64,000 nt of DNA from an uncultured cyanobacterium (GCA_963710605.1 CAVQBA010000004.1:576001-640000); one strand, 5' to 3'. Positions 1 through 64,000 are shown, counted from the stretch's first letter. Translations and numbers: made by a program. The notes: generated from the letters alone by a model not told the origin.

Positions 1-2
1 AT

Positions 3-605
3 GTCACGATCGATCGAAGTAGTATCAAAGCACCTTTTAACGGTATCGTTGCCGAACGTTTTTTAGATGAAGGTACAGTAGTCAATACAGCACAATCAGT
101 CATTCGTTTGTTAGAAAATACCACCCCTGAAGCGAGAATTGGCATACCTAGCAATACAATCCAACAATTACGAGTCGGAAGTTATCGTGACTTAAAAATT
201 GGCGATCGAATCTATCGAGGACAAATCACATCTATCTTACCTGAGATCGATACCGATACACGAACTCAAATAGTTGTTTTTCAGTTAGAACGATCGGCGA
301 TTACTCAAATTAACCCCAATCAAATAGTAACCCTAAATTTGAGCCAAAGTATTCCGACAGATGGTTATTGGTTGCCAATGACGGCATTAACTCAAGGTAT
401 TAAAGGTTTATGGAGTTGTTATGTAGTGATTCAAGAACAAGAAGGAGAAGATTTATATAGAGTTGAGCAAAAAGCAGTAGAAGTTATTAATCAAGAAAAC
501 GATCGAGTTTTTGTCAGAGGTACATTGCGATCGGGTGATTTGGTTGTTACTGATGGGATTCATCGTCTCGTACCAAAACAAGTTGTTCGCATTATTGACA
601 ATTGA
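3..605 (+). CDS. RND efflux periplasmic adaptor (membrane fusion protein), 5'-truncated by window edge
   Basis: Frame is open from base 3 (VTIDRSSIKAPFNGIVAERFLDEG, HlyD-like motif) into the 108..605 ORF; lies upstream of an RND permease. Confidence 0.85.
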   Translation, partial: VTIDRSSIKAPFNGIVAERFLDEGTVVNTAQSVIRLLENTTPEARIGIPSNTIQQLRVGSYRDLKIGDRIYRGQITSILPEIDTDTRTQIVVFQLERSAITQINPNQIVTLNLSQSIPTDGYWLPMTALTQGIKGLWSCYVVIQEQEGEDLYRVEQKAVEVINQENDRVFVRGTLRSGDLVVTDGIHRLVPKQVVRIIDN

Positions 606-651
606 CAATTATCTACTTTATCTAAAAATGAAACTTATATAGCTTTGCGTA

Positions 652-824
652 AAATAATTTTTAGACAACCGCAGAAAGCACGCGGAGTACGCAGAGAGGT
701 TGACTAGTTTTGAGGAAAAAATTTTGAGAGAGAGGTACACAGGAGTTAGCTAGCTTTAAGGATGAAATTTTGGGGGGACAGAGAGAAAGAGAGTATTTGT
801 TCGAGATTATTCGAGCGCTTTTTG
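652..824 (-). repeat. ~170-bp dispersed repeat, copy 1 (inverted relative to 4241..4413)
   Basis: Reverse complement aligns with 4241..4413 (shared AACTCCTGTGTACCTCTCTCTCAAAAT and CTCTGCGTACTC blocks). Confidence 0.85.
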
Positions 825-879
825 CTATTTTATTTATTTTTTGAACAATATTAAAAACTAATTTACAAAGCATATTTAA

Positions 880-928
880 TTATTCATTATTCATTATTCA
901 TTATTCATTATTCATTATTCATTATTCA
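880..928 (+). repeat. Heptamer tandem repeat (TTATTCA)x7, STRR-like
   Basis: Read directly; ends 2 nt before the RND permease ATG. Confidence 0.95.
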
Positions 929-930
929 TT

Positions 931-3900
931 ATGATTAAGGCATTCTACGAAAACAGTCGGCTTTTGATTATCACGATCGTCCTCATTATCGCCTGGGGAA
1001 TAGCTTCATTCACCGCTTTACCCAGACAAGAAGATCCTACCCTCGTGGCTCGTGTTGCGGTAGTTAATACACCATTTCCAGGGGCAAACGCTCAACGAGT
1101 CGAGGCGTTAGTCACAGAAATATTAGAAGCCGAAATTAGAGAAATTGAAGAAATTGATACTCTCGAATCGGACTCTAGGATCGGTTTTTCTAGTATTTCG
1201 ATCGAATTATTAGATACAGTAAAAGACGCTCAACCAATTTGGGCTCAAGTTAGAGATAAACTAGAATCTGCTTCTGCTTTTTTACCGACTTCTGCAGGTA
1301 CACCAGAACTAATAGAATCGAAAGTGAAAGCCTATACAACGATCGTTTCTTTGACGTGGAATTTAGAAGGCGAACCGAATTATGCGATTTTAAAAAGGTA
1401 TGCCGAACAGTTACAATTGATGGCGAGAGGATTAGCAGGTACAGAAGAAGTCGATCTATTTGGCGATCCTGATGAAGAAATTACAGTTGAAATTAGTAGT
1501 AGCGATTTAAGCTCAGTTGGGCTTTCGGTGGCAGATTTAGCTCAACAAATCGATTTAAGTGATGCTAAAGTCTCCGCAGGACAATATCGTAACGCTCGAT
1601 CGAATATTGCCATTGAAGTAGATAGCGAATTAGATAGTCTCGAAAAAATTAGACAAATACCAATTCAAAATACAACCACTCAATTTACCCGTCTAAGTGA
1701 CATCGCTACAGTAAATCGTGGTATTAGATTACCGCCAACAGACTTAGCTTTAGTTAAGGGTAAACCTGCTGTAGTGGTAGGAATTTTGATGAAAGCAGAT
1801 ATTAGAATTGACAAATGGGCTCAAAAAGTTACTGAAATATTAAATCAATTAGAGACAACTTTACCCGAAGGTATTAGTTTAGATGTAATTTTCGACCAAA
1901 GTAGTTATGTTGCCGATCGTATTGATAGTTTAATCGAAAATTTGATTTTAGGTGCAATATTCGTCGGCGGAGTTACCTTTGTTTTCATGGGTTGGAAATC
2001 GGCGTTAATTGTCTCGATCGCTTTACCTTTAAGTACTTTTATGGTATTAGGAGGACTTAGTTTTGCTGGGATTCCGATTCACCAAATGTCAGTGACGGGA
2101 TTAATTATTGCATTGGGTTTATTGATTGATAATGCCATTATCGTTGTTGATGAAGTTACAACCGAAATTTCATCGGGGCATAAACCTGTAGATGCAGTCG
2201 TGGATACGGTTAATTATCTTAAAGTACCTTTACTTGCTTCTACTATTACTACTGTGGCGACTTTTTTACCGATCGCATTGTTACCCGGTAGTGCGGGAGA
2301 ATTTGTCGGCTCGATCGCTGTTAGTGTCATTATGGCGTTGATTGCTTCTTTTATTATTTCTTTGACGGTGATAGCAGGTTTAGCAGGAAGAATCAATAGC
2401 GTTGGTAATACTGTTAAGCAACGACAGTTTTCTTCTTCTCAGGAGGATGATAATCGTGAAGCAAATTCATCATCTGAAAATGATAACTACCAGCAAACCT
2501 TACCTCCTCCTAAAAAAAGATGGTGGAATCGAGGTTTTTCTTTTCCTTTATTAACTAAAGCCTATCGTTTATCCTTGCAAAAATCTTTACGTTATCCATT
2601 GTTATCGATCGCTTTTAGTTTTATTATTCCCCTGATTGGTTTTATCAATGCCCAACATTTAGCAAATCAGTTTTTTCCTTCCCTAGCAAGAGATCAATTT
2701 CAGATAGAAGTTGAATTTTCCGCCACTACAGCGATCGCTCAAACTGAAGCTAAAATATTACAAGCTAGACAAATAATCATCGAACATCCAGAGATAAAAG
2801 ACGTACATTGGTTTTTAGGTGAAAGTGCACCCAAGTTTTATTACAACTTCGTTGGTAGTCGTCGCAACCAAGCCTATTACGCTCAGGCAATGGTACAACT
2901 GAATACCAATAGTGAAGTAGCTGAAATTATTCAACAATTACAAGCAGAATTAGACGAGCAATTTCCTTCAGCCAGAGTTTTAGTACGACAATTACAACAA
3001 GGGCCACCTTACGAATCACCTGTAGAGATCAGAATTTTTGGCTCTAATATCGATGTACTAAGAGAATTGGGTATTGAAGCCAGAAGAATACTTACTACCC
3101 TACCCGACGTACTTCATGTGCGTGATGATTTAACCGAAGTTTCCGTCAAGTTAGGTTTCCAAGTAGATGCAGAACAAATAAAACAAGTTGGTTTAACGAA
3201 TGCAACGATCGCTCAACAGTTACAATCGTACCTTGAAGGAGCGACAGGAGGCTCAATTTTAGAATCAACTGAAAATTTACCGATTAGAGTAAGAGTAGAA
3301 AACGATCGAAGAGGGGATATAGATGATATTGCTTCTTTAAATTTAGTCAGTAACAACAACCAAAATAATGATTTTCTTTCTACCTCAGCTTTAGGTGAAT
3401 TTGAGCTTTTACCTCAGTTAGCATTAATCGCTCGTTACAACGAGCAAAGAGTTAATACGGTACAGGCTTATATCAAAGCAGGTGTGTTACCTTCGGTGGT
3501 ACAAAATAGGTTAGAAGAAGCCTTAGTCGAAAATAACTTTCAATTACCTTTAGGTTATCGTTACGAATTTGGTGGTGAAAAAGAACAAAGCGGTGAAGCT
3601 CAAGGAAATCTAGCAATTTATGTACCTTTGCTGGTAATGGTAATGATGGCGGCGTTAGTACTTTCTTTGGGCTCTTTTCGTCAATTTTTAATTGTTGTTG
3701 GTGTTGCGATTGGTTGTGTGGGGGCGGCACTTTTTTCTTTAAGAATATCTAATTCTCCTTTAGGATTTATGGCGATCGTCGGTACAATGGGTTTAGTTGG
3801 AATTGCCATCAACGATACTGTGATGGTTTTATCTGCTTTAAATGAAAATCCTTTAGCAAAACAAGGCGATCAAAAAGTAATTTCAGAAATAGTCTTAAAA

Positions 3901-4086
3901 TCAACTCGTCATGTCTTGACAACTACAGTAACAACGATCGCGGGTTTTGTGCCTTTGCTTCTAAGTGGCGATCCATTTTGGCAACCTCTATCGTTTGCTA
4001 TCTCTGGTGGTATAAGCGTTTCATCTTTACTAGCTTTATATTTTGTCCCTGCTGTTTATAGTATGGTTTATCGAAGTAGAAAATAA
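931..4086 (+). CDS. RND efflux transporter permease (AcrB/AcrD/AcrF family)
   Basis: 1051 aa, two hydrophobic TM blocks, GLLIDNAIIVV and GIAIND motifs. Confidence 0.95.
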   Translation: MIKAFYENSRLLIITIVLIIAWGIASFTALPRQEDPTLVARVAVVNTPFPGANAQRVEALVTEILEAEIREIEEIDTLESDSRIGFSSISIELLDTVKDAQPIWAQVRDKLESASAFLPTSAGTPELIESKVKAYTTIVSLTWNLEGEPNYAILKRYAEQLQLMARGLAGTEEVDLFGDPDEEITVEISSSDLSSVGLSVADLAQQIDLSDAKVSAGQYRNARSNIAIEVDSELDSLEKIRQIPIQNTTTQFTRLSDIATVNRGIRLPPTDLALVKGKPAVVVGILMKADIRIDKWAQKVTEILNQLETTLPEGISLDVIFDQSSYVADRIDSLIENLILGAIFVGGVTFVFMGWKSALIVSIALPLSTFMVLGGLSFAGIPIHQMSVTGLIIALGLLIDNAIIVVDEVTTEISSGHKPVDAVVDTVNYLKVPLLASTITTVATFLPIALLPGSAGEFVGSIAVSVIMALIASFIISLTVIAGLAGRINSVGNTVKQRQFSSSQEDDNREANSSSENDNYQQTLPPPKKRWWNRGFSFPLLTKAYRLSLQKSLRYPLLSIAFSFIIPLIGFINAQHLANQFFPSLARDQFQIEVEFSATTAIAQTEAKILQARQIIIEHPEIKDVHWFLGESAPKFYYNFVGSRRNQAYYAQAMVQLNTNSEVAEIIQQLQAELDEQFPSARVLVRQLQQGPPYESPVEIRIFGSNIDVLRELGIEARRILTTLPDVLHVRDDLTEVSVKLGFQVDAEQIKQVGLTNATIAQQLQSYLEGATGGSILESTENLPIRVRVENDRRGDIDDIASLNLVSNNNQNNDFLSTSALGEFELLPQLALIARYNEQRVNTVQAYIKAGVLPSVVQNRLEEALVENNFQLPLGYRYEFGGEKEQSGEAQGNLAIYVPLLVMVMMAALVLSLGSFRQFLIVVGVAIGCVGAALFSLRISNSPLGFMAIVGTMGLVGIAINDTVMVLSALNENPLAKQGDQKVISEIVLKSTRHVLTTTVTTIAGFVPLLLSGDPFWQPLSFAISGGISVSSLLALYFVPAVYSMVYRSRK

Positions 4087-4149
4087 CTAGTACTTGTTTA
4101 AATTAAGTTTTAGACAGTATAAATAACAGTTAAAAAAAGCATAAAACTC

Positions 4150-4200
4150 GCCTTGCAATAAATTGACAAGGCTAACAGAGTACGTTTAATAAATTAAACT
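4150..4200 (+). repeat. Hairpin-containing dispersed repeat GCCTTGCAATAAATT(G)ACAAGGC...CGTTTAATAAATTAAACT
   Basis: Related copies at 6689..6726 (-), 9131..9236 and 13169..13221. Confidence 0.75.
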
Positions 4201-4240
4201 CTATCTATCTTTTTGTTTTTTGCATTTGATATTACAACCT

Positions 4241-4413
4241 CAAAAATCGATCGAATAATCTCTAACAAAGACTCTCTTTCTTCCTCTTTCCCTCCAAAAA
4301 TTGTAACCTCAAAGCCAGTCAACTCCTGTGTACCTCTCTCTCAAAATGTTATCCTCAAAACTAATCAACCCCTCTGCGTACTCTGCGTACTCTGCGGTTA
4401 TCATAATTATTTC
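4241..4413 (+). repeat. ~170-bp dispersed repeat, copy 2
   Basis: Inverted homolog of 652..824. Confidence 0.85.
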
Positions 4414-4444
4414 AATTAAGTTCCAAACAAAAGTAAAATGTCTA

Positions 4445-4473
4445 GTAGGGACGTAGCAGTGCTACGTCCCTAC
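4445..4473. repeat. GTAG-type REP palindrome GTAGGGACGTAGCAGTGCTACGTCCCTAC
   Basis: Perfect 14-bp inverted arms; near-identical copy at 19329..19357. Confidence 0.85.
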
Positions 4474-4512
4474 ATCATCATAAATTTTATTAATTCAAAG
4501 AGTCAATATTTA

Positions 4513-4797
4513 ATGGATAAAAAAACTACAGGTGCGGATGCAGTAGATAAAGCGATCGCTCAAGGATTAGATTTAGACGGTAGTAAAATACCTGAGAATA
4601 AATTGTCATTATATAACCAAGTAATGGGATTAGAAGGTAACAGACAACGTAGCGGTGTTACAAATACAATGCGATCGCGTATCGTCCGTATCGGGGCAAA
4701 ACATATCGCTCAAGATGAATTAAACCAAATGTTAACTGATGCAGATTTCCCTCCATTAAAAGATAAAGAAATCGCTTTTTATTACCAAAAAAAATAA
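4513..4797 (+). CDS. Conserved cyanobacterial small protein (DUF4090-like)
   Basis: TTGADAVDKAIAQGLDLDGS motif; ATG at 4513 preferred because the upstream extension runs through a REP. Confidence 0.7.
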   Translation: MDKKTTGADAVDKAIAQGLDLDGSKIPENKLSLYNQVMGLEGNRQRSGVTNTMRSRIVRIGAKHIAQDELNQMLTDADFPPLKDKEIAFYYQKK

Positions 4798-4962
4798 AAT
4801 TAAGCCAAATTTTACCAAACTAAAATCAAGATAAGTATATAATTATTAATTATTAATTATCAATTATTAATTACTACCCTACATTCTTGATTTTTTTCGT
4901 TTATCATAGTAACAACCCTCGAATATTTAGTCCAAGTATAAATATATTAAAAAACGAAAGAT

Positions 4963-6564
4963 ATGAGTGAAGCCTCAGACAGAATTATTATCTTTGATAC
5001 CACCTTAAGAGATGGCGAACAGTCTCCTGGTGCGAGTTTGAATGTAGAAGAAAAATTAACGATCGCTCGTGCGTTAGCTAAATTAGGAGTAGATGTTATT
5101 GAAGCTGGTTTTCCCCACGCTAGTTTAGGCGATTTTAATGCAGTTCAACGTATTGCTGGTACTGTAGGTACTGAAAATGGTCCTACTATCTGTGGTTTAG
5201 CCAGAGCAACAAAACTCGATATCAAAAGTGCTGGAGAGGCTTTACAACCTGCTGTCAATCGTCGTATTCATACTTTTATCGCTACATCTGATATTCATTT
5301 AGAATACAAACTTAAAAAAAGTCGGGCAGATATACTCAAAATTGTGCCTGATATGGTGGCTTATGCTAAAACTTTTACTGATGATGTAGAGTTTTCCCCT
5401 GAAGATGCGGGAAGAAGCGATCCAGAATTTCTTTATCAAGTACTAGAGAGTGCGATCGATGCAGGGGCGACTACTGTTAATATTCCTGATACAGTTGGTT
5501 ATACTACTCCTAGCGAATATGGAGCAATTATTAAGGGAATTAAAGAGAATGTACCTAATATAGATAATGCAATTATTTCTGTTCATGGACATAATGACCT
5601 CGGTTTAGCTGTCGCAAACTTCCTAGAAGCCGTCAAAAATGGTGCCAGACAACTAGAATGTACCATTAACGGTATTGGTGAACGTGCTGGGAATGCGGCG
5701 TTAGAAGAATTAGTGATGGCTCTTCATGTTCGTCGTCAATATTTTAATTCCTTTTTGGGCAGACCAAGCGAATCGACTGAATCGTTAACAAATATTAATA
5801 CCAAACATCTTTACAAAACGTCCCGTTTAGTATCTAATTTGACGGGTATGTTAGTTCAACCAAATAAAGCGATCGTTGGTGCTAATGCTTTTGCTCATGA
5901 ATCTGGTATCCATCAAGATGGTGTTTTGAAAAACCGTCTTACCTACGAAATCATGGATGCAGAATCGATCGGTTTAACTACCAATCAAATTGTGTTAGGC
6001 AAACTTTCAGGGCGTAATGCTTTCGGTAGCCGTTTACAAGAATTAGGTTTCGAGCTATCTGATGACGATCTTAACAAAGCCTTTGTTCGTTTTAAAGAAG
6101 TAGCGGATAAAAAAAGAGAAATCACCGATTGGGATTTAGAAGCGATCGTTAATGATGAAATCCAACAACCTCCTGAATTATTCCGTTTGGAATTAGTACA
6201 GGTTTCTTGTGGCGACCATTCTTCGCCGACTGCTACTATTACCCTCAGAATGCCTGATGGTAAGGAATTGAGTGATGCGGCGATCGGTACAGGGCCAGTT
6301 GATGCGGTTTATAAAGCAATTAATCGAGTGGTTAAAATACCTAATCAACTCACTGAATATTCGGTCAAATCTGTCACCGCAGGTATTGATGCGATGGGAG
6401 AGGTAACTATTCGCCTTCAGCATGAGGGTAAAACTTATTCAGGTTACTCAGCTAATACCGATGTGATCGTCGCTTCTGCTCATGCTTATATCAGTGCTTT
6501 AAATCGTCTTTATGGTGCTTTGCAAAGCAGACAAGAAACACCTGATTTACTCACTAATGTTTAA
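4963..6564 (+). CDS. leuA: 2-isopropylmalate synthase
   Basis: [27 protein letters not shown] motifs plus C-terminal regulatory domain. Confidence 0.97.
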
Positions 6565-6808
6565 TTACACTGTCTAAATCAGGATTAAGAGGATTGTCAG
6601 ATTTACAGGATTGTTTTTTATTAGAACGATCGATCGGGATTATTTATCTGTAGATGATAATAAAACAGTATCTTATTTTTAATTTGATAGTTTAATTTAT
6701 TAAACGAATACTATTAGCCTTGTAATGATAATTCAAGGCGATTTTTATCCTCGCATTTTAGATATTCTTATTACTGTCTCAATTTCTATTAAATTAACTT
6801 TGAAATAC

Positions 6809-7609
6809 TTATCGAGAAATAATACCCGACCATTGATTTTTTTTCTCGTGACTACGACGGTAAGAAAAGAAATGTTCGGGTGTTTGATAAGTACAATAAG
6901 GTGCGATCGCTATTTGCTCGCTAGATATTCCTTGTTGTTGTATTTGTAGATTAATAGTTTGAGTCACATCTAAACGATATTTACCTTCTTCATTATCAGC
7001 TAAAAGCACTGAAGAGGGTAGTTTTATTGCTTGAGTAATAATTTGCTTGTCGGTCATATTTTCACTATCAGCAATTACTGTTTGAACGACTTTTATGGCT
7101 ACATCCTCTTTTACTTGATAGACTTTTCCTTCAATAGCTGGTCCTAGGGCAAATAATAAGTTATCTTTATTACTACCTTGGGATAAAAATAAAGCGATCG
7201 CTTTAGCTACAATCTGACTTGCTGTGCCACGCCAACCCGAATGTATAGCCGCTACTTTTCCTGTAACTCGATCGGCTATTAATACTGGTGTACAATCAGC
7301 ACTAGCTGACCAAACTGATTGCAAAGGTTTACTAGTAATAATGCCATCGCCTTGTAATAATTCAGATTGAGATTGAAGTGATGTTTGTTGATCTATTTTA
7401 TCGGTAGAATGGACAATAGAGCTATGGATTTGTTTAAGTCGATAAACTTGAGCGTCAGGATTGAGATAGGCAATCAAATCAACAGGAGATTGCTGAGGAA
7501 AATGATTAGAAAAAAAGCCATGTTGCCAATCAGCTAATAGTTGACAAGTTAGATAACTACCATTTTCAGTTTCTTGCCACTGCCATTGGTTATAGCGATT
7601 CGCATTCAT
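6809..7609 (-). CDS. pgeF: Peptidoglycan editing factor PgeF / YfiH family
   Basis: QIHS, ADCTPV, HSGWRG, FFSYRR motifs. Confidence 0.9.
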   Translation of the reverse strand: MNANRYNQWQWQETENGSYLTCQLLADWQHGFFSNHFPQQSPVDLIAYLNPDAQVYRLKQIHSSIVHSTDKIDQQTSLQSQSELLQGDGIITSKPLQSVWSASADCTPVLIADRVTGKVAAIHSGWRGTASQIVAKAIALFLSQGSNKDNLLFALGPAIEGKVYQVKEDVAIKVVQTVIADSENMTDKQIITQAIKLPSSVLLADNEEGKYRLDVTQTINLQIQQQGISSEQIAIAPYCTYQTPEHFFSYRRSHEKKNQWSGIISR

Positions 7610-7715
7610 AAAAGAAGTTTAAATTATCAATCATTGTAATTAATTATATCGATCGTAATTACTAATTGACAATTGATAAAATATATACCAATTATTCGTG
7701 TTATGAAGTACTTGC

Positions 7716-7778
7716 TCGATCGATCGAGTAGTAATAGCTTCTAGCTATTTTCTTCTTTTTGAGAATGAAACAGCCCTG
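7716..7778 (+). mobile_element. Right-end fragment of the MITE at 38115..38327
   Basis: GTAGTAATAGCTTCTAGCTATTT...GAATGAAACAGCCCTG shared with 38221..38325. Confidence 0.75.
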
Positions 7779-7837
7779 CCAACTTAGGGGGAGAATAAAA
7801 TGGGAAACTTGTAAATATAAACTGTACGTCAAAAGCG

Positions 7838-8938
7838 ATGAGAAACACTATAGATAAAAAAATGTTAGAAATACAAAAATTTTTAAACAATAATTCCTTG
7901 GAAGAATTACAAGAAAAATATGCGATCAAAATAACCAGACATCAACAATATCCTCATTTAGTTTGTTTAAAATATTGTCAGCTTAATAGCCCAATGAAAG
8001 AAAGAGTTGTGCAACAATGTAGAGGAATAATTTTAGATGAAAATAACAATTGGCAAGTAGTATCTTATCCTTACGATAAATTCTTTAACTATGATAGTCA
8101 TTTAGCACCCAAATTAGATTGGCAGACAACTAATGTTTATGACAAATTAGACGGTAGTTTGGTTATTTTATATCATTATGATGGAGCATGGCACGTGCAA
8201 TCTAGTGGTATGGCTGATGCGATGGGCACAATTCAAAACACTGATTTAACTATTAAAGATTTATTTTGGTCAGTATTCGATAATTTAGATTACCAAAAAC
8301 CAGCAGAAACTAATTATTGTTTTATGTTTGAATTAGTTAGCCCTTATCTTAGGGTAATTGTTGACTACCAAAAAGATGATTTGCTTTTACACGGTGTTAG
8401 AAATTTAGATACTTTTAAAGAAGAAAAACCAGATCAATGGGCAAAAAAATATAATTGGCATTGTATTAAAACATATCCTTTTTCTGAATTATTAGATGTT
8501 TTAAAAACGACAAAAACTATTAATGGTTTGGAATTAGAAGGTTTTGTTGCTGTTGATGCCAAATTCGATCGAGTTAAAATTAAAGCACCTAATTATGTTC
8601 GTTTACATCACCTCAAAGGAGAATTTAGTAATAGAAGGTTAATCGAAATAGTTATTAACAATGAGGGTGATGAATTTCTCAATTATTTACCTGAATACAA
8701 AGAAGATTACCAGAAAATATACGCTACTTATTGTCAATTACTTGAAGAAATAAATACTAATTTTGAACAATATAAACAGATAGAAGAGCAAAAAGAATTT
8801 GCTTTGAAGGTTGGTAAACTACCTTATTCGGGTATCTTGTTTCAGCTAAGAGCGAATAAAAGCAATAAGACAATAAAAGAGTATTTACAAGAGACTCATT
8901 TGAATAAGTTAATGAAATTGTTTAAATTAAAAGATTAA
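7838..8938 (+). CDS. T4 Rnl1 (RnlA)-family ATP-dependent RNA ligase
   Basis: YPYDKFFN, motif I KLDGS, FELVSP, motif IV EGFV, motif V RVKIK. Confidence 0.85.
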   Translation: MRNTIDKKMLEIQKFLNNNSLEELQEKYAIKITRHQQYPHLVCLKYCQLNSPMKERVVQQCRGIILDENNNWQVVSYPYDKFFNYDSHLAPKLDWQTTNVYDKLDGSLVILYHYDGAWHVQSSGMADAMGTIQNTDLTIKDLFWSVFDNLDYQKPAETNYCFMFELVSPYLRVIVDYQKDDLLLHGVRNLDTFKEEKPDQWAKKYNWHCIKTYPFSELLDVLKTTKTINGLELEGFVAVDAKFDRVKIKAPNYVRLHHLKGEFSNRRLIEIVINNEGDEFLNYLPEYKEDYQKIYATYCQLLEEINTNFEQYKQIEEQKEFALKVGKLPYSGILFQLRANKSNKTIKEYLQETHLNKLMKLFKLKD

Positions 8939-8986
8939 TTCAGATATTATAGCAGTTAATAAGGAAAGTTTATACGATCAATCGAT

Positions 8987-9016
8987 CCCCCCTTAGTCCC
9001 CCCTTAGTAAAGGGGG
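8987..9016. repeat. CCCCCTT-N-AAGGGGG hairpin repeat family
   Basis: Similar hairpins at 15638..15666, 15826..15853 and 21634..21707. Confidence 0.7.
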
Positions 9017-9318
9017 AAAGAGACGTTAATTGCTGTCATTATTTGTGAATAAGAAGGGTGTAAGCTTTCACTGGTGTCAATTGAAGAAATCAAATGGTTA
9101 AGTTATAACTTAAAGTTGCCTTTAATTATCATTGCAAGGCTAACATAATTCGTTCATGATTCATAAACTTTAATCGAGAAACTTATGAGTTTAATTTATT
9201 AAACGGATTTATTTAGCCATGAATGGCAATTCATGGTGTTGCCAGAGTCTTTATTCCACCTTAATTTAGTCTTAAGTTGACGCGAATGGTGAGCCTTACA
9301 GCCCTACAGTTAAAATAT

Positions 9319-10131
9319 TTAATCAATTATTTGGCTGATAATTTTCTCAACTGCTAAACTCCATCCTTTACTGCCACTAGCTTGAGCAATACGCCAATTT
9401 TTATGTTGTAATCCTTGATGGACACCTTTTTTGCCGGGAACAACGATCGCTATATCAACATTTTCTAGTAAACTTATATCGTTAGGGGTATTCCCTAAAC
9501 CGATCGTAATCGTTTTTTTTCTTTTAAGTTTATAGTTGTTTAACAGCCATTTAACCGCATTACCTTTACCTGAATTTTGACTAATCAGATGAGAAAAACG
9601 ATCGCCCACTACAACAGTACAATTATAAAGTGAAGCGGTTTGTAATAATAATTTTGCTGGAATATTTTTAGGGGTTAAAAAAGGTTCGCTAAAATCTCTT
9701 TGTTTTGCCCTTTCTCCTTCAGTAACGGATAAGCCTGTTAATTGACAAATTTCTTTGACTGATAAATCACCAAAACCAATCAAATTAGTTTGTAAAGTTG
9801 CACTCATTTGTTGCAAAACGATTCGAGCGGATTCATAATTAAAACCTAATAGATGATAATAATAACGATTGTCTTCAGTGGTCATCAACGGTAGATTAAA
9901 ACGATCTTCATTTTTGCTCATAAAAATAGCACTACCATTTTCGGTGATGAATGGATCATTTAAACCAATTTCTGAGCAGATAGAAGCTACTTCGGCTTGG
10001 GTTTTACTGGTAACAGGAATAATTGGTATTTGAGCAGATTGTAATTTATGAATTGTTGGCAAAGCCTCGTCGTAAAGATAATCATCCTGATTGAGTAAAG
10101 TACCATCCAAATCTGTAAAAATTAAAACCAT
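9319..10131 (-). CDS. HAD-IIB phosphatase (mannosyl/glucosyl-3-phosphoglycerate phosphatase-like)
   Basis: FTDLDGTLL, TSKT, ENGS, REFSEP-like RDFSEPF, GNTPND. Confidence 0.8.
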   Translation of the reverse strand: MVLIFTDLDGTLLNQDDYLYDEALPTIHKLQSAQIPIIPVTSKTQAEVASICSEIGLNDPFITENGSAIFMSKNEDRFNLPLMTTEDNRYYYHLLGFNYESARIVLQQMSATLQTNLIGFGDLSVKEICQLTGLSVTEGERAKQRDFSEPFLTPKNIPAKLLLQTASLYNCTVVVGDRFSHLISQNSGKGNAVKWLLNNYKLKRKKTITIGLGNTPNDISLLENVDIAIVVPGKKGVHQGLQHKNWRIAQASGSKGWSLAVEKIISQIID

Positions 10132-10463
10132 AATGAATGTAAAAAGAGAAATTAGATGGGAAATAATTGCTTCGTCAATAGGTTTGATCGTTTACTGCCA
10201 AAATCGATCGTTAATTATTTATTTCATTATTATATATTTACCTTAATCAGTAATTATCTTTTTTACTAACTAGAAAAAAACCCTATCATCAGCCTTAAGC
10301 ATCTTGAAACGAGTAATGATAGTTTTTAAATATGAATCTGCCCATAATTTACGAACATTAAAAATTGAAAGCGATCGAAAAGATTGCTATAGAGCAAAAC
10401 TAATGCTAAAGATTATTAAAACTCACAAAAGTCATGCTCTAGCAAAATAACCACAGTGGTTCA

Positions 10464-10949
10464 TTATCCTTCTATTTTTTGTCCTTCAATTTGTTGTGTT
10501 TCGATTTGTTGTACTTCAACTTGTCGTGGTTCGATTTGTGGTACTTTAATTTGTGGCACTTCTACTTCTTGTCTTTTCTCTTCTTGTAATTGTCTGCCAA
10601 AAGGAAACAAAGCGACGGGAATTAATTTAAAATGTTGTTTAGCAAAAGGAAGCCCAACTACGGTAATTGCCAAAATAGCACCATGTACTAAATGAGAAAG
10701 AGCAATTCCCCAACCGAATATAATTAACCACAAAGCGTTTAAAGTAGTATTAGTGAGATTACCCGCATCAGGTGTAACTACATTTTCTTTACCAAAAGGA
10801 GTCATGGTGGCAAGTCCGATTTTGATAGTTTGTACTCCAAAGGGAATACCAACAATGGTGGCACAAATACTTAAACCACCTGCGATGTAGCCTAAGCCAC
10901 TGAGAAAACCACCAAAGATAAACCAGATTACGTTACCTAAAAAAGCCAT
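10464..10949 (-). CDS. YccF-domain inner membrane protein
   Basis: GNVIWFIFGG, TIVGIPFG and a duplicated PFG motif. Confidence 0.85.
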   Translation of the reverse strand: MAFLGNVIWFIFGGFLSGLGYIAGGLSICATIVGIPFGVQTIKIGLATMTPFGKENVVTPDAGNLTNTTLNALWLIIFGWGIALSHLVHGAILAITVVGLPFAKQHFKLIPVALFPFGRQLQEEKRQEVEVPQIKVPQIEPRQVEVQQIETQQIEGQKIEG

Positions 10950-11052
10950 AATAAATAAATAATTAAATAATAAGTTTTAATTGTTTTAATCGTTTTGATA
11001 TTGAGAGGAAAAATCCTCCCATTATCTTGTTTAGTAAGAATAATTAAATAAT

Positions 11053-11454
11053 CTAACTTTCTTTTTCTTCTAGTTTCAAAGCCACAGAATTCATACAATA
11101 ACGTTTTCCTGTAGGTTTGGGGCCATCTTCAAAAACATGACCTAAGTGAGCGTCACAAGCTCCGCAAAGTACTTCTGTTCTTTTCATGAATAAACTGTTA
11201 TCACTTTTATAAGCTACGCTATCTTCATTTAAAGGATTCCAGAAACTTGGCCAACCTGTACCTGAGTCGAATTTAGTCTCAGAAGAAAATAGTTCGTTAC
11301 CGCAACAAACACATTTATATACACCTTCTTTTTTAGAATCGTGATATTCTCCTGTAAAGGCTCTTTCTGTGCCGTGTTTACGAGCGACTTTAAATTGCTC
11401 TGGTGTTAATATTTCTTTCCATTCGGCTTCTGTTTTTTGAACTTTGGTTACCAT
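11053..11454 (-). CDS. msrB: Peptide methionine (R)-sulfoxide reductase
   Basis: GTERAF, SGTGWPSF, HLGHVF, RYCMNS. Confidence 0.97.
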   Translation of the reverse strand: MVTKVQKTEAEWKEILTPEQFKVARKHGTERAFTGEYHDSKKEGVYKCVCCGNELFSSETKFDSGTGWPSFWNPLNEDSVAYKSDNSLFMKRTEVLCGACDAHLGHVFEDGPKPTGKRYCMNSVALKLEEKES

Positions 11455-11681
11455 AATTTGATTAAAAAAGCTATCAATATTTATTAAAATTACATCTATA
11501 TTTTAGCATTTGCTTCTTAATTGATTCAGTGTGTAAAACACTACATTTTAGTTAAGAGTTAAGAGTTAAGAGTTAAAAAAAATTATGAAGAATACGTGTT
11601 AATCAATAATCGAATATATTTATTACTAATTAGCTATTGTAATGTTATCTATATATTCTTTTTGTTCACTATTTTTAGTGT

Positions 11682-12140
11682 TTATAAAAATCGAGTCAAA
11701 TCAAATTCGGTGGGGTTGTTGGTTTCAGGTTGCATTTCTTGGCTAAGAATGAGTAGTATTCTTTCGTGGTAATCGATCGCACCTTGTAGTTTTTCTTCTA
11801 AAACTTTTAAACCACCATTAGCATATTCTTCAAAGATAGTGATTATTTGTTGTTCACGATCGATATTTTGAGGCGATATAGTTTTCGGGTTATCAGTTTC
11901 AATTAAAGCCAACAATTGTAAAAAAGGTTCGTAACCACGAGAATGAAAGACTTCGATGCTAATAGGATCAGGTTTTTTCGATATTATTTCTAAAGGGCTT
12001 TTTTGCTGATATTTATATCCCAAACTAGCAGTAAACACCAAAATATCAGCATAAGTGGTAAAAACACCATCAGAATTATCAGAAGTACAAAGTAAGCTTT
12101 GGATTAAGTCAGTTTTGTCTTGAGCAATCCTAATTCTCAT
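11682..12140 (-). CDS. DNA phosphorothioation (dnd)-associated protein 4-like
   Basis: RIRIAQDK...TYADILVF...FEEYANGGL motifs; ATG at 12140 overlaps the Tab2 stop (ATGA). Confidence 0.7.
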   Translation of the reverse strand: MRIRIAQDKTDLIQSLLCTSDNSDGVFTTYADILVFTASLGYKYQQKSPLEIISKKPDPISIEVFHSRGYEPFLQLLALIETDNPKTISPQNIDREQQIITIFEEYANGGLKVLEEKLQGAIDYHERILLILSQEMQPETNNPTEFDLTRFL

Positions 12141-13012
12141 ACGGTTTGATCCATTAACAGCCAAAAAGCGGCAAAAGATTCTGATTCAGGAGAAGATTGT
12201 ATTGCTAAAAAATGAACTCCTTGAGCATTTTGTTTTGTTTGCTCAAATCCTTCTCCTTCTTTAACAGTATTAGCATCGGTTAAATTAGCTAATACCCAAC
12301 TATCACTCACACCGGTTTCCAAACAAATGAGGGGAAATTCGTTTTTTTCTAACCTTAGATAACCTAACTCTAAACCAGACATCCAACCAGCTAAGGGTAA
12401 AGCACGACTAGAAAAAATAATTAAACCTGAAATTTTAGTCTCTGGTTTAATATCGGCTATTTCTAAGGGAAAAGCATCGCCAAAACTAATATCCCATTCG
12501 TTCATTTCTAATAAGTCAGCCGCAGTCAGACTAACTAATGCCCATCGATCTTTTTTATCTCCTTTGAGGGCATCAGGAAGTCTAATCGGATTAGTTTGCG
12601 GATATTTAATTGAAGCTGAGGGTTTGGCTGTTTCGTCGTATCCTTCTAATTCAGGATAAACAGATTGAATTCTTTCAATCAGCCATTTGTTTAACAGATA
12701 AGTATGACGAGAAGGAAAAACTGGTATTCCTAAATCTTCACAACCTTTGACTATCATATTGTTCATTTGACGACGGAAAAAACGAACTTTAGTCGGAGTA
12801 TCTCCTGATAATTCGATCGCATTGGTAATAGCATCTTTTAAAGTTAAGGAATTAACTTCTCCATTCAAACAAAATTGAGAATAACGAAACAAAGAATTTA
12901 TATCTGTATTAATATTATCGGGGCTTTCACAAATTAAAACTTCCCATTTCTTTTTTTTGTTTTCGTCTAAGATAGGACGAGAATAAAAATCTAATTCCCA
13001 AGTTTTTCCCAT
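12137..13012 (-). CDS. Tab2/Atab2 family RNA-binding protein
   Basis: WELDFYSRPILDE...WE, HFLAIQ...FAAFWLL. Confidence 0.9.
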   Translation of the reverse strand: MGKTWELDFYSRPILDENKKKKWEVLICESPDNINTDINSLFRYSQFCLNGEVNSLTLKDAITNAIELSGDTPTKVRFFRRQMNNMIVKGCEDLGIPVFPSRHTYLLNKWLIERIQSVYPELEGYDETAKPSASIKYPQTNPIRLPDALKGDKKDRWALVSLTAADLLEMNEWDISFGDAFPLEIADIKPETKISGLIIFSSRALPLAGWMSGLELGYLRLEKNEFPLICLETGVSDSWVLANLTDANTVKEGEGFEQTKQNAQGVHFLAIQSSPESESFAAFWLLMDQTV

Positions 13013-13245
13013 GATATTCCTATTCTGTGGCTTTTTTTTAAAGACTTTGATTGATTGTTTTTACTTTAGTAATCATATCATCGTCAGACAAATATCTTGA
13101 CTTAAAAAGTTGTAGTCAAGACTTTAGTCTTTATATATTTATTAATTTGTTACACCAATTTGCAAACTAGCCTTGCAATAAATTACAAGGCTAATATCCT
13201 GTTCGTTTAATAAATTAAACTTAGAATATTGTAGATAGTCGAGTT

Positions 13246-13526
13246 GTAGGGTGGGTTAGGCATTTATTCATTAGCAACTTCAACAAATTCATTAATAACG
13301 AGTGCTTTAACTCATCATCTAATAAGCTCGATCGTTACTCTCGTAGGTTGGGTTAAGCCGTTAAAAACTTGACATCTAAACGACACATAATGAAGATAGC
13401 GAAACCCAACAACTAAAAGCTTTGTTTAAATCTTATTCTGATCATAAACAAATAAAATTATCACCAACAAATACCAATGATTCGATTATTTATTGATATT
13501 TGGTTTAATTTTTTAACTCAACCTAC
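13246..13526. repeat. Cluster of GTAG REP-like sequences downstream of RAYT
   Basis: GTAGGGTGGGTTAG (13246), GTAGGTTGGGTTAAG (13343)...GCGAAACCCAACA (13399), TTAACTCAACCTAC (13513). Confidence 0.75.
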
Positions 13527-13589
13527 TTTTGATTAATTTTTTTAATTTTAATATTGCTATTGAGTAAGATGTTGACAAGCTCGATCGTC

Positions 13590-14132
13590 CTATTCCCCAC
13601 CAATTTCATCTTTGAAAATAATCTCCTCATTTGCACCCCACATCAAATCATAATCTTGATTTTGGACATAACGATGAAAACTAGAATACTGCCAATCTTT
13701 CGGTGCTTTTACTAATTGATGATGGACGGGATTATAATGAATATATTCTACATGATTAATAAAATCTCGATCGTCTCTAATTTGATGCTCCCAAAAACGA
13801 CGTTGCCAAATAGCTTTTTCTCCCTTTTTCTTTCGAGATAAGGTCATTTTTCCTTGGTAATCAACCTGACATTTACGACTAAAATAACTTTTAATTAATC
13901 GCCAACGAGTAGAAAAATCGGCATCATTTTCGGGTAATGTCCAAAGACAATGAAGATGTTCGGGTAAAATAACGATCGCATCAATTTTAAACCGATGTTG
14001 TTTCATTACATACCTAAACGCTTCTCTCAACAAATCAATATTTTCTGATGTAGTTAAAATTGGACAACGACGGTGAGTAACAAGAGTAAAAAAATAGGTT
14101 GCTCCTGCTATTTTTGCTCGACGATATTGCAT
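13590..14132 (-). mobile_element. REP-associated tyrosine transposase (RAYT, HUH Y1)
   Basis: YFFTLVT, LPEHLH (HUH), WQRRFWEH, YIHYNP; flanked by GTAG REPs. Confidence 0.92.
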
Positions 14133-14146
14133 ATTATCATTATTAA

Positions 14147-14176
14147 TGTTGGGTTTCGTTCCTCAACCCAACCTAC
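14147..14176 (-). repeat. REP GTAGGTTGGGTTGAGGAACGAAACCCAACA upstream of RAYT
   Basis: GTAG tetranucleotide followed by an imperfect hairpin, 14 nt before the RAYT start. Confidence 0.85.
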
Positions 14177-14178
14177 TT

Positions 14179-15513
14179 TTAATTAATTGTTTTAACTTTT
14201 ATATTACTACTGGGTACGATCGTAATTCCTCTTCTAACAGGTTTAACTGTCTGCGGTGTCAATTCCAAATCGCAAAAACTAAACATCGTTTGCAAGATTA
14301 AACGCATTTCAAACAAAGAAAACGCCATGCCAATACAGCCTCGATGCCCGCCACCAAAAGGGAAAAACTCATAAGGAGAAAACTTACGCTCTAAAAATCT
14401 TTCGGGGCGAAATTCTAACGGTTGAGGATAAACTTCGGGGTTACGATGTGCTAAATAGATCGAAGGAATAACTACTGTCTGCGGTGGTAATAAATACTCT
14501 CCTAATTGATATTCATCGATCGTAATTCGAGGTTGAGAAATTAAAGCGATGGGATATAGTCTCAGGGTTTCGTTACAAACTGCTTCAAGATAATCGTTTT
14601 TATTAATTATTTGTAGATTAGATTGAGTCGATAACTCTTGCTGGAGTTTTTGCTTAACTTCAGGTTGAGACAAAACCCAATAGATAGCCCATGCTAAGGA
14701 AGAAGCCGTAGTTTCGTGTCCTAATAATAACAGGGTAATTAATTGATCTCGCAATTCTTGGTTCGTTAAACCTTGACCCTTCTCATCAGTGGCAGTTAGC
14801 AGTAAACTTAAAATATCAGTACGATCGCTAAAATTTTGACAATGACGACGCTCTTCAATCTCGGCATAAATAAGATCATCAATTTTTTTTTGTCGGCGAA
14901 TAAAACGCCCCCACGGACTCCATTTACCTAAATCTTGTTGTAAAAATTCAAAGAAAAAACACGTCGAGTAAAGCGGTTGCGTAATTTCTTCGAGCAGTTC
15001 ACCAATCAAATGTTGTAGGGCTTGATAACGTTCTCCTTCCTTGATACCAAAGACAACTTGTAAAATAATTTCTAAGGTTATATCGGCTAAATATGGGCGT
15101 AGAGAGAATTCTTCTTTATTTGGAAATCTAGCTAAATTTTTTCTTGTAATCTCAATAATTTCTTCTGTATAGGTTTTCATGCGATCGCCATGAAGAGGAG
15201 GCATCATTAATTTACGTTGCCTTAAATGCTCTTTACCATCAAGCATAATCAACGATCGATTTCCTGTTAGAGGGCGAAAAACATGGGTTACTTTACCTAA
15301 AGCAAAGGTATTTAAAGGGGCTGTAAAAATTTCTTCGACTTTACTAGGTTCGCCAATAAAGACTACTTTGGGATTATTTGAGCCTAATACACCTGCGGTA
15401 AAAACATTACCTTGAGTAGCTAAATGATGATCGAAAAAAGCGATCGGATTACGAACTAAATTAAAAATTTGGACTAGATTAGGAGTGGTTAAAGCGGGAG
15501 GAAAAGTAAACAT
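14179..15513 (-). CDS. Cytochrome P450
   Basis: GHETT, ETLR, PERF, FGGGHRGCIG heme motif. Confidence 0.95.
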   Translation of the reverse strand: MFTFPPALTTPNLVQIFNLVRNPIAFFDHHLATQGNVFTAGVLGSNNPKVVFIGEPSKVEEIFTAPLNTFALGKVTHVFRPLTGNRSLIMLDGKEHLRQRKLMMPPLHGDRMKTYTEEIIEITRKNLARFPNKEEFSLRPYLADITLEIILQVVFGIKEGERYQALQHLIGELLEEITQPLYSTCFFFEFLQQDLGKWSPWGRFIRRQKKIDDLIYAEIEERRHCQNFSDRTDILSLLLTATDEKGQGLTNQELRDQLITLLLLGHETTASSLAWAIYWVLSQPEVKQKLQQELSTQSNLQIINKNDYLEAVCNETLRLYPIALISQPRITIDEYQLGEYLLPPQTVVIPSIYLAHRNPEVYPQPLEFRPERFLERKFSPYEFFPFGGGHRGCIGMAFSLFEMRLILQTMFSFCDLELTPQTVKPVRRGITIVPSSNIKVKTIN

Positions 15514-15858
15514 AATGAAGAATGAAGAATGGAGAATGGAGAATTAAAAACAAGTCAAAAGGGCACTCGTGCAAAGATAATAGTTGCTCATTTGCTTGTA
15601 GTACCATCAAACATAATTACGCCAATCAATGGACGATCCCCCCCATCCCCCCTTCGGTAAGGGGGGAGATTCGGGGTTTAAAACCCGTAATTTTTTGATA
15701 ATAAAAGTAGTACAAGCCTTGCACCCTCTACTTATGGGCAATATCTCGATCGTTTTCTTACTTAACTAAATAAACATAATTAATATTAGTTTGATTTTTC
15801 ACAGCTACATTTACATTTAGCAAGTCCCCCTTCCAAAGGGGGATTTAGGGGGATTTAT

Positions 15859-17343
15859 CTAATTTTTTAGTTTTTGATTAAGAATTTTATTTGCCAATTT
15901 AGGATCAGCTTTACCACCAGTTACCTTCATAATTTGACCAACAAAAAAGCCTTGTAATTTGTTCTTTCCTGCTCGATATTGTTCTAACTTCTCAGGATTA
16001 TCGGCTAATACTTTATCAATTATTGCACCTAACTCATCAGGATCAGAAATAGCCATTAAGCCTCTGCTTTCAACTATTTTCTTAGGTGAGCCACCTTTTT
16101 CTAACAACTCAGGCAAGATTTCCTTGGCTATTTTGCCGCTAATTGTGCCTTTTTCGATCAAACTAATCAATTCGGCTAACATCTCAGGTTTAAGGGCAAT
16201 TTGAGTAATATCTAAATCCAACTTGCTGTTCAAATATGCCGCTATATCTTGAGTAATCCAGTTAGCGGCATTTTTAGCGGTAACGCCACCTGCAACTACT
16301 GTTTCAAAATAATTAGCTACATCTCGATCGTCTGTAAGTACAGTAGCATCATAAGCAGACAAACCAAATTCTTCTACATAACGAGTTAGTTTTTGGGCTG
16401 GTAATTCAGGTAAGGTTTTGCCAATATCTTCTAATTGAGCGTCACTAACTACCAAAGGAGGTAAATCAGGTTCAGGAAAATAACGATAATCGCTTGAACC
16501 TTCTTTGATTCTCATACTAAATGTTTGTTGACTACTTTCATCCCACAAACGTGTTTCTTGAAGGATTTCTTCATCATTACCGATCGCTTCTATTTGTCTT
16601 TCTATTTCATATTCGATCGCTTTTTGGATGGCACTAAAAGAGTTCATATTTTTGATCTCAACTTTCACGCCAAATTCTTCTCTACCTTCAGGGCGTACGG
16701 AAATATTGACATCACAACGAAGCGAACCTTCTTGCATATTGCCATCACCAATACCCAAATAACGCACGATTCGACGTAATTGTTGGGCATATTCGGCGGC
16801 TTCTTTACCACTACGTAAATCTGGTTCAGAGACGATTTCTAGTAACGGTACACCTGTACGATTAAAGTCAACTAAAGAATGGGTTGAACCTGCAAGACGA
16901 TCGCTTCCTGCATGGACTAGTTTACCTGCATCTTCTTCCATGTGTAAACGAGTCACACCGATCGTTTTTTTGACTATTTCTTTGGTGTTATCGTCAATAA
17001 ATTCAATGTCTAATTTACCGTGTTCGACGATAGGTAAATCAAATTGAGAAATTTGGTAATTTTTAGGTAAGTCAGCGTAAAAATATTGTTTACGATCGAA
17101 TTTACTATAGCGAGTAATTTGCCCATCTAAAGCCAAACCCATTTTGATTGCCGAATTTAATACTTCTTCGTTTAAAACAGGTAAAACACCGGGATGTCCC
17201 AAGCAAACAGGACAAATGTTAGTATTAGGAGGGCTATCAAATTTAGTGGAACAATTACAAAAAATTTTGGTATTGGTGTTAAGTTGACAATGAGTTTCTA
17301 AACCAATAACTGCTTCGTATTTGGTTTGAGTCGCTGTGGTCAT
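15859..17343 (-). CDS. gatB: Asp/Glu-tRNA amidotransferase subunit B
   Basis: [34 protein letters not shown]. Confidence 0.98.
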
Positions 17344-17487
17344 ATATTCTCTTAATTGCTAATAAAGTAAATTCTAACGATCGACGTATTCTTAAATATT
17401 ATTGTAACTTGAATTATCGATCGTGGGCTTATTTTAAATCTACACCTTATATCAAGTTAGGTTTTTGATACATGCAGAAGTCATTCT

Positions 17488-17865
17488 TTAAATATTTCTT
17501 ACTGGTTCGATCGTTACATTTCCTCCTGCAAAAACTTGCATTGTAAGTTGATAACCTTCCATTAATGACATCCCTACAAGAGGCTCTGAATCAGCTTTAT
17601 CAATTGGAATTTTAAGGTAACTTCCATTCCAAATAATAACAGCTTCGTAAACATTGAAAATACACTCGCTACCATCTCCCAAAATAGCTCGTCCTCGTCT
17701 TTTCCATCTCAAATTTAACTTAGTGATTAAATCTAGAGGCAATGAAAGCCAACCGTTAAAACCAGTATCTATAATTGCATCTTGTGTGTAAGTAGTTCCA
17801 TTTGAGCTATAAAGTGATAAAGTAATAATAGCCTCAAAATCCGTATTTACAGTTCCAGTAATCAT
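17488..17865 (-). CDS. Clan AA (retropepsin-like) aspartic protease
   Basis: AIIDTGF and PLVGM motifs; ATG at 17865 shares a base with the upstream stop. Confidence 0.8.
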   Translation of the reverse strand: MITGTVNTDFEAIITLSLYSSNGTTYTQDAIIDTGFNGWLSLPLDLITKLNLRWKRRGRAILGDGSECIFNVYEAVIIWNGSYLKIPIDKADSEPLVGMSLMEGYQLTMQVFAGGNVTIEPVRNI

Positions 17866-18134
17866 TAGGTTTTTTTTGTTCGTCCAGCAAACCGACGTAC
17901 ATGACGAGAGCCGATACGAACCATCCAAATTTGTGCATCGGGATGACGAGCTTCAAGGCGATCGCAAGCAGTAATTTCATTTCGATCTATTTCAAAATCT
18001 CCTGTTTTAAGATCGATTGCAACAATATTACCATCATTTCCTGCCTCAATTTGAGGTTTAATCTGAGTTTCGTAGATATAATCACCCCGCCTTGCATATT
18101 CTTCTTTAGTATATTGAGGTTGTCGAACTGTCAT
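17865..18134 (-). CDS. Small hypothetical protein coupled to the aspartic protease
   Basis: MTVRQPQY...IVAIDLKTGDF...IWMVRIG; 1-nt overlap with the protease start. Confidence 0.7.
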   Translation of the reverse strand: MTVRQPQYTKEEYARRGDYIYETQIKPQIEAGNDGNIVAIDLKTGDFEIDRNEITACDRLEARHPDAQIWMVRIGSRHVRRFAGRTKKT

Positions 18135-18403
18135 GAGAATAACTCTGTTTAATATTGATATTTCTATTTTAATAATTATTAGCGATCGATTTAATTGCTT
18201 CCCAATCAAAAATTCTGACTACAAATACTATCAATATTTTACTTTAACTTGAATTCTCGATCGAATATTCTACATTTTGTTTTAGTTGTATCGAATAGCA
18301 CTATCTGTTTTGTAGTAATGGCTTTAGCCGTTAACAGTTATATTAGGATGAGAAACTTTTACATAGTTGACTACAAACTTACTTTTATGCAAGGCGAGAA
18401 AAT

Positions 18404-19276
18404 TTATTCCCCTGCACTCATCTTTTTTAAATTAATTTTATTAGCGATCGATTCTAAACCTAAAAATAATGATTTAGTCGCCTCCGAATCTGGTTTGTAA
18501 TTAGCAGGTACTAAATTAGTCAATCTTTGGCTACGAGTAATTCTTTCTTGGTGAACCCATTCACTCCCTGTTTTATCATCAGCATAAACTCCTAAAGAGA
18601 TACCACCATATTCATTAATTGCACTATAACAAGATAAATCCGACGATCCATCACCAATATAAATAATTTGATCTAAAGGTATGTATAAATCATTTGTAGG
18701 TATGTCTCGATAATTATAAATCAAATCTTTATCGTTTTCTTCGTCAACTCCTTTAGAAATTGTATATAAATAACGGACTTTTTCAGTATGAGTCATTTGT
18801 CGTTTCATACACTCAATCTCGCCTTTTTCGTTATAGTGTATTTCGCAACCCCATATTTCTTTAAAATATTTAGCAACGCTTGTACCACGAGCAATATCGA
18901 CAAAACCGCCTGAGATTAAATAAAATTCAAGGTCAATTTCGCTATTTATTTCTTGTATTTTGGCAATTAAACGATCGAATAGCGTCTCTATTCCTGGACA
19001 CAATGGAATTGTTTTACCTAAATCGGTAATTTTATCTTTGGTAATTTTATTATTTGTTCGTTTTGCTGATTCTTTACCTAAATAATAAGCTCGTGCCAAA
19101 TAATGTTCCCAATCTTCTTCTTCTATTACTGGTTTAATTACACCATCAATAAATTCAGATTTATCTATATCGCAGTGTTTGAGTAAGGCATAGAAGCTAT
19201 CGACGGGAATAACAGTTCGATCGAAATCAAAAACAATGGCAATACGATTAAAAACTGGTTGAGTAACCTGATTCAT
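18404..19276 (-). CDS. HAD-like hydrolase
   Basis: VFDFDRT, ISGG, YIGDGSSD. Confidence 0.8.
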   Translation of the reverse strand: MNQVTQPVFNRIAIVFDFDRTVIPVDSFYALLKHCDIDKSEFIDGVIKPVIEEEDWEHYLARAYYLGKESAKRTNNKITKDKITDLGKTIPLCPGIETLFDRLIAKIQEINSEIDLEFYLISGGFVDIARGTSVAKYFKEIWGCEIHYNEKGEIECMKRQMTHTEKVRYLYTISKGVDEENDKDLIYNYRDIPTNDLYIPLDQIIYIGDGSSDLSCYSAINEYGGISLGVYADDKTGSEWVHQERITRSQRLTNLVPANYKPDSEATKSLFLGLESIANKINLKKMSAGE

Positions 19277-19328
19277 TAGATTTTAATAAATAATAGTGTA
19301 GTAGTTTCAAATAAAAACCAATCATGAT

Positions 19329-19357
19329 GTAGGGACGTTGCAGTGCAACGTCCCTAC
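19329..19357. repeat. GTAG REP palindrome GTAGGGACGTTGCAGTGCAACGTCCCTAC
   Basis: Perfect arms; compensatory base-pair change versus 4445..4473. Confidence 0.85.
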
Positions 19358-19769
19358 CAAGTATTTTACTTTGTTGGGAAATTAATTGAAATGACTATAA
19401 ATAAAATAGAAAACTTTAATTTACTTATCGTTTTGTAGAAGTAGTTCACTGACAAACAAAATAACGACATAAATAAAGGTTAATTATAATTAAGTAATAA
19501 AACAATAATTTTTTTTTTACCGTTCAAAATAATCGCTATTCAATTATTATTAGCTATCTTCATCATTTATAGTCTCTTATTGTAAGGGTTAAAGTAGATT
19601 TTTAAGTTACTCGATCGTCTTTGAAGTAGTAATTTTGATTCTAATTATAAATTTATGATTGTTGATAAAACAGCAACAATGTGTCTTGAAAATTAAGTAT
19701 TGTTAAACTTATAAATCCTGATTAAGATAAAGCTAGATTATCTAGATATTAAACAATTAAAAAATTAAA

Positions 19770-20009
19770 ATGGCAGAACCAGTAATTGCAGATAAAAAAT
19801 CCGTAGTGATGGAATTAGAACCAGGTACATATTCTTGGTGTAGTTGCGGAAAATCCGAAAATCAGCCATTTTGTGATGGCTCTCACAAAGGTAGTGAATT
19901 CAAATCTCTCAAATTCACGATCGAAGAAAAAAAGAAAGTATCACTTTGTTTATGCAAACATACAGGTAATCCTCCTTACTGTGACGGTAGCCATCGTAAT
20001 TTAGACTAG
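19770..20009 (+). CDS. CDGSH iron-sulfur domain protein
   Basis: Two CxCxxS/TxxxP(F/Y)CDGSH motifs. Confidence 0.95.
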   Translation: MAEPVIADKKSVVMELEPGTYSWCSCGKSENQPFCDGSHKGSEFKSLKFTIEEKKKVSLCLCKHTGNPPYCDGSHRNLD

Positions 20010-20070
20010 TTAGCAATTTGGATCGACAAGACAAACTGTAACAAAACTTAAACATAATTAATCAGACTCC

Positions 20071-20113
20071 GTATCGTTTGATACAGTTATTTTGAAAAGA
20101 TTTTTGTTAATTT
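20071..20113 (+). promoter_or_regulatory. Putative NtcA-activated promoter
   Basis: GTA-TCGTTTGA-TAC (GTA-N8-TAC, 20071..20084) then TAATTT (-10) after a 23-nt spacer. Confidence 0.7.
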
Positions 20114-20121
20114 GAGTCTAA

Positions 20122-20255
20122 AGTTTCTAGGGTTCCGACATATTTGCTATTAATTAGATAAATAAGTGACTGGTCCAAGAGAAACAAGCTACTAACTCAG
20201 GTTAAAAAATCAAGAAAATAATGGTAGCTACACGGAGGGAAAAAAGCCCGGGAGA
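20122..20255 (+). ncRNA. Guanidine-I (ykkC-yxkD) riboswitch
   Basis: CTAGGGTTCCG...CTGGTCCAAGAG...CACGGAGGGAAAAAAGCCCGGGAG consensus blocks; the 3' end can pair with ACTCTTCTGGGTTTT (terminator) before the ureohydrolase gene. Confidence 0.9.
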
Positions 20256-20350
20256 GTAGGTGCAACGAATGGTGCATCGAGACGTTACTCTTCTGGGTTT
20301 TGTCATTGATGTACCAGCAAATAATCAACAATTTTTTTGGTAATAAATTT

Positions 20351-21514
20351 ATGAGTAATCAACCCAACGATCGAAGCGAAGCTAACGAAGCATTAGAAAA
20401 AGAAACTCACCTTCCCCTCACAGGATGGCAACAAGAAGTAGATCAAGGTTTGGACTATGGATTAGAAGCCGCCGATAGTATCAAAGATCGGACTATCTCC
20501 ACTTTTTCTCGTGGTGAATTACCTCACTATGCAGGGATTAATACTTTTCTCAAAGCACCTTATATAGAAGATGTAAAGAAAGTAGGTGAATATGATGTAG
20601 CGATCGTTGGTGTACCCCACGATTCTGGTACTACCTACCGTCCTGGGACTCGTTTTGGTCCTCAAGGGATTCGCAAAATTAGTGCTTTATATACACCCTA
20701 TAACTTTGAATTTGGAGTAGATTTAAGAGAACAAATTACTCTATGTGATGTAGGAGACATCTTTACAATTCCTGCTAATAACGAAAAATCTTTCGATCAA
20801 ATTTCTAAAGGTATATCGCATATTTTCAAGTCTGGTGCTTTACCAATTATTTTAGGAGGAGATCATTCGATCGGTTTTCCCACAGTTAGAGGGATTTGTC
20901 GTCATTTAGGAGATAAAAAAATTGGCATCATTCATTTCGATCGTCATGTAGATACCCAAGAAACTGATTTAGACGAAAGAATGCACACTTGTCCTTGGTT
21001 TCATGCCACAAATATGGCAAATGCACCAGCGGAAAACCTCGTTCAACTAGGTATTGGTGGTTGGCAAGTACCTCGCCCAGGTGTTAAAGTGTGTCGAGAA
21101 AGAGCGACTAATATCCTTACCGTAACCGATATTACCGAAATGGGTTTGGATGCCGCCGCTGATTTTGCGATCGCTAAAGCCACTGATGGTACAGATTGTG
21201 TTTGGATTAGTTTTGATATAGATTGTATCGATGCGGGTTTTGTACCAGGTACGGGTTGGCCAGAGCCAGGTGGTTTAATGCCTCGTGAAGCTCTTTATCT
21301 CTTGAAAAAAATTATTCAAAATACTACTGTTGCGGGTATTGAAGTAGTTGAAGTTTCTCCTCCTTACGATGTCAGCGATATGACAGCATTAATGGCAACT
21401 CGTGTTATTTGTGATGCGATGGCTCATTTAGTGATTTCTGGGCAACTACCTCGTACTGAAAAACCCGACTATATTCACGAGGAAGAACAAGTAGTTGACG
21501 AACCTTGGAGTTAA
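20351..21514 (+). CDS. gdmH: Ni-dependent guanidine hydrolase (ureohydrolase family, Sll1077-like)
   Basis: GGDHS, HFDRHVD, FDIDCID, GTGWPEPGG; long N-terminal extension; guanidine riboswitch upstream and HypA/HypB-like genes downstream. Confidence 0.88.
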   Translation: MSNQPNDRSEANEALEKETHLPLTGWQQEVDQGLDYGLEAADSIKDRTISTFSRGELPHYAGINTFLKAPYIEDVKKVGEYDVAIVGVPHDSGTTYRPGTRFGPQGIRKISALYTPYNFEFGVDLREQITLCDVGDIFTIPANNEKSFDQISKGISHIFKSGALPIILGGDHSIGFPTVRGICRHLGDKKIGIIHFDRHVDTQETDLDERMHTCPWFHATNMANAPAENLVQLGIGGWQVPRPGVKVCRERATNILTVTDITEMGLDAAADFAIAKATDGTDCVWISFDIDCIDAGFVPGTGWPEPGGLMPREALYLLKKIIQNTTVAGIEVVEVSPPYDVSDMTALMATRVICDAMAHLVISGQLPRTEKPDYIHEEEQVVDEPWS

Positions 21515-21823
21515 AAAAGTTAACAGTTAAAAGTTAAGAGTTAAAAGTTATTGCTCTCTCAATGGGTAAAACAATGGTTATTAATTACTTATTATTAATA
21601 TAGCAATTACTAGTATTATGACGTACATATCGATCCCCCTAAATCCCTAACCAACAAAAGCGAAGCATCCTTATTCCTCCCCCTTACGAAGGGGGATAAG
21701 AGGGGGATAGGGGACTTACAAATATAAACCGTACCTCATAAATGTGAGAAACGCTATATCCTTAATTCTCCCCGAATAATTGCAAAGCAAGAATTCATCT
21801 CTATTCTCCATTCTCAATTAACT

Positions 21824-22426
21824 ATGTATTGTTTGTATGATTTTTTACCATCAGGAAATGGCTATAAAGTTAGATTACTTTTAAACCAATTGCAAATACC
21901 TTTTGAGCGAATTGAACTTAATATTTTACAAGGAGAAACGAGAACACCAGAATTTTTAGCTAAAAACTCTAACGGTAAAATACCTGTTTTAGAAATTGCT
22001 CCCGATCGATATTTAGCTGAATCTAATGCGATTCTTTATTATCTAAGTCAAAATACTACTTATTTTCCTCAAGATAAATGGCATCAAGCAAAGGTAATGC
22101 AATGGTTATTTTTTGAACAATATAGTCACGAGCCTTATATTGCTACTTCTAGGTATTGGTTGAGTATCTTAAAACAACCAGAAAAATATCAATCTCAATT
22201 ACAAGCAAAACAAGCAGGAGGTTATCAGGCTTTGGAAGTGATGGAAAAACATCTGCAAATAAATACTTTTTTTGTTAACGAACAATATTCGATCGCCGAT
22301 ATTGCTTTATATGCTTATACTCACGTTGCTGAAGAAGGTGGTTTTAATTTACAAGAGTTTGGTGCGATTCGATCATGGTTTCAACGGATAGAAAGTCAAC
22401 CTAACTACATTCGTATTAATTATTGA
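21824..22426 (+). CDS. Glutathione S-transferase family protein
   Basis: SGNGYKV, GKIPVL, ESNAIL, SIADIALY. Confidence 0.9.
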   Translation: MYCLYDFLPSGNGYKVRLLLNQLQIPFERIELNILQGETRTPEFLAKNSNGKIPVLEIAPDRYLAESNAILYYLSQNTTYFPQDKWHQAKVMQWLFFEQYSHEPYIATSRYWLSILKQPEKYQSQLQAKQAGGYQALEVMEKHLQINTFFVNEQYSIADIALYAYTHVAEEGGFNLQEFGAIRSWFQRIESQPNYIRINY

Positions 22427-22609
22427 AATAGTACAAAAAAATTGTCTATTGACTGGTTTAAGGCTTTGAAAAAACAACTAATAGTTAAATTTTAGTACAC
22501 GAGTTTTGAAGAAAGTATTAGTTTCAGTGAACAACGAATAATGAACAGCTAACACCTAAAACAAATACACCTGTTACTCATTACTCATTACTTATTACTC
22601 ATTTATATT

Positions 22610-22963
22610 ATGCACGAAACAGATATGACCAAGGCTTTAATTGTGACGATTAAAGATTGGTATGAGTCGCAATCAACTAAATACAATATCGATAAAGTTC
22701 ATTTAATAGTAGGTGAATTTACTTGTGTCGAACCTGCTAGTTTAGAGTTTACTTTCGATGTTCAAACTCGCAATACTTTTTTAGAAGGAGCAAAATTAGT
22801 TATTAAAGATATACCTTTAGTTGCTTTTTGTCATCGTTGTAATCAAGAGTATAAACCTGAGGTTGGTTTGCAATATTCTTGTCCTGATTGTAATGCACCG
22901 ATGGAAGATATTGTCTCTGGTAGGGAATTAATAATCGATCGTCTCGAATATTCTCATCGCTGA
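22610..22963 (+). CDS. hypA: HypA-family Ni metallochaperone (GhaA-like)
   Basis: MHE start, two CxxC motifs, GREL. Confidence 0.9.
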   Translation: MHETDMTKALIVTIKDWYESQSTKYNIDKVHLIVGEFTCVEPASLEFTFDVQTRNTFLEGAKLVIKDIPLVAFCHRCNQEYKPEVGLQYSCPDCNAPMEDIVSGRELIIDRLEYSHR

Positions 22964-23053
22964 AAAAACTACTTGTTGATTGTGTAGTACTTACAAAGCC
23001 TTTTAATTTCTCTTAATTATTCATTATTCATTATTCATTATTAATTATCAATC

Positions 23054-23686
23054 ATGCACCAAACATTCGATGCCGCTTTAGAAATTAATTTACTTCATGC
23101 CAATCAAGAGGGGGCGAATCATAATCGATCGCATTTTGACGAGTGGGGTATTACTTGTTTTAACTTAATGAGTAGCCCAGGGGCGGGTAAAACAGCTTTA
23201 CTGGAAAAAACTTTAGCTCAATTAAATCAAGACTTGAAAATGTTAGTCATTGAAGGAGATATGACCACCGAATTAGATGCCGAGCGATTACGTAATTATG
23301 ATATACCAGTGATTGCAATTAATACAGGTCGATCGTGTCATTTAGATTCACGTATGGTTGCAGGAGGTTTTTTGTTTGAGGCTTTCTTAGGTACTAGTTA
23401 TGTTGGTGGGGTAATGTTAATTTCAATTATTGTCCTAATCTATACCGCTAGTGGTGGTTTATTTGCAGTTGCTTATACCGATGCGATTCAAGTTAGTATT
23501 GCTGTTTTGGCTACTATTTTTCTTTTTGGTTTTATTCTATTTAATTACGGTATCACAATTCCTGAAGGGTTAGGATCTTTTGATTTAGGGCAGTTAGCCG
23601 ATCCAGCTCAAGGTGCGGCTATCAATTGGGCAACTCTACTAGCTTTGGGTTTAGGGGATATTGTAGCGATTGATTTTAATGACTAA
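23054..23686 (+). pseudogene. Chimeric remnant: HypB/GhaB N-half fused to an internal sodium:solute symporter fragment
   Basis: SSPGAGKT and GRSCHLD, then an abrupt switch after MVAGG to hydrophobic [17 protein letters not shown]; no NKxD motif; ends at DIVAIDF. Confidence 0.8.
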
Positions 23687-23751
23687 GTCTCAAACCGAGT
23701 TAATTAGTGAATAAGTAATCAAAGGTGAGAAAAGGAGTTTGGAGTTGGTAA

Positions 23752-24333
23752 TTAAATTTGTTCGGCTTCAATCTGTTGTATAAATTCTGATTCGATGATT
23801 AAAGGGCTTTGGGTAAATCCTCGATTAACAAATTTTTCTAGTATTGTTGAGGTCAAAGTTAGTAAGAATAAACTACGATCGATTTCTATATATTGTTGAG
23901 TTTGTAGCTGATAAAAAGTTATTTTGTTACTCCGCCAAAACCAAACTTCTTTAACTCCGATGGTTTTATATTTATCAAGTTCGTCTAAACTACCACTAGA
24001 AAAAATTACTTCAGTAGCTAAGTCAGGAATATCTTTATCTATATTAAAGGTAAAACTCACATCAGGTTCTTTTCCTGCTAAGGGTTTATTTTCTAAACGA
24101 GTCGAACCCATGGGAAAATAAGGTAATTTAAACTTTCGACAATAGGCACATATCAAAATAGCAATAGTTTGGGCAATTCTTTCATGGTTTTTACTTGGTG
24201 AGACTAAAGTAATTACTCCATCAAAATAGGAAACTCTATAACCTAAATATTCTTCACTGTCAAATTTTGTATAGTCTTCCCAATTCATCCCCGCTAAACT
24301 AAAAGTTTGACTCTTGTTTTTGTAGGTAGTCAA
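23752..24333 (-). CDS. Uma2 (DUF820) family endonuclease
   Basis: PSKNHE, GSTRL, EPD, PDLATEV, GVKEVWFW. Confidence 0.88.
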   Translation of the reverse strand: MTTYKNKSQTFSLAGMNWEDYTKFDSEEYLGYRVSYFDGVITLVSPSKNHERIAQTIAILICAYCRKFKLPYFPMGSTRLENKPLAGKEPDVSFTFNIDKDIPDLATEVIFSSGSLDELDKYKTIGVKEVWFWRSNKITFYQLQTQQYIEIDRSLFLLTLTSTILEKFVNRGFTQSPLIIESEFIQQIEAEQI

Positions 24334-24600
24334 TACTGAAAGGAAATTTAGCTTTAATCAACATAATTTGAGCTTAGAAATTGGGCGTTTTTTTGGTTAA
24401 TTGAGAGCTTGTTTTGAGATATATTAATTACTATATATTAGAGAACGAGTTGGTTAGGATATTAAGTATTACCAAAACACTTATATATCATGAATAATCA
24501 AACCTTTGCCCTTTGCACGAGTGCTATATAATAGAAAACTCTTGTGCTTAAAACATTCAAAAAAAATTGAGAATTACTTTTCATTGTTCACTCTTAACTC

Positions 24601-25872
24601 TTAACTTTTAACTGTTAACTGTGAGATGACTTTCCCTTGTATTTCTTGGTTTAACCAATAAGTATTAGAAGATAAAGACTTTAACTGTGAAGGGGTTAGT
24701 TGCCATTTTTGTTGGGGGGAAAATAGAATAAAATCCGCTACATCCGCACCAACTTCTAATTTAATAGATGGTTGATTGAGACATTTTAAGGGTTTGATAC
24801 TCAGACTTTGCCATAACTGTAACGCTGACAAACTTTCGGTAGATACTAAATGTTGCCATAATAAGGGTAATGCTAATTCTAAACCGATCGAACCTGCGGG
24901 TGCTAGGGCAAAGGCGACAGTTTTTTCTTCGTAGGTGTAAGGTTGATGATCGATCGCGATCGCATCAATAATACCATTTTTAATTCCAGCTAATAAAGAT
25001 AATCGATCTTTTTCTCTACCTAAAGGTGGTTCAAATCGAAGGTTAGGGTTATAACTACAAGTAATCTCTTCGTTTAATAACAAATGATGCCAAGTTACAC
25101 TCGCAGTTACACTGATACCATTTTCTTTCGCTTGTTTGATTAATTCAACTCCTCTAGCAGTAGAAACACGCATCAAATGTATCGGTGTTTTGGTAAAAGA
25201 AGCAATTTCTAAGATAGAAGCAATGGCGACAGATTCAGCTATTTCAGGATTACCTTGTAAACCCAAGCTCAAAGAATTTTGACTTTCTCTGACTACACCA
25301 CAACTACTTAGTTCAAGATTGTTGGCAACTAAAGCAACAGGTAAATTAAATGGTTGAGCATATTCAAGTAACTTCCTGACTAACTGTAGATTTTGATGAG
25401 GGCAATTATCTGTAAAACCGACTACACCTGCTTCTGCTAATTGAGCTAATGGGGCTATTTTTTCTCCTGCCAAATTATGGGTTAAACTTCCCCAAACATC
25501 AAACTTAGTATCATAATTACGGGTTTGATTTTTCAGCCATGATACCATATTCAAATTATCGATCGTGGGATTGGTATTGGGTAATATACCTACTCGTTTA
25601 AACCCTCCTGCTTGTGCGACTTGAGCCAAACTTAATAGTGTCTCTCTTTCTTCGTAACCCGGCTCACCACTACTACTATACAAATCCACTAATGCAGGTG
25701 CAAAAACTAATTCTTCACCATCTATGATTTGAATTGACTTATTGTCTAACTCAATCTGTGGCTCAATTTGTTTAATTTTATTTTCTACGACTAATACATC
25801 CGTTACTTTATCTATTCCTAGCTCAGGATTTAAAATTCTGACTTGTCGCAAAAGTTGGTTTGTTTTCGTCAT
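24601..25872 (-). CDS. pyrC: Dihydroorotase-like amidohydrolase (cyanobacterial PyrC type)
   Basis: LVDLY, GEPGYEERET, IDAIAIDH, EEK; the metal-binding HxH is not evident. Confidence 0.75.
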   Translation of the reverse strand: MTKTNQLLRQVRILNPELGIDKVTDVLVVENKIKQIEPQIELDNKSIQIIDGEELVFAPALVDLYSSSGEPGYEERETLLSLAQVAQAGGFKRVGILPNTNPTIDNLNMVSWLKNQTRNYDTKFDVWGSLTHNLAGEKIAPLAQLAEAGVVGFTDNCPHQNLQLVRKLLEYAQPFNLPVALVANNLELSSCGVVRESQNSLSLGLQGNPEIAESVAIASILEIASFTKTPIHLMRVSTARGVELIKQAKENGISVTASVTWHHLLLNEEITCSYNPNLRFEPPLGREKDRLSLLAGIKNGIIDAIAIDHQPYTYEEKTVAFALAPAGSIGLELALPLLWQHLVSTESLSALQLWQSLSIKPLKCLNQPSIKLEVGADVADFILFSPQQKWQLTPSQLKSLSSNTYWLNQEIQGKVISQLTVKS

Positions 25873-26339
25873 TATTTTTTATCTGCTTAAATACAACTAC
25901 AAAAGTTTATCTCTAGATATAATTTGATTAAGGTAAACATTTGATACGCCTGAGTTACTATTTTACCCAACCATTGTCTTTATACTCGATCGAAGATTAA
26001 ATTTCTAGCTAGCTAAAACTTCTCCTCGCAATTCTTCTGAAGATTGTGCTTGACAACGGGCTTTTTTCGACTACACTAACGATCGCACTAGCTACATCTT
26101 GTTTTGATACTTTACTCGTAACTTGAATACTTTATAAGTTTGCTATTGACAAATTATTCAAATATTATAATACTTTGTATTTATTTTCGTTATTTAAATT
26201 ATTATTGGTTTATTTTATTGTTGAAATTTAGATACATTAATTGATAATTTTGATTCCTGACAAAACTTTGATCATGAAGTTACCCTTTCACATCTAGATC
26301 AATAATATCAAGCTCTAATTACTGTATAGATAATGAAAC

Positions 26340-27326
26340 TTATTTACTTAATTTAGACTTGATTTTTTTAACTATCTTATTTATATTTAACGGTTTATTT
26401 TTAATAATTATCGGTATATTAGCTGAGTAAGATTTTTGATGATCAAAAAATAAATTTATTTCCCTAATAATATGTTGCCAACGACTTTTAATTGAATCAA
26501 ATCTGTAGTTTTGTAAAATATTACTATAATCATTACTTTGCCAATTTTCAACAGTCGATAAAATTCTGTTTTGATCGTATTCTTGCGAATAAACCCGTAA
26601 TTTATGACAATTAAAACTAGGATCTAAATAATCGGATAAAGCATCATTTACGCTAGAAAAAATAGTACAACCACAAGCCATTGCTTCAATTGGAGGTAAA
26701 CCAAAACCTTCAGTTGCTTTAGATTGCACCCAATACTCGGTAGAATCATAAAGATATACTTTAGTTTGATTAAATAACGTGGCTAAATCATCTACCCAAT
26801 AATCGACCAATTCTAGGTTGCAATAAGGCTTTAACGCTGGTACTAATTGATTAATTAGGTATTGTGACGATTTACGTTTTTGGATTAAAACATCGATCGT
26901 TCTCGGTTGATGTAAATTAGTATATTGAGGCGAAATCTGGTTAGGTAAATGAAAAACTAAACAATTAGGTGCGTATCGTCCCCAATAAGCCTGTGAGTGC
27001 TTACTAACGCTAATAATCGGTACTTGTTCAGGAATTTGAAGCGAATAACCTGTACTATGAGAAAAATAAATCACCTGACGATTTTTTAGCTTTTTTAATA
27101 ACTTTTTTATATCAGGACCCCAATGAATAATATAGATATTGTCATCATCACTATTACCTTTAATTAAGTCATCTAAAAACAAAGTATCAACTTCTCTTTT
27201 GCGGTAACTTACAGGTTGAGCATTACCCACAGATTGAGCTATTTTCAAAAAATTAATTTGAGCAATATGTCCACCACTATTTATCTCCATTTCAGGAAAC
27301 AAAAAATACAAATCACGATCGAGCAT
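26340..27326 (-). CDS. GT4-like glycosyltransferase
   Basis: EGFGLPPIEAMACGC. Confidence 0.85.
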   Translation of the reverse strand: MLDRDLYFLFPEMEINSGGHIAQINFLKIAQSVGNAQPVSYRKREVDTLFLDDLIKGNSDDDNIYIIHWGPDIKKLLKKLKNRQVIYFSHSTGYSLQIPEQVPIISVSKHSQAYWGRYAPNCLVFHLPNQISPQYTNLHQPRTIDVLIQKRKSSQYLINQLVPALKPYCNLELVDYWVDDLATLFNQTKVYLYDSTEYWVQSKATEGFGLPPIEAMACGCTIFSSVNDALSDYLDPSFNCHKLRVYSQEYDQNRILSTVENWQSNDYSNILQNYRFDSIKSRWQHIIREINLFFDHQKSYSANIPIIIKNKPLNINKIVKKIKSKLSK

Positions 27327-27482
27327 AACAGATTAATTAATAATTAATAATCGGTAATTGATAATATATTTGACATCAACAGCTACCTAGTTATAACACT
27401 ATCAGAAGTCACCTCTTTTTTTTGATAAAGTATAAAAACAATCAAGAATATTCACAGACAAAAAACAAAAACTTAGTCTTTT

Positions 27483-28256
27483 TTATCGTGGAGGTTTAAT
27501 ATATTTTTTCACACCTAAATAATTAAGATAACGTTCGATCGCTTCGGTTGTATCTCCTTGAAAAACAATTTCACCTTGCTCTAACCAAATTGTACGATCG
27601 CAAAAATCTTCAACGTATTCTAAACTATGAGAAACAAATAGAATCGTACTACTTTTTTCCCACAACCGTTCGATTCTCGCTTTTGATTTATGAGTAAACC
27701 TCGCATCACCTACAGCCAATACCTCATCTAAAATCAAAATATCAGGTTCTGTATCCGTAGCTACAGCGAAACCCAAACGAGCCTTCATCCCTGAAGATAG
27801 AGACTTAACTGGCATATCCGCCGAGTCATTTAATTCAGCAAAATCTAAAATTTCATTAGTTCGAGTTAACATTTCCTTACGAGCATAACCGAGCAAAACA
27901 CCATAGAGAAGAATATTATCTCGTACAGACAACTCCATATTAAAACCCGCTCCTAACTCGATTAAGGGAGCGATATTACCTCGAACTCTCACACTACCAG
28001 TAGTCGGGTCTAATATACCACCAATTACCTTTAGCAAAGTAGATTTACCCGCACCATTTGAACCAATAATGCCAACTTTTTCACCCGAATTAACGACTAA
28101 ATTAAGATTTTTTAAAACTTGTTTTTTAATAGGTTGAGTATATCTTCCTTGTATCAAAGAAAAAAGTGTTTTTTTAAGATCGTAAGAAAACTCTTCTTGA
28201 GTTCTACGCCAAAGAGAAACATTATCTAGTCTAATTGCTTCGGGGGTCATTGTCAT
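27483..28256 (-). CDS. Polysaccharide ABC transporter ATP-binding subunit (Wzt/TagH-like)
   Basis: GSNGAGKST, LSSGMKARL, ILDEVLAVGD. Confidence 0.92.
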   Translation of the reverse strand: MTMTPEAIRLDNVSLWRRTQEEFSYDLKKTLFSLIQGRYTQPIKKQVLKNLNLVVNSGEKVGIIGSNGAGKSTLLKVIGGILDPTTGSVRVRGNIAPLIELGAGFNMELSVRDNILLYGVLLGYARKEMLTRTNEILDFAELNDSADMPVKSLSSGMKARLGFAVATDTEPDILILDEVLAVGDARFTHKSKARIERLWEKSSTILFVSHSLEYVEDFCDRTIWLEQGEIVFQGDTTEAIERYLNYLGVKKYIKPPR

Positions 28257-28417
28257 TAAAAATAAAAATCAGTTAAATACTTGGCTGTTCTAGTTTGAGT
28301 ATCATAAATGTTTTTGGGAAAATAGCAAAGATAAATTGATCGTACTTTCTCACTAATTTATTAAAAATTAGCCAATTACTCAATACTTAGTCTATCTAAA
28401 ATCTAGCTAATTAACGA

Positions 28418-29251
28418 TTATAGTAAATCCATAAAAGCTGATTGTACACTACGGAAAAATAACCATCCGATAGTGAAAAGAATCATACCACTACAAAAAC
28501 CATGAACTAAATAAACCGTTTCAGGAAATCTACCCTCCAAACTAATTTGACGAAAAAGCTCAATTACTGGTACTAAAGGATTTAAACCTAAGAAAGGTTG
28601 AACGCTTTTAGGTACAATTTCAGGGGGATAAAAAACAGGGCTGGTAATCCAAGCGACAAAAGTTGCTATTTCGTAAAAATAGCTCACATCTCGAAAGAAG
28701 ACATATAAAGCACTAACAAATAAGCTAACTCCGACACAAACTAAAACGAGAAAACTAAATGGAACTAATAATAAAAATACTAACATTAAGTTATGAGTTT
28801 TCATTAAAGTAACGATCGCTAACAAAGGAAATGAGCCTACCATAAACTGAAAAATATTCGCTCCAATCATCGATAGAGGAAAAACAGGAATAGGTAATCT
28901 AATTTTATTTAGTAAGCCTCCATTTTCGACAATACTAGTTAATGCTTGTGAGGTTGAAACATTAAAAAAATTAACAACTAATAAGCCTGTAAATGCCGCT
29001 AAAACATAGTCAGAGATTGAGTCATTATAATAAGAGGCAAAGGTTGTCCCAAAAATAACTGAATACAAAGCCGTCATAATAACGGGATTCAACAAAGACC
29101 AATATATGCCAAGAAACGAACCTCGATAACGCACTTTGAGATTTTGCGGGATTAAAACACAAAGCAACTCCCAATAACGCTCAAGATTCTGATTTCTGGG
29201 GGAATGCTCCGCTATTTCTAAAGTCTTTCTTCGAGCTATAATCATAAACAA
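28418..29251 (-). CDS. Polysaccharide ABC transporter permease (Wzm-like)
   Basis: RYRGSFLGIYWSLLNP, FRD, PVFYP, NP motifs. Confidence 0.92.
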   Translation of the reverse strand: MFMIIARRKTLEIAEHSPRNQNLERYWELLCVLIPQNLKVRYRGSFLGIYWSLLNPVIMTALYSVIFGTTFASYYNDSISDYVLAAFTGLLVVNFFNVSTSQALTSIVENGGLLNKIRLPIPVFPLSMIGANIFQFMVGSFPLLAIVTLMKTHNLMLVFLLLVPFSFLVLVCVGVSLFVSALYVFFRDVSYFYEIATFVAWITSPVFYPPEIVPKSVQPFLGLNPLVPVIELFRQISLEGRFPETVYLVHGFCSGMILFTIGWLFFRSVQSAFMDLL

Positions 29252-29718
29252 CTAGAAACTAAAATTCGTCATTGGCAATAAGAATAGATTTATTGTATCT
29301 CACACTAGCCTGTTTTAAATAAACTTTATTGAAGTGTGAAGAATAAATAGTTAATACTAATCACATAGCAACCTTTTAAATCAATCTTGGAAGTTTCAAC
29401 CACACCTAAGCTTTTCTTGATCACTCAAATTCATTTTTTTGACTAGAATGATTGGTTCAAATAAATAACAGATAAAGTAAATATTAATATTGAAAATAGT
29501 TAAGAATTAAAAATCGGTGATCAAACAGATTTGCTTATTAATTATTGAAAAATTACTTATTTTTAATAAAGTAACAAATGTACTTAGGTATCTTTATTTT
29601 GTTACCCTAATAAAACAAAACGAAATATTAAAACAACTAGTAGTTTTTGAGATTAAATAAGTTTGAGAAAACAAATCGGCGTACTAATTAATTGGTATAA
29701 CTTTGGGTATAACTGAGT

Positions 29719-29763
29719 ATCATACTTTAGGTAGATAAAAAAAATAGATATAGTTGTCAAGAT
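29719..29763 (+). promoter_or_regulatory. Putative activator box ATCATACTTTAGGTAGAT plus -10-like CAAGAT upstream of dps
   Basis: Same 18-bp pattern and 21-nt spacer as upstream of mscS (37127..37171). Confidence 0.45.
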
Positions 29764-29795
29764 AGTAGTCGTAAAGATAAATATAAAGCAATTTT

Positions 29796-30323
29796 ATGGC
29801 AAATATTAATATAGGTTTAAAAGAAGAAGAAATAAAAGGAGTTGTCGAATTACTCAATCAACAGTTAGCTGACTTTTATTTATTACAAATAAAAACTAAA
29901 AAGTATCATTGGGATGTAGTAGGACCACAATTTTTAACTCTTCATAAAATTTGGGAAGAACATTACGAAGCTTTTGCGATGAATATCGATGCGATCGCTG
30001 AAAGAATTAGAACATTAGGTAAATATCCTATTGGTACTGCAGAACTATTCGTTAAATATTCTTCGATCGAAGAACATTCTGGTGATTTACCTAATGCAAC
30101 ACAAATGGTAGAGCGTTTAATTTGTGATCACGAAACAATTATTCGTAATCTTCGTCAACATATCGACTCTTGTAGCGAAAAATACCATGATGAAGGTACT
30201 GCTGATTTTCTGATTCATTTAATGACTCAACTAGAAGAAATGTCTTGGATGTTACGCTCTTTCTTAGGTGGCGAAGGAGTAAAGCCTTCAGGTGAAAGAG
30301 AAAAAGAATTAATTACTCGCTAA
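29796..30323 (+). CDS. dps: Dps family DNA starvation/stationary phase protection protein
   Basis: HWDVVGPQFLTLH, DAIAERIRTLG, WMLRS. Confidence 0.92.
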   Translation: MANINIGLKEEEIKGVVELLNQQLADFYLLQIKTKKYHWDVVGPQFLTLHKIWEEHYEAFAMNIDAIAERIRTLGKYPIGTAELFVKYSSIEEHSGDLPNATQMVERLICDHETIIRNLRQHIDSCSEKYHDEGTADFLIHLMTQLEEMSWMLRSFLGGEGVKPSGEREKELITR

Positions 30324-30382
30324 GCGACTGTTATTTATCAAACAAATAATAATATAAACGAAATTAATCAGGAGGACAAACT

Positions 30383-31156
30383 ATGACACAAATACAAGTA
30401 ACCGAAAAAACTATTAGTTGTATTTTTCAAGAAGAAGCTCAAGCAAAAAATTTAATTGAACGCTTAATCGATCGAGGAATATCAAGAGAAAACATCTCTG
30501 TAATGGGTAAAAATTTTGAATCCCAAACACGTATTGCGGGATTCATTACCAAAAAAGATGTAATTCTAGGTGGTTTAAGACAAGGTGCTATCTTTGGCTC
30601 TTTATTCGGTAGTTTACTTAGTCTATTAACAGGGGTAGGAGTTTTATTCATTCCTTTTGTTGGTTCAGTAGTAGCCGCAGGACCACTCAGCTCTATTTTA
30701 TTAGGTGCAGCTACAGGTGCGTTAGCAGGTGGTGCAGGAGCAGGTTTAGCTTCTGCTTTAACTACATTAGGAATGTCTAAAGACAAAGCCGCTGTTTACG
30801 AAACACGAGTTAAAGCTGGTGAATTTTTATGTTTGGTAGAAGTACCAGCCGAAAAATCAGGCGAATATAGATTACTCGTCGAAAGTGCAGGTGGTGAAGA
30901 AATTCACGTGAGCGAAACTACTTTACCTCGTCCTTGTGATGGCAAATGCAATAGTGCTGAAGACTTAATTCCTCAAGTACGTAACCACTTAAGCGAAAAA
31001 GCTCAACAAACTTTTATTGACGAATACAATAAGGTATTAGAAGATACTAATGATCAAGGATTAGCTGAAGAAGAAGCATGGCAAAAAATCCATAGTCAAT
31101 ACGAAGAAGACGAAAGTGGTATCTGGTTTAAGGAAAAAACAGCTACTTCTGTCTAA
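30383..31156 (+). CDS. General-stress-type membrane protein with C-terminal ChaB-like domain
   Basis: Gly/Ala-rich hairpin [14 protein letters not shown]-terminal [10 protein letters not shown]...AW motif. Confidence 0.7.
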
Positions 31157-31334
31157 ACTTAATTGGTATTGTTTATCCTCAGCATGGAGTGATAAGTATT
31201 TACAATTTAGAAAATTATTAATTATCTCGATTTACTTTAAATTAATAAAACATAAGTATTCGTAAAAAGAATTTGTTCATTGTTCATCACTTGATAACTT
31301 CATCCTGAGGTTAATCCTACAAAAATTAATTTAG

Positions 31335-32327
31335 ATGCAGAAAAATTGGGAGTTTGTCCGAAAATTTAAGTTAGGCGTTATGCCTATCTTAAAACTTAGA
31401 AAATCTTTGATGGATGATTCTAAGTTAACGCAGAACTACTTAGTTTTAAGTGTAAGTTCTTGCCTATTAGCTAGTTTTGGTCTTCTGATTAATAGTGCGG
31501 CAGTTATTATCGGGGCGATGATTGTTGCCCCTTTAATGTTACCTTTAAGAGGTTTATCCTTTGCTACTTTAGAGGGCGATTTGCCTTTATTAAAAAGAAG
31601 TTCACTTTCTATAGTTATTGGGACGGCTTTAATCATCTTTTGCTCAATGATGGTTGGTATGGTTATGGGTTTACCAGAAACGGGAGAGGAAATTCTTTCT
31701 CGAACTCAACCAACTGTAATTGATTTGTTGATTGCAATTATTGCTGGGGGAATAAGTGGCTATTCTAAAATTCGACCCGGAATAGGAGATGCGATACCGG
31801 GAACGGCAATTGCAGTAGCATTAGTTCCCCCAATTTGTGTAGTTGGCTTGGCAATTTCTCAAAGTGAGTGGCAAATAGCAACAGGTGCGAGCTTGCTTTA
31901 TGTAACTAACCTGATTGGGATTAATTTAGCCTGTTTAATTATTTATGTATTAGGGGGTTATACCAGAACAAATGAAACGGCAAGAACTTTATCTTGGGGT
32001 ATTACAAGTGTTCTGATCGTTCTTTTAGTTATACCTTTAGGTATCAGTTTTTGGCAATTAGTTAGCAAATCACGAATTGATGATTCAATTGAAAAAATAC
32101 TCAGAAAACGCTCTTCAGTTGATCGTCGTGATGTTCAAATTGTTGATACAGAAGTTGATTGGAGTAAAGAGCCACCCGAAATTATAGTTCAAGTAAAAGC
32201 GATCGACCCCATTACTACCAATGAAGTGAGAATAGTAGAGCAATCTCTAGAGTCAGAATTAGATAGGACTTTTACAGTTATATTTGATGTCACTCCTAAT
32301 ACCCTAGTAAAATCTGGCTATGACTAA
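31335..32327 (+). CDS. DUF389 membrane protein
   Basis: AVIIGAMIVAPLM, SRTQP, GTAIAVALVPP. Confidence 0.85.
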   Translation: MQKNWEFVRKFKLGVMPILKLRKSLMDDSKLTQNYLVLSVSSCLLASFGLLINSAAVIIGAMIVAPLMLPLRGLSFATLEGDLPLLKRSSLSIVIGTALIIFCSMMVGMVMGLPETGEEILSRTQPTVIDLLIAIIAGGISGYSKIRPGIGDAIPGTAIAVALVPPICVVGLAISQSEWQIATGASLLYVTNLIGINLACLIIYVLGGYTRTNETARTLSWGITSVLIVLLVIPLGISFWQLVSKSRIDDSIEKILRKRSSVDRRDVQIVDTEVDWSKEPPEIIVQVKAIDPITTNEVRIVEQSLESELDRTFTVIFDVTPNTLVKSGYD

Positions 32328-32456
32328 TTTTTAAAATTTTTAAATATATATTTTTAACTAATTTCAATAAACAAATATGATAAGCAAGTCATATCGATAA
32401 TTATTACTAATTTTATTTAACATCAAACTATTTATCGAGCTATGTAACTTGAGATA

Positions 32457-33671
32457 ATGAAATCACCGCTAAAAATTCTACTTATAGATAATCATTTGAC
32501 TGAATCAGTTCAACTAAGTCAATTAATAAAGAAGGAAAAAAACACTACTTTAGAAATTGTTCAAGTTGTTGATTCACAAATAGCTTTGTCTATTTGGAAA
32601 AACAATATTTTTGACGGTGTTATACTCAAATGTGATTCATCTAACTTAGATACTATTGATTTGGTTAAACAGTTATCTGCTTTGAAAACGTTTATCCCGA
32701 TCGTTGTTGTATTAGTTGATTATGACGAGTCATTTGCCTCAAAGATAGTCGAAGCAGGTGCATCTGATTATTTTTATGAGTCACAAGTTACTCCTTTGAT
32801 TATCGAAAAAACATTTCGTCAAGCTATACGTGTATATCAAGCAGAAGCAGAAGCTAGACGAACAAATCGTAAATTAAAAAATAGAGAAAGATTACTGAGG
32901 AAAAAAAATAATGAACTAAAAAGACAGAAACAGAAGATTAAGTTACAAACATCTGAATTAGACAAAGCCTATCAACTTAAATCACAGTTTTTATCAACTC
33001 TTTCTCATGAGCTAAGAACTCCGATGAATGCTATCATGGGCTTTTCTCAACTTTTATTACGTAACTATCCTGATCCTTTAACATCTAATCAAACCGATAT
33101 GTTAGAAAGGATATATGGTAATAGTCAAGATCTTTTAACCATGATCAATGAGGTTTTAGATTTTTCAGAAATCGAAACAGGCAGAATAAAATTTAAAATA
33201 GAAAAATTTAATTTATCTAACTTTGTTACCTCAACAGTAAATGAAATACGTCCTTTGGCAACGCAAAAAAATTTAACTTTAGATTTAAAATTAGATTTAA
33301 ATGATCCGATCGTTGAAAATGATTGTTTTTTTTGCCGTAGTATTTTAACTAATCTACTTTCAAATGCACTTAAGTTCACTTTTAAAGGTGGAGTTTTTGT
33401 TCATGTATGGGAGATAGACAATAATCGGATTGCGATTGCGATTAAAGATACGGGTATAGGCATCTGCGAACAATCTCTTAAAACTATTTTTAAACCTTTT
33501 AGACAAGTTGATCAGAGTATTACCCGTGAATACACTGGTACCGGTTTAGGTTTAGCAATAGTTAATTCTTTAACTACAAAAATGAAAGGAGCGATTACTG
33601 TAAAAAGTAATCTAAATGAAGGCTCTATATTTCAAATAGAAATTCCTCGTTACCTTTATATTCATCAATAG
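32457..33671 (+). CDS. Hybrid histidine kinase with degenerate N-terminal receiver
   Basis: SHELRTPM, NALKFT, DTGIG, GTGLGL. Confidence 0.9.
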   Translation: MKSPLKILLIDNHLTESVQLSQLIKKEKNTTLEIVQVVDSQIALSIWKNNIFDGVILKCDSSNLDTIDLVKQLSALKTFIPIVVVLVDYDESFASKIVEAGASDYFYESQVTPLIIEKTFRQAIRVYQAEAEARRTNRKLKNRERLLRKKNNELKRQKQKIKLQTSELDKAYQLKSQFLSTLSHELRTPMNAIMGFSQLLLRNYPDPLTSNQTDMLERIYGNSQDLLTMINEVLDFSEIETGRIKFKIEKFNLSNFVTSTVNEIRPLATQKNLTLDLKLDLNDPIVENDCFFCRSILTNLLSNALKFTFKGGVFVHVWEIDNNRIAIAIKDTGIGICEQSLKTIFKPFRQVDQSITREYTGTGLGLAIVNSLTTKMKGAITVKSNLNEGSIFQIEIPRYLYIHQ

Positions 33672-33767
33672 CTACCTTTTTTAGGAAAATAACTTTTTAA
33701 ATAGTCTAAATTTAATATCTAACTTGAATTCGTCTTGATTATAAACAATTAATAACCATAACCAAAA

Positions 33768-34880
33768 ATGCCTATTACAGAAATTCAATCGCAAAAATAT
33801 ATTCTGGTAGTAGATGATCTTCCTGATAATCAATTTTTAGTTAGATTAGCATTAGAACAAGAAGGTCATCAAATTATAGCTGTCGGTGATGGTATTACAG
33901 CATTGAAGCAAATAGAAAAATCACCTCCTAATCTAATTTTGTTAGATGTGATGATGCCTGAAATGGATGGTTATGAAGTTACTAGACGTATTCGTAGTAA
34001 TCCTAATCTACCTTTTATCCCAATTATTTTAATTACAGCCCATCAACAGAATAGTGTTGTAGAAGGTTTAGATGCTGGGGCGGATGAATTTATACATAAA
34101 CCTTTTCAAATTGATGAATTACAAGCAAGAGTACGTTGTCTATTGAGGTTAAAAGAGACGATCGAACAAAGAGAAAGTTTCGTTTCTTGTTTAACTCATG
34201 ATTTACGAACACCATTGGTGGCAATAGATAGAATGTTATTACTGATTAAACAAGGTTGTTTTGGCGATCTTTCTGATACTGTTCAAGAAGCCCTGACTAA
34301 TATTGGTAGTAGTAATCAAAATTTATTAGCTTTATTGAATAACTTGTTGGAAGTTTATGGTTATGAAGTAGGGCAAAAATGTCTTAATTTTAAATCTTTT
34401 GATTTATGGGAATTAATTAAGGAAGTCTGTACCGAATTATTTCCTTTAGCGGATGAAAAAAATCTCGCTTTGGATCTAGATAATACAGCACAGCGAGAAG
34501 AAATAGTTGGCGATCGTTTAGAATTAAGAAGAGTTATTGTCAATTTAGTTAGTAATGCAATTAAATTTACTGACAGTGGCAAAGTTAAAATTAGTTTAAA
34601 ATCAGCACCGAGCAAAGTAATTAAAACTGATGGATATAAAATATCTTCGCCAATACTTTTAATTGAAGTTGAAGATACAGGAATAGGAATTAGTACCGAA
34701 AGTAAGCATAAAATATTCGATCGTTTCCGCCAAGGTAATCATAAACGCTCAGGACATGGATTAGGTTTATATTTATGTTATAAAATAGTTGAGTCTCATT
34801 ATGGTCAAATTGAAGTTGAATCTGAAGAGGAAAAAGGCTCATTATTTAAAATTTATTTACCTGTTAATTCAAAATCTTGA
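33768..34880 (+). CDS. Hybrid response regulator/histidine kinase
   Basis: ILVVDD, LLDVMMP, HKPF; THDLRTP, NAIKFT, GHGLGL. Confidence 0.92.
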   Translation: MPITEIQSQKYILVVDDLPDNQFLVRLALEQEGHQIIAVGDGITALKQIEKSPPNLILLDVMMPEMDGYEVTRRIRSNPNLPFIPIILITAHQQNSVVEGLDAGADEFIHKPFQIDELQARVRCLLRLKETIEQRESFVSCLTHDLRTPLVAIDRMLLLIKQGCFGDLSDTVQEALTNIGSSNQNLLALLNNLLEVYGYEVGQKCLNFKSFDLWELIKEVCTELFPLADEKNLALDLDNTAQREEIVGDRLELRRVIVNLVSNAIKFTDSGKVKISLKSAPSKVIKTDGYKISSPILLIEVEDTGIGISTESKHKIFDRFRQGNHKRSGHGLGLYLCYKIVESHYGQIEVESEEEKGSLFKIYLPVNSKS

Positions 34881-34987
34881 TAGCTGAGATTACTACTAAC
34901 TAAAATGTTGATTTGATAGTTATTCAATCTAATCTTTAAGCTAAATATTAAAGAACAAGTTTAGTGAACTTATGAACTAAAAAACGA

Positions 34988-35308
34988 TTATTTTTCATTT
35001 TCATTAATCTTAATGTTGTCGTCTATTTGTTGTTGTGTTTCTTCTTTTTCCATCTGTGATGATGGCTTGATTTGATCAGATTCTGATTCAGTTATAAGTG
35101 TCGGAGTTTCTTTTTTTTGAGGTAGTGGTTTATTCTCTTGTTGTAGTTTTTGAATTTGCTCTTCGATAATGTCATTCCCACGTTCAAAAAACTGTTGTGA
35201 ATCTTGCCCTCTAAACTGAGCTAAAGCCTGAGGTTGATGAACAGCAATTAGACATAGACAACTAGAAATTACGCCACACAAAGATCTGTATTTGAATTTG
35301 TTATTCAT
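34988..35308 (-). CDS. Hypothetical secreted protein
   Basis: Signal-peptide-like N-terminus ending ALA; SQQFFERG. Confidence 0.55.
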   Translation of the reverse strand: MNNKFKYRSLCGVISSCLCLIAVHQPQALAQFRGQDSQQFFERGNDIIEEQIQKLQQENKPLPQKKETPTLITESESDQIKPSSQMEKEETQQQIDDNIKINENEK

Positions 35309-35578
35309 CGATTTTATTGATTTAATAATAATTAAGTTTTCCTTGAAAACAGACTCAGCTAAAATTTATTACTATTAATAATTAAACATTTTTAATAGCT
35401 TAATAATTTGAAGTACACAATAATTATAGCAATAGGTAAAAATAATCGATTGAAATGACTAATGACAGCTTTTCTTCGCCAAGGGAAACAGAACTTACAA
35501 ATTTAGATGATACTTTATGATCGTAGGGAACGCTATAATTAAATTATCAAGATATTTTTAGAAAATAAATAAAGTATT

Positions 35579-35881
35579 ATGAGTTCAGAACCTAAACCTA
35601 ATTGGAAAGAAAAACTAGAAGAAATAGAGGTAGAAATGTCCAACGAAAACACTTCTATTAACAAACAGACATTTTCTAAAGCGATCGCTACTACCCAAAA
35701 TTGGTTTTTAATGTTGCCAACAGTCGGTAAAGTTTTAGTCAGTTTATTTGCAGTCGGAATATTTTTCTCTTTACTAAGTACTGTTTTTTCTTTGTTGAAA
35801 CTAGTTTTTAGTTTAGCTATTTTAGGTGTGATTGGTTATGTGACTTATCAATTTATACTTAAATCCAATCAAGAAGAATAA
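35579..35881 (+). CDS. Hypothetical two-TM membrane protein
   Basis: 100-aa ORF with two hydrophobic segments. Confidence 0.6.
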   Translation: MSSEPKPNWKEKLEEIEVEMSNENTSINKQTFSKAIATTQNWFLMLPTVGKVLVSLFAVGIFFSLLSTVFSLLKLVFSLAILGVIGYVTYQFILKSNQEE

Positions 35882-36105
35882 GTTGTTTGTTTAGATGCTG
35901 GGAAAGTTAGTTCGTTTTTGCAATAATTAATAACTCTGTTTAGCATCATTTAATTGGTAAAAACAAATATAGCAATCATAAAAATTACTCGCTAAGAAAA
36001 AAAGATTAGCTGATACTAAATCTTTAGTCTCAAGAAATAAATTTAACGATCGCTTCTATTATTTATAATTACAAAAGATATATTTTTTGGGGAGTAGATT
36101 TGGTA

Positions 36106-37098
36106 TTAGTTATGATTACCATCACCGTTATTTTCGGTATTGGCTAATTTTTTAACCGCACGAGCAAAATTCATTTGCCTTGGTGATTTGCTTTGAGGAT
36201 TAGCTGGCCAACCTTCACGTTGACGAGAACGATCGCCATCAAACTCATCTGTTTGATCATGGAATAAAATTTGTTGTGTCGGGAATGGTAAATCAATACC
36301 AGCTTCAACCAGTTTAATACAAAGAACTTCTAAAATTTGATCATAAGAATCGATCGCTTCAGCACGACGAGGAGGATCGATCCACCAACGAGCTCGAATA
36401 TTAATCGTACTACCTGCCAAATCAACGACTAAAGCCTCTGGCTCAGGAGATTGAACAACATCATCTTGATTACGCAACACATCAAGAATTATTTTTTTCG
36501 CTTGAGCGATATCATCACCGTAACCAATACCAATATCATATTGCAAACGGCGTTTTTCAAAGGCAGTATTGACAGTTACAGAATTAGTAAACAATTCACC
36601 ATTAGGAATTACTACACGACGACCGTCATAAGTACGTATTGTAGTCGCACGAGTTTGAATTTTCTCGACTGTACCTTCATAATCTTTAAAAACAATTTGA
36701 TCGTTGATTTGAAATGGTTCAGTTAAGAGTATTAATATTCCTGCTAAAAAGTTTTGTAATACATCTCGAAAAGCAAAACCAATTGCTACACCACCTATTC
36801 CTAAGGTAGATAATAAATCGGCTGGTTCAAAACTGGGAAAAACGATCGTAACGGCAATCAGTAAACCGAGAATTATAATAGCACCTTGAGCCAGACGAGC
36901 AAATACTAATCCTACATTACGAGATTTTTTACGGCTACTAGCCATTCGACGGACAAATGTCCTTACAAGCTGAGCGATAATCCAAAAAACAACAAAAACA
37001 ATAACCCCTAAAATTAGATTAGGAATAAGTTTGATTGCATATTGAACCATCGATTCTAATTTTTGCCAAGCTAAAGACAGAGAAATATCGTCGTCCAT
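36106..37098 (-). CDS. MscS family mechanosensitive channel
   Basis: GFAFRDVLQNFLAG, PFQIND, IPNGEL, IDLPFP. Confidence 0.92.
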   Translation of the reverse strand: MDDDISLSLAWQKLESMVQYAIKLIPNLILGVIVFVVFWIIAQLVRTFVRRMASSRKKSRNVGLVFARLAQGAIIILGLLIAVTIVFPSFEPADLLSTLGIGGVAIGFAFRDVLQNFLAGILILLTEPFQINDQIVFKDYEGTVEKIQTRATTIRTYDGRRVVIPNGELFTNSVTVNTAFEKRRLQYDIGIGYGDDIAQAKKIILDVLRNQDDVVQSPEPEALVVDLAGSTINIRARWWIDPPRRAEAIDSYDQILEVLCIKLVEAGIDLPFPTQQILFHDQTDEFDGDRSRQREGWPANPQSKSPRQMNFARAVKKLANTENNGDGNHN

Positions 37099-37126
37099 TT
37101 TTAATTTTTGTTATAAGTTCCACTTA

Positions 37127-37171
37127 ATCTTAAAGGAGTCGTTTAATTGCTTAATCCTCCTTTAGACAGAT
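37127..37171 (-). promoter_or_regulatory. Putative activator box ATCTGTCTAAAGGAGGAT plus TAAGAT upstream of mscS
   Basis: Matches the dps upstream motif with an identical 21-nt spacer. Confidence 0.45.
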
Positions 37172-37222
37172 TATTAGTAGTAAATAGATAATAGTAAATA
37201 AACAATAATTATTAATTATTAA

Positions 37223-38050
37223 TTACAACAAACTATCCATTAAATCCATTAATTGAATACTTTGAGATGATAGCTCTTTATTTGTAGTTAAGTCTTGGCT
37301 GATTTGAGTTTTTAATAATCCTTTCATGGCGATTAATTTAAGACTATTTTCAGCTAATGTTTCGCTGATTGCTTCTGCTGATTTGACGTAACCGATCGCA
37401 CCTAAATCCATTAATGCCGATCGTCTTAGTTGTAACTCTTCTGTACCTAAAGCTTTAATTAATATTTCACCATAACGATCGTCTTTTGTTAATTGATACA
37501 TAGCTCTGGCCGCCGCATAACTTACTTTAGGAATAGGATGCTGAATAAAAGGCTCAATTAAATCTAGAGCATTTTTTGCCCCAAGAGTACCTAAAGCTTC
37601 TAAGATAGCCTCATAAGGTTGGTTAGGATGAGGTTTTCCGATGACTGATTCCTTGGCATAATTAGTTAATTTATCACCAACGATCGCCCCATATAATAAT
37701 TTAGTTATCGGTGTAATAGCCCTAGAATCAGCCAACATTTCCAAAGCTTGAGCCGCAGACTCACGAACGTAATAATCCTCACAATCTAGACAATCAATCA
37801 AAGGTTCAACGGCGTTAAGAGAATCTAATTTACCCAAGGCTTTAGCCGCATTACGACGTAAAGGGAAACCACCATCAGGAGCCCTATCTTCTTCATCTTG
37901 AAGGGCAAAAATAAGGGCTTCTACTGCTTCTTTTGTCTTAACTCTAAACTTTCCTAGCCACCAAGCGGCATAATATCTTAAACCTAAGTCTTGTTTTTGT
38001 CGGAGATTAGCGATCGCACTTTCGGGAGTTAAATTAGATTCGTTGGTCAT
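37223..38050 (-). CDS. cpcE: Phycocyanin alpha-subunit phycocyanobilin lyase CpcE (HEAT repeats)
   Basis: LRYYAAWWLG, GGFPLRRNAA, ENSLKLIA. Confidence 0.9.
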   Translation of the reverse strand: MTNESNLTPESAIANLRQKQDLGLRYYAAWWLGKFRVKTKEAVEALIFALQDEEDRAPDGGFPLRRNAAKALGKLDSLNAVEPLIDCLDCEDYYVRESAAQALEMLADSRAITPITKLLYGAIVGDKLTNYAKESVIGKPHPNQPYEAILEALGTLGAKNALDLIEPFIQHPIPKVSYAAARAMYQLTKDDRYGEILIKALGTEELQLRRSALMDLGAIGYVKSAEAISETLAENSLKLIAMKGLLKTQISQDLTTNKELSSQSIQLMDLMDSLL

Positions 38051-38114
38051 GGTTGATAATTAATAATGAATAATGTAAACAAGTCCATAGTTGTCAATTG
38101 CTCCCTTGAGCGAG

Positions 38115-38327
38115 AGCAGGGCTGTTTCATGTCTTATTTTTATAATTTCTACAACGCCATAAATATCAGTAAATTTAGCCGTTTTTTTCTAATAATAAAA
38201 AGACAATGTGATCAAATCACTCGATCGAGTATGTAGTAATAGCTTCTAGCTATTTATTTTTTGCTTCTAGCTATTTGTTTTGAGCTTCTAGCTATTTTCT
38301 TCTTCCTTTGAATGAAACAGCCCTGCT
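38115..38327. mobile_element. 213-bp MITE with 16-bp terminal inverted repeats and 8-bp target duplication
   Basis: AGCAGGGCTGTTTCAT...ATGAAACAGCCCTGCT flanked by TGAGCGAG at 38107..38114 and 38328..38335. Confidence 0.85.
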
Positions 38328-38405
38328 TGAGCGAGGGCGGAAGGAAGAAAGTACTTTCAATTCATCCCTCATCCTTTCTACCTCACCCTTTTATCTTTGT
38401 GTTCA

Positions 38406-40190
38406 CTATTTTTTATTATTATCATTATCTTCAAAAAGTTTAGCTAAACTCTCAATATCATCATCGTCATCGTCGGTATCATCATTTTTTGTTTCGGTAA
38501 CAGGTGATGGTTGTTGGTTATCTAACCAAGGATTTGTTTCCTCAACAGTAGATGGTAAATCATTTAGAGATTGAACAATATCTTGAGATGGTACATTCTC
38601 GGCAATTTGAGAATCTGATTTAACCTGACTAGGTATTTCTCTTTCTTCCTCTTTAGTAGTAACAGATTCTGGCTCTAAATCTTGCTCTACGGTTATTTCA
38701 ATCCCACCAACTATTACCTCATCTTCATCTACCGCTTCATCTTCATTTTGTACTGACGATGTTTGGCTATTGTCTTGCTCTTGTTTTTCAAACTCGATCG
38801 ATGATTCGTTGGTTGTTACATCTGAGATGGAAGATTGTGTTTCCTCAACTGGAGATACTAATTCTTCAATATTAGTTTGTGTTTCTTCGTTAGCTAATGG
38901 TAACTCGTCGGTAACAGTTTCTTCTTCGATTGAAGTATTTTCTTCAACTGGTTGTGTTTGTATTTGTTGTTCAATCGTATCCGTAGATATATCTTCAGTT
39001 GCAGTTGTATCAACTGTTGTTTTTTCGATATTTACTGAATCAAATTCTGTTGAGGGAATATCATTCTCTTTTTCAACTATGGTATCTGATAAATCTTGTT
39101 TTTCGATCGCTTCTTCTACTTCTTCTGTGCTAGTTTGCGGCTCAATTTCTGAGACTGACTCTGTATTTTCAGAAGAAAATTCTTCAACTTCATTAATTAT
39201 GACACGATCGTTAAGTGAATCAGTTTTTGATAAAGTTGGCTCTTGTTTTTCTACCTTCTTTTCTACTGGTTTACTCTTATTAGTAGAGATAGTTTTAGTA
39301 GTTTCTGTTTTTGTTTTTGGTTTACGGAATACATTAACAATTCGGCTGAAAAAATTAGGTTTAGTTTCTAGCTGACTATCAATTGATTCGTTGATAGTAG
39401 AAGATGTATCAGCAAAAAAATCTTCCTCTTCAGATTCTAGTTGAGTTTGTGTTTGAATATCTTCAATTTGTTTGGCTTCAGAATTTTCAGGAGTCGTTGT
39501 TAAAGTTATTTCTTCTCTAATAACGGTGACTTTCTCTACTACTGTTTGGTTGACTTCTTCTTCTTCCTCTTCTTGCTCGTTATCATCTTCGGTAATTAAA
39601 CTAGACTCGTTTGTTTCATCCTCAGCAATTTGCGGTTGTGGTAATGTTTCTTCCTCGTTGAGATTATCAGAAATTATTTCTGGCTGTATAGTGGGTTGCT
39701 CGTCGGTGAGAAAGTCTTCGCTTGGTACAGAAGTCGGTTGCGACTGAGGTAAAGTTTCTTCCTTCGCCACGGATGTCGTTGATTCTTGTTCTAAAACAAC
39801 CTCAGGTGTAGCTTTTGGCGTTACAGACTCTGGCACTTTCATGACGGGAGTTTTTTGACGATTAGAAATTTTTGACAAAAATTTACCAATAAAGTTCAAA
39901 AGTGAAAATCCCTCTAAGATTTCGTTAGAATCAGAATTAGCCGTAATTGCCTTTCTTAAAGATTGATTTTCCCACATAAAGGCAAATGTAATTGCGACAC
40001 CCGCCGCTTGCCCTAATAAAACCGCTCCAGTAAATCTGGTGGCACATAACCAAAGGATTAAGGCATAAAATAATCCTAAACCACTCCAGAGAAAGTCGTC
40101 TTTTCGATGTGTCTTTGGACTAAAAAAAGCATTAAACAATAAAGTAATACTCTTAAACGCCATGATGATTGCGAGAAAATAAGCTAACAT
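38406..40190 (-). CDS. Ycf66-family N-terminal membrane domain with long acidic low-complexity tail
   Basis: HRKDDFLWSGLGLFYALILW...LLGQ, followed by ~450 aa rich in E/T/S. Confidence 0.8.
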   Translation of the reverse strand: MLAYFLAIIMAFKSITLLFNAFFSPKTHRKDDFLWSGLGLFYALILWLCATRFTGAVLLGQAAGVAITFAFMWENQSLRKAITANSDSNEILEGFSLLNFIGKFLSKISNRQKTPVMKVPESVTPKATPEVVLEQESTTSVAKEETLPQSQPTSVPSEDFLTDEQPTIQPEIISDNLNEEETLPQPQIAEDETNESSLITEDDNEQEEEEEEVNQTVVEKVTVIREEITLTTTPENSEAKQIEDIQTQTQLESEEEDFFADTSSTINESIDSQLETKPNFFSRIVNVFRKPKTKTETTKTISTNKSKPVEKKVEKQEPTLSKTDSLNDRVIINEVEEFSSENTESVSEIEPQTSTEEVEEAIEKQDLSDTIVEKENDIPSTEFDSVNIEKTTVDTTATEDISTDTIEQQIQTQPVEENTSIEEETVTDELPLANEETQTNIEELVSPVEETQSSISDVTTNESSIEFEKQEQDNSQTSSVQNEDEAVDEDEVIVGGIEITVEQDLEPESVTTKEEEREIPSQVKSDSQIAENVPSQDIVQSLNDLPSTVEETNPWLDNQQPSPVTETKNDDTDDDDDDIESLAKLFEDNDNNKK

Positions 40191-41229
40191 CCGCTTGTTC
40201 TCCTGATGATATTTTGTGATTGCTTGTTGATATTATTATACTTAAACCCGTTGCTTAACAATTAATTAATTCGTATTTTATCTTTTGTTTGCTCAGTTAA
40301 TACTCGAAAATAAATTGACGATTAATCGATTACAAAGCCCGAAGTTGGCTACCTCAGCTTAGAATTAATCAAGACAATCTTACAATTTGATAAGATTTAA
40401 TTTTATTATTGAATCTTCTAACTAAGACAAGAGGTATTACTTCTGAATGATTACTAATTACGACAATAAATTTTTAATTTGACAAGAAATAGATTAAATA
40501 CAGATTTATTTCAATAAGTAAATTTTCTCGATTTTAATTACTTTTGAGCTTGCTTCATTAAAAATGACAATTCTCAATCAATTATCTCGATCGTAAACTG
40601 ATAGAACCATAAATTTATTTTGATATTCATTTTGCTTGAAGTAAAGTAATTGTTAATAACCAAAATAGTTGTCAATTATCGGTAATTTAGTTTCTAATTA
40701 TGGTTTGTGTTATCAACTTATCAACACATATGTGGTTAAAAATATTAACAAAAAACACTTGTTATATTATTATTAAGTTTCGTTTGTTTATGCCAATTAG
40801 CGGGAACGATCGAGAGTATATTGCGTCTATTAGGGTTAAAATGATTAATTTTCGGATAACAAAATTTGAACGAAGATTGTTTAATTATCTTTTAACGGAA
40901 ATAAAATGACGCTAGTCGTGACTATATTATAAATATCTAATGAAAATAATGTATTTTTTAGGTAAAGATTTCAGAGGTGGCGAAAAATTAACAATAATTG
41001 GGTATTATGAACTAGAATAATTAAGTTTTAGAAGTTAATTTATGTAATATTTTTTGTGACTTGAATATTTAATTATTAGTTATATTGCTGATTAACTAAA
41101 GTAATAAGTATATATATTACACCTTGAATTTAGTGGGTAACTTTTTTTCATTTTTTCTTGATTTGAGTTTGAGCTATTCCCTTTAGGTTTTTAAACTGTA
41201 GAAACAAAATTTAAAATATCACTTTAAGT

Positions 41230-42024
41230 ATGTCTAATCAATCTCTTCCAAGTCAAAAATCAACATCTTCAACTAAAAATACTAATACTCATCATCTTTC
41301 GCAAAAAGAAGTTACTGATATCACTACTAAATCTACTGCTACATTAACTCAGAATCAATCGACAACTTCTATGTCTTCTGAAGAAGGTAAAACAGAACGT
41401 AAGCGTTACAAAATTTTAGCAGGAAATGGCTGTCATCAAGCAATCGCCGAAATAAAAGGTATATTAGTACCACCATCAGAACCTGAACAACCTTTTACCT
41501 TAATTTTACCTGATGGTTTACAAATAGAAGCGACATTTAAAACTGCTCGTTTATATTGGATTGCTCAAAACAAAGAATATATTCTTGGGCTTCATTGGTT
41601 TAGAGGTTATCCGAAAATGAAGGATGACAAGCTGATTAGTTTACAAATTATTGCTTGGGATGGCAATATGCCTTCAAACCCAACAGAGGATGAGCATTGG
41701 GAATTTATCGGTATTTGGACAGCACAAAAAAATCTTACCGTACAACGATCGATGATGACCAAAGATATTCGTAAAATTGCTAAAGAAACTGGCTTTATCA
41801 AAAAATTTAAATACACTTTCCTCAATTCTTATGATTGGGCAAAAAGCAAAAAATTATGGATTGGTTATGTTTACAAAATTTTGTGTGTCAGAAAAGGAGA
41901 TAAATTTGAAATAAAAAAAGTCATTCCTTACGCTTGCCCTCGTATTAAACCTGTACCAAAAACAAACAGAGGTAAAACGAGCTACAATAATAAATCTAAC
42001 TCAAAACCCGATAAAAAAGATTGA
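41230..42024 (+). CDS. Hypothetical protein
   Basis: 264-aa ORF; no recognised motif. Confidence 0.6.
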   Translation: MSNQSLPSQKSTSSTKNTNTHHLSQKEVTDITTKSTATLTQNQSTTSMSSEEGKTERKRYKILAGNGCHQAIAEIKGILVPPSEPEQPFTLILPDGLQIEATFKTARLYWIAQNKEYILGLHWFRGYPKMKDDKLISLQIIAWDGNMPSNPTEDEHWEFIGIWTAQKNLTVQRSMMTKDIRKIAKETGFIKKFKYTFLNSYDWAKSKKLWIGYVYKILCVRKGDKFEIKKVIPYACPRIKPVPKTNRGKTSYNNKSNSKPDKKD

Positions 42025-42128
42025 GTGGAAAATTGAGAATTAGTAAACCAATAAAAAGCGAATAATCATTGCTTATCTTTCATTGGCAATTATTAATTAT
42101 TAATTATTAATTGTCAATTGTTATAACT

Positions 42129-43946
42129 ATGACTTCATTTAAAGATTTAATCACATATTATAATAAGTATCGGTTTTTTGTCTTTTTAAGTATTGGAATT
42201 GCTGGTTTATTTGAATTAATTGATTTAGTAGTTCCTTACCTTGTTGGACAAATACTTAATATTATTTCGGGGCAAAATTTAGATCCATTTTTAATCGGTA
42301 TCGTCAATAAAATTAGTCGAATTATTAACCTTAATTGGCAAGAAAGTAATTTACAATTAGCAATTTTAGTAGCGATTATTTTTGTAATTACGGTAGTCAG
42401 AGCTCCTATTCAACCGTGGACAAGTTCTTGGTATAATTGGGAAATTGCCTTAAAAGCTCGTCGAGATCATTCTCAAAAAGCGATCGAAAAAGTACTAACG
42501 TTACCGTTAAGTTTTTATGATGAAAATAATCCAGGTAGAATAGCAGGAAGAGTTGCTAGAGGGATTTCTAATCATACATGGACATATCCTGAAGTGTCAG
42601 GGCAACTACTGCCTAAATTGATTCGTGTTTTAGGTATTTTTGTGGTGATTTTGTTGTTAGAAAAATCGATCGCAATTGGTTTTATCATCTCTTTTGGTTT
42701 GATTTTAGTTTTTACTTTAATTAGCTTAAAAGAATTAATTAAACGAGAACAATTGTTAGATAAATATCAAGAAAACACTGAAAGTAGAACCTCAGAATTA
42801 ATTACCAATATTAAAACAGTTAAGGCATTTGCGACAGAAGCACAAGAATTAAAACGCCAAAATAAAAGATTAAATCGTGAATACAAAATAGTTATTAATC
42901 GGATTCATTTAGGTTATGTAAAATTAGCAACTTGGTCGAGAACGATCGTACAATTGTCTTTATTCTTAGTCTTTATCGCTATCTTAATTCCGACAGTAAG
43001 ACAAGAAATTTCGCTCGGTCATTTTATTACAATTTATACTGTTGCTAGTATGGCTTATTCTGAACTTGAGCCGATTAGTAATTTAGCCGAGACTTTTGCC
43101 CGTCGTTATGCCTCGATGATTCGTTTTCATGAATTTATGAATTTACCTGTCTCTCCAGAAAGTGCGAGTTTGTTACCTGAAAATGTAGCAGAAAATATCT
43201 ATCAGTTTACAGGTGAAATTGAACTTAAAAATATTTCGTTTGGTTATCATCACGATCGATTAGTCTTAAATAAGATCAATTTATTAGTTAAGCCTTATGA
43301 AACTGTAGCTTTAGTTGGTCGTTCTGGTTCAGGTAAATCGACTTTAGTTAAATTACTCTTCCGTTATTTTGAACCTATTGAAGGTAATATCTTACTTGAT
43401 GGTGTGGATATTCGACGTTTCGATGTAGCAGGTTATCGTCGTCGTTTAGCGATCGTTCATCAAGAAGTCGATATGTTTAATGGTACAATTTTTGATAACT
43501 TAGTCTATGGTAATCCTCAAATTAGTAAACAAGGAGTTAGACAAGCCTGTCGTATAGCGAGGGTAGATGAATTTATTAATGAATTACCAGATAAATATAA
43601 CACGATCGTTGGTGAAAGAGGGGTAAGACTTTCTGGAGGGCAAAAACAACGTTTAGGTATTGCTCGGGCGTTGATTATGAATCCTGATATTTTGATTTTT
43701 GATGAAGCCACCTCAAGTTTAGACTACGAATCAGAAAGAGAAATTCAACTAGCAATGCGTTCTATTTTAGGTACTCGTACTACAATTATTATTGCTCATC
43801 GTTTGAGTACAGTTAGAGAAGCAGACAAAATAATTGTTTTAGATCAAGGTAAAATAGCTCAAATAGGTAATCATGAGCAATTATTAGCTCAAGGTGGAAT
43901 TTATCAAAGATTACATTCACTGCAAGAAAGTGGTGATTTATATTAA
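42129..43946 (+). CDS. ABC exporter, fused permease/ATPase
   Basis: GRSGSGKST, LSGGQKQR, FDEATS; ATG at 42129. Confidence 0.93.
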   Translation: MTSFKDLITYYNKYRFFVFLSIGIAGLFELIDLVVPYLVGQILNIISGQNLDPFLIGIVNKISRIINLNWQESNLQLAILVAIIFVITVVRAPIQPWTSSWYNWEIALKARRDHSQKAIEKVLTLPLSFYDENNPGRIAGRVARGISNHTWTYPEVSGQLLPKLIRVLGIFVVILLLEKSIAIGFIISFGLILVFTLISLKELIKREQLLDKYQENTESRTSELITNIKTVKAFATEAQELKRQNKRLNREYKIVINRIHLGYVKLATWSRTIVQLSLFLVFIAILIPTVRQEISLGHFITIYTVASMAYSELEPISNLAETFARRYASMIRFHEFMNLPVSPESASLLPENVAENIYQFTGEIELKNISFGYHHDRLVLNKINLLVKPYETVALVGRSGSGKSTLVKLLFRYFEPIEGNILLDGVDIRRFDVAGYRRRLAIVHQEVDMFNGTIFDNLVYGNPQISKQGVRQACRIARVDEFINELPDKYNTIVGERGVRLSGGQKQRLGIARALIMNPDILIFDEATSSLDYESEREIQLAMRSILGTRTTIIIAHRLSTVREADKIIVLDQGKIAQIGNHEQLLAQGGIYQRLHSLQESGDLY

Positions 43947-43947
43947 T

Positions 43948-44066
43948 AATTGACAATTGACAATTGACAATTGACAATGAATGAATTCGGAATTCGGAGT
44001 TAGGAAAGTAGGAGTGAATAATTAATCCTCCTTACTCATTACTCATTACTCATTACTTATTACTCA
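43948..44066 (+). repeat. Heptamer arrays (AATTGAC)x4 and (TTACTCA)x~5
   Basis: Read directly; STRR-like. Another array, (TTAACTC)x4, at 45160..45187. Confidence 0.85.
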
Positions 44067-44073
44067 TTATTCT

Positions 44074-45177
44074 GTGACTACTAATCAACCCAAATTATTA
44101 ATCGCCGCTAGTGGCACTGGCGGACATCTTTTTCCTGCTTTAGCTGTTGCCGAGCAGTTAGATAATTATCAAATAGAATGGTTAGGTGTACCTAATCGTT
44201 TAGAAACAACACTCTTACCTTCCTCATATCACTTACATACGATCGATATCGAAGGATTTCAGACAAGCCTAGGTGTCAAAACATTGATTGTTATGGCAAA
44301 AATGCTTCAAGCGATCGCTAAAACGTATCAAATAGTCAAAAATAACGAAATAGACTTTATATTTACCACAGGTGGTTACATTGCCGCCCCGGCGATTATT
44401 GCCGCTAAAATGGCGAAAATTCCCGTTATTTTGCATGAATCGAATTATATACCGGGTAAAGTAACTAAAGTTTTTGGTAGTTATTGCGATTGTGTTGGTA
44501 TTGGTTTTCCCGGTACAGAAAAATATTTACCTAAAGCGAAGACAAAATGGGTAAGCACTCCCGTTAGAGATGAATTTATCACACCACAAAAATTAGAATT
44601 AGATATCCCTGAAGAAGCTTTCTTAATCGTCGCCATGGGAGGCTCACAAGGAGCTGTGGGACTGAATAAATTAGTAAGGCAGTCAGCACCTAGTTTGTTA
44701 GAAAAAGATGCTTACATCGTTCATTTAACAGGGAAAAACGACAAAGAAGTAGGTAGTTTTCAGCATCCACATTATTTAGAAATGCCATTTTACGATCGTA
44801 TGGGAGCATTATTACAAAGAGCGAATTTAGCCATTAGTCGCTCTGGTGCTGGTGCTTTAACCGAATTAGCGATTACAAAAACACCTTCAGTTTTAATACC
44901 TTATCCTTATGCGGCAGAAGATCATCAGTATTATAACGGACAAGAATTTGTGAATGGTAAAGCCGCCTTGATGTTTCGAGAAAAACAGCTAACCGCCAGC
45001 ACTGTCAAAGATTTAACTACCGATATTCTCACCAAAACAATTCTTGATTTATTAGAAGATGAAGATAGATTAAAGACGATGAGTGAAAATGCAGGGAATC
45101 TAGCTTTGGCTGATAGTAGTGATATTTTAGCTCAGATGATTACCCAAAATATAAAACAATTAACTCTTAACTCTTAA
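44074..45177 (+). CDS. murG: Undecaprenyl-PP-MurNAc-pentapeptide GlcNAc transferase
   Basis: GTGGHLFP, TGGY, HESN, GGSQGA, SRSGA, DHQ. Confidence 0.96.
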   Translation: MTTNQPKLLIAASGTGGHLFPALAVAEQLDNYQIEWLGVPNRLETTLLPSSYHLHTIDIEGFQTSLGVKTLIVMAKMLQAIAKTYQIVKNNEIDFIFTTGGYIAAPAIIAAKMAKIPVILHESNYIPGKVTKVFGSYCDCVGIGFPGTEKYLPKAKTKWVSTPVRDEFITPQKLELDIPEEAFLIVAMGGSQGAVGLNKLVRQSAPSLLEKDAYIVHLTGKNDKEVGSFQHPHYLEMPFYDRMGALLQRANLAISRSGAGALTELAITKTPSVLIPYPYAAEDHQYYNGQEFVNGKAALMFREKQLTASTVKDLTTDILTKTILDLLEDEDRLKTMSENAGNLALADSSDILAQMITQNIKQLTLNS

Positions 45178-45312
45178 CTCTTAACTCTTAACTAAATTGT
45201 GTGTAATATAAGTTCGTTATTGTTTAAAATACTTAACGAACAAACTAGATTAGGTAAGGTATCGTATAGATAGATATATATAAATAAGAGTTTTTGAAGA
45301 GGTTATAAAAAT

Positions 45313-45828
45313 ATGAATACGATCTTTTCTACCACTCGTAAAGAAATCAATTGGTCAGCAATTATATTATTTTCTTTAGGATTTTGGTTGAGTGGCAGTG
45401 TTGTTTTAGATTTTGTCTTGATACCTAGCTTATCAGTTAGTGGCATGATGAATGGTACTGATTTTGCTAGTGCTGGTTTTTTGATTTTTGGCGTTTTTAA
45501 TCACATTGAAATAGTTTGTGCTTCGTTGATTTTGACTGGCACTCTCGTTTTTTCTGCACGAGGTTATTTAACCCAAGATAGAAAAGCGATTAATATTGTT
45601 TTTGCTAGTTTATTGTTATTGATTGCTTTAGCATATACCTACTTTTTTACTCCTAATTTAACTGCATGGGGTTTATTATTCAACCAATTTAGTAGTGGTG
45701 ACATTACCGCAATGCCTACAGCGATGAAGTATTGGCAAGGTAGTTTTTGGTTTTTAGAAGTAATGAAATTTGCGATCGCAGGAACTTTGTTACGTTGGCA
45801 TTATCGTAGTAGTTGTTCGATTCACTAA
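45313..45828 (+). CDS. DUF4149-like membrane protein
   Basis: Four TM segments; FWLSGSVVLD...FGVFNHIE. Confidence 0.65.
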   Translation: MNTIFSTTRKEINWSAIILFSLGFWLSGSVVLDFVLIPSLSVSGMMNGTDFASAGFLIFGVFNHIEIVCASLILTGTLVFSARGYLTQDRKAINIVFASLLLLIALAYTYFFTPNLTAWGLLFNQFSSGDITAMPTAMKYWQGSFWFLEVMKFAIAGTLLRWHYRSSCSIH

Positions 45829-45869
45829 TATTTCGATCGATTTTATCAATAATTGAATTTTATCTTTTT

Positions 45870-45900
45870 ATCCCGTTTTTGTAGAGCGGGATTTTTTTTT
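45870..45900 (+). terminator. Intrinsic terminator
   Basis: ATCCCG...CGGGAT stem followed by a T-run. Confidence 0.8.
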
Positions 45901-46126
45901 GTTTGTTTGTAGAATAAAAATGAAACAATTTTTCGTTGAAAATATTAGTTTACAGATTCGATAGGCTTACTGTACCAAGTTAGTCGAAATTCAGTGCTTA
46001 GCAACCTCTATTAGCCCTGTCAACAAATTGACAAAGTGGGTTAAATACTTAAATTTTATTCAGGTTTAATCAGTTTAATACTGTAATTTTTCTTGAAAAG
46101 TCTTAATGAACAATTGATCAACGAAA

Positions 46127-46155
46127 TAAGAAAAACCCAAAAATAACTGGGTTTT
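46127..46155 (-). terminator. Probable terminator downstream of the tRNA 3' end
   Basis: AAAACCCA/TGGGTTTT stem with T-rich tail on the minus strand, ~60 nt after the tRNA fragment. Confidence 0.55.
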
Positions 46156-46214
46156 ACTCGAATTTAAACCCTAGACCATGAATTTCTCTGTCTGTTTGAA
46201 ATTATAATTTTAAA

Positions 46215-46256
46215 TGGCTGAAGCGAGATTTGAACTCGCGACCAAGAGCTTATGAG
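46215..46256 (-). tRNA. 3' half of tRNA(CAT), probably elongator Met; att-site duplication, not an intact gene
   Basis: Minus strand CTCATAA GCTCTTGGTC GCGAG TTCAAAT CTCGC TTCAGCCA = anticodon loop, T-arm and acceptor 3' strand; no D-arm or 5' strand upstream. Confidence 0.88.
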
Positions 46257-46265
46257 ACGAAGAAA

Positions 46266-46454
46266 CTATTCATCATCAAAACCTTTCCCCACTTGATAAC
46301 CTGTAAGGAATCCAAAAACACCAGTCATGGCTGACAATGATAAGGTTTCTAGTGTTGCCAAATTTTTATCGTGAAAACTTAAGTACCCTATCAAAGAAAA
46401 TAAAAAGATTAAAAAAATTAGAGCAACTTTAAAATCAGGATTACCTCCCCTCAT
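46266..46454 (-). CDS. Small two-TM protein (holin-like candidate)
   Basis: 62 aa, two hydrophobic segments; last gene of the minus-strand cluster. Confidence 0.5.
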   Translation of the reverse strand: MRGGNPDFKVALIFLIFLFSLIGYLSFHDKNLATLETLSLSAMTGVFGFLTGYQVGKGFDDE

Positions 46455-46752
46455 CTTGTTTATTGGCTTCTTCTAAAGCACTACTTAAAGTATTAATTGC
46501 TTTTTGTTGGTCTTGAATTGTTTGGTTTAAATTAAAGATCTCTTCTCTATAATCAGCCTGCCCATCGTATAAAATTTTGATCATTTGTTTGTCTTCTTGT
46601 ATCAAAGAATCAATTTTTTGACCATTTTGACTATGTAGAAAAGCGATCGCCGAAAAAATTGCGATTATAATGGCGACTCCTGTAGTAATAATATAACTAT
46701 CCATTTTTTTGTAGGCTAATATAATTGATAAGAAAATTTTATGAAATTTCAT
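46441..46752 (-). CDS. TM-anchored coiled-coil protein
   Basis: Hydrophobic segment then heptad-like C-terminus; overlaps both neighbours. Confidence 0.6.
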   Translation of the reverse strand: MKFHKIFLSIILAYKKMDSYIITTGVAIIIAIFSAIAFLHSQNGQKIDSLIQEDKQMIKILYDGQADYREEIFNLNQTIQDQQKAINTLSSALEEANKQDEGR

Positions 46753-47062
46753 TCTGAATTAAAATAACAGCCGATGGTGGGTAAATTATTTTTTCCTCAT
46801 CCATTTGTAACCCACAACATTTTTTACCTCTTAAATCAATCTTTTTCATTGAGGTATAAGTATCAAGTTGATTATCATACAGTCCCCATTGTCTTAATCC
46901 TCTAGGCTTTGCTTGCCAGTGGAGTAATTGAAATTTACCCGATAACTGAAAGTGGTTAATTATTGAATTGAAATCAACAATTATTTTATCTTTGTCTTCT
47001 GGTCTGTTACTCCAAGATATATTGAATTTAGCTTTATTTAGCTTGATTATACTCTGGTTCAT
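46739..47062 (-). CDS. Hypothetical element protein
   Basis: 107 aa, operonic packing. Confidence 0.65.
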   Translation of the reverse strand: MNQSIIKLNKAKFNISWSNRPEDKDKIIVDFNSIINHFQLSGKFQLLHWQAKPRGLRQWGLYDNQLDTYTSMKKIDLRGKKCCGLQMDEEKIIYPPSAVILIQNEIS

Positions 47063-47064
47063 TT

Positions 47065-47523
47065 TTAAACTTCTTTTCCCTCGTGAATACCATTTAAATT
47101 AGCTAAAGTGCAGTACAAAAATCCTTGGTTGATAACAGTATTTGGTCTTAGTTGCACGATCCAGTTATTGGAAATAATTAAAGGAGCAAACGAAATAATA
47201 TAAATTTCACCAAAATTTACAAAATTATTTTGTAAATTTAGTGTTGCTTCGTAATGATGGAAACTGCTGCTTGGATCTATCAAAGTTAACCTGATTTCAT
47301 CTGTCGGTGTGATCGCATTGACTTTTTTGATAGCTAAAGATTTTGCCATTAAATCAGCATTACTGATTCTAGAAGCGTGCCATTGTAATCGTTGGTTTGG
47401 TTGTAAGTTGCCTGTTATTAATAACTCGTATCTAGGTAAAGGCTCACTAGGATAAATAAATTTATTTACCTCATAAGATGCTCCGATCGTATTATTAGAC
47501 AGAGCTAGTGGGTTAATGTCCAT
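47065..47523 (-). CDS. Hypothetical, candidate virion protein
   Basis: 152 aa, alternating hydrophobic pattern suggesting beta strands; 2-3 nt gaps to neighbours. Confidence 0.65.
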   Translation of the reverse strand: MDINPLALSNNTIGASYEVNKFIYPSEPLPRYELLITGNLQPNQRLQWHASRISNADLMAKSLAIKKVNAITPTDEIRLTLIDPSSSFHHYEATLNLQNNFVNFGEIYIISFAPLIISNNWIVQLRPNTVINQGFLYCTLANLNGIHEGKEV

Positions 47524-47526
47524 ATT

Positions 47527-48051
47527 TTATAAAAAAGGTAAAAGAAGTGAACTACCTGCGGTAAGTGGTGGTAGAGCCGTAGTGGAAAGCCCCCCTGTTA
47601 TTGGTATCAACGCTGATGACAAAGCAATAAGAGCGGTATTTTGAGCTAATTCATTACCAATTTCTAATGAATCAATTATTACTCTTTGTTTCTGCGTTTC
47701 TCGTATTTCTTCTATCTGTTCTTTTATCGTTTTCAGAGATATTTCAGGAAAGAAAGCATAAATTTCTATATTTATATTTTCTGTAGTTAGAAAAGCTCCA
47801 TATAATTTATCTGCTTCTTGATATTCTGAAGGAATGGGGTAAACAAAAAAACTATCAAGGGTATTGTTCTCATTCAAAATAATTAATTTGTTCTGAGTTG
47901 CTGAAACAGGAAACTGTAAATTAAAATCGATTACAATTTCATCTGATATATCAGGTGCTAACAGAAAAATAGCTGTTGCACCTGTTATTTCTTCTGTTCG
48001 ATTAATTTGTTGTCCTGTGGCTAACCCTGAGTAGATTCGTTTTATAGTCAT
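47527..48051 (-). CDS. Hypothetical, candidate virion protein with hydrophobic C-terminus
   Basis: 174 aa; beta-like N-domain, short coiled coil, hydrophobic tail. Confidence 0.65.
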   Translation of the reverse strand: MTIKRIYSGLATGQQINRTEEITGATAIFLLAPDISDEIVIDFNLQFPVSATQNKLIILNENNTLDSFFVYPIPSEYQEADKLYGAFLTTENINIEIYAFFPEISLKTIKEQIEEIRETQKQRVIIDSLEIGNELAQNTALIALSSALIPITGGLSTTALPPLTAGSSLLLPFL

Positions 48052-48053
48052 AG

Positions 48054-48482
48054 CTATGATGATTCAATTTTGTTAGGTCTAATTTCCGAAAATCGCTTTT
48101 CACCAAAGTATCGCAAACAACTACCAATATTTAAAGGATTAAACTTATTTTTAACAATAAACAGTATTTCTCTCAAGCAATTAGCTGTACCTATTGTTGG
48201 TGGTTCAGGCACGTAAATAGTTACTTGAGCTTTACCTGTTGCATTATCTGGTTCTTCGTACTCTGTTACAGTTCGTCTCAAGTTGCTTGGATCACCCCAA
48301 ATTTTATCTTTTACTCTTTTTTGTTCTGCCAATTGAAAGCAATTAGGCAAATCAATAAACCTATTTCCTAAAATATCTTTATCGATTCTTTGAGTACGAA
48401 TAAATTGTTGTCCGTTATCAGCCGTATAGACAAATTTTATTACTTCATACCTTCTTGTTTTAGCTGGAGGTAAAAGTGCCAT
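48054..48482 (-). CDS. Hypothetical, Y-x-x-D-x-G / RR / C-x-x-Y-x-GE paralog family
   Basis: YTADNG...NLRR...CLRYFGE. Confidence 0.7.
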   Translation of the reverse strand: MALLPPAKTRRYEVIKFVYTADNGQQFIRTQRIDKDILGNRFIDLPNCFQLAEQKRVKDKIWGDPSNLRRTVTEYEEPDNATGKAQVTIYVPEPPTIGTANCLREILFIVKNKFNPLNIGSCLRYFGEKRFSEIRPNKIESS

Positions 48483-48844
48483 TATAATTTCAGGTTTAAG
48501 AAATAATCATTAAATTGTTCGCCGATCGTTTCTAACTTGATTTGTAAATCATTAATCGCTTGAAAATCAATGTTTGTAAAAGGTTCGTAATATTCTAATT
48601 CAAAAATTGAATTATGATCTTCGATTAATATTCGTCTTTTTTTCTGGATTAATTTTGACTGACAGTAAGCCTTTTTATTGCCAGAAAATAGATTGTATCC
48701 ATCAATGGGGATATAATTTGAAACTTGCAATAATAAATCAGCAAAAGGGATAAAATCATTAGACTCTTTGTTAATCCCTTGAATGAACGGCTTTTCATTT
48801 TTTAAAATTATGCCAATATCTGTCTTATAATTGCAAAGAATCAT
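48482..48844 (-). CDS. Hypothetical, same paralog family
   Basis: YKTDIG...CQSKLIQKKRR...ETIGE. Confidence 0.7.
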   Translation of the reverse strand: MILCNYKTDIGIILKNEKPFIQGINKESNDFIPFADLLLQVSNYIPIDGYNLFSGNKKAYCQSKLIQKKRRILIEDHNSIFELEYYEPFTNIDFQAINDLQIKLETIGEQFNDYFLNLKL

Positions 48845-49596
48845 TATTCTCCAAAAACATAATAATCTTGTGCATTCTCTATTGAAGTACCTTCGTATCC
48901 GAGGCAGTTAAAATTAGTCATCACGGTTGCACCACAAGTTTTTATGTCTGTTTCAGTGTTTTGAGAGACAATTATTTGTCTACTAATTACTCCCCCTGTA
49001 GCTGAATTAGATCTTTGCCCCTTAAATCTACGAGGTTTAAGTCCACCGCCACTAATTCCGCAGGATAGTGCGTCTGAGCCTAATATTTTATCTAAACACT
49101 CTTGTTGTGCTACAAAAATAGAGCTTGGTAAAGTCTCGATCGATGTGTTTCTGATTATCGCATCATTTGCACCTCCGCCATCTAAATAATAGCGATATTG
49201 AAAACCAGATTTTGCTGGTTTCGTTGCACCATCAATTGGAGTGACAGCATAGTTGCCCCCTAAAATGCCAGGAGGAATTGCTTTCCATTTTTCTCCTTTA
49301 ATAACTATACAAGCTACATTTGGATTTGCTCCGTAAACACTAGCAAAAGAAGGTACTTGAGCCAGCGTAGGAATAGGTAACTCAATGGAAGTATTGTCAG
49401 TAAAAACTAAAATACCTTTTCTCATGGAAAACAATCGCCTAGCTCCACCACAACGAGGTGTTATAGCTGTCGGCAAAGGTTGAGAAAAAGGGACGGGTAC
49501 TTGTTCTTGGCGATCAACAGAAAATCTAATGTCAAAATAGAGATCACCAAAATCACTTTGATATTGATCTACTACGTAACTATCTTTATTAGCCAC
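48844..49596 (-). CDS. Hypothetical, tandem two-domain member of the paralog family (capsid-protein candidate)
   Basis: YQSDFG..C..FSMRK..CIVIKGE and YYLDGG..C..LKPRR..CLGYEG. Confidence 0.75.
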   Translation of the reverse strand: MANKDSYVVDQYQSDFGDLYFDIRFSVDRQEQVPVPFSQPLPTAITPRCGGARRLFSMRKGILVFTDNTSIELPIPTLAQVPSFASVYGANPNVACIVIKGEKWKAIPPGILGGNYAVTPIDGATKPAKSGFQYRYYLDGGGANDAIIRNTSIETLPSSIFVAQQECLDKILGSDALSCGISGGGLKPRRFKGQRSNSATGGVISRQIIVSQNTETDIKTCGATVMTNFNCLGYEGTSIENAQDYYVFGE

Positions 49597-49607
49597 TTGT
49601 TTTTCTC

Positions 49608-49955
49608 CTATGCTTCTGGCACAATACTTGCTACTGTGCTGTCATAGGCTATGTCAGCGTTGACCGCAAAAATATTTCTGATTTGCCCTACATTTTGCTG
49701 TGCTAATGATTGAGTTTTAGTGATTGTCAATTCTGCGGGTTTTACGCTGTCAGCTAAAGCGTTAACGTTCGTGTTTGCTGTTTCTAACAAGACTCTAATT
49801 AGTTCCGCACCGTCACCAGTACTTGGTTCTGCTTCTGCGCTAGAAATTCCAGACAACGAAGTTAAAGGAATACAAATTGATTCTGCTGTTACTGAGCCAT
49901 TAGCGGCGACTAATTCGATACCAGAGAAAACAACGCTAGGTGAAATTTTAGGCAT
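49608..49955 (-). CDS. Hypothetical, candidate virion protein
   Basis: MPKISPS...; Ala/Ser-rich, first gene of the packed cluster. Confidence 0.7.
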   Translation of the reverse strand: MPKISPSVVFSGIELVAANGSVTAESICIPLTSLSGISSAEAEPSTGDGAELIRVLLETANTNVNALADSVKPAELTITKTQSLAQQNVGQIRNIFAVNADIAYDSTVASIVPEA

Positions 49956-50015
49956 AATGTGAAAAATCATTTTTTAATTCAATAATTTTCACTTTAACCA
50001 ACAAGAAAAAAAATG

Positions 50016-50237
50016 TCAAGGTCGATATAAGTCAATCTCTGTGAGAATTTCAGCGATTGGTTTTTCTGTTTTATGTTGTGTTTGCTGTGCTATTTTTTTT
50101 GCATTTAAAATAGTTAAATATCTTCTACCAGAATAATAAATAATACCTAAGTATCCATTTCGCTTTATTTGATTGGCAACATCATAGTAAGGCAAGTTTA
50201 AAATTTTTGCTAATGCAGCAGGTGAGATTAATTTCAT
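50016..50237 (-). CDS. Small HTH-like DNA-binding protein
   Basis: ISPAALAKILNLPYYDVANQIKRNG resembles an excisionase/HTH pattern. Confidence 0.5.
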   Translation of the reverse strand: MKLISPAALAKILNLPYYDVANQIKRNGYLGIIYYSGRRYLTILNAKKIAQQTQHKTEKPIAEILTEIDLYRP

Positions 50238-50400
50238 ACCAGTATGGAGCTATATAAGTCCATATATAAAATCTTTTAGTAAAAATACTATAATATAATA
50301 TAGATTTTAATAATAACAAAAACGCTGAAATATTTAAATTTTAAATACTTTAATAAAATCAGTATAATAAATAAATATTGTTTTTTTATTTTTTTAATTA

Positions 50401-50706
50401 ATGCTTATCCGTAATCATGTAGAGTATTTGACAGACTCAAATGCAATTTTAAATATTATTGTAAAATATGAAGAAAATACAAATAATACTAGATTAAGTA
50501 TTGGTGGATTAAATCACAATCCTGTGGTTTGCGGGTTTACTTTAGAAAGAAAATCATTAACGCCTCGATATGTACAGCACAAATCACTTGGCAAAATCGT
50601 ATTCAAAACTCATTCAGCTTGGATTAGTTATATACAAGGGAATAAAGATAATATACAATCGGCTACAGGTGAACGTATAAATTGTACAGGTTTATATTTC
50701 ATCTAA
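50401..50706 (+). CDS. Hypothetical, opposite-strand member of the paralog family
   Basis: YLTDSN...CGFTLERKSLTPRYV...ATGE. Confidence 0.65.
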   Translation: MLIRNHVEYLTDSNAILNIIVKYEENTNNTRLSIGGLNHNPVVCGFTLERKSLTPRYVQHKSLGKIVFKTHSAWISYIQGNKDNIQSATGERINCTGLYFI

Positions 50707-51976
50707 CATCCCATTTTGCCGCACATACCCACTGTTTGTGTTCTTGATTCCACATTACAAGAGTTACAGAGTAAGGGAAAAAAGTTCCAGAGCTTACGGC
50801 GGGGGTGTTGGTAAAAGTCTTAGAGAAACTACCTTCAATACTCACCGATTCGGAGCAAAAACCATCAATCAAAGGTCCGACAACAGAATCTAAAAATGAT
50901 TCTTGATCATCTACGCTATTATATGTGGCAAAAGTTCTTAAAATACCAACTTGACTATATCCATCTGAGTTGATATTTTTTAGTTTTATTTGATGCAGTT
51001 TTTTTCCCATGTTCAAAGAGGTGGGTAAAACTGCTTTTATTTCTTCTACTGTATAATTAATTAATTCATCTTTGCAAAAAGGAATTGTCAACTCTTTTTT
51101 TCGCTTTCCATTGTCTATACTTGGATTATTAAATAAAATATGAATCTGAGTACCTTTACCTCCTTCTTTATCGTCATAAAGAGACAACGGGATGCAACAC
51201 TCACTATTTTCTGAATTAGATGTTAATTCAAAAGGTTCTGATTCAGGATCTATTTTTAGTGGAGGACAAGGTATTTTCGTTATTCCTCCTGTACCCAATA
51301 ATCCTGTAATTGCATAATTATCGATTATTGCATTACGATCGTTGTAATATTCCGATATTCTAGTAATTGCTTCAATTCCTAATATAGCTATAGGTTTTAA
51401 GTATTTTGGCAGTGGCAAAAGAAGAAAAGCTAGTTTAGCAGCATCTTTTATTTTATCTTCTGCTATTTCTCTTACGATTTCTTCAATGAGAGCGGTTGTT
51501 TCAGAGAGTAGGTTTTGCCAGAAATTTTGTTCAATTTCAGGGTCGCACCATGGAATTGGTTCTGTGAAATAAGGTCGAGCTAACAGACAGCCAAAAGTTC
51601 GATCGCTTAAACCTTCTTCAATCTGTATTTTATATTCAAACGTTGTATCACTGCTGTTATTGATTGGATTTTGATATTTCCTTTTTGGAATATCGGGAAA
51701 AGTAATCAGAGGATTAAGTTCGATAGTTAGGTTGGTATAAAGTCTACGTGGTGCAGGTTTCACCCTATTTTTTGGTGTTTGTATAGGTGAAGGGGTGGCA
51801 TTTGGAATAGGTTCAATCGATTCGGGCTTTAATGCCCAGTGTGGAACAGTTCCGCCGGCTACTGGTTCAGCATCGAAAAAGTCAATCAGAACTTCTGTCA
51901 GCACACCTACAGGACTAAATTTTATACCGTATTTAAGCAGACTCAAAGGCGATAATGTTTTTTTTAAATTAGGCAT
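50699..51976 (-). CDS. Hypothetical element protein with Pro-rich N-terminal region
   Basis: 425 aa, 2 nt after the upstream stop. Confidence 0.7.
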   Translation of the reverse strand: MPNLKKTLSPLSLLKYGIKFSPVGVLTEVLIDFFDAEPVAGGTVPHWALKPESIEPIPNATPSPIQTPKNRVKPAPRRLYTNLTIELNPLITFPDIPKRKYQNPINNSSDTTFEYKIQIEEGLSDRTFGCLLARPYFTEPIPWCDPEIEQNFWQNLLSETTALIEEIVREIAEDKIKDAAKLAFLLLPLPKYLKPIAILGIEAITRISEYYNDRNAIIDNYAITGLLGTGGITKIPCPPLKIDPESEPFELTSNSENSECCIPLSLYDDKEGGKGTQIHILFNNPSIDNGKRKKELTIPFCKDELINYTVEEIKAVLPTSLNMGKKLHQIKLKNINSDGYSQVGILRTFATYNSVDDQESFLDSVVGPLIDGFCSESVSIEGSFSKTFTNTPAVSSGTFFPYSVTLVMWNQEHKQWVCAAKWDVR

Positions 51977-51978
51977 TT

Positions 51979-53970
51979 TTATGGTTCTACTTCTTCTTCT
52001 TGATCTTCTTCTACAACAGCTTCATTAAATATGCCCATTAACACAGCTAAATTTTGCAGAATGGCCATATTTTGCTTTGTTAAATTTGGTGCGTCGGTTT
52101 GTAATTTCGGCAAAAGCATATCAGCTTCAATCTCTTCTCCGCCCAATCCTTCTTCTCCCGTTCCAACTTTCAAAACTTGATTGGTTAGCGGTAAACCTGT
52201 AGCTTTTAAATTTTGCAAAACAGCATTATAAATCTGCAAATTTAAATTTTTACTCTCAAAAATTGCACCTGAGATTGCCGATAACATATATGCTACCTCT
52301 GCTAATAGCCCGCCCATGCCTTCTATTTTACAAAACTGACTACCATCAGCACTAGGGAGAAAACTAGAACCCATTTCCTGCCAGTTCAACCCTTTATCTA
52401 AATCTTCCAAATAACTTTCGAAAACCTGTAAGAAGTTTTCGCATAAAATGAGATCGCCTTGCGTATAAACAATATTTTCGATATTCTCTTCGTTAGGATT
52501 GGCGATTTTATTCGATCGTTGTTGGTAAACTATTCCTGTCCTTTCTTCACTAGATAATCCTCCCAATTGCCCAGTTGTACCGCCACCTTTATTGTCTGCG
52601 AATTGTCCCCTAGCCCATCCATCGGGGATTGTAGCGGTTAGTTGCCCGTTTGATTCAGTTAGAGGAATTGAGTATCGTTGCCTAGTCGCAACAATTGATC
52701 CATCTAAGTTGAAGGCTACCCCATAAGCTTTACATAGAGTATCTAATCGCCTAGCAATATTCATGTATGCTTCATTTGCTTGATTATCATATGCAAATTC
52801 ACCCGCCCCTAAACAGGCGTGTATTTCGTCTATCTTTTGCAAAAAACTCATTTTATAAATTCCTTCTAATATAAAATCTTTTAATTTAAAGTGGTCTTCG
52901 AAAAAATCTTTTATTGCTTCTCTAATTTCTTGAGTTTTTCCTCTTTGAAGCCAATACCCTTTTATACTCCCTCCTACTGAAGAAAACTCACTGTAAACAT
53001 CGTCTAAAACAGATGAAAAGGTAGGAGATAAAAATACATCTCGAAAACTAAGAGAGACTAATGGTGTCCCTAAAAAAATATTTTGTCCGCTTTTTTTTTC
53101 GTGCAACATTCCAAAAACAGAAAACCCTTCATAAAAAGGTTCTTGTGTAAAAGAAAGTGTTGGAACATTATTTTTTAAGTTAGAAATATTTCGATAATCC
53201 AATGCTGGCGGCAAAATTAAAGAATCTAATGCCTCTTGATTGTTAGATGTAGCTTTCAAAGAATTAAAGCACCCGCCATTAACAATAACATCGCTACCGC
53301 TATTTCTATTGGAAAAAATATTTTGTAAGTCAAGCAAAGAAAAAGTTTGCTCAAATGATTTTGTCACAAGAGAAAATTGTTTAATCTTGTAATAATCATT
53401 TTCAAAATTACTAGGCAACACATTAGACAATTTTGAATAATTTCCCAATTCTTTTAGTATTGCTAAATCAGGTATATCAGGATTGCTCAATAATTCTGAA
53501 GGGATACCAAGTTGATTTTCTAATTTTTGGATATTAAAGGTGTCATTTCTTTCGATCGCACGTAGAAACCGATTGATATCTCCCAAAAAAGACATAAAAT
53601 CCCTGAAAAAGCTTAGCTCATTAGAATAATAAGAAAAATTTATGATAACTGAGTTTTCTGTGGCGGGCAAGACAATTTTGTCGTCTCCATGGTCAGAAAA
53701 ATCAGATAAATAAGTCCCTTCGAAATCGTACCTGTATTGTGGTGTTAGATTTTGAACTATTTTTTCATTTGCAAATAATTCAAGCCAAACTGACTTGACA
53801 TTATCTAAATAATCGATCGCATAATCAATATTTAAATTTTGCTCAAAGATATAAGCTGATTGTTGCAGTCTTGAAGTAATAGCATATTCGAACCAAAGCA
53901 ATTCACTCTCTAAGTTTTCATCAAAAAACCATAATAATTCTTTTCCGTTTGGAACTTCAGATAATCTCAT
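51979..53970 (-). CDS. Large hypothetical element protein
   Basis: 663 aa, ATGA overlap with the sulfotransferase; no Walker motif seen. Confidence 0.75.
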   Translation of the reverse strand: MRLSEVPNGKELLWFFDENLESELLWFEYAITSRLQQSAYIFEQNLNIDYAIDYLDNVKSVWLELFANEKIVQNLTPQYRYDFEGTYLSDFSDHGDDKIVLPATENSVIINFSYYSNELSFFRDFMSFLGDINRFLRAIERNDTFNIQKLENQLGIPSELLSNPDIPDLAILKELGNYSKLSNVLPSNFENDYYKIKQFSLVTKSFEQTFSLLDLQNIFSNRNSGSDVIVNGGCFNSLKATSNNQEALDSLILPPALDYRNISNLKNNVPTLSFTQEPFYEGFSVFGMLHEKKSGQNIFLGTPLVSLSFRDVFLSPTFSSVLDDVYSEFSSVGGSIKGYWLQRGKTQEIREAIKDFFEDHFKLKDFILEGIYKMSFLQKIDEIHACLGAGEFAYDNQANEAYMNIARRLDTLCKAYGVAFNLDGSIVATRQRYSIPLTESNGQLTATIPDGWARGQFADNKGGGTTGQLGGLSSEERTGIVYQQRSNKIANPNEENIENIVYTQGDLILCENFLQVFESYLEDLDKGLNWQEMGSSFLPSADGSQFCKIEGMGGLLAEVAYMLSAISGAIFESKNLNLQIYNAVLQNLKATGLPLTNQVLKVGTGEEGLGGEEIEADMLLPKLQTDAPNLTKQNMAILQNLAVLMGIFNEAVVEEDQEEEVEP

Positions 53971-54440
53971 TTTAAATGTGGGTAATCAATTTTTATAATA
54001 GGTTCATCAAGATAGTTGCACAATTTTTCTATTTTGTTTTCATCTTCGATATTTAAAATTAAATGTTCAAGAGATTGAATTTTATTCTCTATCCTCGCTT
54101 TCGTTTGAATCAAATCTTTTCTCGATGGCAGAATATTCCCATATACCTCTTTCCTTAAATAATTTAAGTAAGCATCATTCGTCGGTTTAAGGTAATTCAA
54201 ACAAGAAGTTACCCATGTGTTCAAGTCACGAGTTGTGTAAATGAATTTTGCCTCTGGATATAGCTTAATTATTTCTCCCAAAAAACATATACATGAAATG
54301 TCAGTCGCTGAATTGAGTTGACAAATGTCTTTCATTTTTGGCAAAAACTTGGGTTTGTAACCTAATACTTTTAAAATCTTAAATAACGATTTATTTCCCG
54401 TACGGCTTAAGCCAATTCCAAAAACTTTTGGTTTACCCAT
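53967..54440 (-). CDS. Sulfotransferase family protein
   Basis: KVFGIGLSRTGNKS (5'-PSB loop), YPEAKFIYTTRD...WVTS (3'-PB), KLCNYL. Confidence 0.85.
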   Translation of the reverse strand: MGKPKVFGIGLSRTGNKSLFKILKVLGYKPKFLPKMKDICQLNSATDISCICFLGEIIKLYPEAKFIYTTRDLNTWVTSCLNYLKPTNDAYLNYLRKEVYGNILPSRKDLIQTKARIENKIQSLEHLILNIEDENKIEKLCNYLDEPIIKIDYPHLK

Positions 54441-55084
54441 CTTTTTACCTTGTTTGCATTTTCTTTTTGTTCACCTCTAAGGTTAGTTGACATCCTAACT
54501 TGATGTACTCGATAGTAATACAGTGGTCTGTTAATCTTAATAGGTTGCACCTCCCAGCACATACGAGCGGTTAATTCAAAATCTATGGCTGAGTTCAGAT
54601 TTTCGTTTATTCCCCCTACTAATTTATATAAATCGAGAGAGAATAACCTAAAGTGAAACGGTAAAAATAATCGATTTAGTTTTGTAAAATCATATTCAAT
54701 ATTATTTATGTCAGGAAAAAATAATTTTTTATTCTTCACTAAATAATATTGCGTATAACACAGAGTTGAGTTTGTCTTTTTACAGATTTCTAAACATTGA
54801 GAATCTAACCAATCATCATCGTCAACCCAGCCGACTAAATCAGTCTTGACTTCTAGGTGGCATTTAATTAGAGCTTTTGCCCTTCCAATTGCAACACCCC
54901 CAATGATTTTAGATTGTGGTACAAGCTTTTTGATTAAATCGATCGATTTTTGGTATTTAGATAAATCATCATCAATGTAAACTATCCATTGCTCAGGTTG
55001 TAAAGTTTGTTTTGAAATAGACAAAGCAGTTTCAAGTAACATCTTTGGTCTATTTTTAGACGTGGTAATCAACGTAATACTCAT
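54407..55084 (-). CDS. GT2 (GT-A) glycosyltransferase
   Basis: SISKQT, YIDD, WVDDDD (DxD), VGGINE, DFEL, LYYYRVH. Confidence 0.88.
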   Translation of the reverse strand: MSITLITTSKNRPKMLLETALSISKQTLQPEQWIVYIDDDLSKYQKSIDLIKKLVPQSKIIGGVAIGRAKALIKCHLEVKTDLVGWVDDDDWLDSQCLEICKKTNSTLCYTQYYLVKNKKLFFPDINNIEYDFTKLNRLFLPFHFRLFSLDLYKLVGGINENLNSAIDFELTARMCWEVQPIKINRPLYYYRVHQVRMSTNLRGEQKENANKVKRWVNQKFLELA

Positions 55085-55087
55085 GAT

Positions 55088-55793
55088 TTATGCACCAGAG
55101 CCACCACCAGAACCGCCACCAGAGCCACCACCAGAACCGCCACCAGAGCCACCACCAGAACCGCCACCAGAACCGCCACCAGAACCGCCACCAGAACCAC
55201 CACCAAAACCACCACTTATATCATTTGCTCCTTGTATCACATGGATACTTAATAAGGAATTACCAACTATAGAGTTATCAAAATTAGAATAGGTAAAATT
55301 AATAACAAAACTACCTGATAAATCTGAAAGAGGATCAATTGTGGTCAATCCGTTTCTTGCTAAATTTGATATTCCATATTCTGTTATTTGATTAGTATCT
55401 GGTGCATAATTGTTCGCTCCAATTTGATAATCATTAATCTCGATCGTATTATCGTTATAAAAATTTTTGACACTAGTGAGAACATTTACGTTACTGGGGC
55501 TAATTATTAAATTGCCAAAGTCATCATAAGCAAAATTTAAGGCTTGGGCAAAAGTGAAAGAATTGAAAATAGTATCGATCGATAATTGGTTATTACCGAT
55601 CGATATTTGATTAGCGTCTATACCGTTTTGTAAATTTTGTAAAGATGTTATTATCGGTTGCAGTTCTGCGATTAAAGAGTTGAATTTTGCAATGACGAAG
55701 CTACCATTTGGGTGATTAGCTTGCGCCTGACTGCTAGTAGGTGTATTATTTCTACCATCAATCGTGGGGATTAAGTGATTCTGTTAATGCCAT
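55088..55793 (-). CDS. Frameshifted ~234-aa protein with C-terminal (GGGS)9 tail
   Basis: ATG at 55793 directly follows the upstream TAA; frame 0 stops after 11 codons, and the +1 frame is open for 229 codons to 55088. Confidence 0.7.
55097..55204 (-). repeat. 12-bp coding tandem repeat x9 encoding GGGS
   Basis: GGTGG(T/C)GG(T/C)TCT units. Confidence 0.95.
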
Positions 55794-56423
55794 TTAATTT
55801 CCTACTAAAAAGTTGTTTCCAAATAATATAGAGTCACCTACTAGGGATAAAGGTTCAGTCGTTGTCGGTTGAGCTTTTACTCCTACGCTCTCAACAAGAT
55901 TATCAAATAACAAGAAATGCTCTAAATCAAAGTCGATTATTGCTGTTACCGTTAATGCTTTTTCAGCATTTGTACCATTGAAAACGGGCAAAGACGATAT
56001 TCTCGGTAAATTCTCTTCAATATTGTTTGCCAGTAAATTTTGACAATTCCAATAGAAATACTTCTCTAATGAATCAATTTTAGATTCATCTTCTAACACC
56101 ATCAAGCCTTCGTCGCTACTAACCAAATTTTTACCTAAATAGGTAATCGCTTGATTTGATTTTTCTAAAATACTCTCTAAAATATTACCGCCTAAATTAA
56201 GAGCTTTAGAGCCGTAATACACGGAACAACTTAAGACAACTTGACTAATCAATTCTCCTTGTCTCAAGCTACTTTTGATAGCTATTTGAAAAGCATCTTT
56301 TAAGCTTCGTTCTTCTTCCTGTAAATAAGCAGACCGAAGCAACAAAGCACTCCAGACGATCGCCCTCTCTACAATATCAATACCGATCGTATCCCTAATA
56401 CTTTTGCTTGGCAAACTAACCAT
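55794..56423 (-). CDS. Hypothetical element protein with internal duplication
   Basis: IDIVERAIVWSALLL versus IDSLEKYFYWNCQNLL; likely ATG at 56423. Confidence 0.65.
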   Translation of the reverse strand: MVSLPSKSIRDTIGIDIVERAIVWSALLLRSAYLQEEERSLKDAFQIAIKSSLRQGELISQVVLSCSVYYGSKALNLGGNILESILEKSNQAITYLGKNLVSSDEGLMVLEDESKIDSLEKYFYWNCQNLLANNIEENLPRISSLPVFNGTNAEKALTVTAIIDFDLEHFLLFDNLVESVGVKAQPTTTEPLSLVGDSILFGNNFLVGN

Positions 56424-56478
56424 TATTCTGCTACTAATCGTATAATGACAATTATAATGCAAGTATCGATAATTGATT

Positions 56479-56613
56479 ATGCAAAAATCGAATACCTTAA
56501 AACGAATAAGACGATATTTAAAACTAGCTTATGATTCTCTTCAAAAAATAGAGATTAAAGATAAGCAGTTGATCCTTTCAATAATTAAAGATTTAGTTGA
56601 GAAAATAAAATGA
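56479..56613 (+). CDS. 44-aa basic helical peptide (below ORF-track cutoff)
   Basis: MQKSNTLKRIRRYLKL...; ATGA overlap with the peptidase start. Confidence 0.45.
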   Translation: MQKSNTLKRIRRYLKLAYDSLQKIEIKDKQLILSIIKDLVEKIK

Positions 56614-57203
56614 GTACTTTAGAGGCGATTAACCGCCAATACGAAAGATTAAGAAAATACGATCGAGAGAATTTATCCCCTGAAGCCCTCATCGAAAAGG
56701 TACACGCCACAAAATGCAATTATTTCTCTCAAAGAGACAATTACAAGCAGCCACACCGTACCTGTAATAGCAGTAGTAATGCGATGTACCTTGATTGGCT
56801 ACTGAGAGTTTGCCAGATAAACGACGGCTTAGGGGGCGACGACGGGTACTTAAAAAAGGTTTTTTCTTTGGGTGATACAATCTATCATGGTGTCCAAACT
56901 CAAGTAATTAAGGATTACGGTATTTCTACGAAGTGGATGACCGATCGAGATGAACCTTTTATTTTGGAATTACTAAAAAAAGGATTTGTTGTCCCTTGCA
57001 ATATTTTACACAGAGGGAAATTGAATAATCCGAGAGGCGGTCATGTTATTTGTTTGGTTGGAATTTTCGGTAAAGAATTAGTAGCCCATGATCCATACGG
57101 GAGTCTGTGGAGTGGATACAAATATCATGATGGAAGTTACAGCAAAATTCACCAAAACATTTTCTTTACTCGTTGGCAAGGAGGCTATAGAATATTAGCT
57201 TAA
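56610..57203 (+). CDS. C39-like papain-fold peptidase (endolysin candidate)
   Basis: YFSQRDN...RTCNSSSNAM (Cys), GGHVI (His), AHDPYG (Asp). Confidence 0.8.
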   Translation: MSTLEAINRQYERLRKYDRENLSPEALIEKVHATKCNYFSQRDNYKQPHRTCNSSSNAMYLDWLLRVCQINDGLGGDDGYLKKVFSLGDTIYHGVQTQVIKDYGISTKWMTDRDEPFILELLKKGFVVPCNILHRGKLNNPRGGHVICLVGIFGKELVAHDPYGSLWSGYKYHDGSYSKIHQNIFFTRWQGGYRILA

Positions 57204-57206
57204 TAT

Positions 57207-57293
57207 ATGATTTTATTTATTTTAGGGTTTATATCAGGAGTCTATACCCTTCTTTTTTTTATTTTATTAGCAGGAGGGTTTAGAGACAGATGA
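57207..57293 (+). CDS. 28-aa single-TM peptide
   Basis: MILFILGFISGVYTLLFFILLAGGFRDR, 3 nt after the peptidase stop. Confidence 0.4.
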   Translation: MILFILGFISGVYTLLFFILLAGGFRDR

Positions 57294-57384
57294 TGGGTGA
57301 TAAAAAATCTAATCTTCAAGTTAGTATAAATAAAGTGGTTGTGGTTACACTGGCGGTAGTTTTTGCCTTACAAAAGATTCTTGC

Positions 57385-58038
57385 TTAAGATTTAAGTCGA
57401 TCGTACATCAAGGCATTTTGAATGATAAAAGCGTTCCCCAGTAAGACCGCAACAAAGGTTGTTAAATAGGTTAAAATTCCAAAGTATTCACTGATAAAAA
57501 TCATAAATATAAAAGGGAATAAAGTTATTAATATCATCAACAAAAACGATCTATATATCAACCAGAAATTGCCTTTTGTCATATTCCATGAATTTTCTAT
57601 GGACTGAGAAATATTGTAGTTATCAATAGCGATCGCTGTACTCATAAAATATAACTTAGGGAAAAAATACAATCCAGGAATAATTAAAAAAATAGTTCCA
57701 AAGACAAGAATAATTGTTGCAATTAAATTTCCCCAGAGTAAATTCCAAAATTTTTGAAAGCTCAAGCTAATAGACTTTAAGATTGTGATTTTTCTTCCTT
57801 GGTTGAAGCGAGAATGGAAAATATAAATTACCGAATAAAACAAGGGATAGGCTACTAAACCATTGAAAATATATAGAGTATTGAAAACAGCCCCTGACTC
57901 ATCAAGCATTAAAAAGAAAGTCAAGTATAAAGCAAAAATCGACGAGAATAAAGATATTTTTTTGTAAGTTTGACCGTAAAGATTAAACGTTTCCTTAGTA
58001 ATGTCGATCGCAGTAAATTTGTTAACCATGGTGGACAT
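57385..58038 (-). CDS. Polytopic membrane protein (accessory cargo)
   Basis: IFLIIPGLYF...SWNMTKGNFW pattern; ~5-6 TM segments. Confidence 0.7.
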   Translation of the reverse strand: MSTMVNKFTAIDITKETFNLYGQTYKKISLFSSIFALYLTFFLMLDESGAVFNTLYIFNGLVAYPLFYSVIYIFHSRFNQGRKITILKSISLSFQKFWNLLWGNLIATIILVFGTIFLIIPGLYFFPKLYFMSTAIAIDNYNISQSIENSWNMTKGNFWLIYRSFLLMILITLFPFIFMIFISEYFGILTYLTTFVAVLLGNAFIIQNALMYDRLKS

Positions 58039-58101
58039 ATAATTATTTTTGTCAATAATTATATGTCATACTACTCGACCTAAAATATTTTTCTATTTAC
58101 C

Positions 58102-58428
58102 TCACTTACCATGTAATACATAGTCAATAAAATTAGCGAACGCCTTTTCACAGTCTTTGTAATACTTAGATTGAGTACCGTAGGGCAAAGACTTCAGTGC
58201 TTTAGATTGATACTCAACTAAGGTGCTTTTGTCGATCGCATTTGGCTTCATCTCTAATAGCTTATCCTCATGTATTTGCTCAATTAAGTCAGCGATTGAT
58301 TGATTATTTTCTTTAGCTTTGTCTTTGAGATAATCGTAAGTTGAATCTGTTAGCCTAATACTCCTTATTTTACGTGCTTCGGCAGATTTCTTGATGAATC
58401 TACCTAATTGGTCTTTTTTCATTAGCAT
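58102..58428 (-). CDS. Ribbon-helix-helix (CopG-like) regulator
   Basis: KIRSIRLTDSTYDYLKDKAKENNQSIADLIE. Confidence 0.65.
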   Translation of the reverse strand: MLMKKDQLGRFIKKSAEARKIRSIRLTDSTYDYLKDKAKENNQSIADLIEQIHEDKLLEMKPNAIDKSTLVEYQSKALKSLPYGTQSKYYKDCEKAFANFIDYVLHGK

Positions 58429-58506
58429 TTTACCTTGTAATACATAGTCTTAGTATAAGAAAAAACGATCGCCCACCAACAGCGGTAAGCGATCGTCTTT
58501 GTTCAT

Positions 58507-58734
58507 TTAGCTTCCTTTTGCTAATAAAATTTTTGCCCGTTGGTAAACATCGTCTAAGTTTTCTTCAATCCAATCTTGCTTGAAGCAAAGAGGCGAATTA
58601 CTGCTATCGAACCAGAAAATTATTTGTTGTAATTTTTTCGAGTAGTTGATCGAAGTAACGGTTTTAATATTGATTAAGTTCCTGTCTAGTTTTCCGATTG
58701 GCGATTTTCCAGTTTTAAATGTTATTTCAATCAT
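58507..58734 (-). CDS. Hypothetical small protein
   Basis: 75-aa ORF between hairpins. Confidence 0.5.
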   Translation of the reverse strand: MIEITFKTGKSPIGKLDRNLINIKTVTSINYSKKLQQIIFWFDSSNSPLCFKQDWIEENLDDVYQRAKILLAKGS

Positions 58735-58812
58735 ATTATTAGTTAAACAAGCCGTGTATTACATGGCTTGTTTATAGTGTTTACACTTTGAGTAATTTTG
58801 TAGGCTATTTGA

Positions 58813-59055
58813 CTAGATTGGCTCTTCTATCATTGTGCGTATAAACCAATCACTTTCTTCAATCAGCTCTAATTCGATCGCATGATAAAAGCTAAGAGCC
58901 TTTATTACTTCCTCATGGGTGACTTTAAAATAATGCCACGAACTATTGTCCAAATGACAAACCAAAATTGTTTTGCCTTTGAGAGAATTAAGTATTTTAT
59001 GTGGATGACCGCCTTTTAGAAGGTAGGTTGTTTTTTGCTCTGTTTTAGTAATCAT
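58813..59055 (-). CDS. Hypothetical small protein
   Basis: 80-aa ORF between hairpins. Confidence 0.5.
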   Translation of the reverse strand: MITKTEQKTTYLLKGGHPHKILNSLKGKTILVCHLDNSSWHYFKVTHEEVIKALSFYHAIELELIEESDWFIRTMIEEPI

Positions 59056-59132
59056 GTTATTATTTAGCTAGTTTATGCGTCGAACGTTTAAGCCCCTCAG
59101 TATTGTTGTTACTGAAGGGCTATTGGGTTTAG

Positions 59133-59426
59133 TTAGTTGATCTCAATCATCTGCATTAACTGCTGTTCGATCGGATCTAAATGGGGTTTAGTTTCAATGG
59201 TTTTATTTCCACCTTGAAATATAAGCCCCATTGCCTTTTGTGCCTGTTCGCCGCTGATACGCCCGCTTTTATACAAACGGTGAACTGCTTTAAGATACTC
59301 CTGATCCGAATACTTCATTGCCTGCTTCTCTTCATGTTCTCTCATGAGTTCATCGCAACGTAACAAAGCACCACAGATAGTAGGGAGCGACTCAAACAAT
59401 CCTTTAGCTAAATTAAGCTCATTCAT
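59133..59426 (-). CDS. Hypothetical small protein
   Basis: 97-aa ORF. Confidence 0.55.
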   Translation of the reverse strand: MNELNLAKGLFESLPTICGALLRCDELMREHEEKQAMKYSDQEYLKAVHRLYKSGRISGEQAQKAMGLIFQGGNKTIETKPHLDPIEQQLMQMIEIN

Positions 59427-59576
59427 AATATTAAATTTTCTAGGTACAGGTTTATAGGTTTACCTCAAGGCTTGAGTGTAGTTTTGGTCTTGGGGGTATT
59501 TCGCCCCCGCTCTTGCTGTTTTTTGAGGTATATGTTTATGATACCATTCTACTACCAAAAAAACAACTAATTAACA

Positions 59577-59846
59577 TTACTTATAAGTTACTAGTCCACT
59601 ATAAAGCATAGCTACATCTATATCCAAGCAATTGCAAATTGTTTTTATTAGTTGATAGCTAACTACTGAATGATTGCCCTGAAAAACTTGACGTAAGTAG
59701 CCATAATTAAGACTTTCATCCATTTGAGACAGTTGTTTCATGTTTATTTTTTTTGCCTTAAGAATAGCTCGTAAGTTTTCTAATATACTCTCATCAATAG
59801 AGACTCTTTCGATATATTTCTCTTCGATCATATTTGTTTTTTTCAT
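59577..59846 (-). CDS. XRE/Cro-C1 HTH repressor
   Basis: NLRAILKAKKINMKQLS...YLRQVFQG...IKTICNCLDI; divergent from the replication operon; ATG at 59846 preferred. Confidence 0.75.
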   Translation of the reverse strand: MKKTNMIEEKYIERVSIDESILENLRAILKAKKINMKQLSQMDESLNYGYLRQVFQGNHSVVSYQLIKTICNCLDIDVAMLYSGLVTYK

Positions 59847-59981
59847 TGTAAAAGATAGTGCTATACTATCACGTATAAAGTTTTTGTGACCAACAAAAGT
59901 TTTAATAAAGTAGGTGATTTTTACAATCACCTACACTGTAAAAATCAAAAAATCACTAAGTGATAGTTAAATGATACCAAA

Positions 59982-60272
59982 ATGGCAAACCTAAAAGAAT
60001 ACCTAGTAACAGTTGAAGTATCCACTACGTATCAAGTTCAATGCTTTGCTGAGTGCAAGAAAGACTTGAAACTATACGAAGACAACAAACATTTATTATC
60101 TGATGTAACACAGACGAGACTTAAGCAATTAGAGCAACCACGTATTTTCGCCGACTCTAATATCGAAGAAATCGACAGGTATATAACGATCGTTGACGTA
60201 GAAGACGTTGACACTTGGAGCAAAAAGCTCGATCGAGAAGCTTGTGAAGGCATGGGAGCTGATGAAGTATAA
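59982..60272 (+). CDS. Hypothetical early protein
   Basis: First gene of the rightward operon. Confidence 0.55.
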   Translation: MANLKEYLVTVEVSTTYQVQCFAECKKDLKLYEDNKHLLSDVTQTRLKQLEQPRIFADSNIEEIDRYITIVDVEDVDTWSKKLDREACEGMGADEV

Positions 60273-60298
60273 AAACAAATGCCATTTTAGGAAATCAG

Positions 60299-60655
60299 AT
60301 GAAAATTTTTAATTCTATCAAGAAAACGATTGACCAAATTATTACAAGCTGGACAGAACTACAAGAAACAATGGATACACCACCCAAAATAATCACCCAA
60401 GAGCAAAAATCAAACTACTCAGATTTTATCAACCGCAGACTTGATGACTTAGTAATCGCAACCGCATTCAAACATAACAGAACTCCCTTAGAGATCAAAC
60501 GATTCGCCTTTGAATTTATTTTTGCTGATTGGCTGGCGAAAACGATCGAGCTGGAAAGACAGAAAGGCTCAGAGCCTGACCTAGACAAATTATTTGTTGG
60601 TGGTATTGAGGAAATTTTGGAATCCAAAAAAAGAAGACAGGAACATGATGATTAA
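60299..60655 (+). CDS. Hypothetical early protein
   Basis: 118 aa, operonic. Confidence 0.55.
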   Translation: MKIFNSIKKTIDQIITSWTELQETMDTPPKIITQEQKSNYSDFINRRLDDLVIATAFKHNRTPLEIKRFAFEFIFADWLAKTIELERQKGSEPDLDKLFVGGIEEILESKKRRQEHDD

Positions 60656-61046
60656 CAATTCGCCTAAACCGACGAAAAAATTAAGCGATCGTGCTATCGC
60701 AATTTTAAAGCTGAATAATTACGGATGGCATCCAGACCTATCGATCTACTTTAATGGCATGGATTATAAAAGAGCCGTGAAACTGTGGCTAATTTTTCAG
60801 CGTGACATTAAAGATTTTAGCTATGCGGAGAATCTGGAAATCGATCGTAAAAAACTACATAAAGCTTTGTCTCAGCAATTGAACTGGTATTCAAGATTTA
60901 AAGCTCACCCTCAAGAATTTATTCACCAAATTAGAATCAATCAGAAGTCTAGATGGCGATTCGTGTACAAAGCGATCGCACCAGAACTAGAAGGGTTGTT
61001 CGCATCTCTTAGAGAAATTGAGCAATTAAGTTTATTTGAAAATTAA
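60645..61046 (+). CDS. Hypothetical early protein
   Basis: MMINNSP start overlapping the upstream stop. Confidence 0.55.
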   Translation: MMINNSPKPTKKLSDRAIAILKLNNYGWHPDLSIYFNGMDYKRAVKLWLIFQRDIKDFSYAENLEIDRKKLHKALSQQLNWYSRFKAHPQEFIHQIRINQKSRWRFVYKAIAPELEGLFASLREIEQLSLFEN

Positions 61047-61106
61047 CGCAAAAATAAAAGCCCCTGAGATGGGGCTTCGGATAATAAATTAAAGAGAGAA
61101 TTAACC

Positions 61107-63530
61107 ATGAAATCAACAATCAACCCTACTATTAATTATACCAAAAAAGAGTTAATCAAAAGCATTAATTCTGTTGAATTAGCAACAAAAAATGCTTCTT
61201 TAATTGAGTCGAAAAAAATAGATAATTATTTATCCGAGAAAACAAAAAGCACTAGTACAATCGAAACCTACTATACGCCACTAGAAAAAACTACCAGAAT
61301 TTGGAATGGAAAAACAGAAGAAAAAATTGTATTTCCTAAACACCTAAATCACCGTAGTAATACATGGGAGAACGGCATCGGCGGCAGTACTTGGATGCCT
61401 TATCAGAATAAACTATTTTCTGAAGCTACCAACAAATGGTGCTTAATTCACGAGGGAGAAAAGTCGGCTGATTTTGCTTTATCTAAGGGGATTGTAAGCA
61501 CCTGTCTTGTCGGTGCAAAAGCTAAAGATTACAATTTTATTGCTCAAGCAATCGAACTAATGAAATTGGTATCGATGAAAGGTGCTATTTACTTAGCTGA
61601 TGAAGATGAAGCTGGTTTAAGTAAAGCTAAATTTTTTCAAGAGGTAGCATATCAAGAGAATTTTCTTGTTTTAATTTTACCTGTTAATTTCTTCTATCCT
61701 GAAGCAAAAAGAAACGATGACTTTGCCGATTTTGTAATTAATAATCCTAATTTATCTACTGAAGAAATAATCAATAATATAGAAGATAAAATCAAAAAAT
61801 TCGGTTCAGCTTTAGCAACCGATTACCTCTCTTGCAAGCCGATTGAAAAATCCGAAGAAGAGAAACAAGCGGAGGTGCTAGAAACAGCTAAAGATATTTT
61901 GTTAAACGAGTCGAACGAAATCAAACAATTTCTTCGCCTCGAAAAATTGCGTAAAACAACTAAATTCAGCGAGTCGCAATGGGAGAATAAAATATTAAAA
62001 GCCTTAAAAAAAGAGACAAGGGGCGATCGCTTAAAACTTGATTTAAAATATTATGATCAAGAAGAAGATGTGATAAAAAAACTCGAACTTAAACAAAAAA
62101 TTTGCGGACGATATTACCTGAGTTCAAGAGATTTTGAGGATATAAATTATAACCTAGCATCAAAGGAAAGCGAGCCAGATAAAAAAGTATTTTCTTTTGA
62201 TGAATTTATGGGGTTAGGGGTAGCCAAACAATCTTGGATTGTTCCTTCTTTTTTACCTGAAGCATCAATGTTGCTTTTATGTGCGGCGGCTAAAAATGGT
62301 AAGAGTTTGATGGCATCCGATTTAGCTTACTCAATTATTACTGGCGGAACATTTTTGAATCAGCAAGCCAAAAAAGGGAAAGTATTATATGTTTGTAGTG
62401 ATGAGTTACCACGAGATTTTATTCGCAGACTACAGTCTCGTGGCTTCGATTTAATACCAAATATCAATGATAATCTAAGAGTAATCACTCACCTTGATTT
62501 GTACAATCTCAAAGAACTAGAGAAGCAATTAGAAGACTTCAGACCAGATTGCACAATCATTGATTCACTTACCTCAATTAGCTTATCAGCTAACATTAGC
62601 GAGAATAGTGCAGATTATGCGAAACAAGCGTATAAGCTAAAAGATTTGCTCGGTAAATACGGCTCAGCATCTGTATTGATCCATCATCAAAATAAAAACG
62701 TTGACGCACAAGGACTAAATAAAGTATCGGGATCAGCTCGAATCACGGCTGTACCTTGGGGAATCGCTCAATTATCGGGAGGTAATTCTGATATTGAAGA
62801 ATCTAATATTCGTTACCTAGAACTACAGCCAAGAGAAGGTGAGCCAGCCAAGTATCAATTATCTATCAACCCTCGTGATTCTTGGATTGAAGATGGTATT
62901 TTCAAGTTTGATTGTGACTTTGACGATCCTAATGGTAAAAAGAAATCGTTGGGCGAACAGATTTTGGCTTTTCTCGATGATGAGCAACCTAAAGAATATT
63001 CAGAAATAAATGAATACATGAATCTCGGCAAAGGACTTTATAAAATATTGGATTATTTATGTGAACGAAGATTAATTAATCGCCAAAGAAGTAAAAATAA
63101 TCCTAAAAGATGGACTTATTCTATTGACACTCATTCGCAAGTGAAAAATGAGACAGGGGGGGGGGGTAAAAAAAATTCACCCCCCCCCCTAGTCAAACTC
63201 AAAAATTCGATAAAAAGCCAGTCAAAATCAATCACAGAAGACAATACAGCCAATAACGAAGAAAATGGTCAAAGTGAAAATTATCAAGATTTCATGACAA
63301 ACAACCTAACTTTGACGAGTGCTTCTTGTTGCGAAAATAGTGACATTAATGACAATGAAGAAGAGCGAAAAGACATCCTAGAAATGATCAATGATTCAGT
63401 TGAACATCTTAATGATGGTAGAGAAAAAATCAAGATTTTTAGCCAAGGAAAAATGCTTAGTACCCTTACGAATAAGGAATTAATGGCTATATTAGAAATG
63501 ATATGGGAGGAAATGGAAAAAGATGAGTAA
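61107..63530 (+). CDS. Toprim primase / RecA-like AAA (RepA-type) helicase fusion
   Basis: Toprim IHEGEKSAD, YLADEDEAG, DDFADF; Walker A AAAKNGKS, VLYVCSDE, Walker B IIDSL, IHHQNK, SGSARI. Confidence 0.85.
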   Translation: MKSTINPTINYTKKELIKSINSVELATKNASLIESKKIDNYLSEKTKSTSTIETYYTPLEKTTRIWNGKTEEKIVFPKHLNHRSNTWENGIGGSTWMPYQNKLFSEATNKWCLIHEGEKSADFALSKGIVSTCLVGAKAKDYNFIAQAIELMKLVSMKGAIYLADEDEAGLSKAKFFQEVAYQENFLVLILPVNFFYPEAKRNDDFADFVINNPNLSTEEIINNIEDKIKKFGSALATDYLSCKPIEKSEEEKQAEVLETAKDILLNESNEIKQFLRLEKLRKTTKFSESQWENKILKALKKETRGDRLKLDLKYYDQEEDVIKKLELKQKICGRYYLSSRDFEDINYNLASKESEPDKKVFSFDEFMGLGVAKQSWIVPSFLPEASMLLLCAAAKNGKSLMASDLAYSIITGGTFLNQQAKKGKVLYVCSDELPRDFIRRLQSRGFDLIPNINDNLRVITHLDLYNLKELEKQLEDFRPDCTIIDSLTSISLSANISENSADYAKQAYKLKDLLGKYGSASVLIHHQNKNVDAQGLNKVSGSARITAVPWGIAQLSGGNSDIEESNIRYLELQPREGEPAKYQLSINPRDSWIEDGIFKFDCDFDDPNGKKKSLGEQILAFLDDEQPKEYSEINEYMNLGKGLYKILDYLCERRLINRQRSKNNPKRWTYSIDTHSQVKNETGGGGKKNSPPPLVKLKNSIKSQSKSITEDNTANNEENGQSENYQDFMTNNLTLTSASCCENSDINDNEEERKDILEMINDSVEHLNDGREKIKIFSQGKMLSTLTNKELMAILEMIWEEMEKDE

Positions 63531-64000
63531 TAGAGCAAAAAAAGGAACTATTACGATCGATAGTTATCGGGGAATGCTCAGGCTCAGGCTACCTCGATCG
63601 TGGTTTAATGGAAAGTTGAAGTTTTTCTCTTTGGGGCTGTCCGATACCCCACAAAATCAAATTGTTGCTTTGACTAAATCTTCTCAAATGCAATTAGATT
63701 ACATTAGCGGTTGCTTTGACTTTTCATTAGAAAAATATAAATTGGCGACTTTGCCAGAAGGGAAAATCAATCTGATTGAATTATTTGAAAAATTTACAGA
63801 ATATAAAATAAAAATCCTTAAACAAAGTTCTCATCATAATTTTAAAGCTACTCTCAATAAATTGAAAGATGTTCCTCAAAATATAGTATCTGAGCCTTCT
63901 AAGCTTAGACTTTGGATGAGTGAACATAACACACAAAAACAGGCTCGAAGGTACATGGCGAGAATTGTTTCTTGCTATAATTGGGCGATTGAAAGCGGAT
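63523..64000 (+). CDS. Tyrosine recombinase/integrase, N-terminal part (truncated by window)
   Basis: Open frame MSNRAKKGTI...LRLRLPR...SLGLSDTPQN...FDFSLEKY (cyanobacterial arm-binding domain)...SCYNWAIESG; catalytic domain not in window. Confidence 0.8.
   Translation, partial: MSNRAKKGTITIDSYRGMLRLRLPRSWFNGKLKFFSLGLSDTPQNQIVALTKSSQMQLDYISGCFDFSLEKYKLATLPEGKINLIELFEKFTEYKIKILKQSSHHNFKATLNKLKDVPQNIVSEPSKLRLWMSEHNTQKQARRYMARIVSCYNWAIESG

What the first reader, a model, noticed from the sequence alone, without database searches (positions are those of the whole stretch)
46257..64000. Compact tRNA-integrated virus-like element with no recognisable tailed-phage or filamentous-phage packaging genes
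Seen: a left att (tRNA 3' half), then ~10 kb of tightly packed, mostly minus-strand unassignable genes, a divergent C39 peptidase, a small-gene block, an XRE repressor divergent from a primase-helicase, and an integrase start. Established: integrases usually lie next to one att site, so most of the element is probably visible. Not seen: terminase, portal, HK97-type capsid, tape measure, tail genes, or a Zot/FtsK/A32 ATPase; the only Walker A I found is in the primase. Inference: either a ~19-kb temperate virus with an unfamiliar, possibly tailless morphogenetic module, or a satellite carrying its own structural genes.
Basis: partly seen in the sequence, partly recalled or inferred. Interest (0 to 1): 0.92.

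Follow-up and report, generated by a model that had tools for sequence, protein, structure and literature searches.

The report
Unclassified virus-like element in a cyanobacterium
An 18.6-kb mobile element inserted in a methionine tRNA gene of a cyanobacterium has the switch, replication, host-recognition and cell-lysis genes of a temperate virus but none of the particle-building or DNA-packaging genes known from any virus, and it belongs to a small, undescribed family of such elements.

Summary
An exact 49-bp direct repeat (window 46208-46256, and 791-839 bases past the window end, inside an intact tRNA-Met(CAT)) bounds an 18.6-kb element. It carries a tyrosine integrase, a primase-helicase, XRE-like and Arc-like regulators, a C39-like endolysin with cyanophage homologues, and about 10 kb of minus-strand genes. 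Apart from a glycosyltransferase and a sulfotransferase, these match nothing in Pfam, PHROGs, the PDB or 50,697 phage genomes.

The element has relatives. 12 of 401 genomes of the same order carry its hallmark protein, including a 32.5-kb circular plasmid record and a 17.1-kb contig with overlapping ends. All share a four-gene block (222 aa, fibre-like, 663 aa, 425 aa), followed by one of two unrelated sets of late genes and a lysis gene.

The hallmark C-terminal domain folds confidently, matches no known fold and is predicted to trimerise. No terminase, portal, HK97 capsid or packaging ATPase was found in the element, its relatives or the host genome.

Best reading (0.5): a temperate virus of an undescribed lineage. 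Main rival (0.2): a satellite. No particle has been shown.

The parts
46208..46256 (-). Left attachment-site repeat (49 bp): displaced 3' part of tRNA-Met(CAT)
   Evidence: Exact copy at C4 640791-640839, inside the intact tRNA
46266..46454 (-). 62-aa protein with hydrophobic segments and a charged C-end; holin-like (inferred)
   Evidence: One 19-residue hydropathy window passed the threshold (residue 4 on); a second hydrophobic stretch and the charged end are read by eye from the sequence. Last gene of the late operon. No family hit
46441..46752 (-). 103-aa protein: N-terminal membrane helix plus a heptad-like C-terminal half (by eye); same position and build as the 113-122-aa proteins of relatives
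   Evidence: XhlA (lysis-associated) matched 3 of 101 proteins of relatives, but which ones is not known. No sequence similarity to this ORF
46739..47062 (-). F8, 107 aa, unknown late protein
   Evidence: Orthologues in G002, G011:C6 and G438; no family
47065..47523 (-). 152 aa, unknown late protein
   Evidence: Positional counterparts of 145-150 aa in relatives, no detectable similarity
47527..48051 (-). F9, 174 aa, unknown late protein with a hydrophobic C-end
   Evidence: Orthologues in 3 relatives; only chance-level PHROG hits, E 0.004-0.005
48054..48482 (-). F15, 142 aa, unknown late protein
48482..48844 (-). F16, 120 aa, unknown late protein
48844..49596 (-). F5, 250 aa, conserved cysteine-rich late protein; candidate particle protein (inferred)
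   Evidence: Only 9 proteins including itself among 5.8 billion clusters; 6 invariant Cys; AF2 model poor, pLDDT 52.6; no PDB, phage or Atlas match
49608..49970 (-). F6, 120 aa, acidic, Ala/Ser/Val-rich by eye; sits next to F5 in every type-A element
50016..50237 (-). F17, 73 aa, basic; possible DNA-binding protein at the junction of the two late blocks (inferred)
   Evidence: Conserved position; pI 9.7; no family
50401..50706 (+). F7, 101 aa, basic, opposite strand, at the junction of the two late blocks
   Evidence: Orthologues in 4 relatives, always at the junction
50699..51976 (-). F1, 425 aa: hydrophobic N-end, Pro-rich linker, conserved C-terminal domain
   Evidence: Present in 11 of 12 loci compared; alignment; no Pfam, PHROG or PDB hit
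51979..53970 (-). F0, 663 aa, hallmark protein: variable N-terminal part plus conserved C-terminal domain (aa ~365-660) predicted to trimerise
   Evidence: 154 representatives at E<=1e-3; 0 of 40 members hit PHROGs and 1 of 40 hit any Pfam family; AF2 pLDDT >90 over most of ~400-650; no fold match; trimer score 0.72 against best control 0.08
53967..54440 (-). Sulfotransferase (157 aa), accessory gene
   Evidence: PF17784 E 3.3e-21; a homologue at the same position in G603
54407..55084 (-). GT2 glycosyltransferase (225 aa), accessory gene
   Evidence: PF00535 E 3.1e-7; same position in G002 and the GBBB08 contig
55088..55793 (-). F3, fibre-like gene: conserved N-end, variable body, (GGGS)n tail. 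Here the ATG at 55793 is out of frame with the rest by one base at a C4 run (55766-55769)
   Evidence: relatives give weak PHROG hits to a tail protein (E 2.9e-7) and a hydrolase (E 2.8e-4)
55794..56462 (-). F2, 222 aa (probable start at the ATG at 56423), first gene of the shared four-gene block
   Evidence: In 9 of 12 loci; alignment; no family or PDB hit
56610..57203 (+). C39-like peptidase endolysin
   Evidence: phrog_10051 E 2e-51; Peptidase_C39_2 at 23.7 bits against a cut-off of 24; homologues in 84 phage records, all Synechococcus phages or cyanophages
57385..58038 (-). Membrane protein, UPF0259-like (217 aa)
   Evidence: PF06790 E 2e-7; 4 hydrophobic segments
58102..58428 (-). Arc/ribbon-helix-helix-like regulator
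   Evidence: phrog_3178 E 1.1e-5; RHH_4 E 4.6e-4, below its cut-off
58507..59426 (-). Three small ORFs (75, 80, 97 aa); the 97-aa one is conserved in G002 and G011:C6
59577..59930 (-). Repressor-like protein, divergent from the early operon
   Evidence: phrog_3 transcriptional repressor E 1.3e-5
59982..61046 (+). Three small early ORFs (96, 118, 150 aa)
   Evidence: no family
61107..63530 (+). Primase-helicase (807 aa) with the only Walker A motif of the element
   Evidence: AAA_25 E 2.6e-18; phrog_906 and phrog_239
63523..64000 (+). Tyrosine integrase, N-terminal 159 aa (full gene runs to window-equivalent 64605; right att and tRNA-Met at 64791-64869)

Best explanation
This is the integrated form of a temperate virus from an undescribed lineage of cyanobacterial dsDNA elements.

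Shown:
- The element sits in tRNA-Met between exact 49-bp repeats, next to a tyrosine integrase.
- It carries a repressor-like gene divergent from an early operon (three small ORFs, primase-helicase, integrase).
- It carries a long leftward late operon.
- It carries a phage-type endolysin.
- Close and distant relatives exist both integrated at tRNA genes and as circular molecules of 17 and 32 kb.

Inferred life cycle:
- The repressor keeps the early operon silent.
- On induction, the integrase excises the element and the primase-helicase replicates the circle.
- The late operon then makes a host-recognition set and particle proteins. The host-recognition set is F2, the fibre-like F3, the trimeric F0 with its variable N-terminal part, and F1. 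The particle proteins are F6, F5 and five small proteins.
- The 62-aa and 103-aa membrane proteins, together with the endolysin, open the cell.

How DNA gets into a particle is unknown. No dedicated packaging ATPase exists. Packaging would therefore be by co-assembly around the genome, or would use the only ATPase present (the primase-helicase).

The glycosyltransferase and sulfotransferase inside the late operon are accessory. They probably modify a surface polysaccharide of the lysogen or the fibre itself.
For: - Integration anatomy.
- Switch and replication genes.
- Endolysin: phrog_10051 E 2e-51, with homologues in 84 of 84 matching phage records that are cyanophages.
- Lysis-type proteins close the late operon in relatives: GH19 is annotated in the plasmid record, PG_binding plus GH19 occurs in G042, and XhlA matched 3 of 101 proteins.
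- Fibre-like F3 has a conserved N-end, a variable body and weak tail-protein hits in relatives.
- F0 C-terminal domain: confident fold and predicted trimer. Score 0.72 against best control 0.08; the mark was reached by 20 of 30 solved pairs and 1 of 23 single chains; contact agreement at least 89%; pLDDT at least 72.
- Family conservation: the hallmark is in 12 of 401 genomes of the order and 5 of 401 of the phylum sample, the own genome included.
- Synteny holds across 12 loci.
- Circular relatives: the 32,475-bp plasmid record carries SSB, Gp157, helicase, DUF3987 and methylase genes; a 17,237-bp contig has a 95-bp end overlap.
- No resident helper is visible. Terminase_6N, TerL_ATPase, Phage_capsid and Phage_portal each gave 0 hits in the own genome, which is 84.9% complete.
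Against: - No capsid-like fold, portal or packaging ATPase was identified, so no gene is shown to build a particle.
- The AF2 model of F5 is poor (pLDDT 52.6). As far as it goes it is mixed alpha/beta, not a jelly roll.
- Neither hallmark was found in IMG/VR viral contigs by pattern scan, nor in PHROGs.
- No CRISPR spacer evidence: 0 of the 10 short DNA matches in relatives that I inspected (of about 20 under 60 bases returned) lies in a repeat array.
- The int / repressor / primase-helicase layout is also that of satellites.
- The fibre-like gene is out of frame in this copy.
Confidence: 0.5

Rival explanations
1. The element is a phage satellite (PICI-, PLE- or tycheposon-like). It integrates and replicates on its own but is packaged in the capsid of an unidentified helper cyanophage. 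Its conserved ORFs of unknown function redirect or decorate the helper particle and supply its own fibres and lysis functions.
For: - The int, repressor and primase-helicase at a tRNA gene, and the 18.6-kb size, fit the layout described for PICIs and PICI-like tycheposons (passages read in bioRxiv 10.1101/2020.12.28.424599).
- No capsid, portal or terminase gene is present.
- Satellites made almost wholly of ORFans are known (PLE of Vibrio cholerae; recalled, not checked here).
Against: - No terS or capsid gene of the kind that marks PICI-like elements was found.
- The element has its own endolysin and holin-like genes, and 12 or more conserved late genes.
- The circular 32.5-kb relative carries a phage-sized replication set.
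- No helper prophage marker was found in the own genome, though only 4 families were tried and the genome is 84.9% complete. An outside helper cannot be excluded.
Confidence: 0.2
2. The element is a non-viral integrative or plasmid element. Its late operon encodes secreted or surface proteins (for example a fibre-like bacteriocin or adhesin set with glycosylation and sulfation enzymes), released by a lysis cassette.
For: - No capsid or packaging gene was found.
- One relative is deposited as a plasmid.
- Glycosyltransferase and sulfotransferase genes lie in the operon.
- F1 and F9 have hydrophobic ends.
Against: - The regulatory, replication and lysis genes are all of phage type.
- The conserved order of about 12 late genes ending in lysis genes is that of a virus late operon.
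- The plasmid record is typed non-mobilizable and has no conjugation gene annotated.
Confidence: 0.12
3. The element is a very divergent tailed phage (Caudoviricetes) whose terminase, portal and HK97-fold capsid protein are too diverged for profile searches to recognise.
For: - The fibre-like gene, the lysis cassette and a run of small late genes recall a head-tail connector region.
- The secondary-structure order of the F0 C-terminal domain (helix, short hairpin, 39-residue helix, hairpin, terminal helix) loosely recalls a portal stem and clip. That resemblance is recalled, not tested.
Against: - Apart from the primase-helicase, no ORF of 80 codons or more has a Walker A motif, in this element, in G002 or in the GBBB08 contig.
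- No terminase, portal or capsid hit came from Pfam or PHROGs for this element, or for 101 orthologues.
- The late module of this type has no protein over 290 aa besides F0 and F1.
- The confident F0 domain gave no Foldseek hit at E<=1e-3 in PDB or BFVD.
Confidence: 0.08

Closest known systems
Temperate tailless phages of about 17-19 kb (Thermus phages IN93 / P23-77, Matsushitaviridae; recalled, not fetched here)
   Same: Small dsDNA genome of similar size. Temperate members carry an integrase. A compact late operon ends in lysis genes. A small and a larger late protein are encoded side by side (here F6 of 120 aa and F5 of 250 aa).
   Different: Those phages have two single-jelly-roll capsid proteins and an A32/FtsK-type packaging ATPase. 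Here no ATPase exists outside the primase-helicase. No jelly-roll protein was recognised, and the low-confidence F5 model is mixed alpha/beta.
PICI-like satellites and tycheposons of marine cyanobacteria (bioRxiv 10.1101/2020.12.28.424599; passages read)
   Same: A tyrosine integrase at a tRNA gene with a partial tRNA as the second att, a primase/helicase replication module, a size of 10-20 kb, and tandem remnants at the same site (G002).
   Different: By that paper, PICI-like forms carry a terS or a capsid gene and tycheposons lack capsids and lysis. This element has neither terS nor a recognisable capsid gene. It does have about 12 conserved late genes, fibre-like genes and its own endolysin.
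Phage-plasmids / episomal prophages
   Same: Relatives occur as circular replicons: pGM3709_05, 32,475 bp, and a 17.1-kb circular contig without an integrase. They carry phage-type replication genes.
   Different: Known phage-plasmids are tailed phages with standard head and tail genes. None is annotated or detected here.
Plasmaviridae (Acholeplasma phage L2; recalled)
   Same: A small integrating dsDNA virus without a capsid protein or packaging ATPase. This shows that such a gene set can still make infectious particles.
   Different: L2 buds from wall-less cells without lysis. This host has a cell wall and outer membrane, and the element carries an endolysin and holin-like genes.

Membership tests
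Caudoviricetes (tailed phages) | Large terminase (ATPase plus nuclease) | tested here: not met
   No Pfam or PHROG terminase hit for any ORF of 60 aa or more, nor for 101 orthologues. No Walker A outside the primase-helicase. The test is by sequence only.
Caudoviricetes (tailed phages) | Portal protein | tested here: inconclusive
Caudoviricetes (tailed phages) | HK97-fold major capsid protein | tested here: inconclusive
   No sequence hit. Phage_capsid gave 0 hits in the whole genome. Only F5 was folded, and poorly.
Double- or single-jelly-roll tailless phages (Tectiviridae, Corticoviridae, Autolykiviridae, Matsushitaviridae) | FtsK/HerA (A32-like) packaging ATPase | tested here: not met
   No P-loop ORF besides the primase-helicase. 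No such Pfam or PHROG hit.
Double- or single-jelly-roll tailless phages | Jelly-roll major capsid protein | tested here: inconclusive
Inoviridae / filamentous phages | Zot-like assembly ATPase and rolling-circle Rep | tested here: not met
   Neither was found. The replication gene is a primase-helicase.
PICI-like satellites / tycheposons | Site-specific integrase at a tRNA gene plus an autonomous replication module, 10-20 kb | tested here: met
   the definition was taken from passages read.
PICI-like satellites / tycheposons | terS or capsid gene for hijacking a helper; dependence on a helper phage | tested here: not met
   No terS or capsid hit. Helper dependence itself cannot be tested with these tools.
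Temperate phage (generic) | Integrase with att sites, a repressor-type switch and a lysis cassette | tested here: met
   This rests on homology and anatomy; function was not tested.
Temperate phage (generic) | Genes that build an infectious particle | not testable with these tools
   Only indirect signs were found: fibre-like F3, F0 predicted to trimerise, and a conserved late operon.

The most novel reading that the evidence does not exclude
These elements are a new lineage of bacterial dsDNA viruses. Their particle is built from proteins unrelated to any known capsid lineage (neither HK97 nor jelly-roll), and their genome is enclosed without a dedicated packaging ATPase. The lineage has two exchangeable 'body' modules attached to one conserved trimeric host-recognition set. 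It lives both integrated at tRNA genes and as a plasmid in unicellular cyanobacteria.
Probability: 0.3. Interest if true: 0.92.

Novelty: new variant of a known kind. Interest (0 to 1): 0.74.

Why it matters
Nearly all known cyanobacterial viruses are tailed phages, and provirus finders rely on their capsid and terminase genes. This element family has clean ends, complete circular relatives and a full set of phage-type switch, replication and lysis genes. Yet its 12 or more conserved late proteins match nothing known by sequence, and the one confidently folded domain matches no known fold. The family is absent from PHROGs and was not found in IMG/VR or the phage collection.

If particles are made, they would define a new virion architecture and a packaging mode without a dedicated motor. 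If the element is a satellite, it would be the first of its kind in non-marine unicellular cyanobacteria. It would also point to an unknown helper phage.

One relative sits as a plasmid in a culture-collection strain, so the question can be tested directly at the bench.

Tried and rejected
Searches that found nothing:
- tblastn against the phage collection: no match for the 250-aa protein, the 663-aa protein, the 531-aa F12, a 480-aa neighbour in G560 or the 331-aa F3 of G011:C6.
- Pattern scans with the F5 alignment: IMG/VR and GTDB genomes, none.
- Pattern scans with the F0 alignment: IMG/VR none; genome contigs one locus; metagenome contigs none in two scans.
- ESM Atlas: no usable lead.
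- PDB sequence and profile searches: nothing at E<=0.01, and only two chance-level rows (E about 0.5) at E<=1, for the F5, F0, F1, F2 and F12 alignments. Nothing for two F3 members or the 320-aa ORF of the circular contig.

Fold searches:

Profile comparisons:
- hhalign between type-A and type-B late families: all 72 pairs at probability 5% or less.
- hhalign among type-A families: best 12%.
- F12 against F5 with deeper alignments: 0.1%.

Other checks:
- Sequencing runs: none was listed, so excision and expression could not be examined.
- CRISPR: the short matches in the own genome are not in arrays. 0 of the 10 short matches in relatives that I inspected, of about 20 under 60 bases returned, lies in a repeat array.
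- Promoter-like sites are at chance level (75 against 72.8 expected); terminator-like sites number 19 against 9.4 expected.

Literature (full-text searches; listings and abstracts seen):
- I found no description of this element family.
- One paper on Cyanobacterium aponinum UTEX 3222 only counts PhiSpy prophage candidates (passages read). Its supplement with the predictions could not be seen and may list the related locus.
- These searches cover only the held library.

Earlier findings of this scan: nothing near this place or like the F0 sequence. Two word-search hits concern unrelated elements in other genomes.

Full report
**1. The observation**

The window holds no intact tRNA. It lies at G000:C4:576001-640000, so I read the next 15 kb of the contig.

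An intact tRNA-Met(CAT) lies 798-869 bases past the window end, on the minus strand. The 49 bases at window 46208-46256 are repeated exactly at C4 640791-640839, which is window-equivalent 64791-64839. The repeat covers the tRNA from 2 nt before the anticodon to 7 nt past its 3' end. The left copy is therefore the displaced 3' part of the gene, as expected after integration into a tRNA.

The integrase ORF that starts at 63523 runs to 64605 (360 aa; phrog_1 E 1.4e-41). Nothing else lies between it and the tRNA. The element is 18,632 bp including both repeats. Its G+C content does not differ from the surroundings.

**2. Gene content**

All ORFs of 60 aa or more were scanned against Pfam and PHROGs. 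The assignable genes are:
- Integrase.
- Primase-helicase, 61107-63530 (AAA_25 E 2.6e-18; phrog_906 and phrog_239).
- A repressor-like protein, 59577-59930 (phrog_3 E 1.3e-5), divergent from the early operon.
- An Arc/RHH-like protein, 58102-58428.
- A UPF0259-like membrane protein, 57385-58038.
- A GT2 glycosyltransferase and a sulfotransferase, 53967-55084.
- The C39-like protein, 56610-57203. It is a phage endolysin family member (phrog_10051 E 2e-51). Its homologues in the phage collection are all in Synechococcus phages or cyanophages (84 of 84 records, 39% identity at best).

The other 15 minus-strand ORFs between 46266 and 56462 gave no hit at E<=0.001. The only rows up to E 0.01 are three chance-level PHROG hits (E 0.004-0.01).

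The only Walker A motif in an ORF of 80 codons or more is in the primase-helicase.

Between 55088 and 55793 lies a further gene that ORF lists miss. An ATG at 55793 overlaps the stop codon of the 222-aa gene and opens an 11-codon frame. The remaining 232 codons are open in the neighbouring frame. The two frames meet at a C4 run at 55766-55769. Its homologues in relatives are uninterrupted. This copy therefore carries a one-base frame change, which is either real or a homopolymer sequencing error.

**3. Relatives**

The 250-aa protein (F5) has only 9 relatives, itself included, among 5.8 billion protein clusters. All are unnamed or 'hypothetical'.

The 663-aa protein (F0) has 154 representatives at E<=1e-3 among 1.84 billion. 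All of them match only its C-terminal ~290 residues. Some of these proteins consist of that domain alone. Of 40 members scanned, 1 hit any Pfam family (a carbohydrate-binding module) and none hit PHROGs.

A profile of F0 found matches in 5 of 401 genomes sampled from the phylum and in 12 of 401 sampled from the order, the own genome included. The matches fall in at least six families. Most genomes of the host's own family lack it (3 of 19).

I fetched 12 loci and clustered their ORFs. Four genes occur together and in the same order in nearly all loci:
- F2 (222 aa here).
- F3 (the fibre-like gene).
- F0.
- F1 (425 aa here, up to 630 aa elsewhere).

One of two sets of late genes lies next to this block:
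- Type A is found here and in G002, G011:C6, G438 and G603. It consists of F7, F17, F6, F5, F16, F15, F9, a ~150-aa protein and F8.
- Type B is found in two elements of G042 and in G513, with a decayed remnant beside the G002 element. It consists of 115-, 531-, 146-, 197-, 78- and 121-aa proteins.

The two sets show no profile similarity: all 72 family pairs scored a probability of 5% or less, and F12 against F5 scored 0.1%. In G438 and G603 the type-A set is transcribed divergently from the four-gene block. The small basic F7 and F17/F37 proteins sit at the junction, so the two parts are separate units.

In relatives the late genes end with a cell-wall hydrolase:
- GH19 is annotated in the plasmid record.
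- PG_binding_1 plus GH19 occurs in G042.

XhlA, a phage lysis-associated membrane protein family, matched 3 of the 101 orthologues scanned.

The elements occur in several states:
- G002 has the same integrase (44% identity) and primase-helicase (34%) as this element.
- One G042 element abuts a tRNA-Met and the other lies near a tRNA-Phe.
- A relative is deposited as the circular 32,475-bp plasmid pGM3709_05 of Geminocystis sp. NIES-3709. It carries SSB, Gp157-family, DEAD-box helicase, DUF3987, DNA methylase and small serine recombinase genes, and no annotated capsid, portal, terminase or conjugation gene. G011:C6 has the same length and match coordinates, so I count the two as one.
- The 17,237-bp contig G513:C93 has identical first and last 95 bases, the usual sign of a circular molecule of about 17.1 kb. 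It holds a complete type-B gene set with primase and endolysin. None of its ORFs clusters with the integrases of the other loci, and its 320-aa ORF is unrelated to this element's integrase. The remaining ORFs of that contig were not scanned against Pfam.

Whole genomes of the family are therefore in view, and they lack known morphogenetic genes.

**4. What the late proteins are**

For F0, AlphaFold2 with 128 sequences gave a confident C-terminal domain (pLDDT above 90 over most of 400-650) and an unpredictable N-terminal part (pLDDT below 50 for 54-97 and 106-322).

The domain's order of elements is: helices, a small sheet, a 39-residue helix (552-590), a long hairpin and a terminal helix. It found no partner in three searches:
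- Foldseek against the PDB: 0 hits at E<=1e-3.
- Foldseek against BFVD: 0 hits.

The caveat is that the model was searched whole (663 residues), not as a single domain.

Three copies of residues 365-663 were predicted to associate. The score was 0.72 against a best control of 0.08. The mark was reached by 20 of 30 solved pairs and 1 of 23 single chains in the tool's calibration. Contact agreement was at least 89% and pLDDT at least 72. Same-residue contacts run along the long helix, that is, a parallel three-helix core. This supports a trimer but does not show one.

A conserved trimerising C-terminal domain under a variable N-terminal part is the build of a receptor-binding or spike-type protein. 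In some genomes the domain is encoded as a separate gene. That functional reading is inference.

F3 has a conserved ~40-residue N-end, a variable body and Gly/Ser-rich tails. Its relatives give weak PHROG hits to a tail protein (E 2.9e-7 over 34 residues), a hydrolase and a minor head protein, but no PDB or phage-collection hit. I call it fibre-like on architecture only.

F1 has a hydrophobic N-end, a proline-rich linker and a conserved C-terminal domain.

F5 has 6 invariant cysteines. Its model is poor (pLDDT 52.6) and its fold search is empty.

**5. Tests of the rival readings**

Tailed phage:
- No terminase, portal or capsid hit in this element, nor in 101 orthologues.
- No second P-loop.
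- The type-A set holds nothing larger than about 290 aa.

Jelly-roll tailless phage or filamentous phage:
- No packaging or assembly ATPase.
- No rolling-circle Rep.

Satellite:
- The integrase, repressor and primase-helicase layout at a tRNA fits PICI-like elements and tycheposons as described in the passages I read.
- Against this, there is no terS or capsid gene.
- The element has its own lysis genes and a dozen conserved late genes.
- The four tailed-phage marker families I tried have no hit anywhere in the host assembly, which is 84.9% complete.
- An external helper cannot be excluded.

Non-viral island:
- The plasmid relative is typed non-mobilizable and has no transfer genes.
- Every assignable gene is of phage type.

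**6. What could not be tested**

- No public sequencing run was listed for this DNA, so excision and expression are untested.
- No CRISPR spacer match was found among the few candidates inspected.
- The hallmark genes were not found in IMG/VR or in the JGI metagenome contigs by pattern scan. The protein databases nonetheless hold metagenomic homologues on contigs of 10-35 kb, which I could not fetch.

**7. Verdict**

The most likely reading (0.5) is a temperate virus of an undescribed lineage. Its host-recognition set is conserved, its particle proteins are unrecognisable, and it has no dedicated packaging motor. A satellite is the main rival (0.2), followed by a non-viral element (0.12) and a very divergent tailed phage (0.08).

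I rate it a new variant of a known kind (a tRNA-integrating temperate element). There is a 0.3 chance that it is a categorically new virion type.

In five full-text searches I found no description of this family. Those searches cover only the held library, and the supplement of one paper could not be seen.

Noticed in passing
window 55758-55796: The fibre-like gene F3 starts with an ATG that overlaps the TAA of the preceding 222-aa gene. After 11 codons it is out of frame with the remaining 232 codons, and the shift sits at a C4 run (55766-55769). Homologues in four relatives are uninterrupted. The shift is a real mutation, slippage or a homopolymer sequencing error.
   Followed up: partly
window 55093-55215: A 12-bp tandem repeat of 10.2 copies encodes the (GGGS)n tail of the fibre-like protein. 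Homologues in G002 and the GBBB08 contig also end in Gly/Ser runs.
   Followed up: partly
L006 52-3626 and G002:C1 2452136-2453119: Beyond the integrase of the intact type-A element in G002 lies a decayed type-B element: a partial 531-aa family gene, F20, F13, F14, an endolysin, and an F0 copy with 7 stop codons. This indicates successive integrations at one site.
   Followed up: partly
G016:C141 29858-32511 (same genus as the window): A tRNA-Met lies next to DNA that is 67% identical to this element's primase-helicase region over 1.6 kb. That genome (67% complete) gave no F0 or F5 match. It may hold a related element at the same tRNA with other late genes, or the assembly may be fragmented there.
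   Followed up: no
window 53967-55084: A sulfotransferase and a GT2 glycosyltransferase sit inside the late operon, between the fibre-like gene and F0. GT2 is at the same place in G002 and the GBBB08 contig, and a sulfotransferase homologue is there in G603. They may modify sulfated surface polysaccharide of the lysogen or the fibre.
   Followed up: no
(homologues of the 531-aa type-B protein): Seven of 14 homologues lie on contigs of 10.0-12.5 kb. This narrow size range could reflect complete small genomes of type-B elements. The contigs could not be fetched.
   Followed up: no
window 44074-45828: The left flank holds a MurG-type glycosyltransferase (GT28 N and C domains, E 1e-34 to 4e-35) and a 171-aa membrane protein. 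These are ordinary host genes, and a terminator-like hairpin at 45870-45892 closes them before the att site.
   Followed up: no
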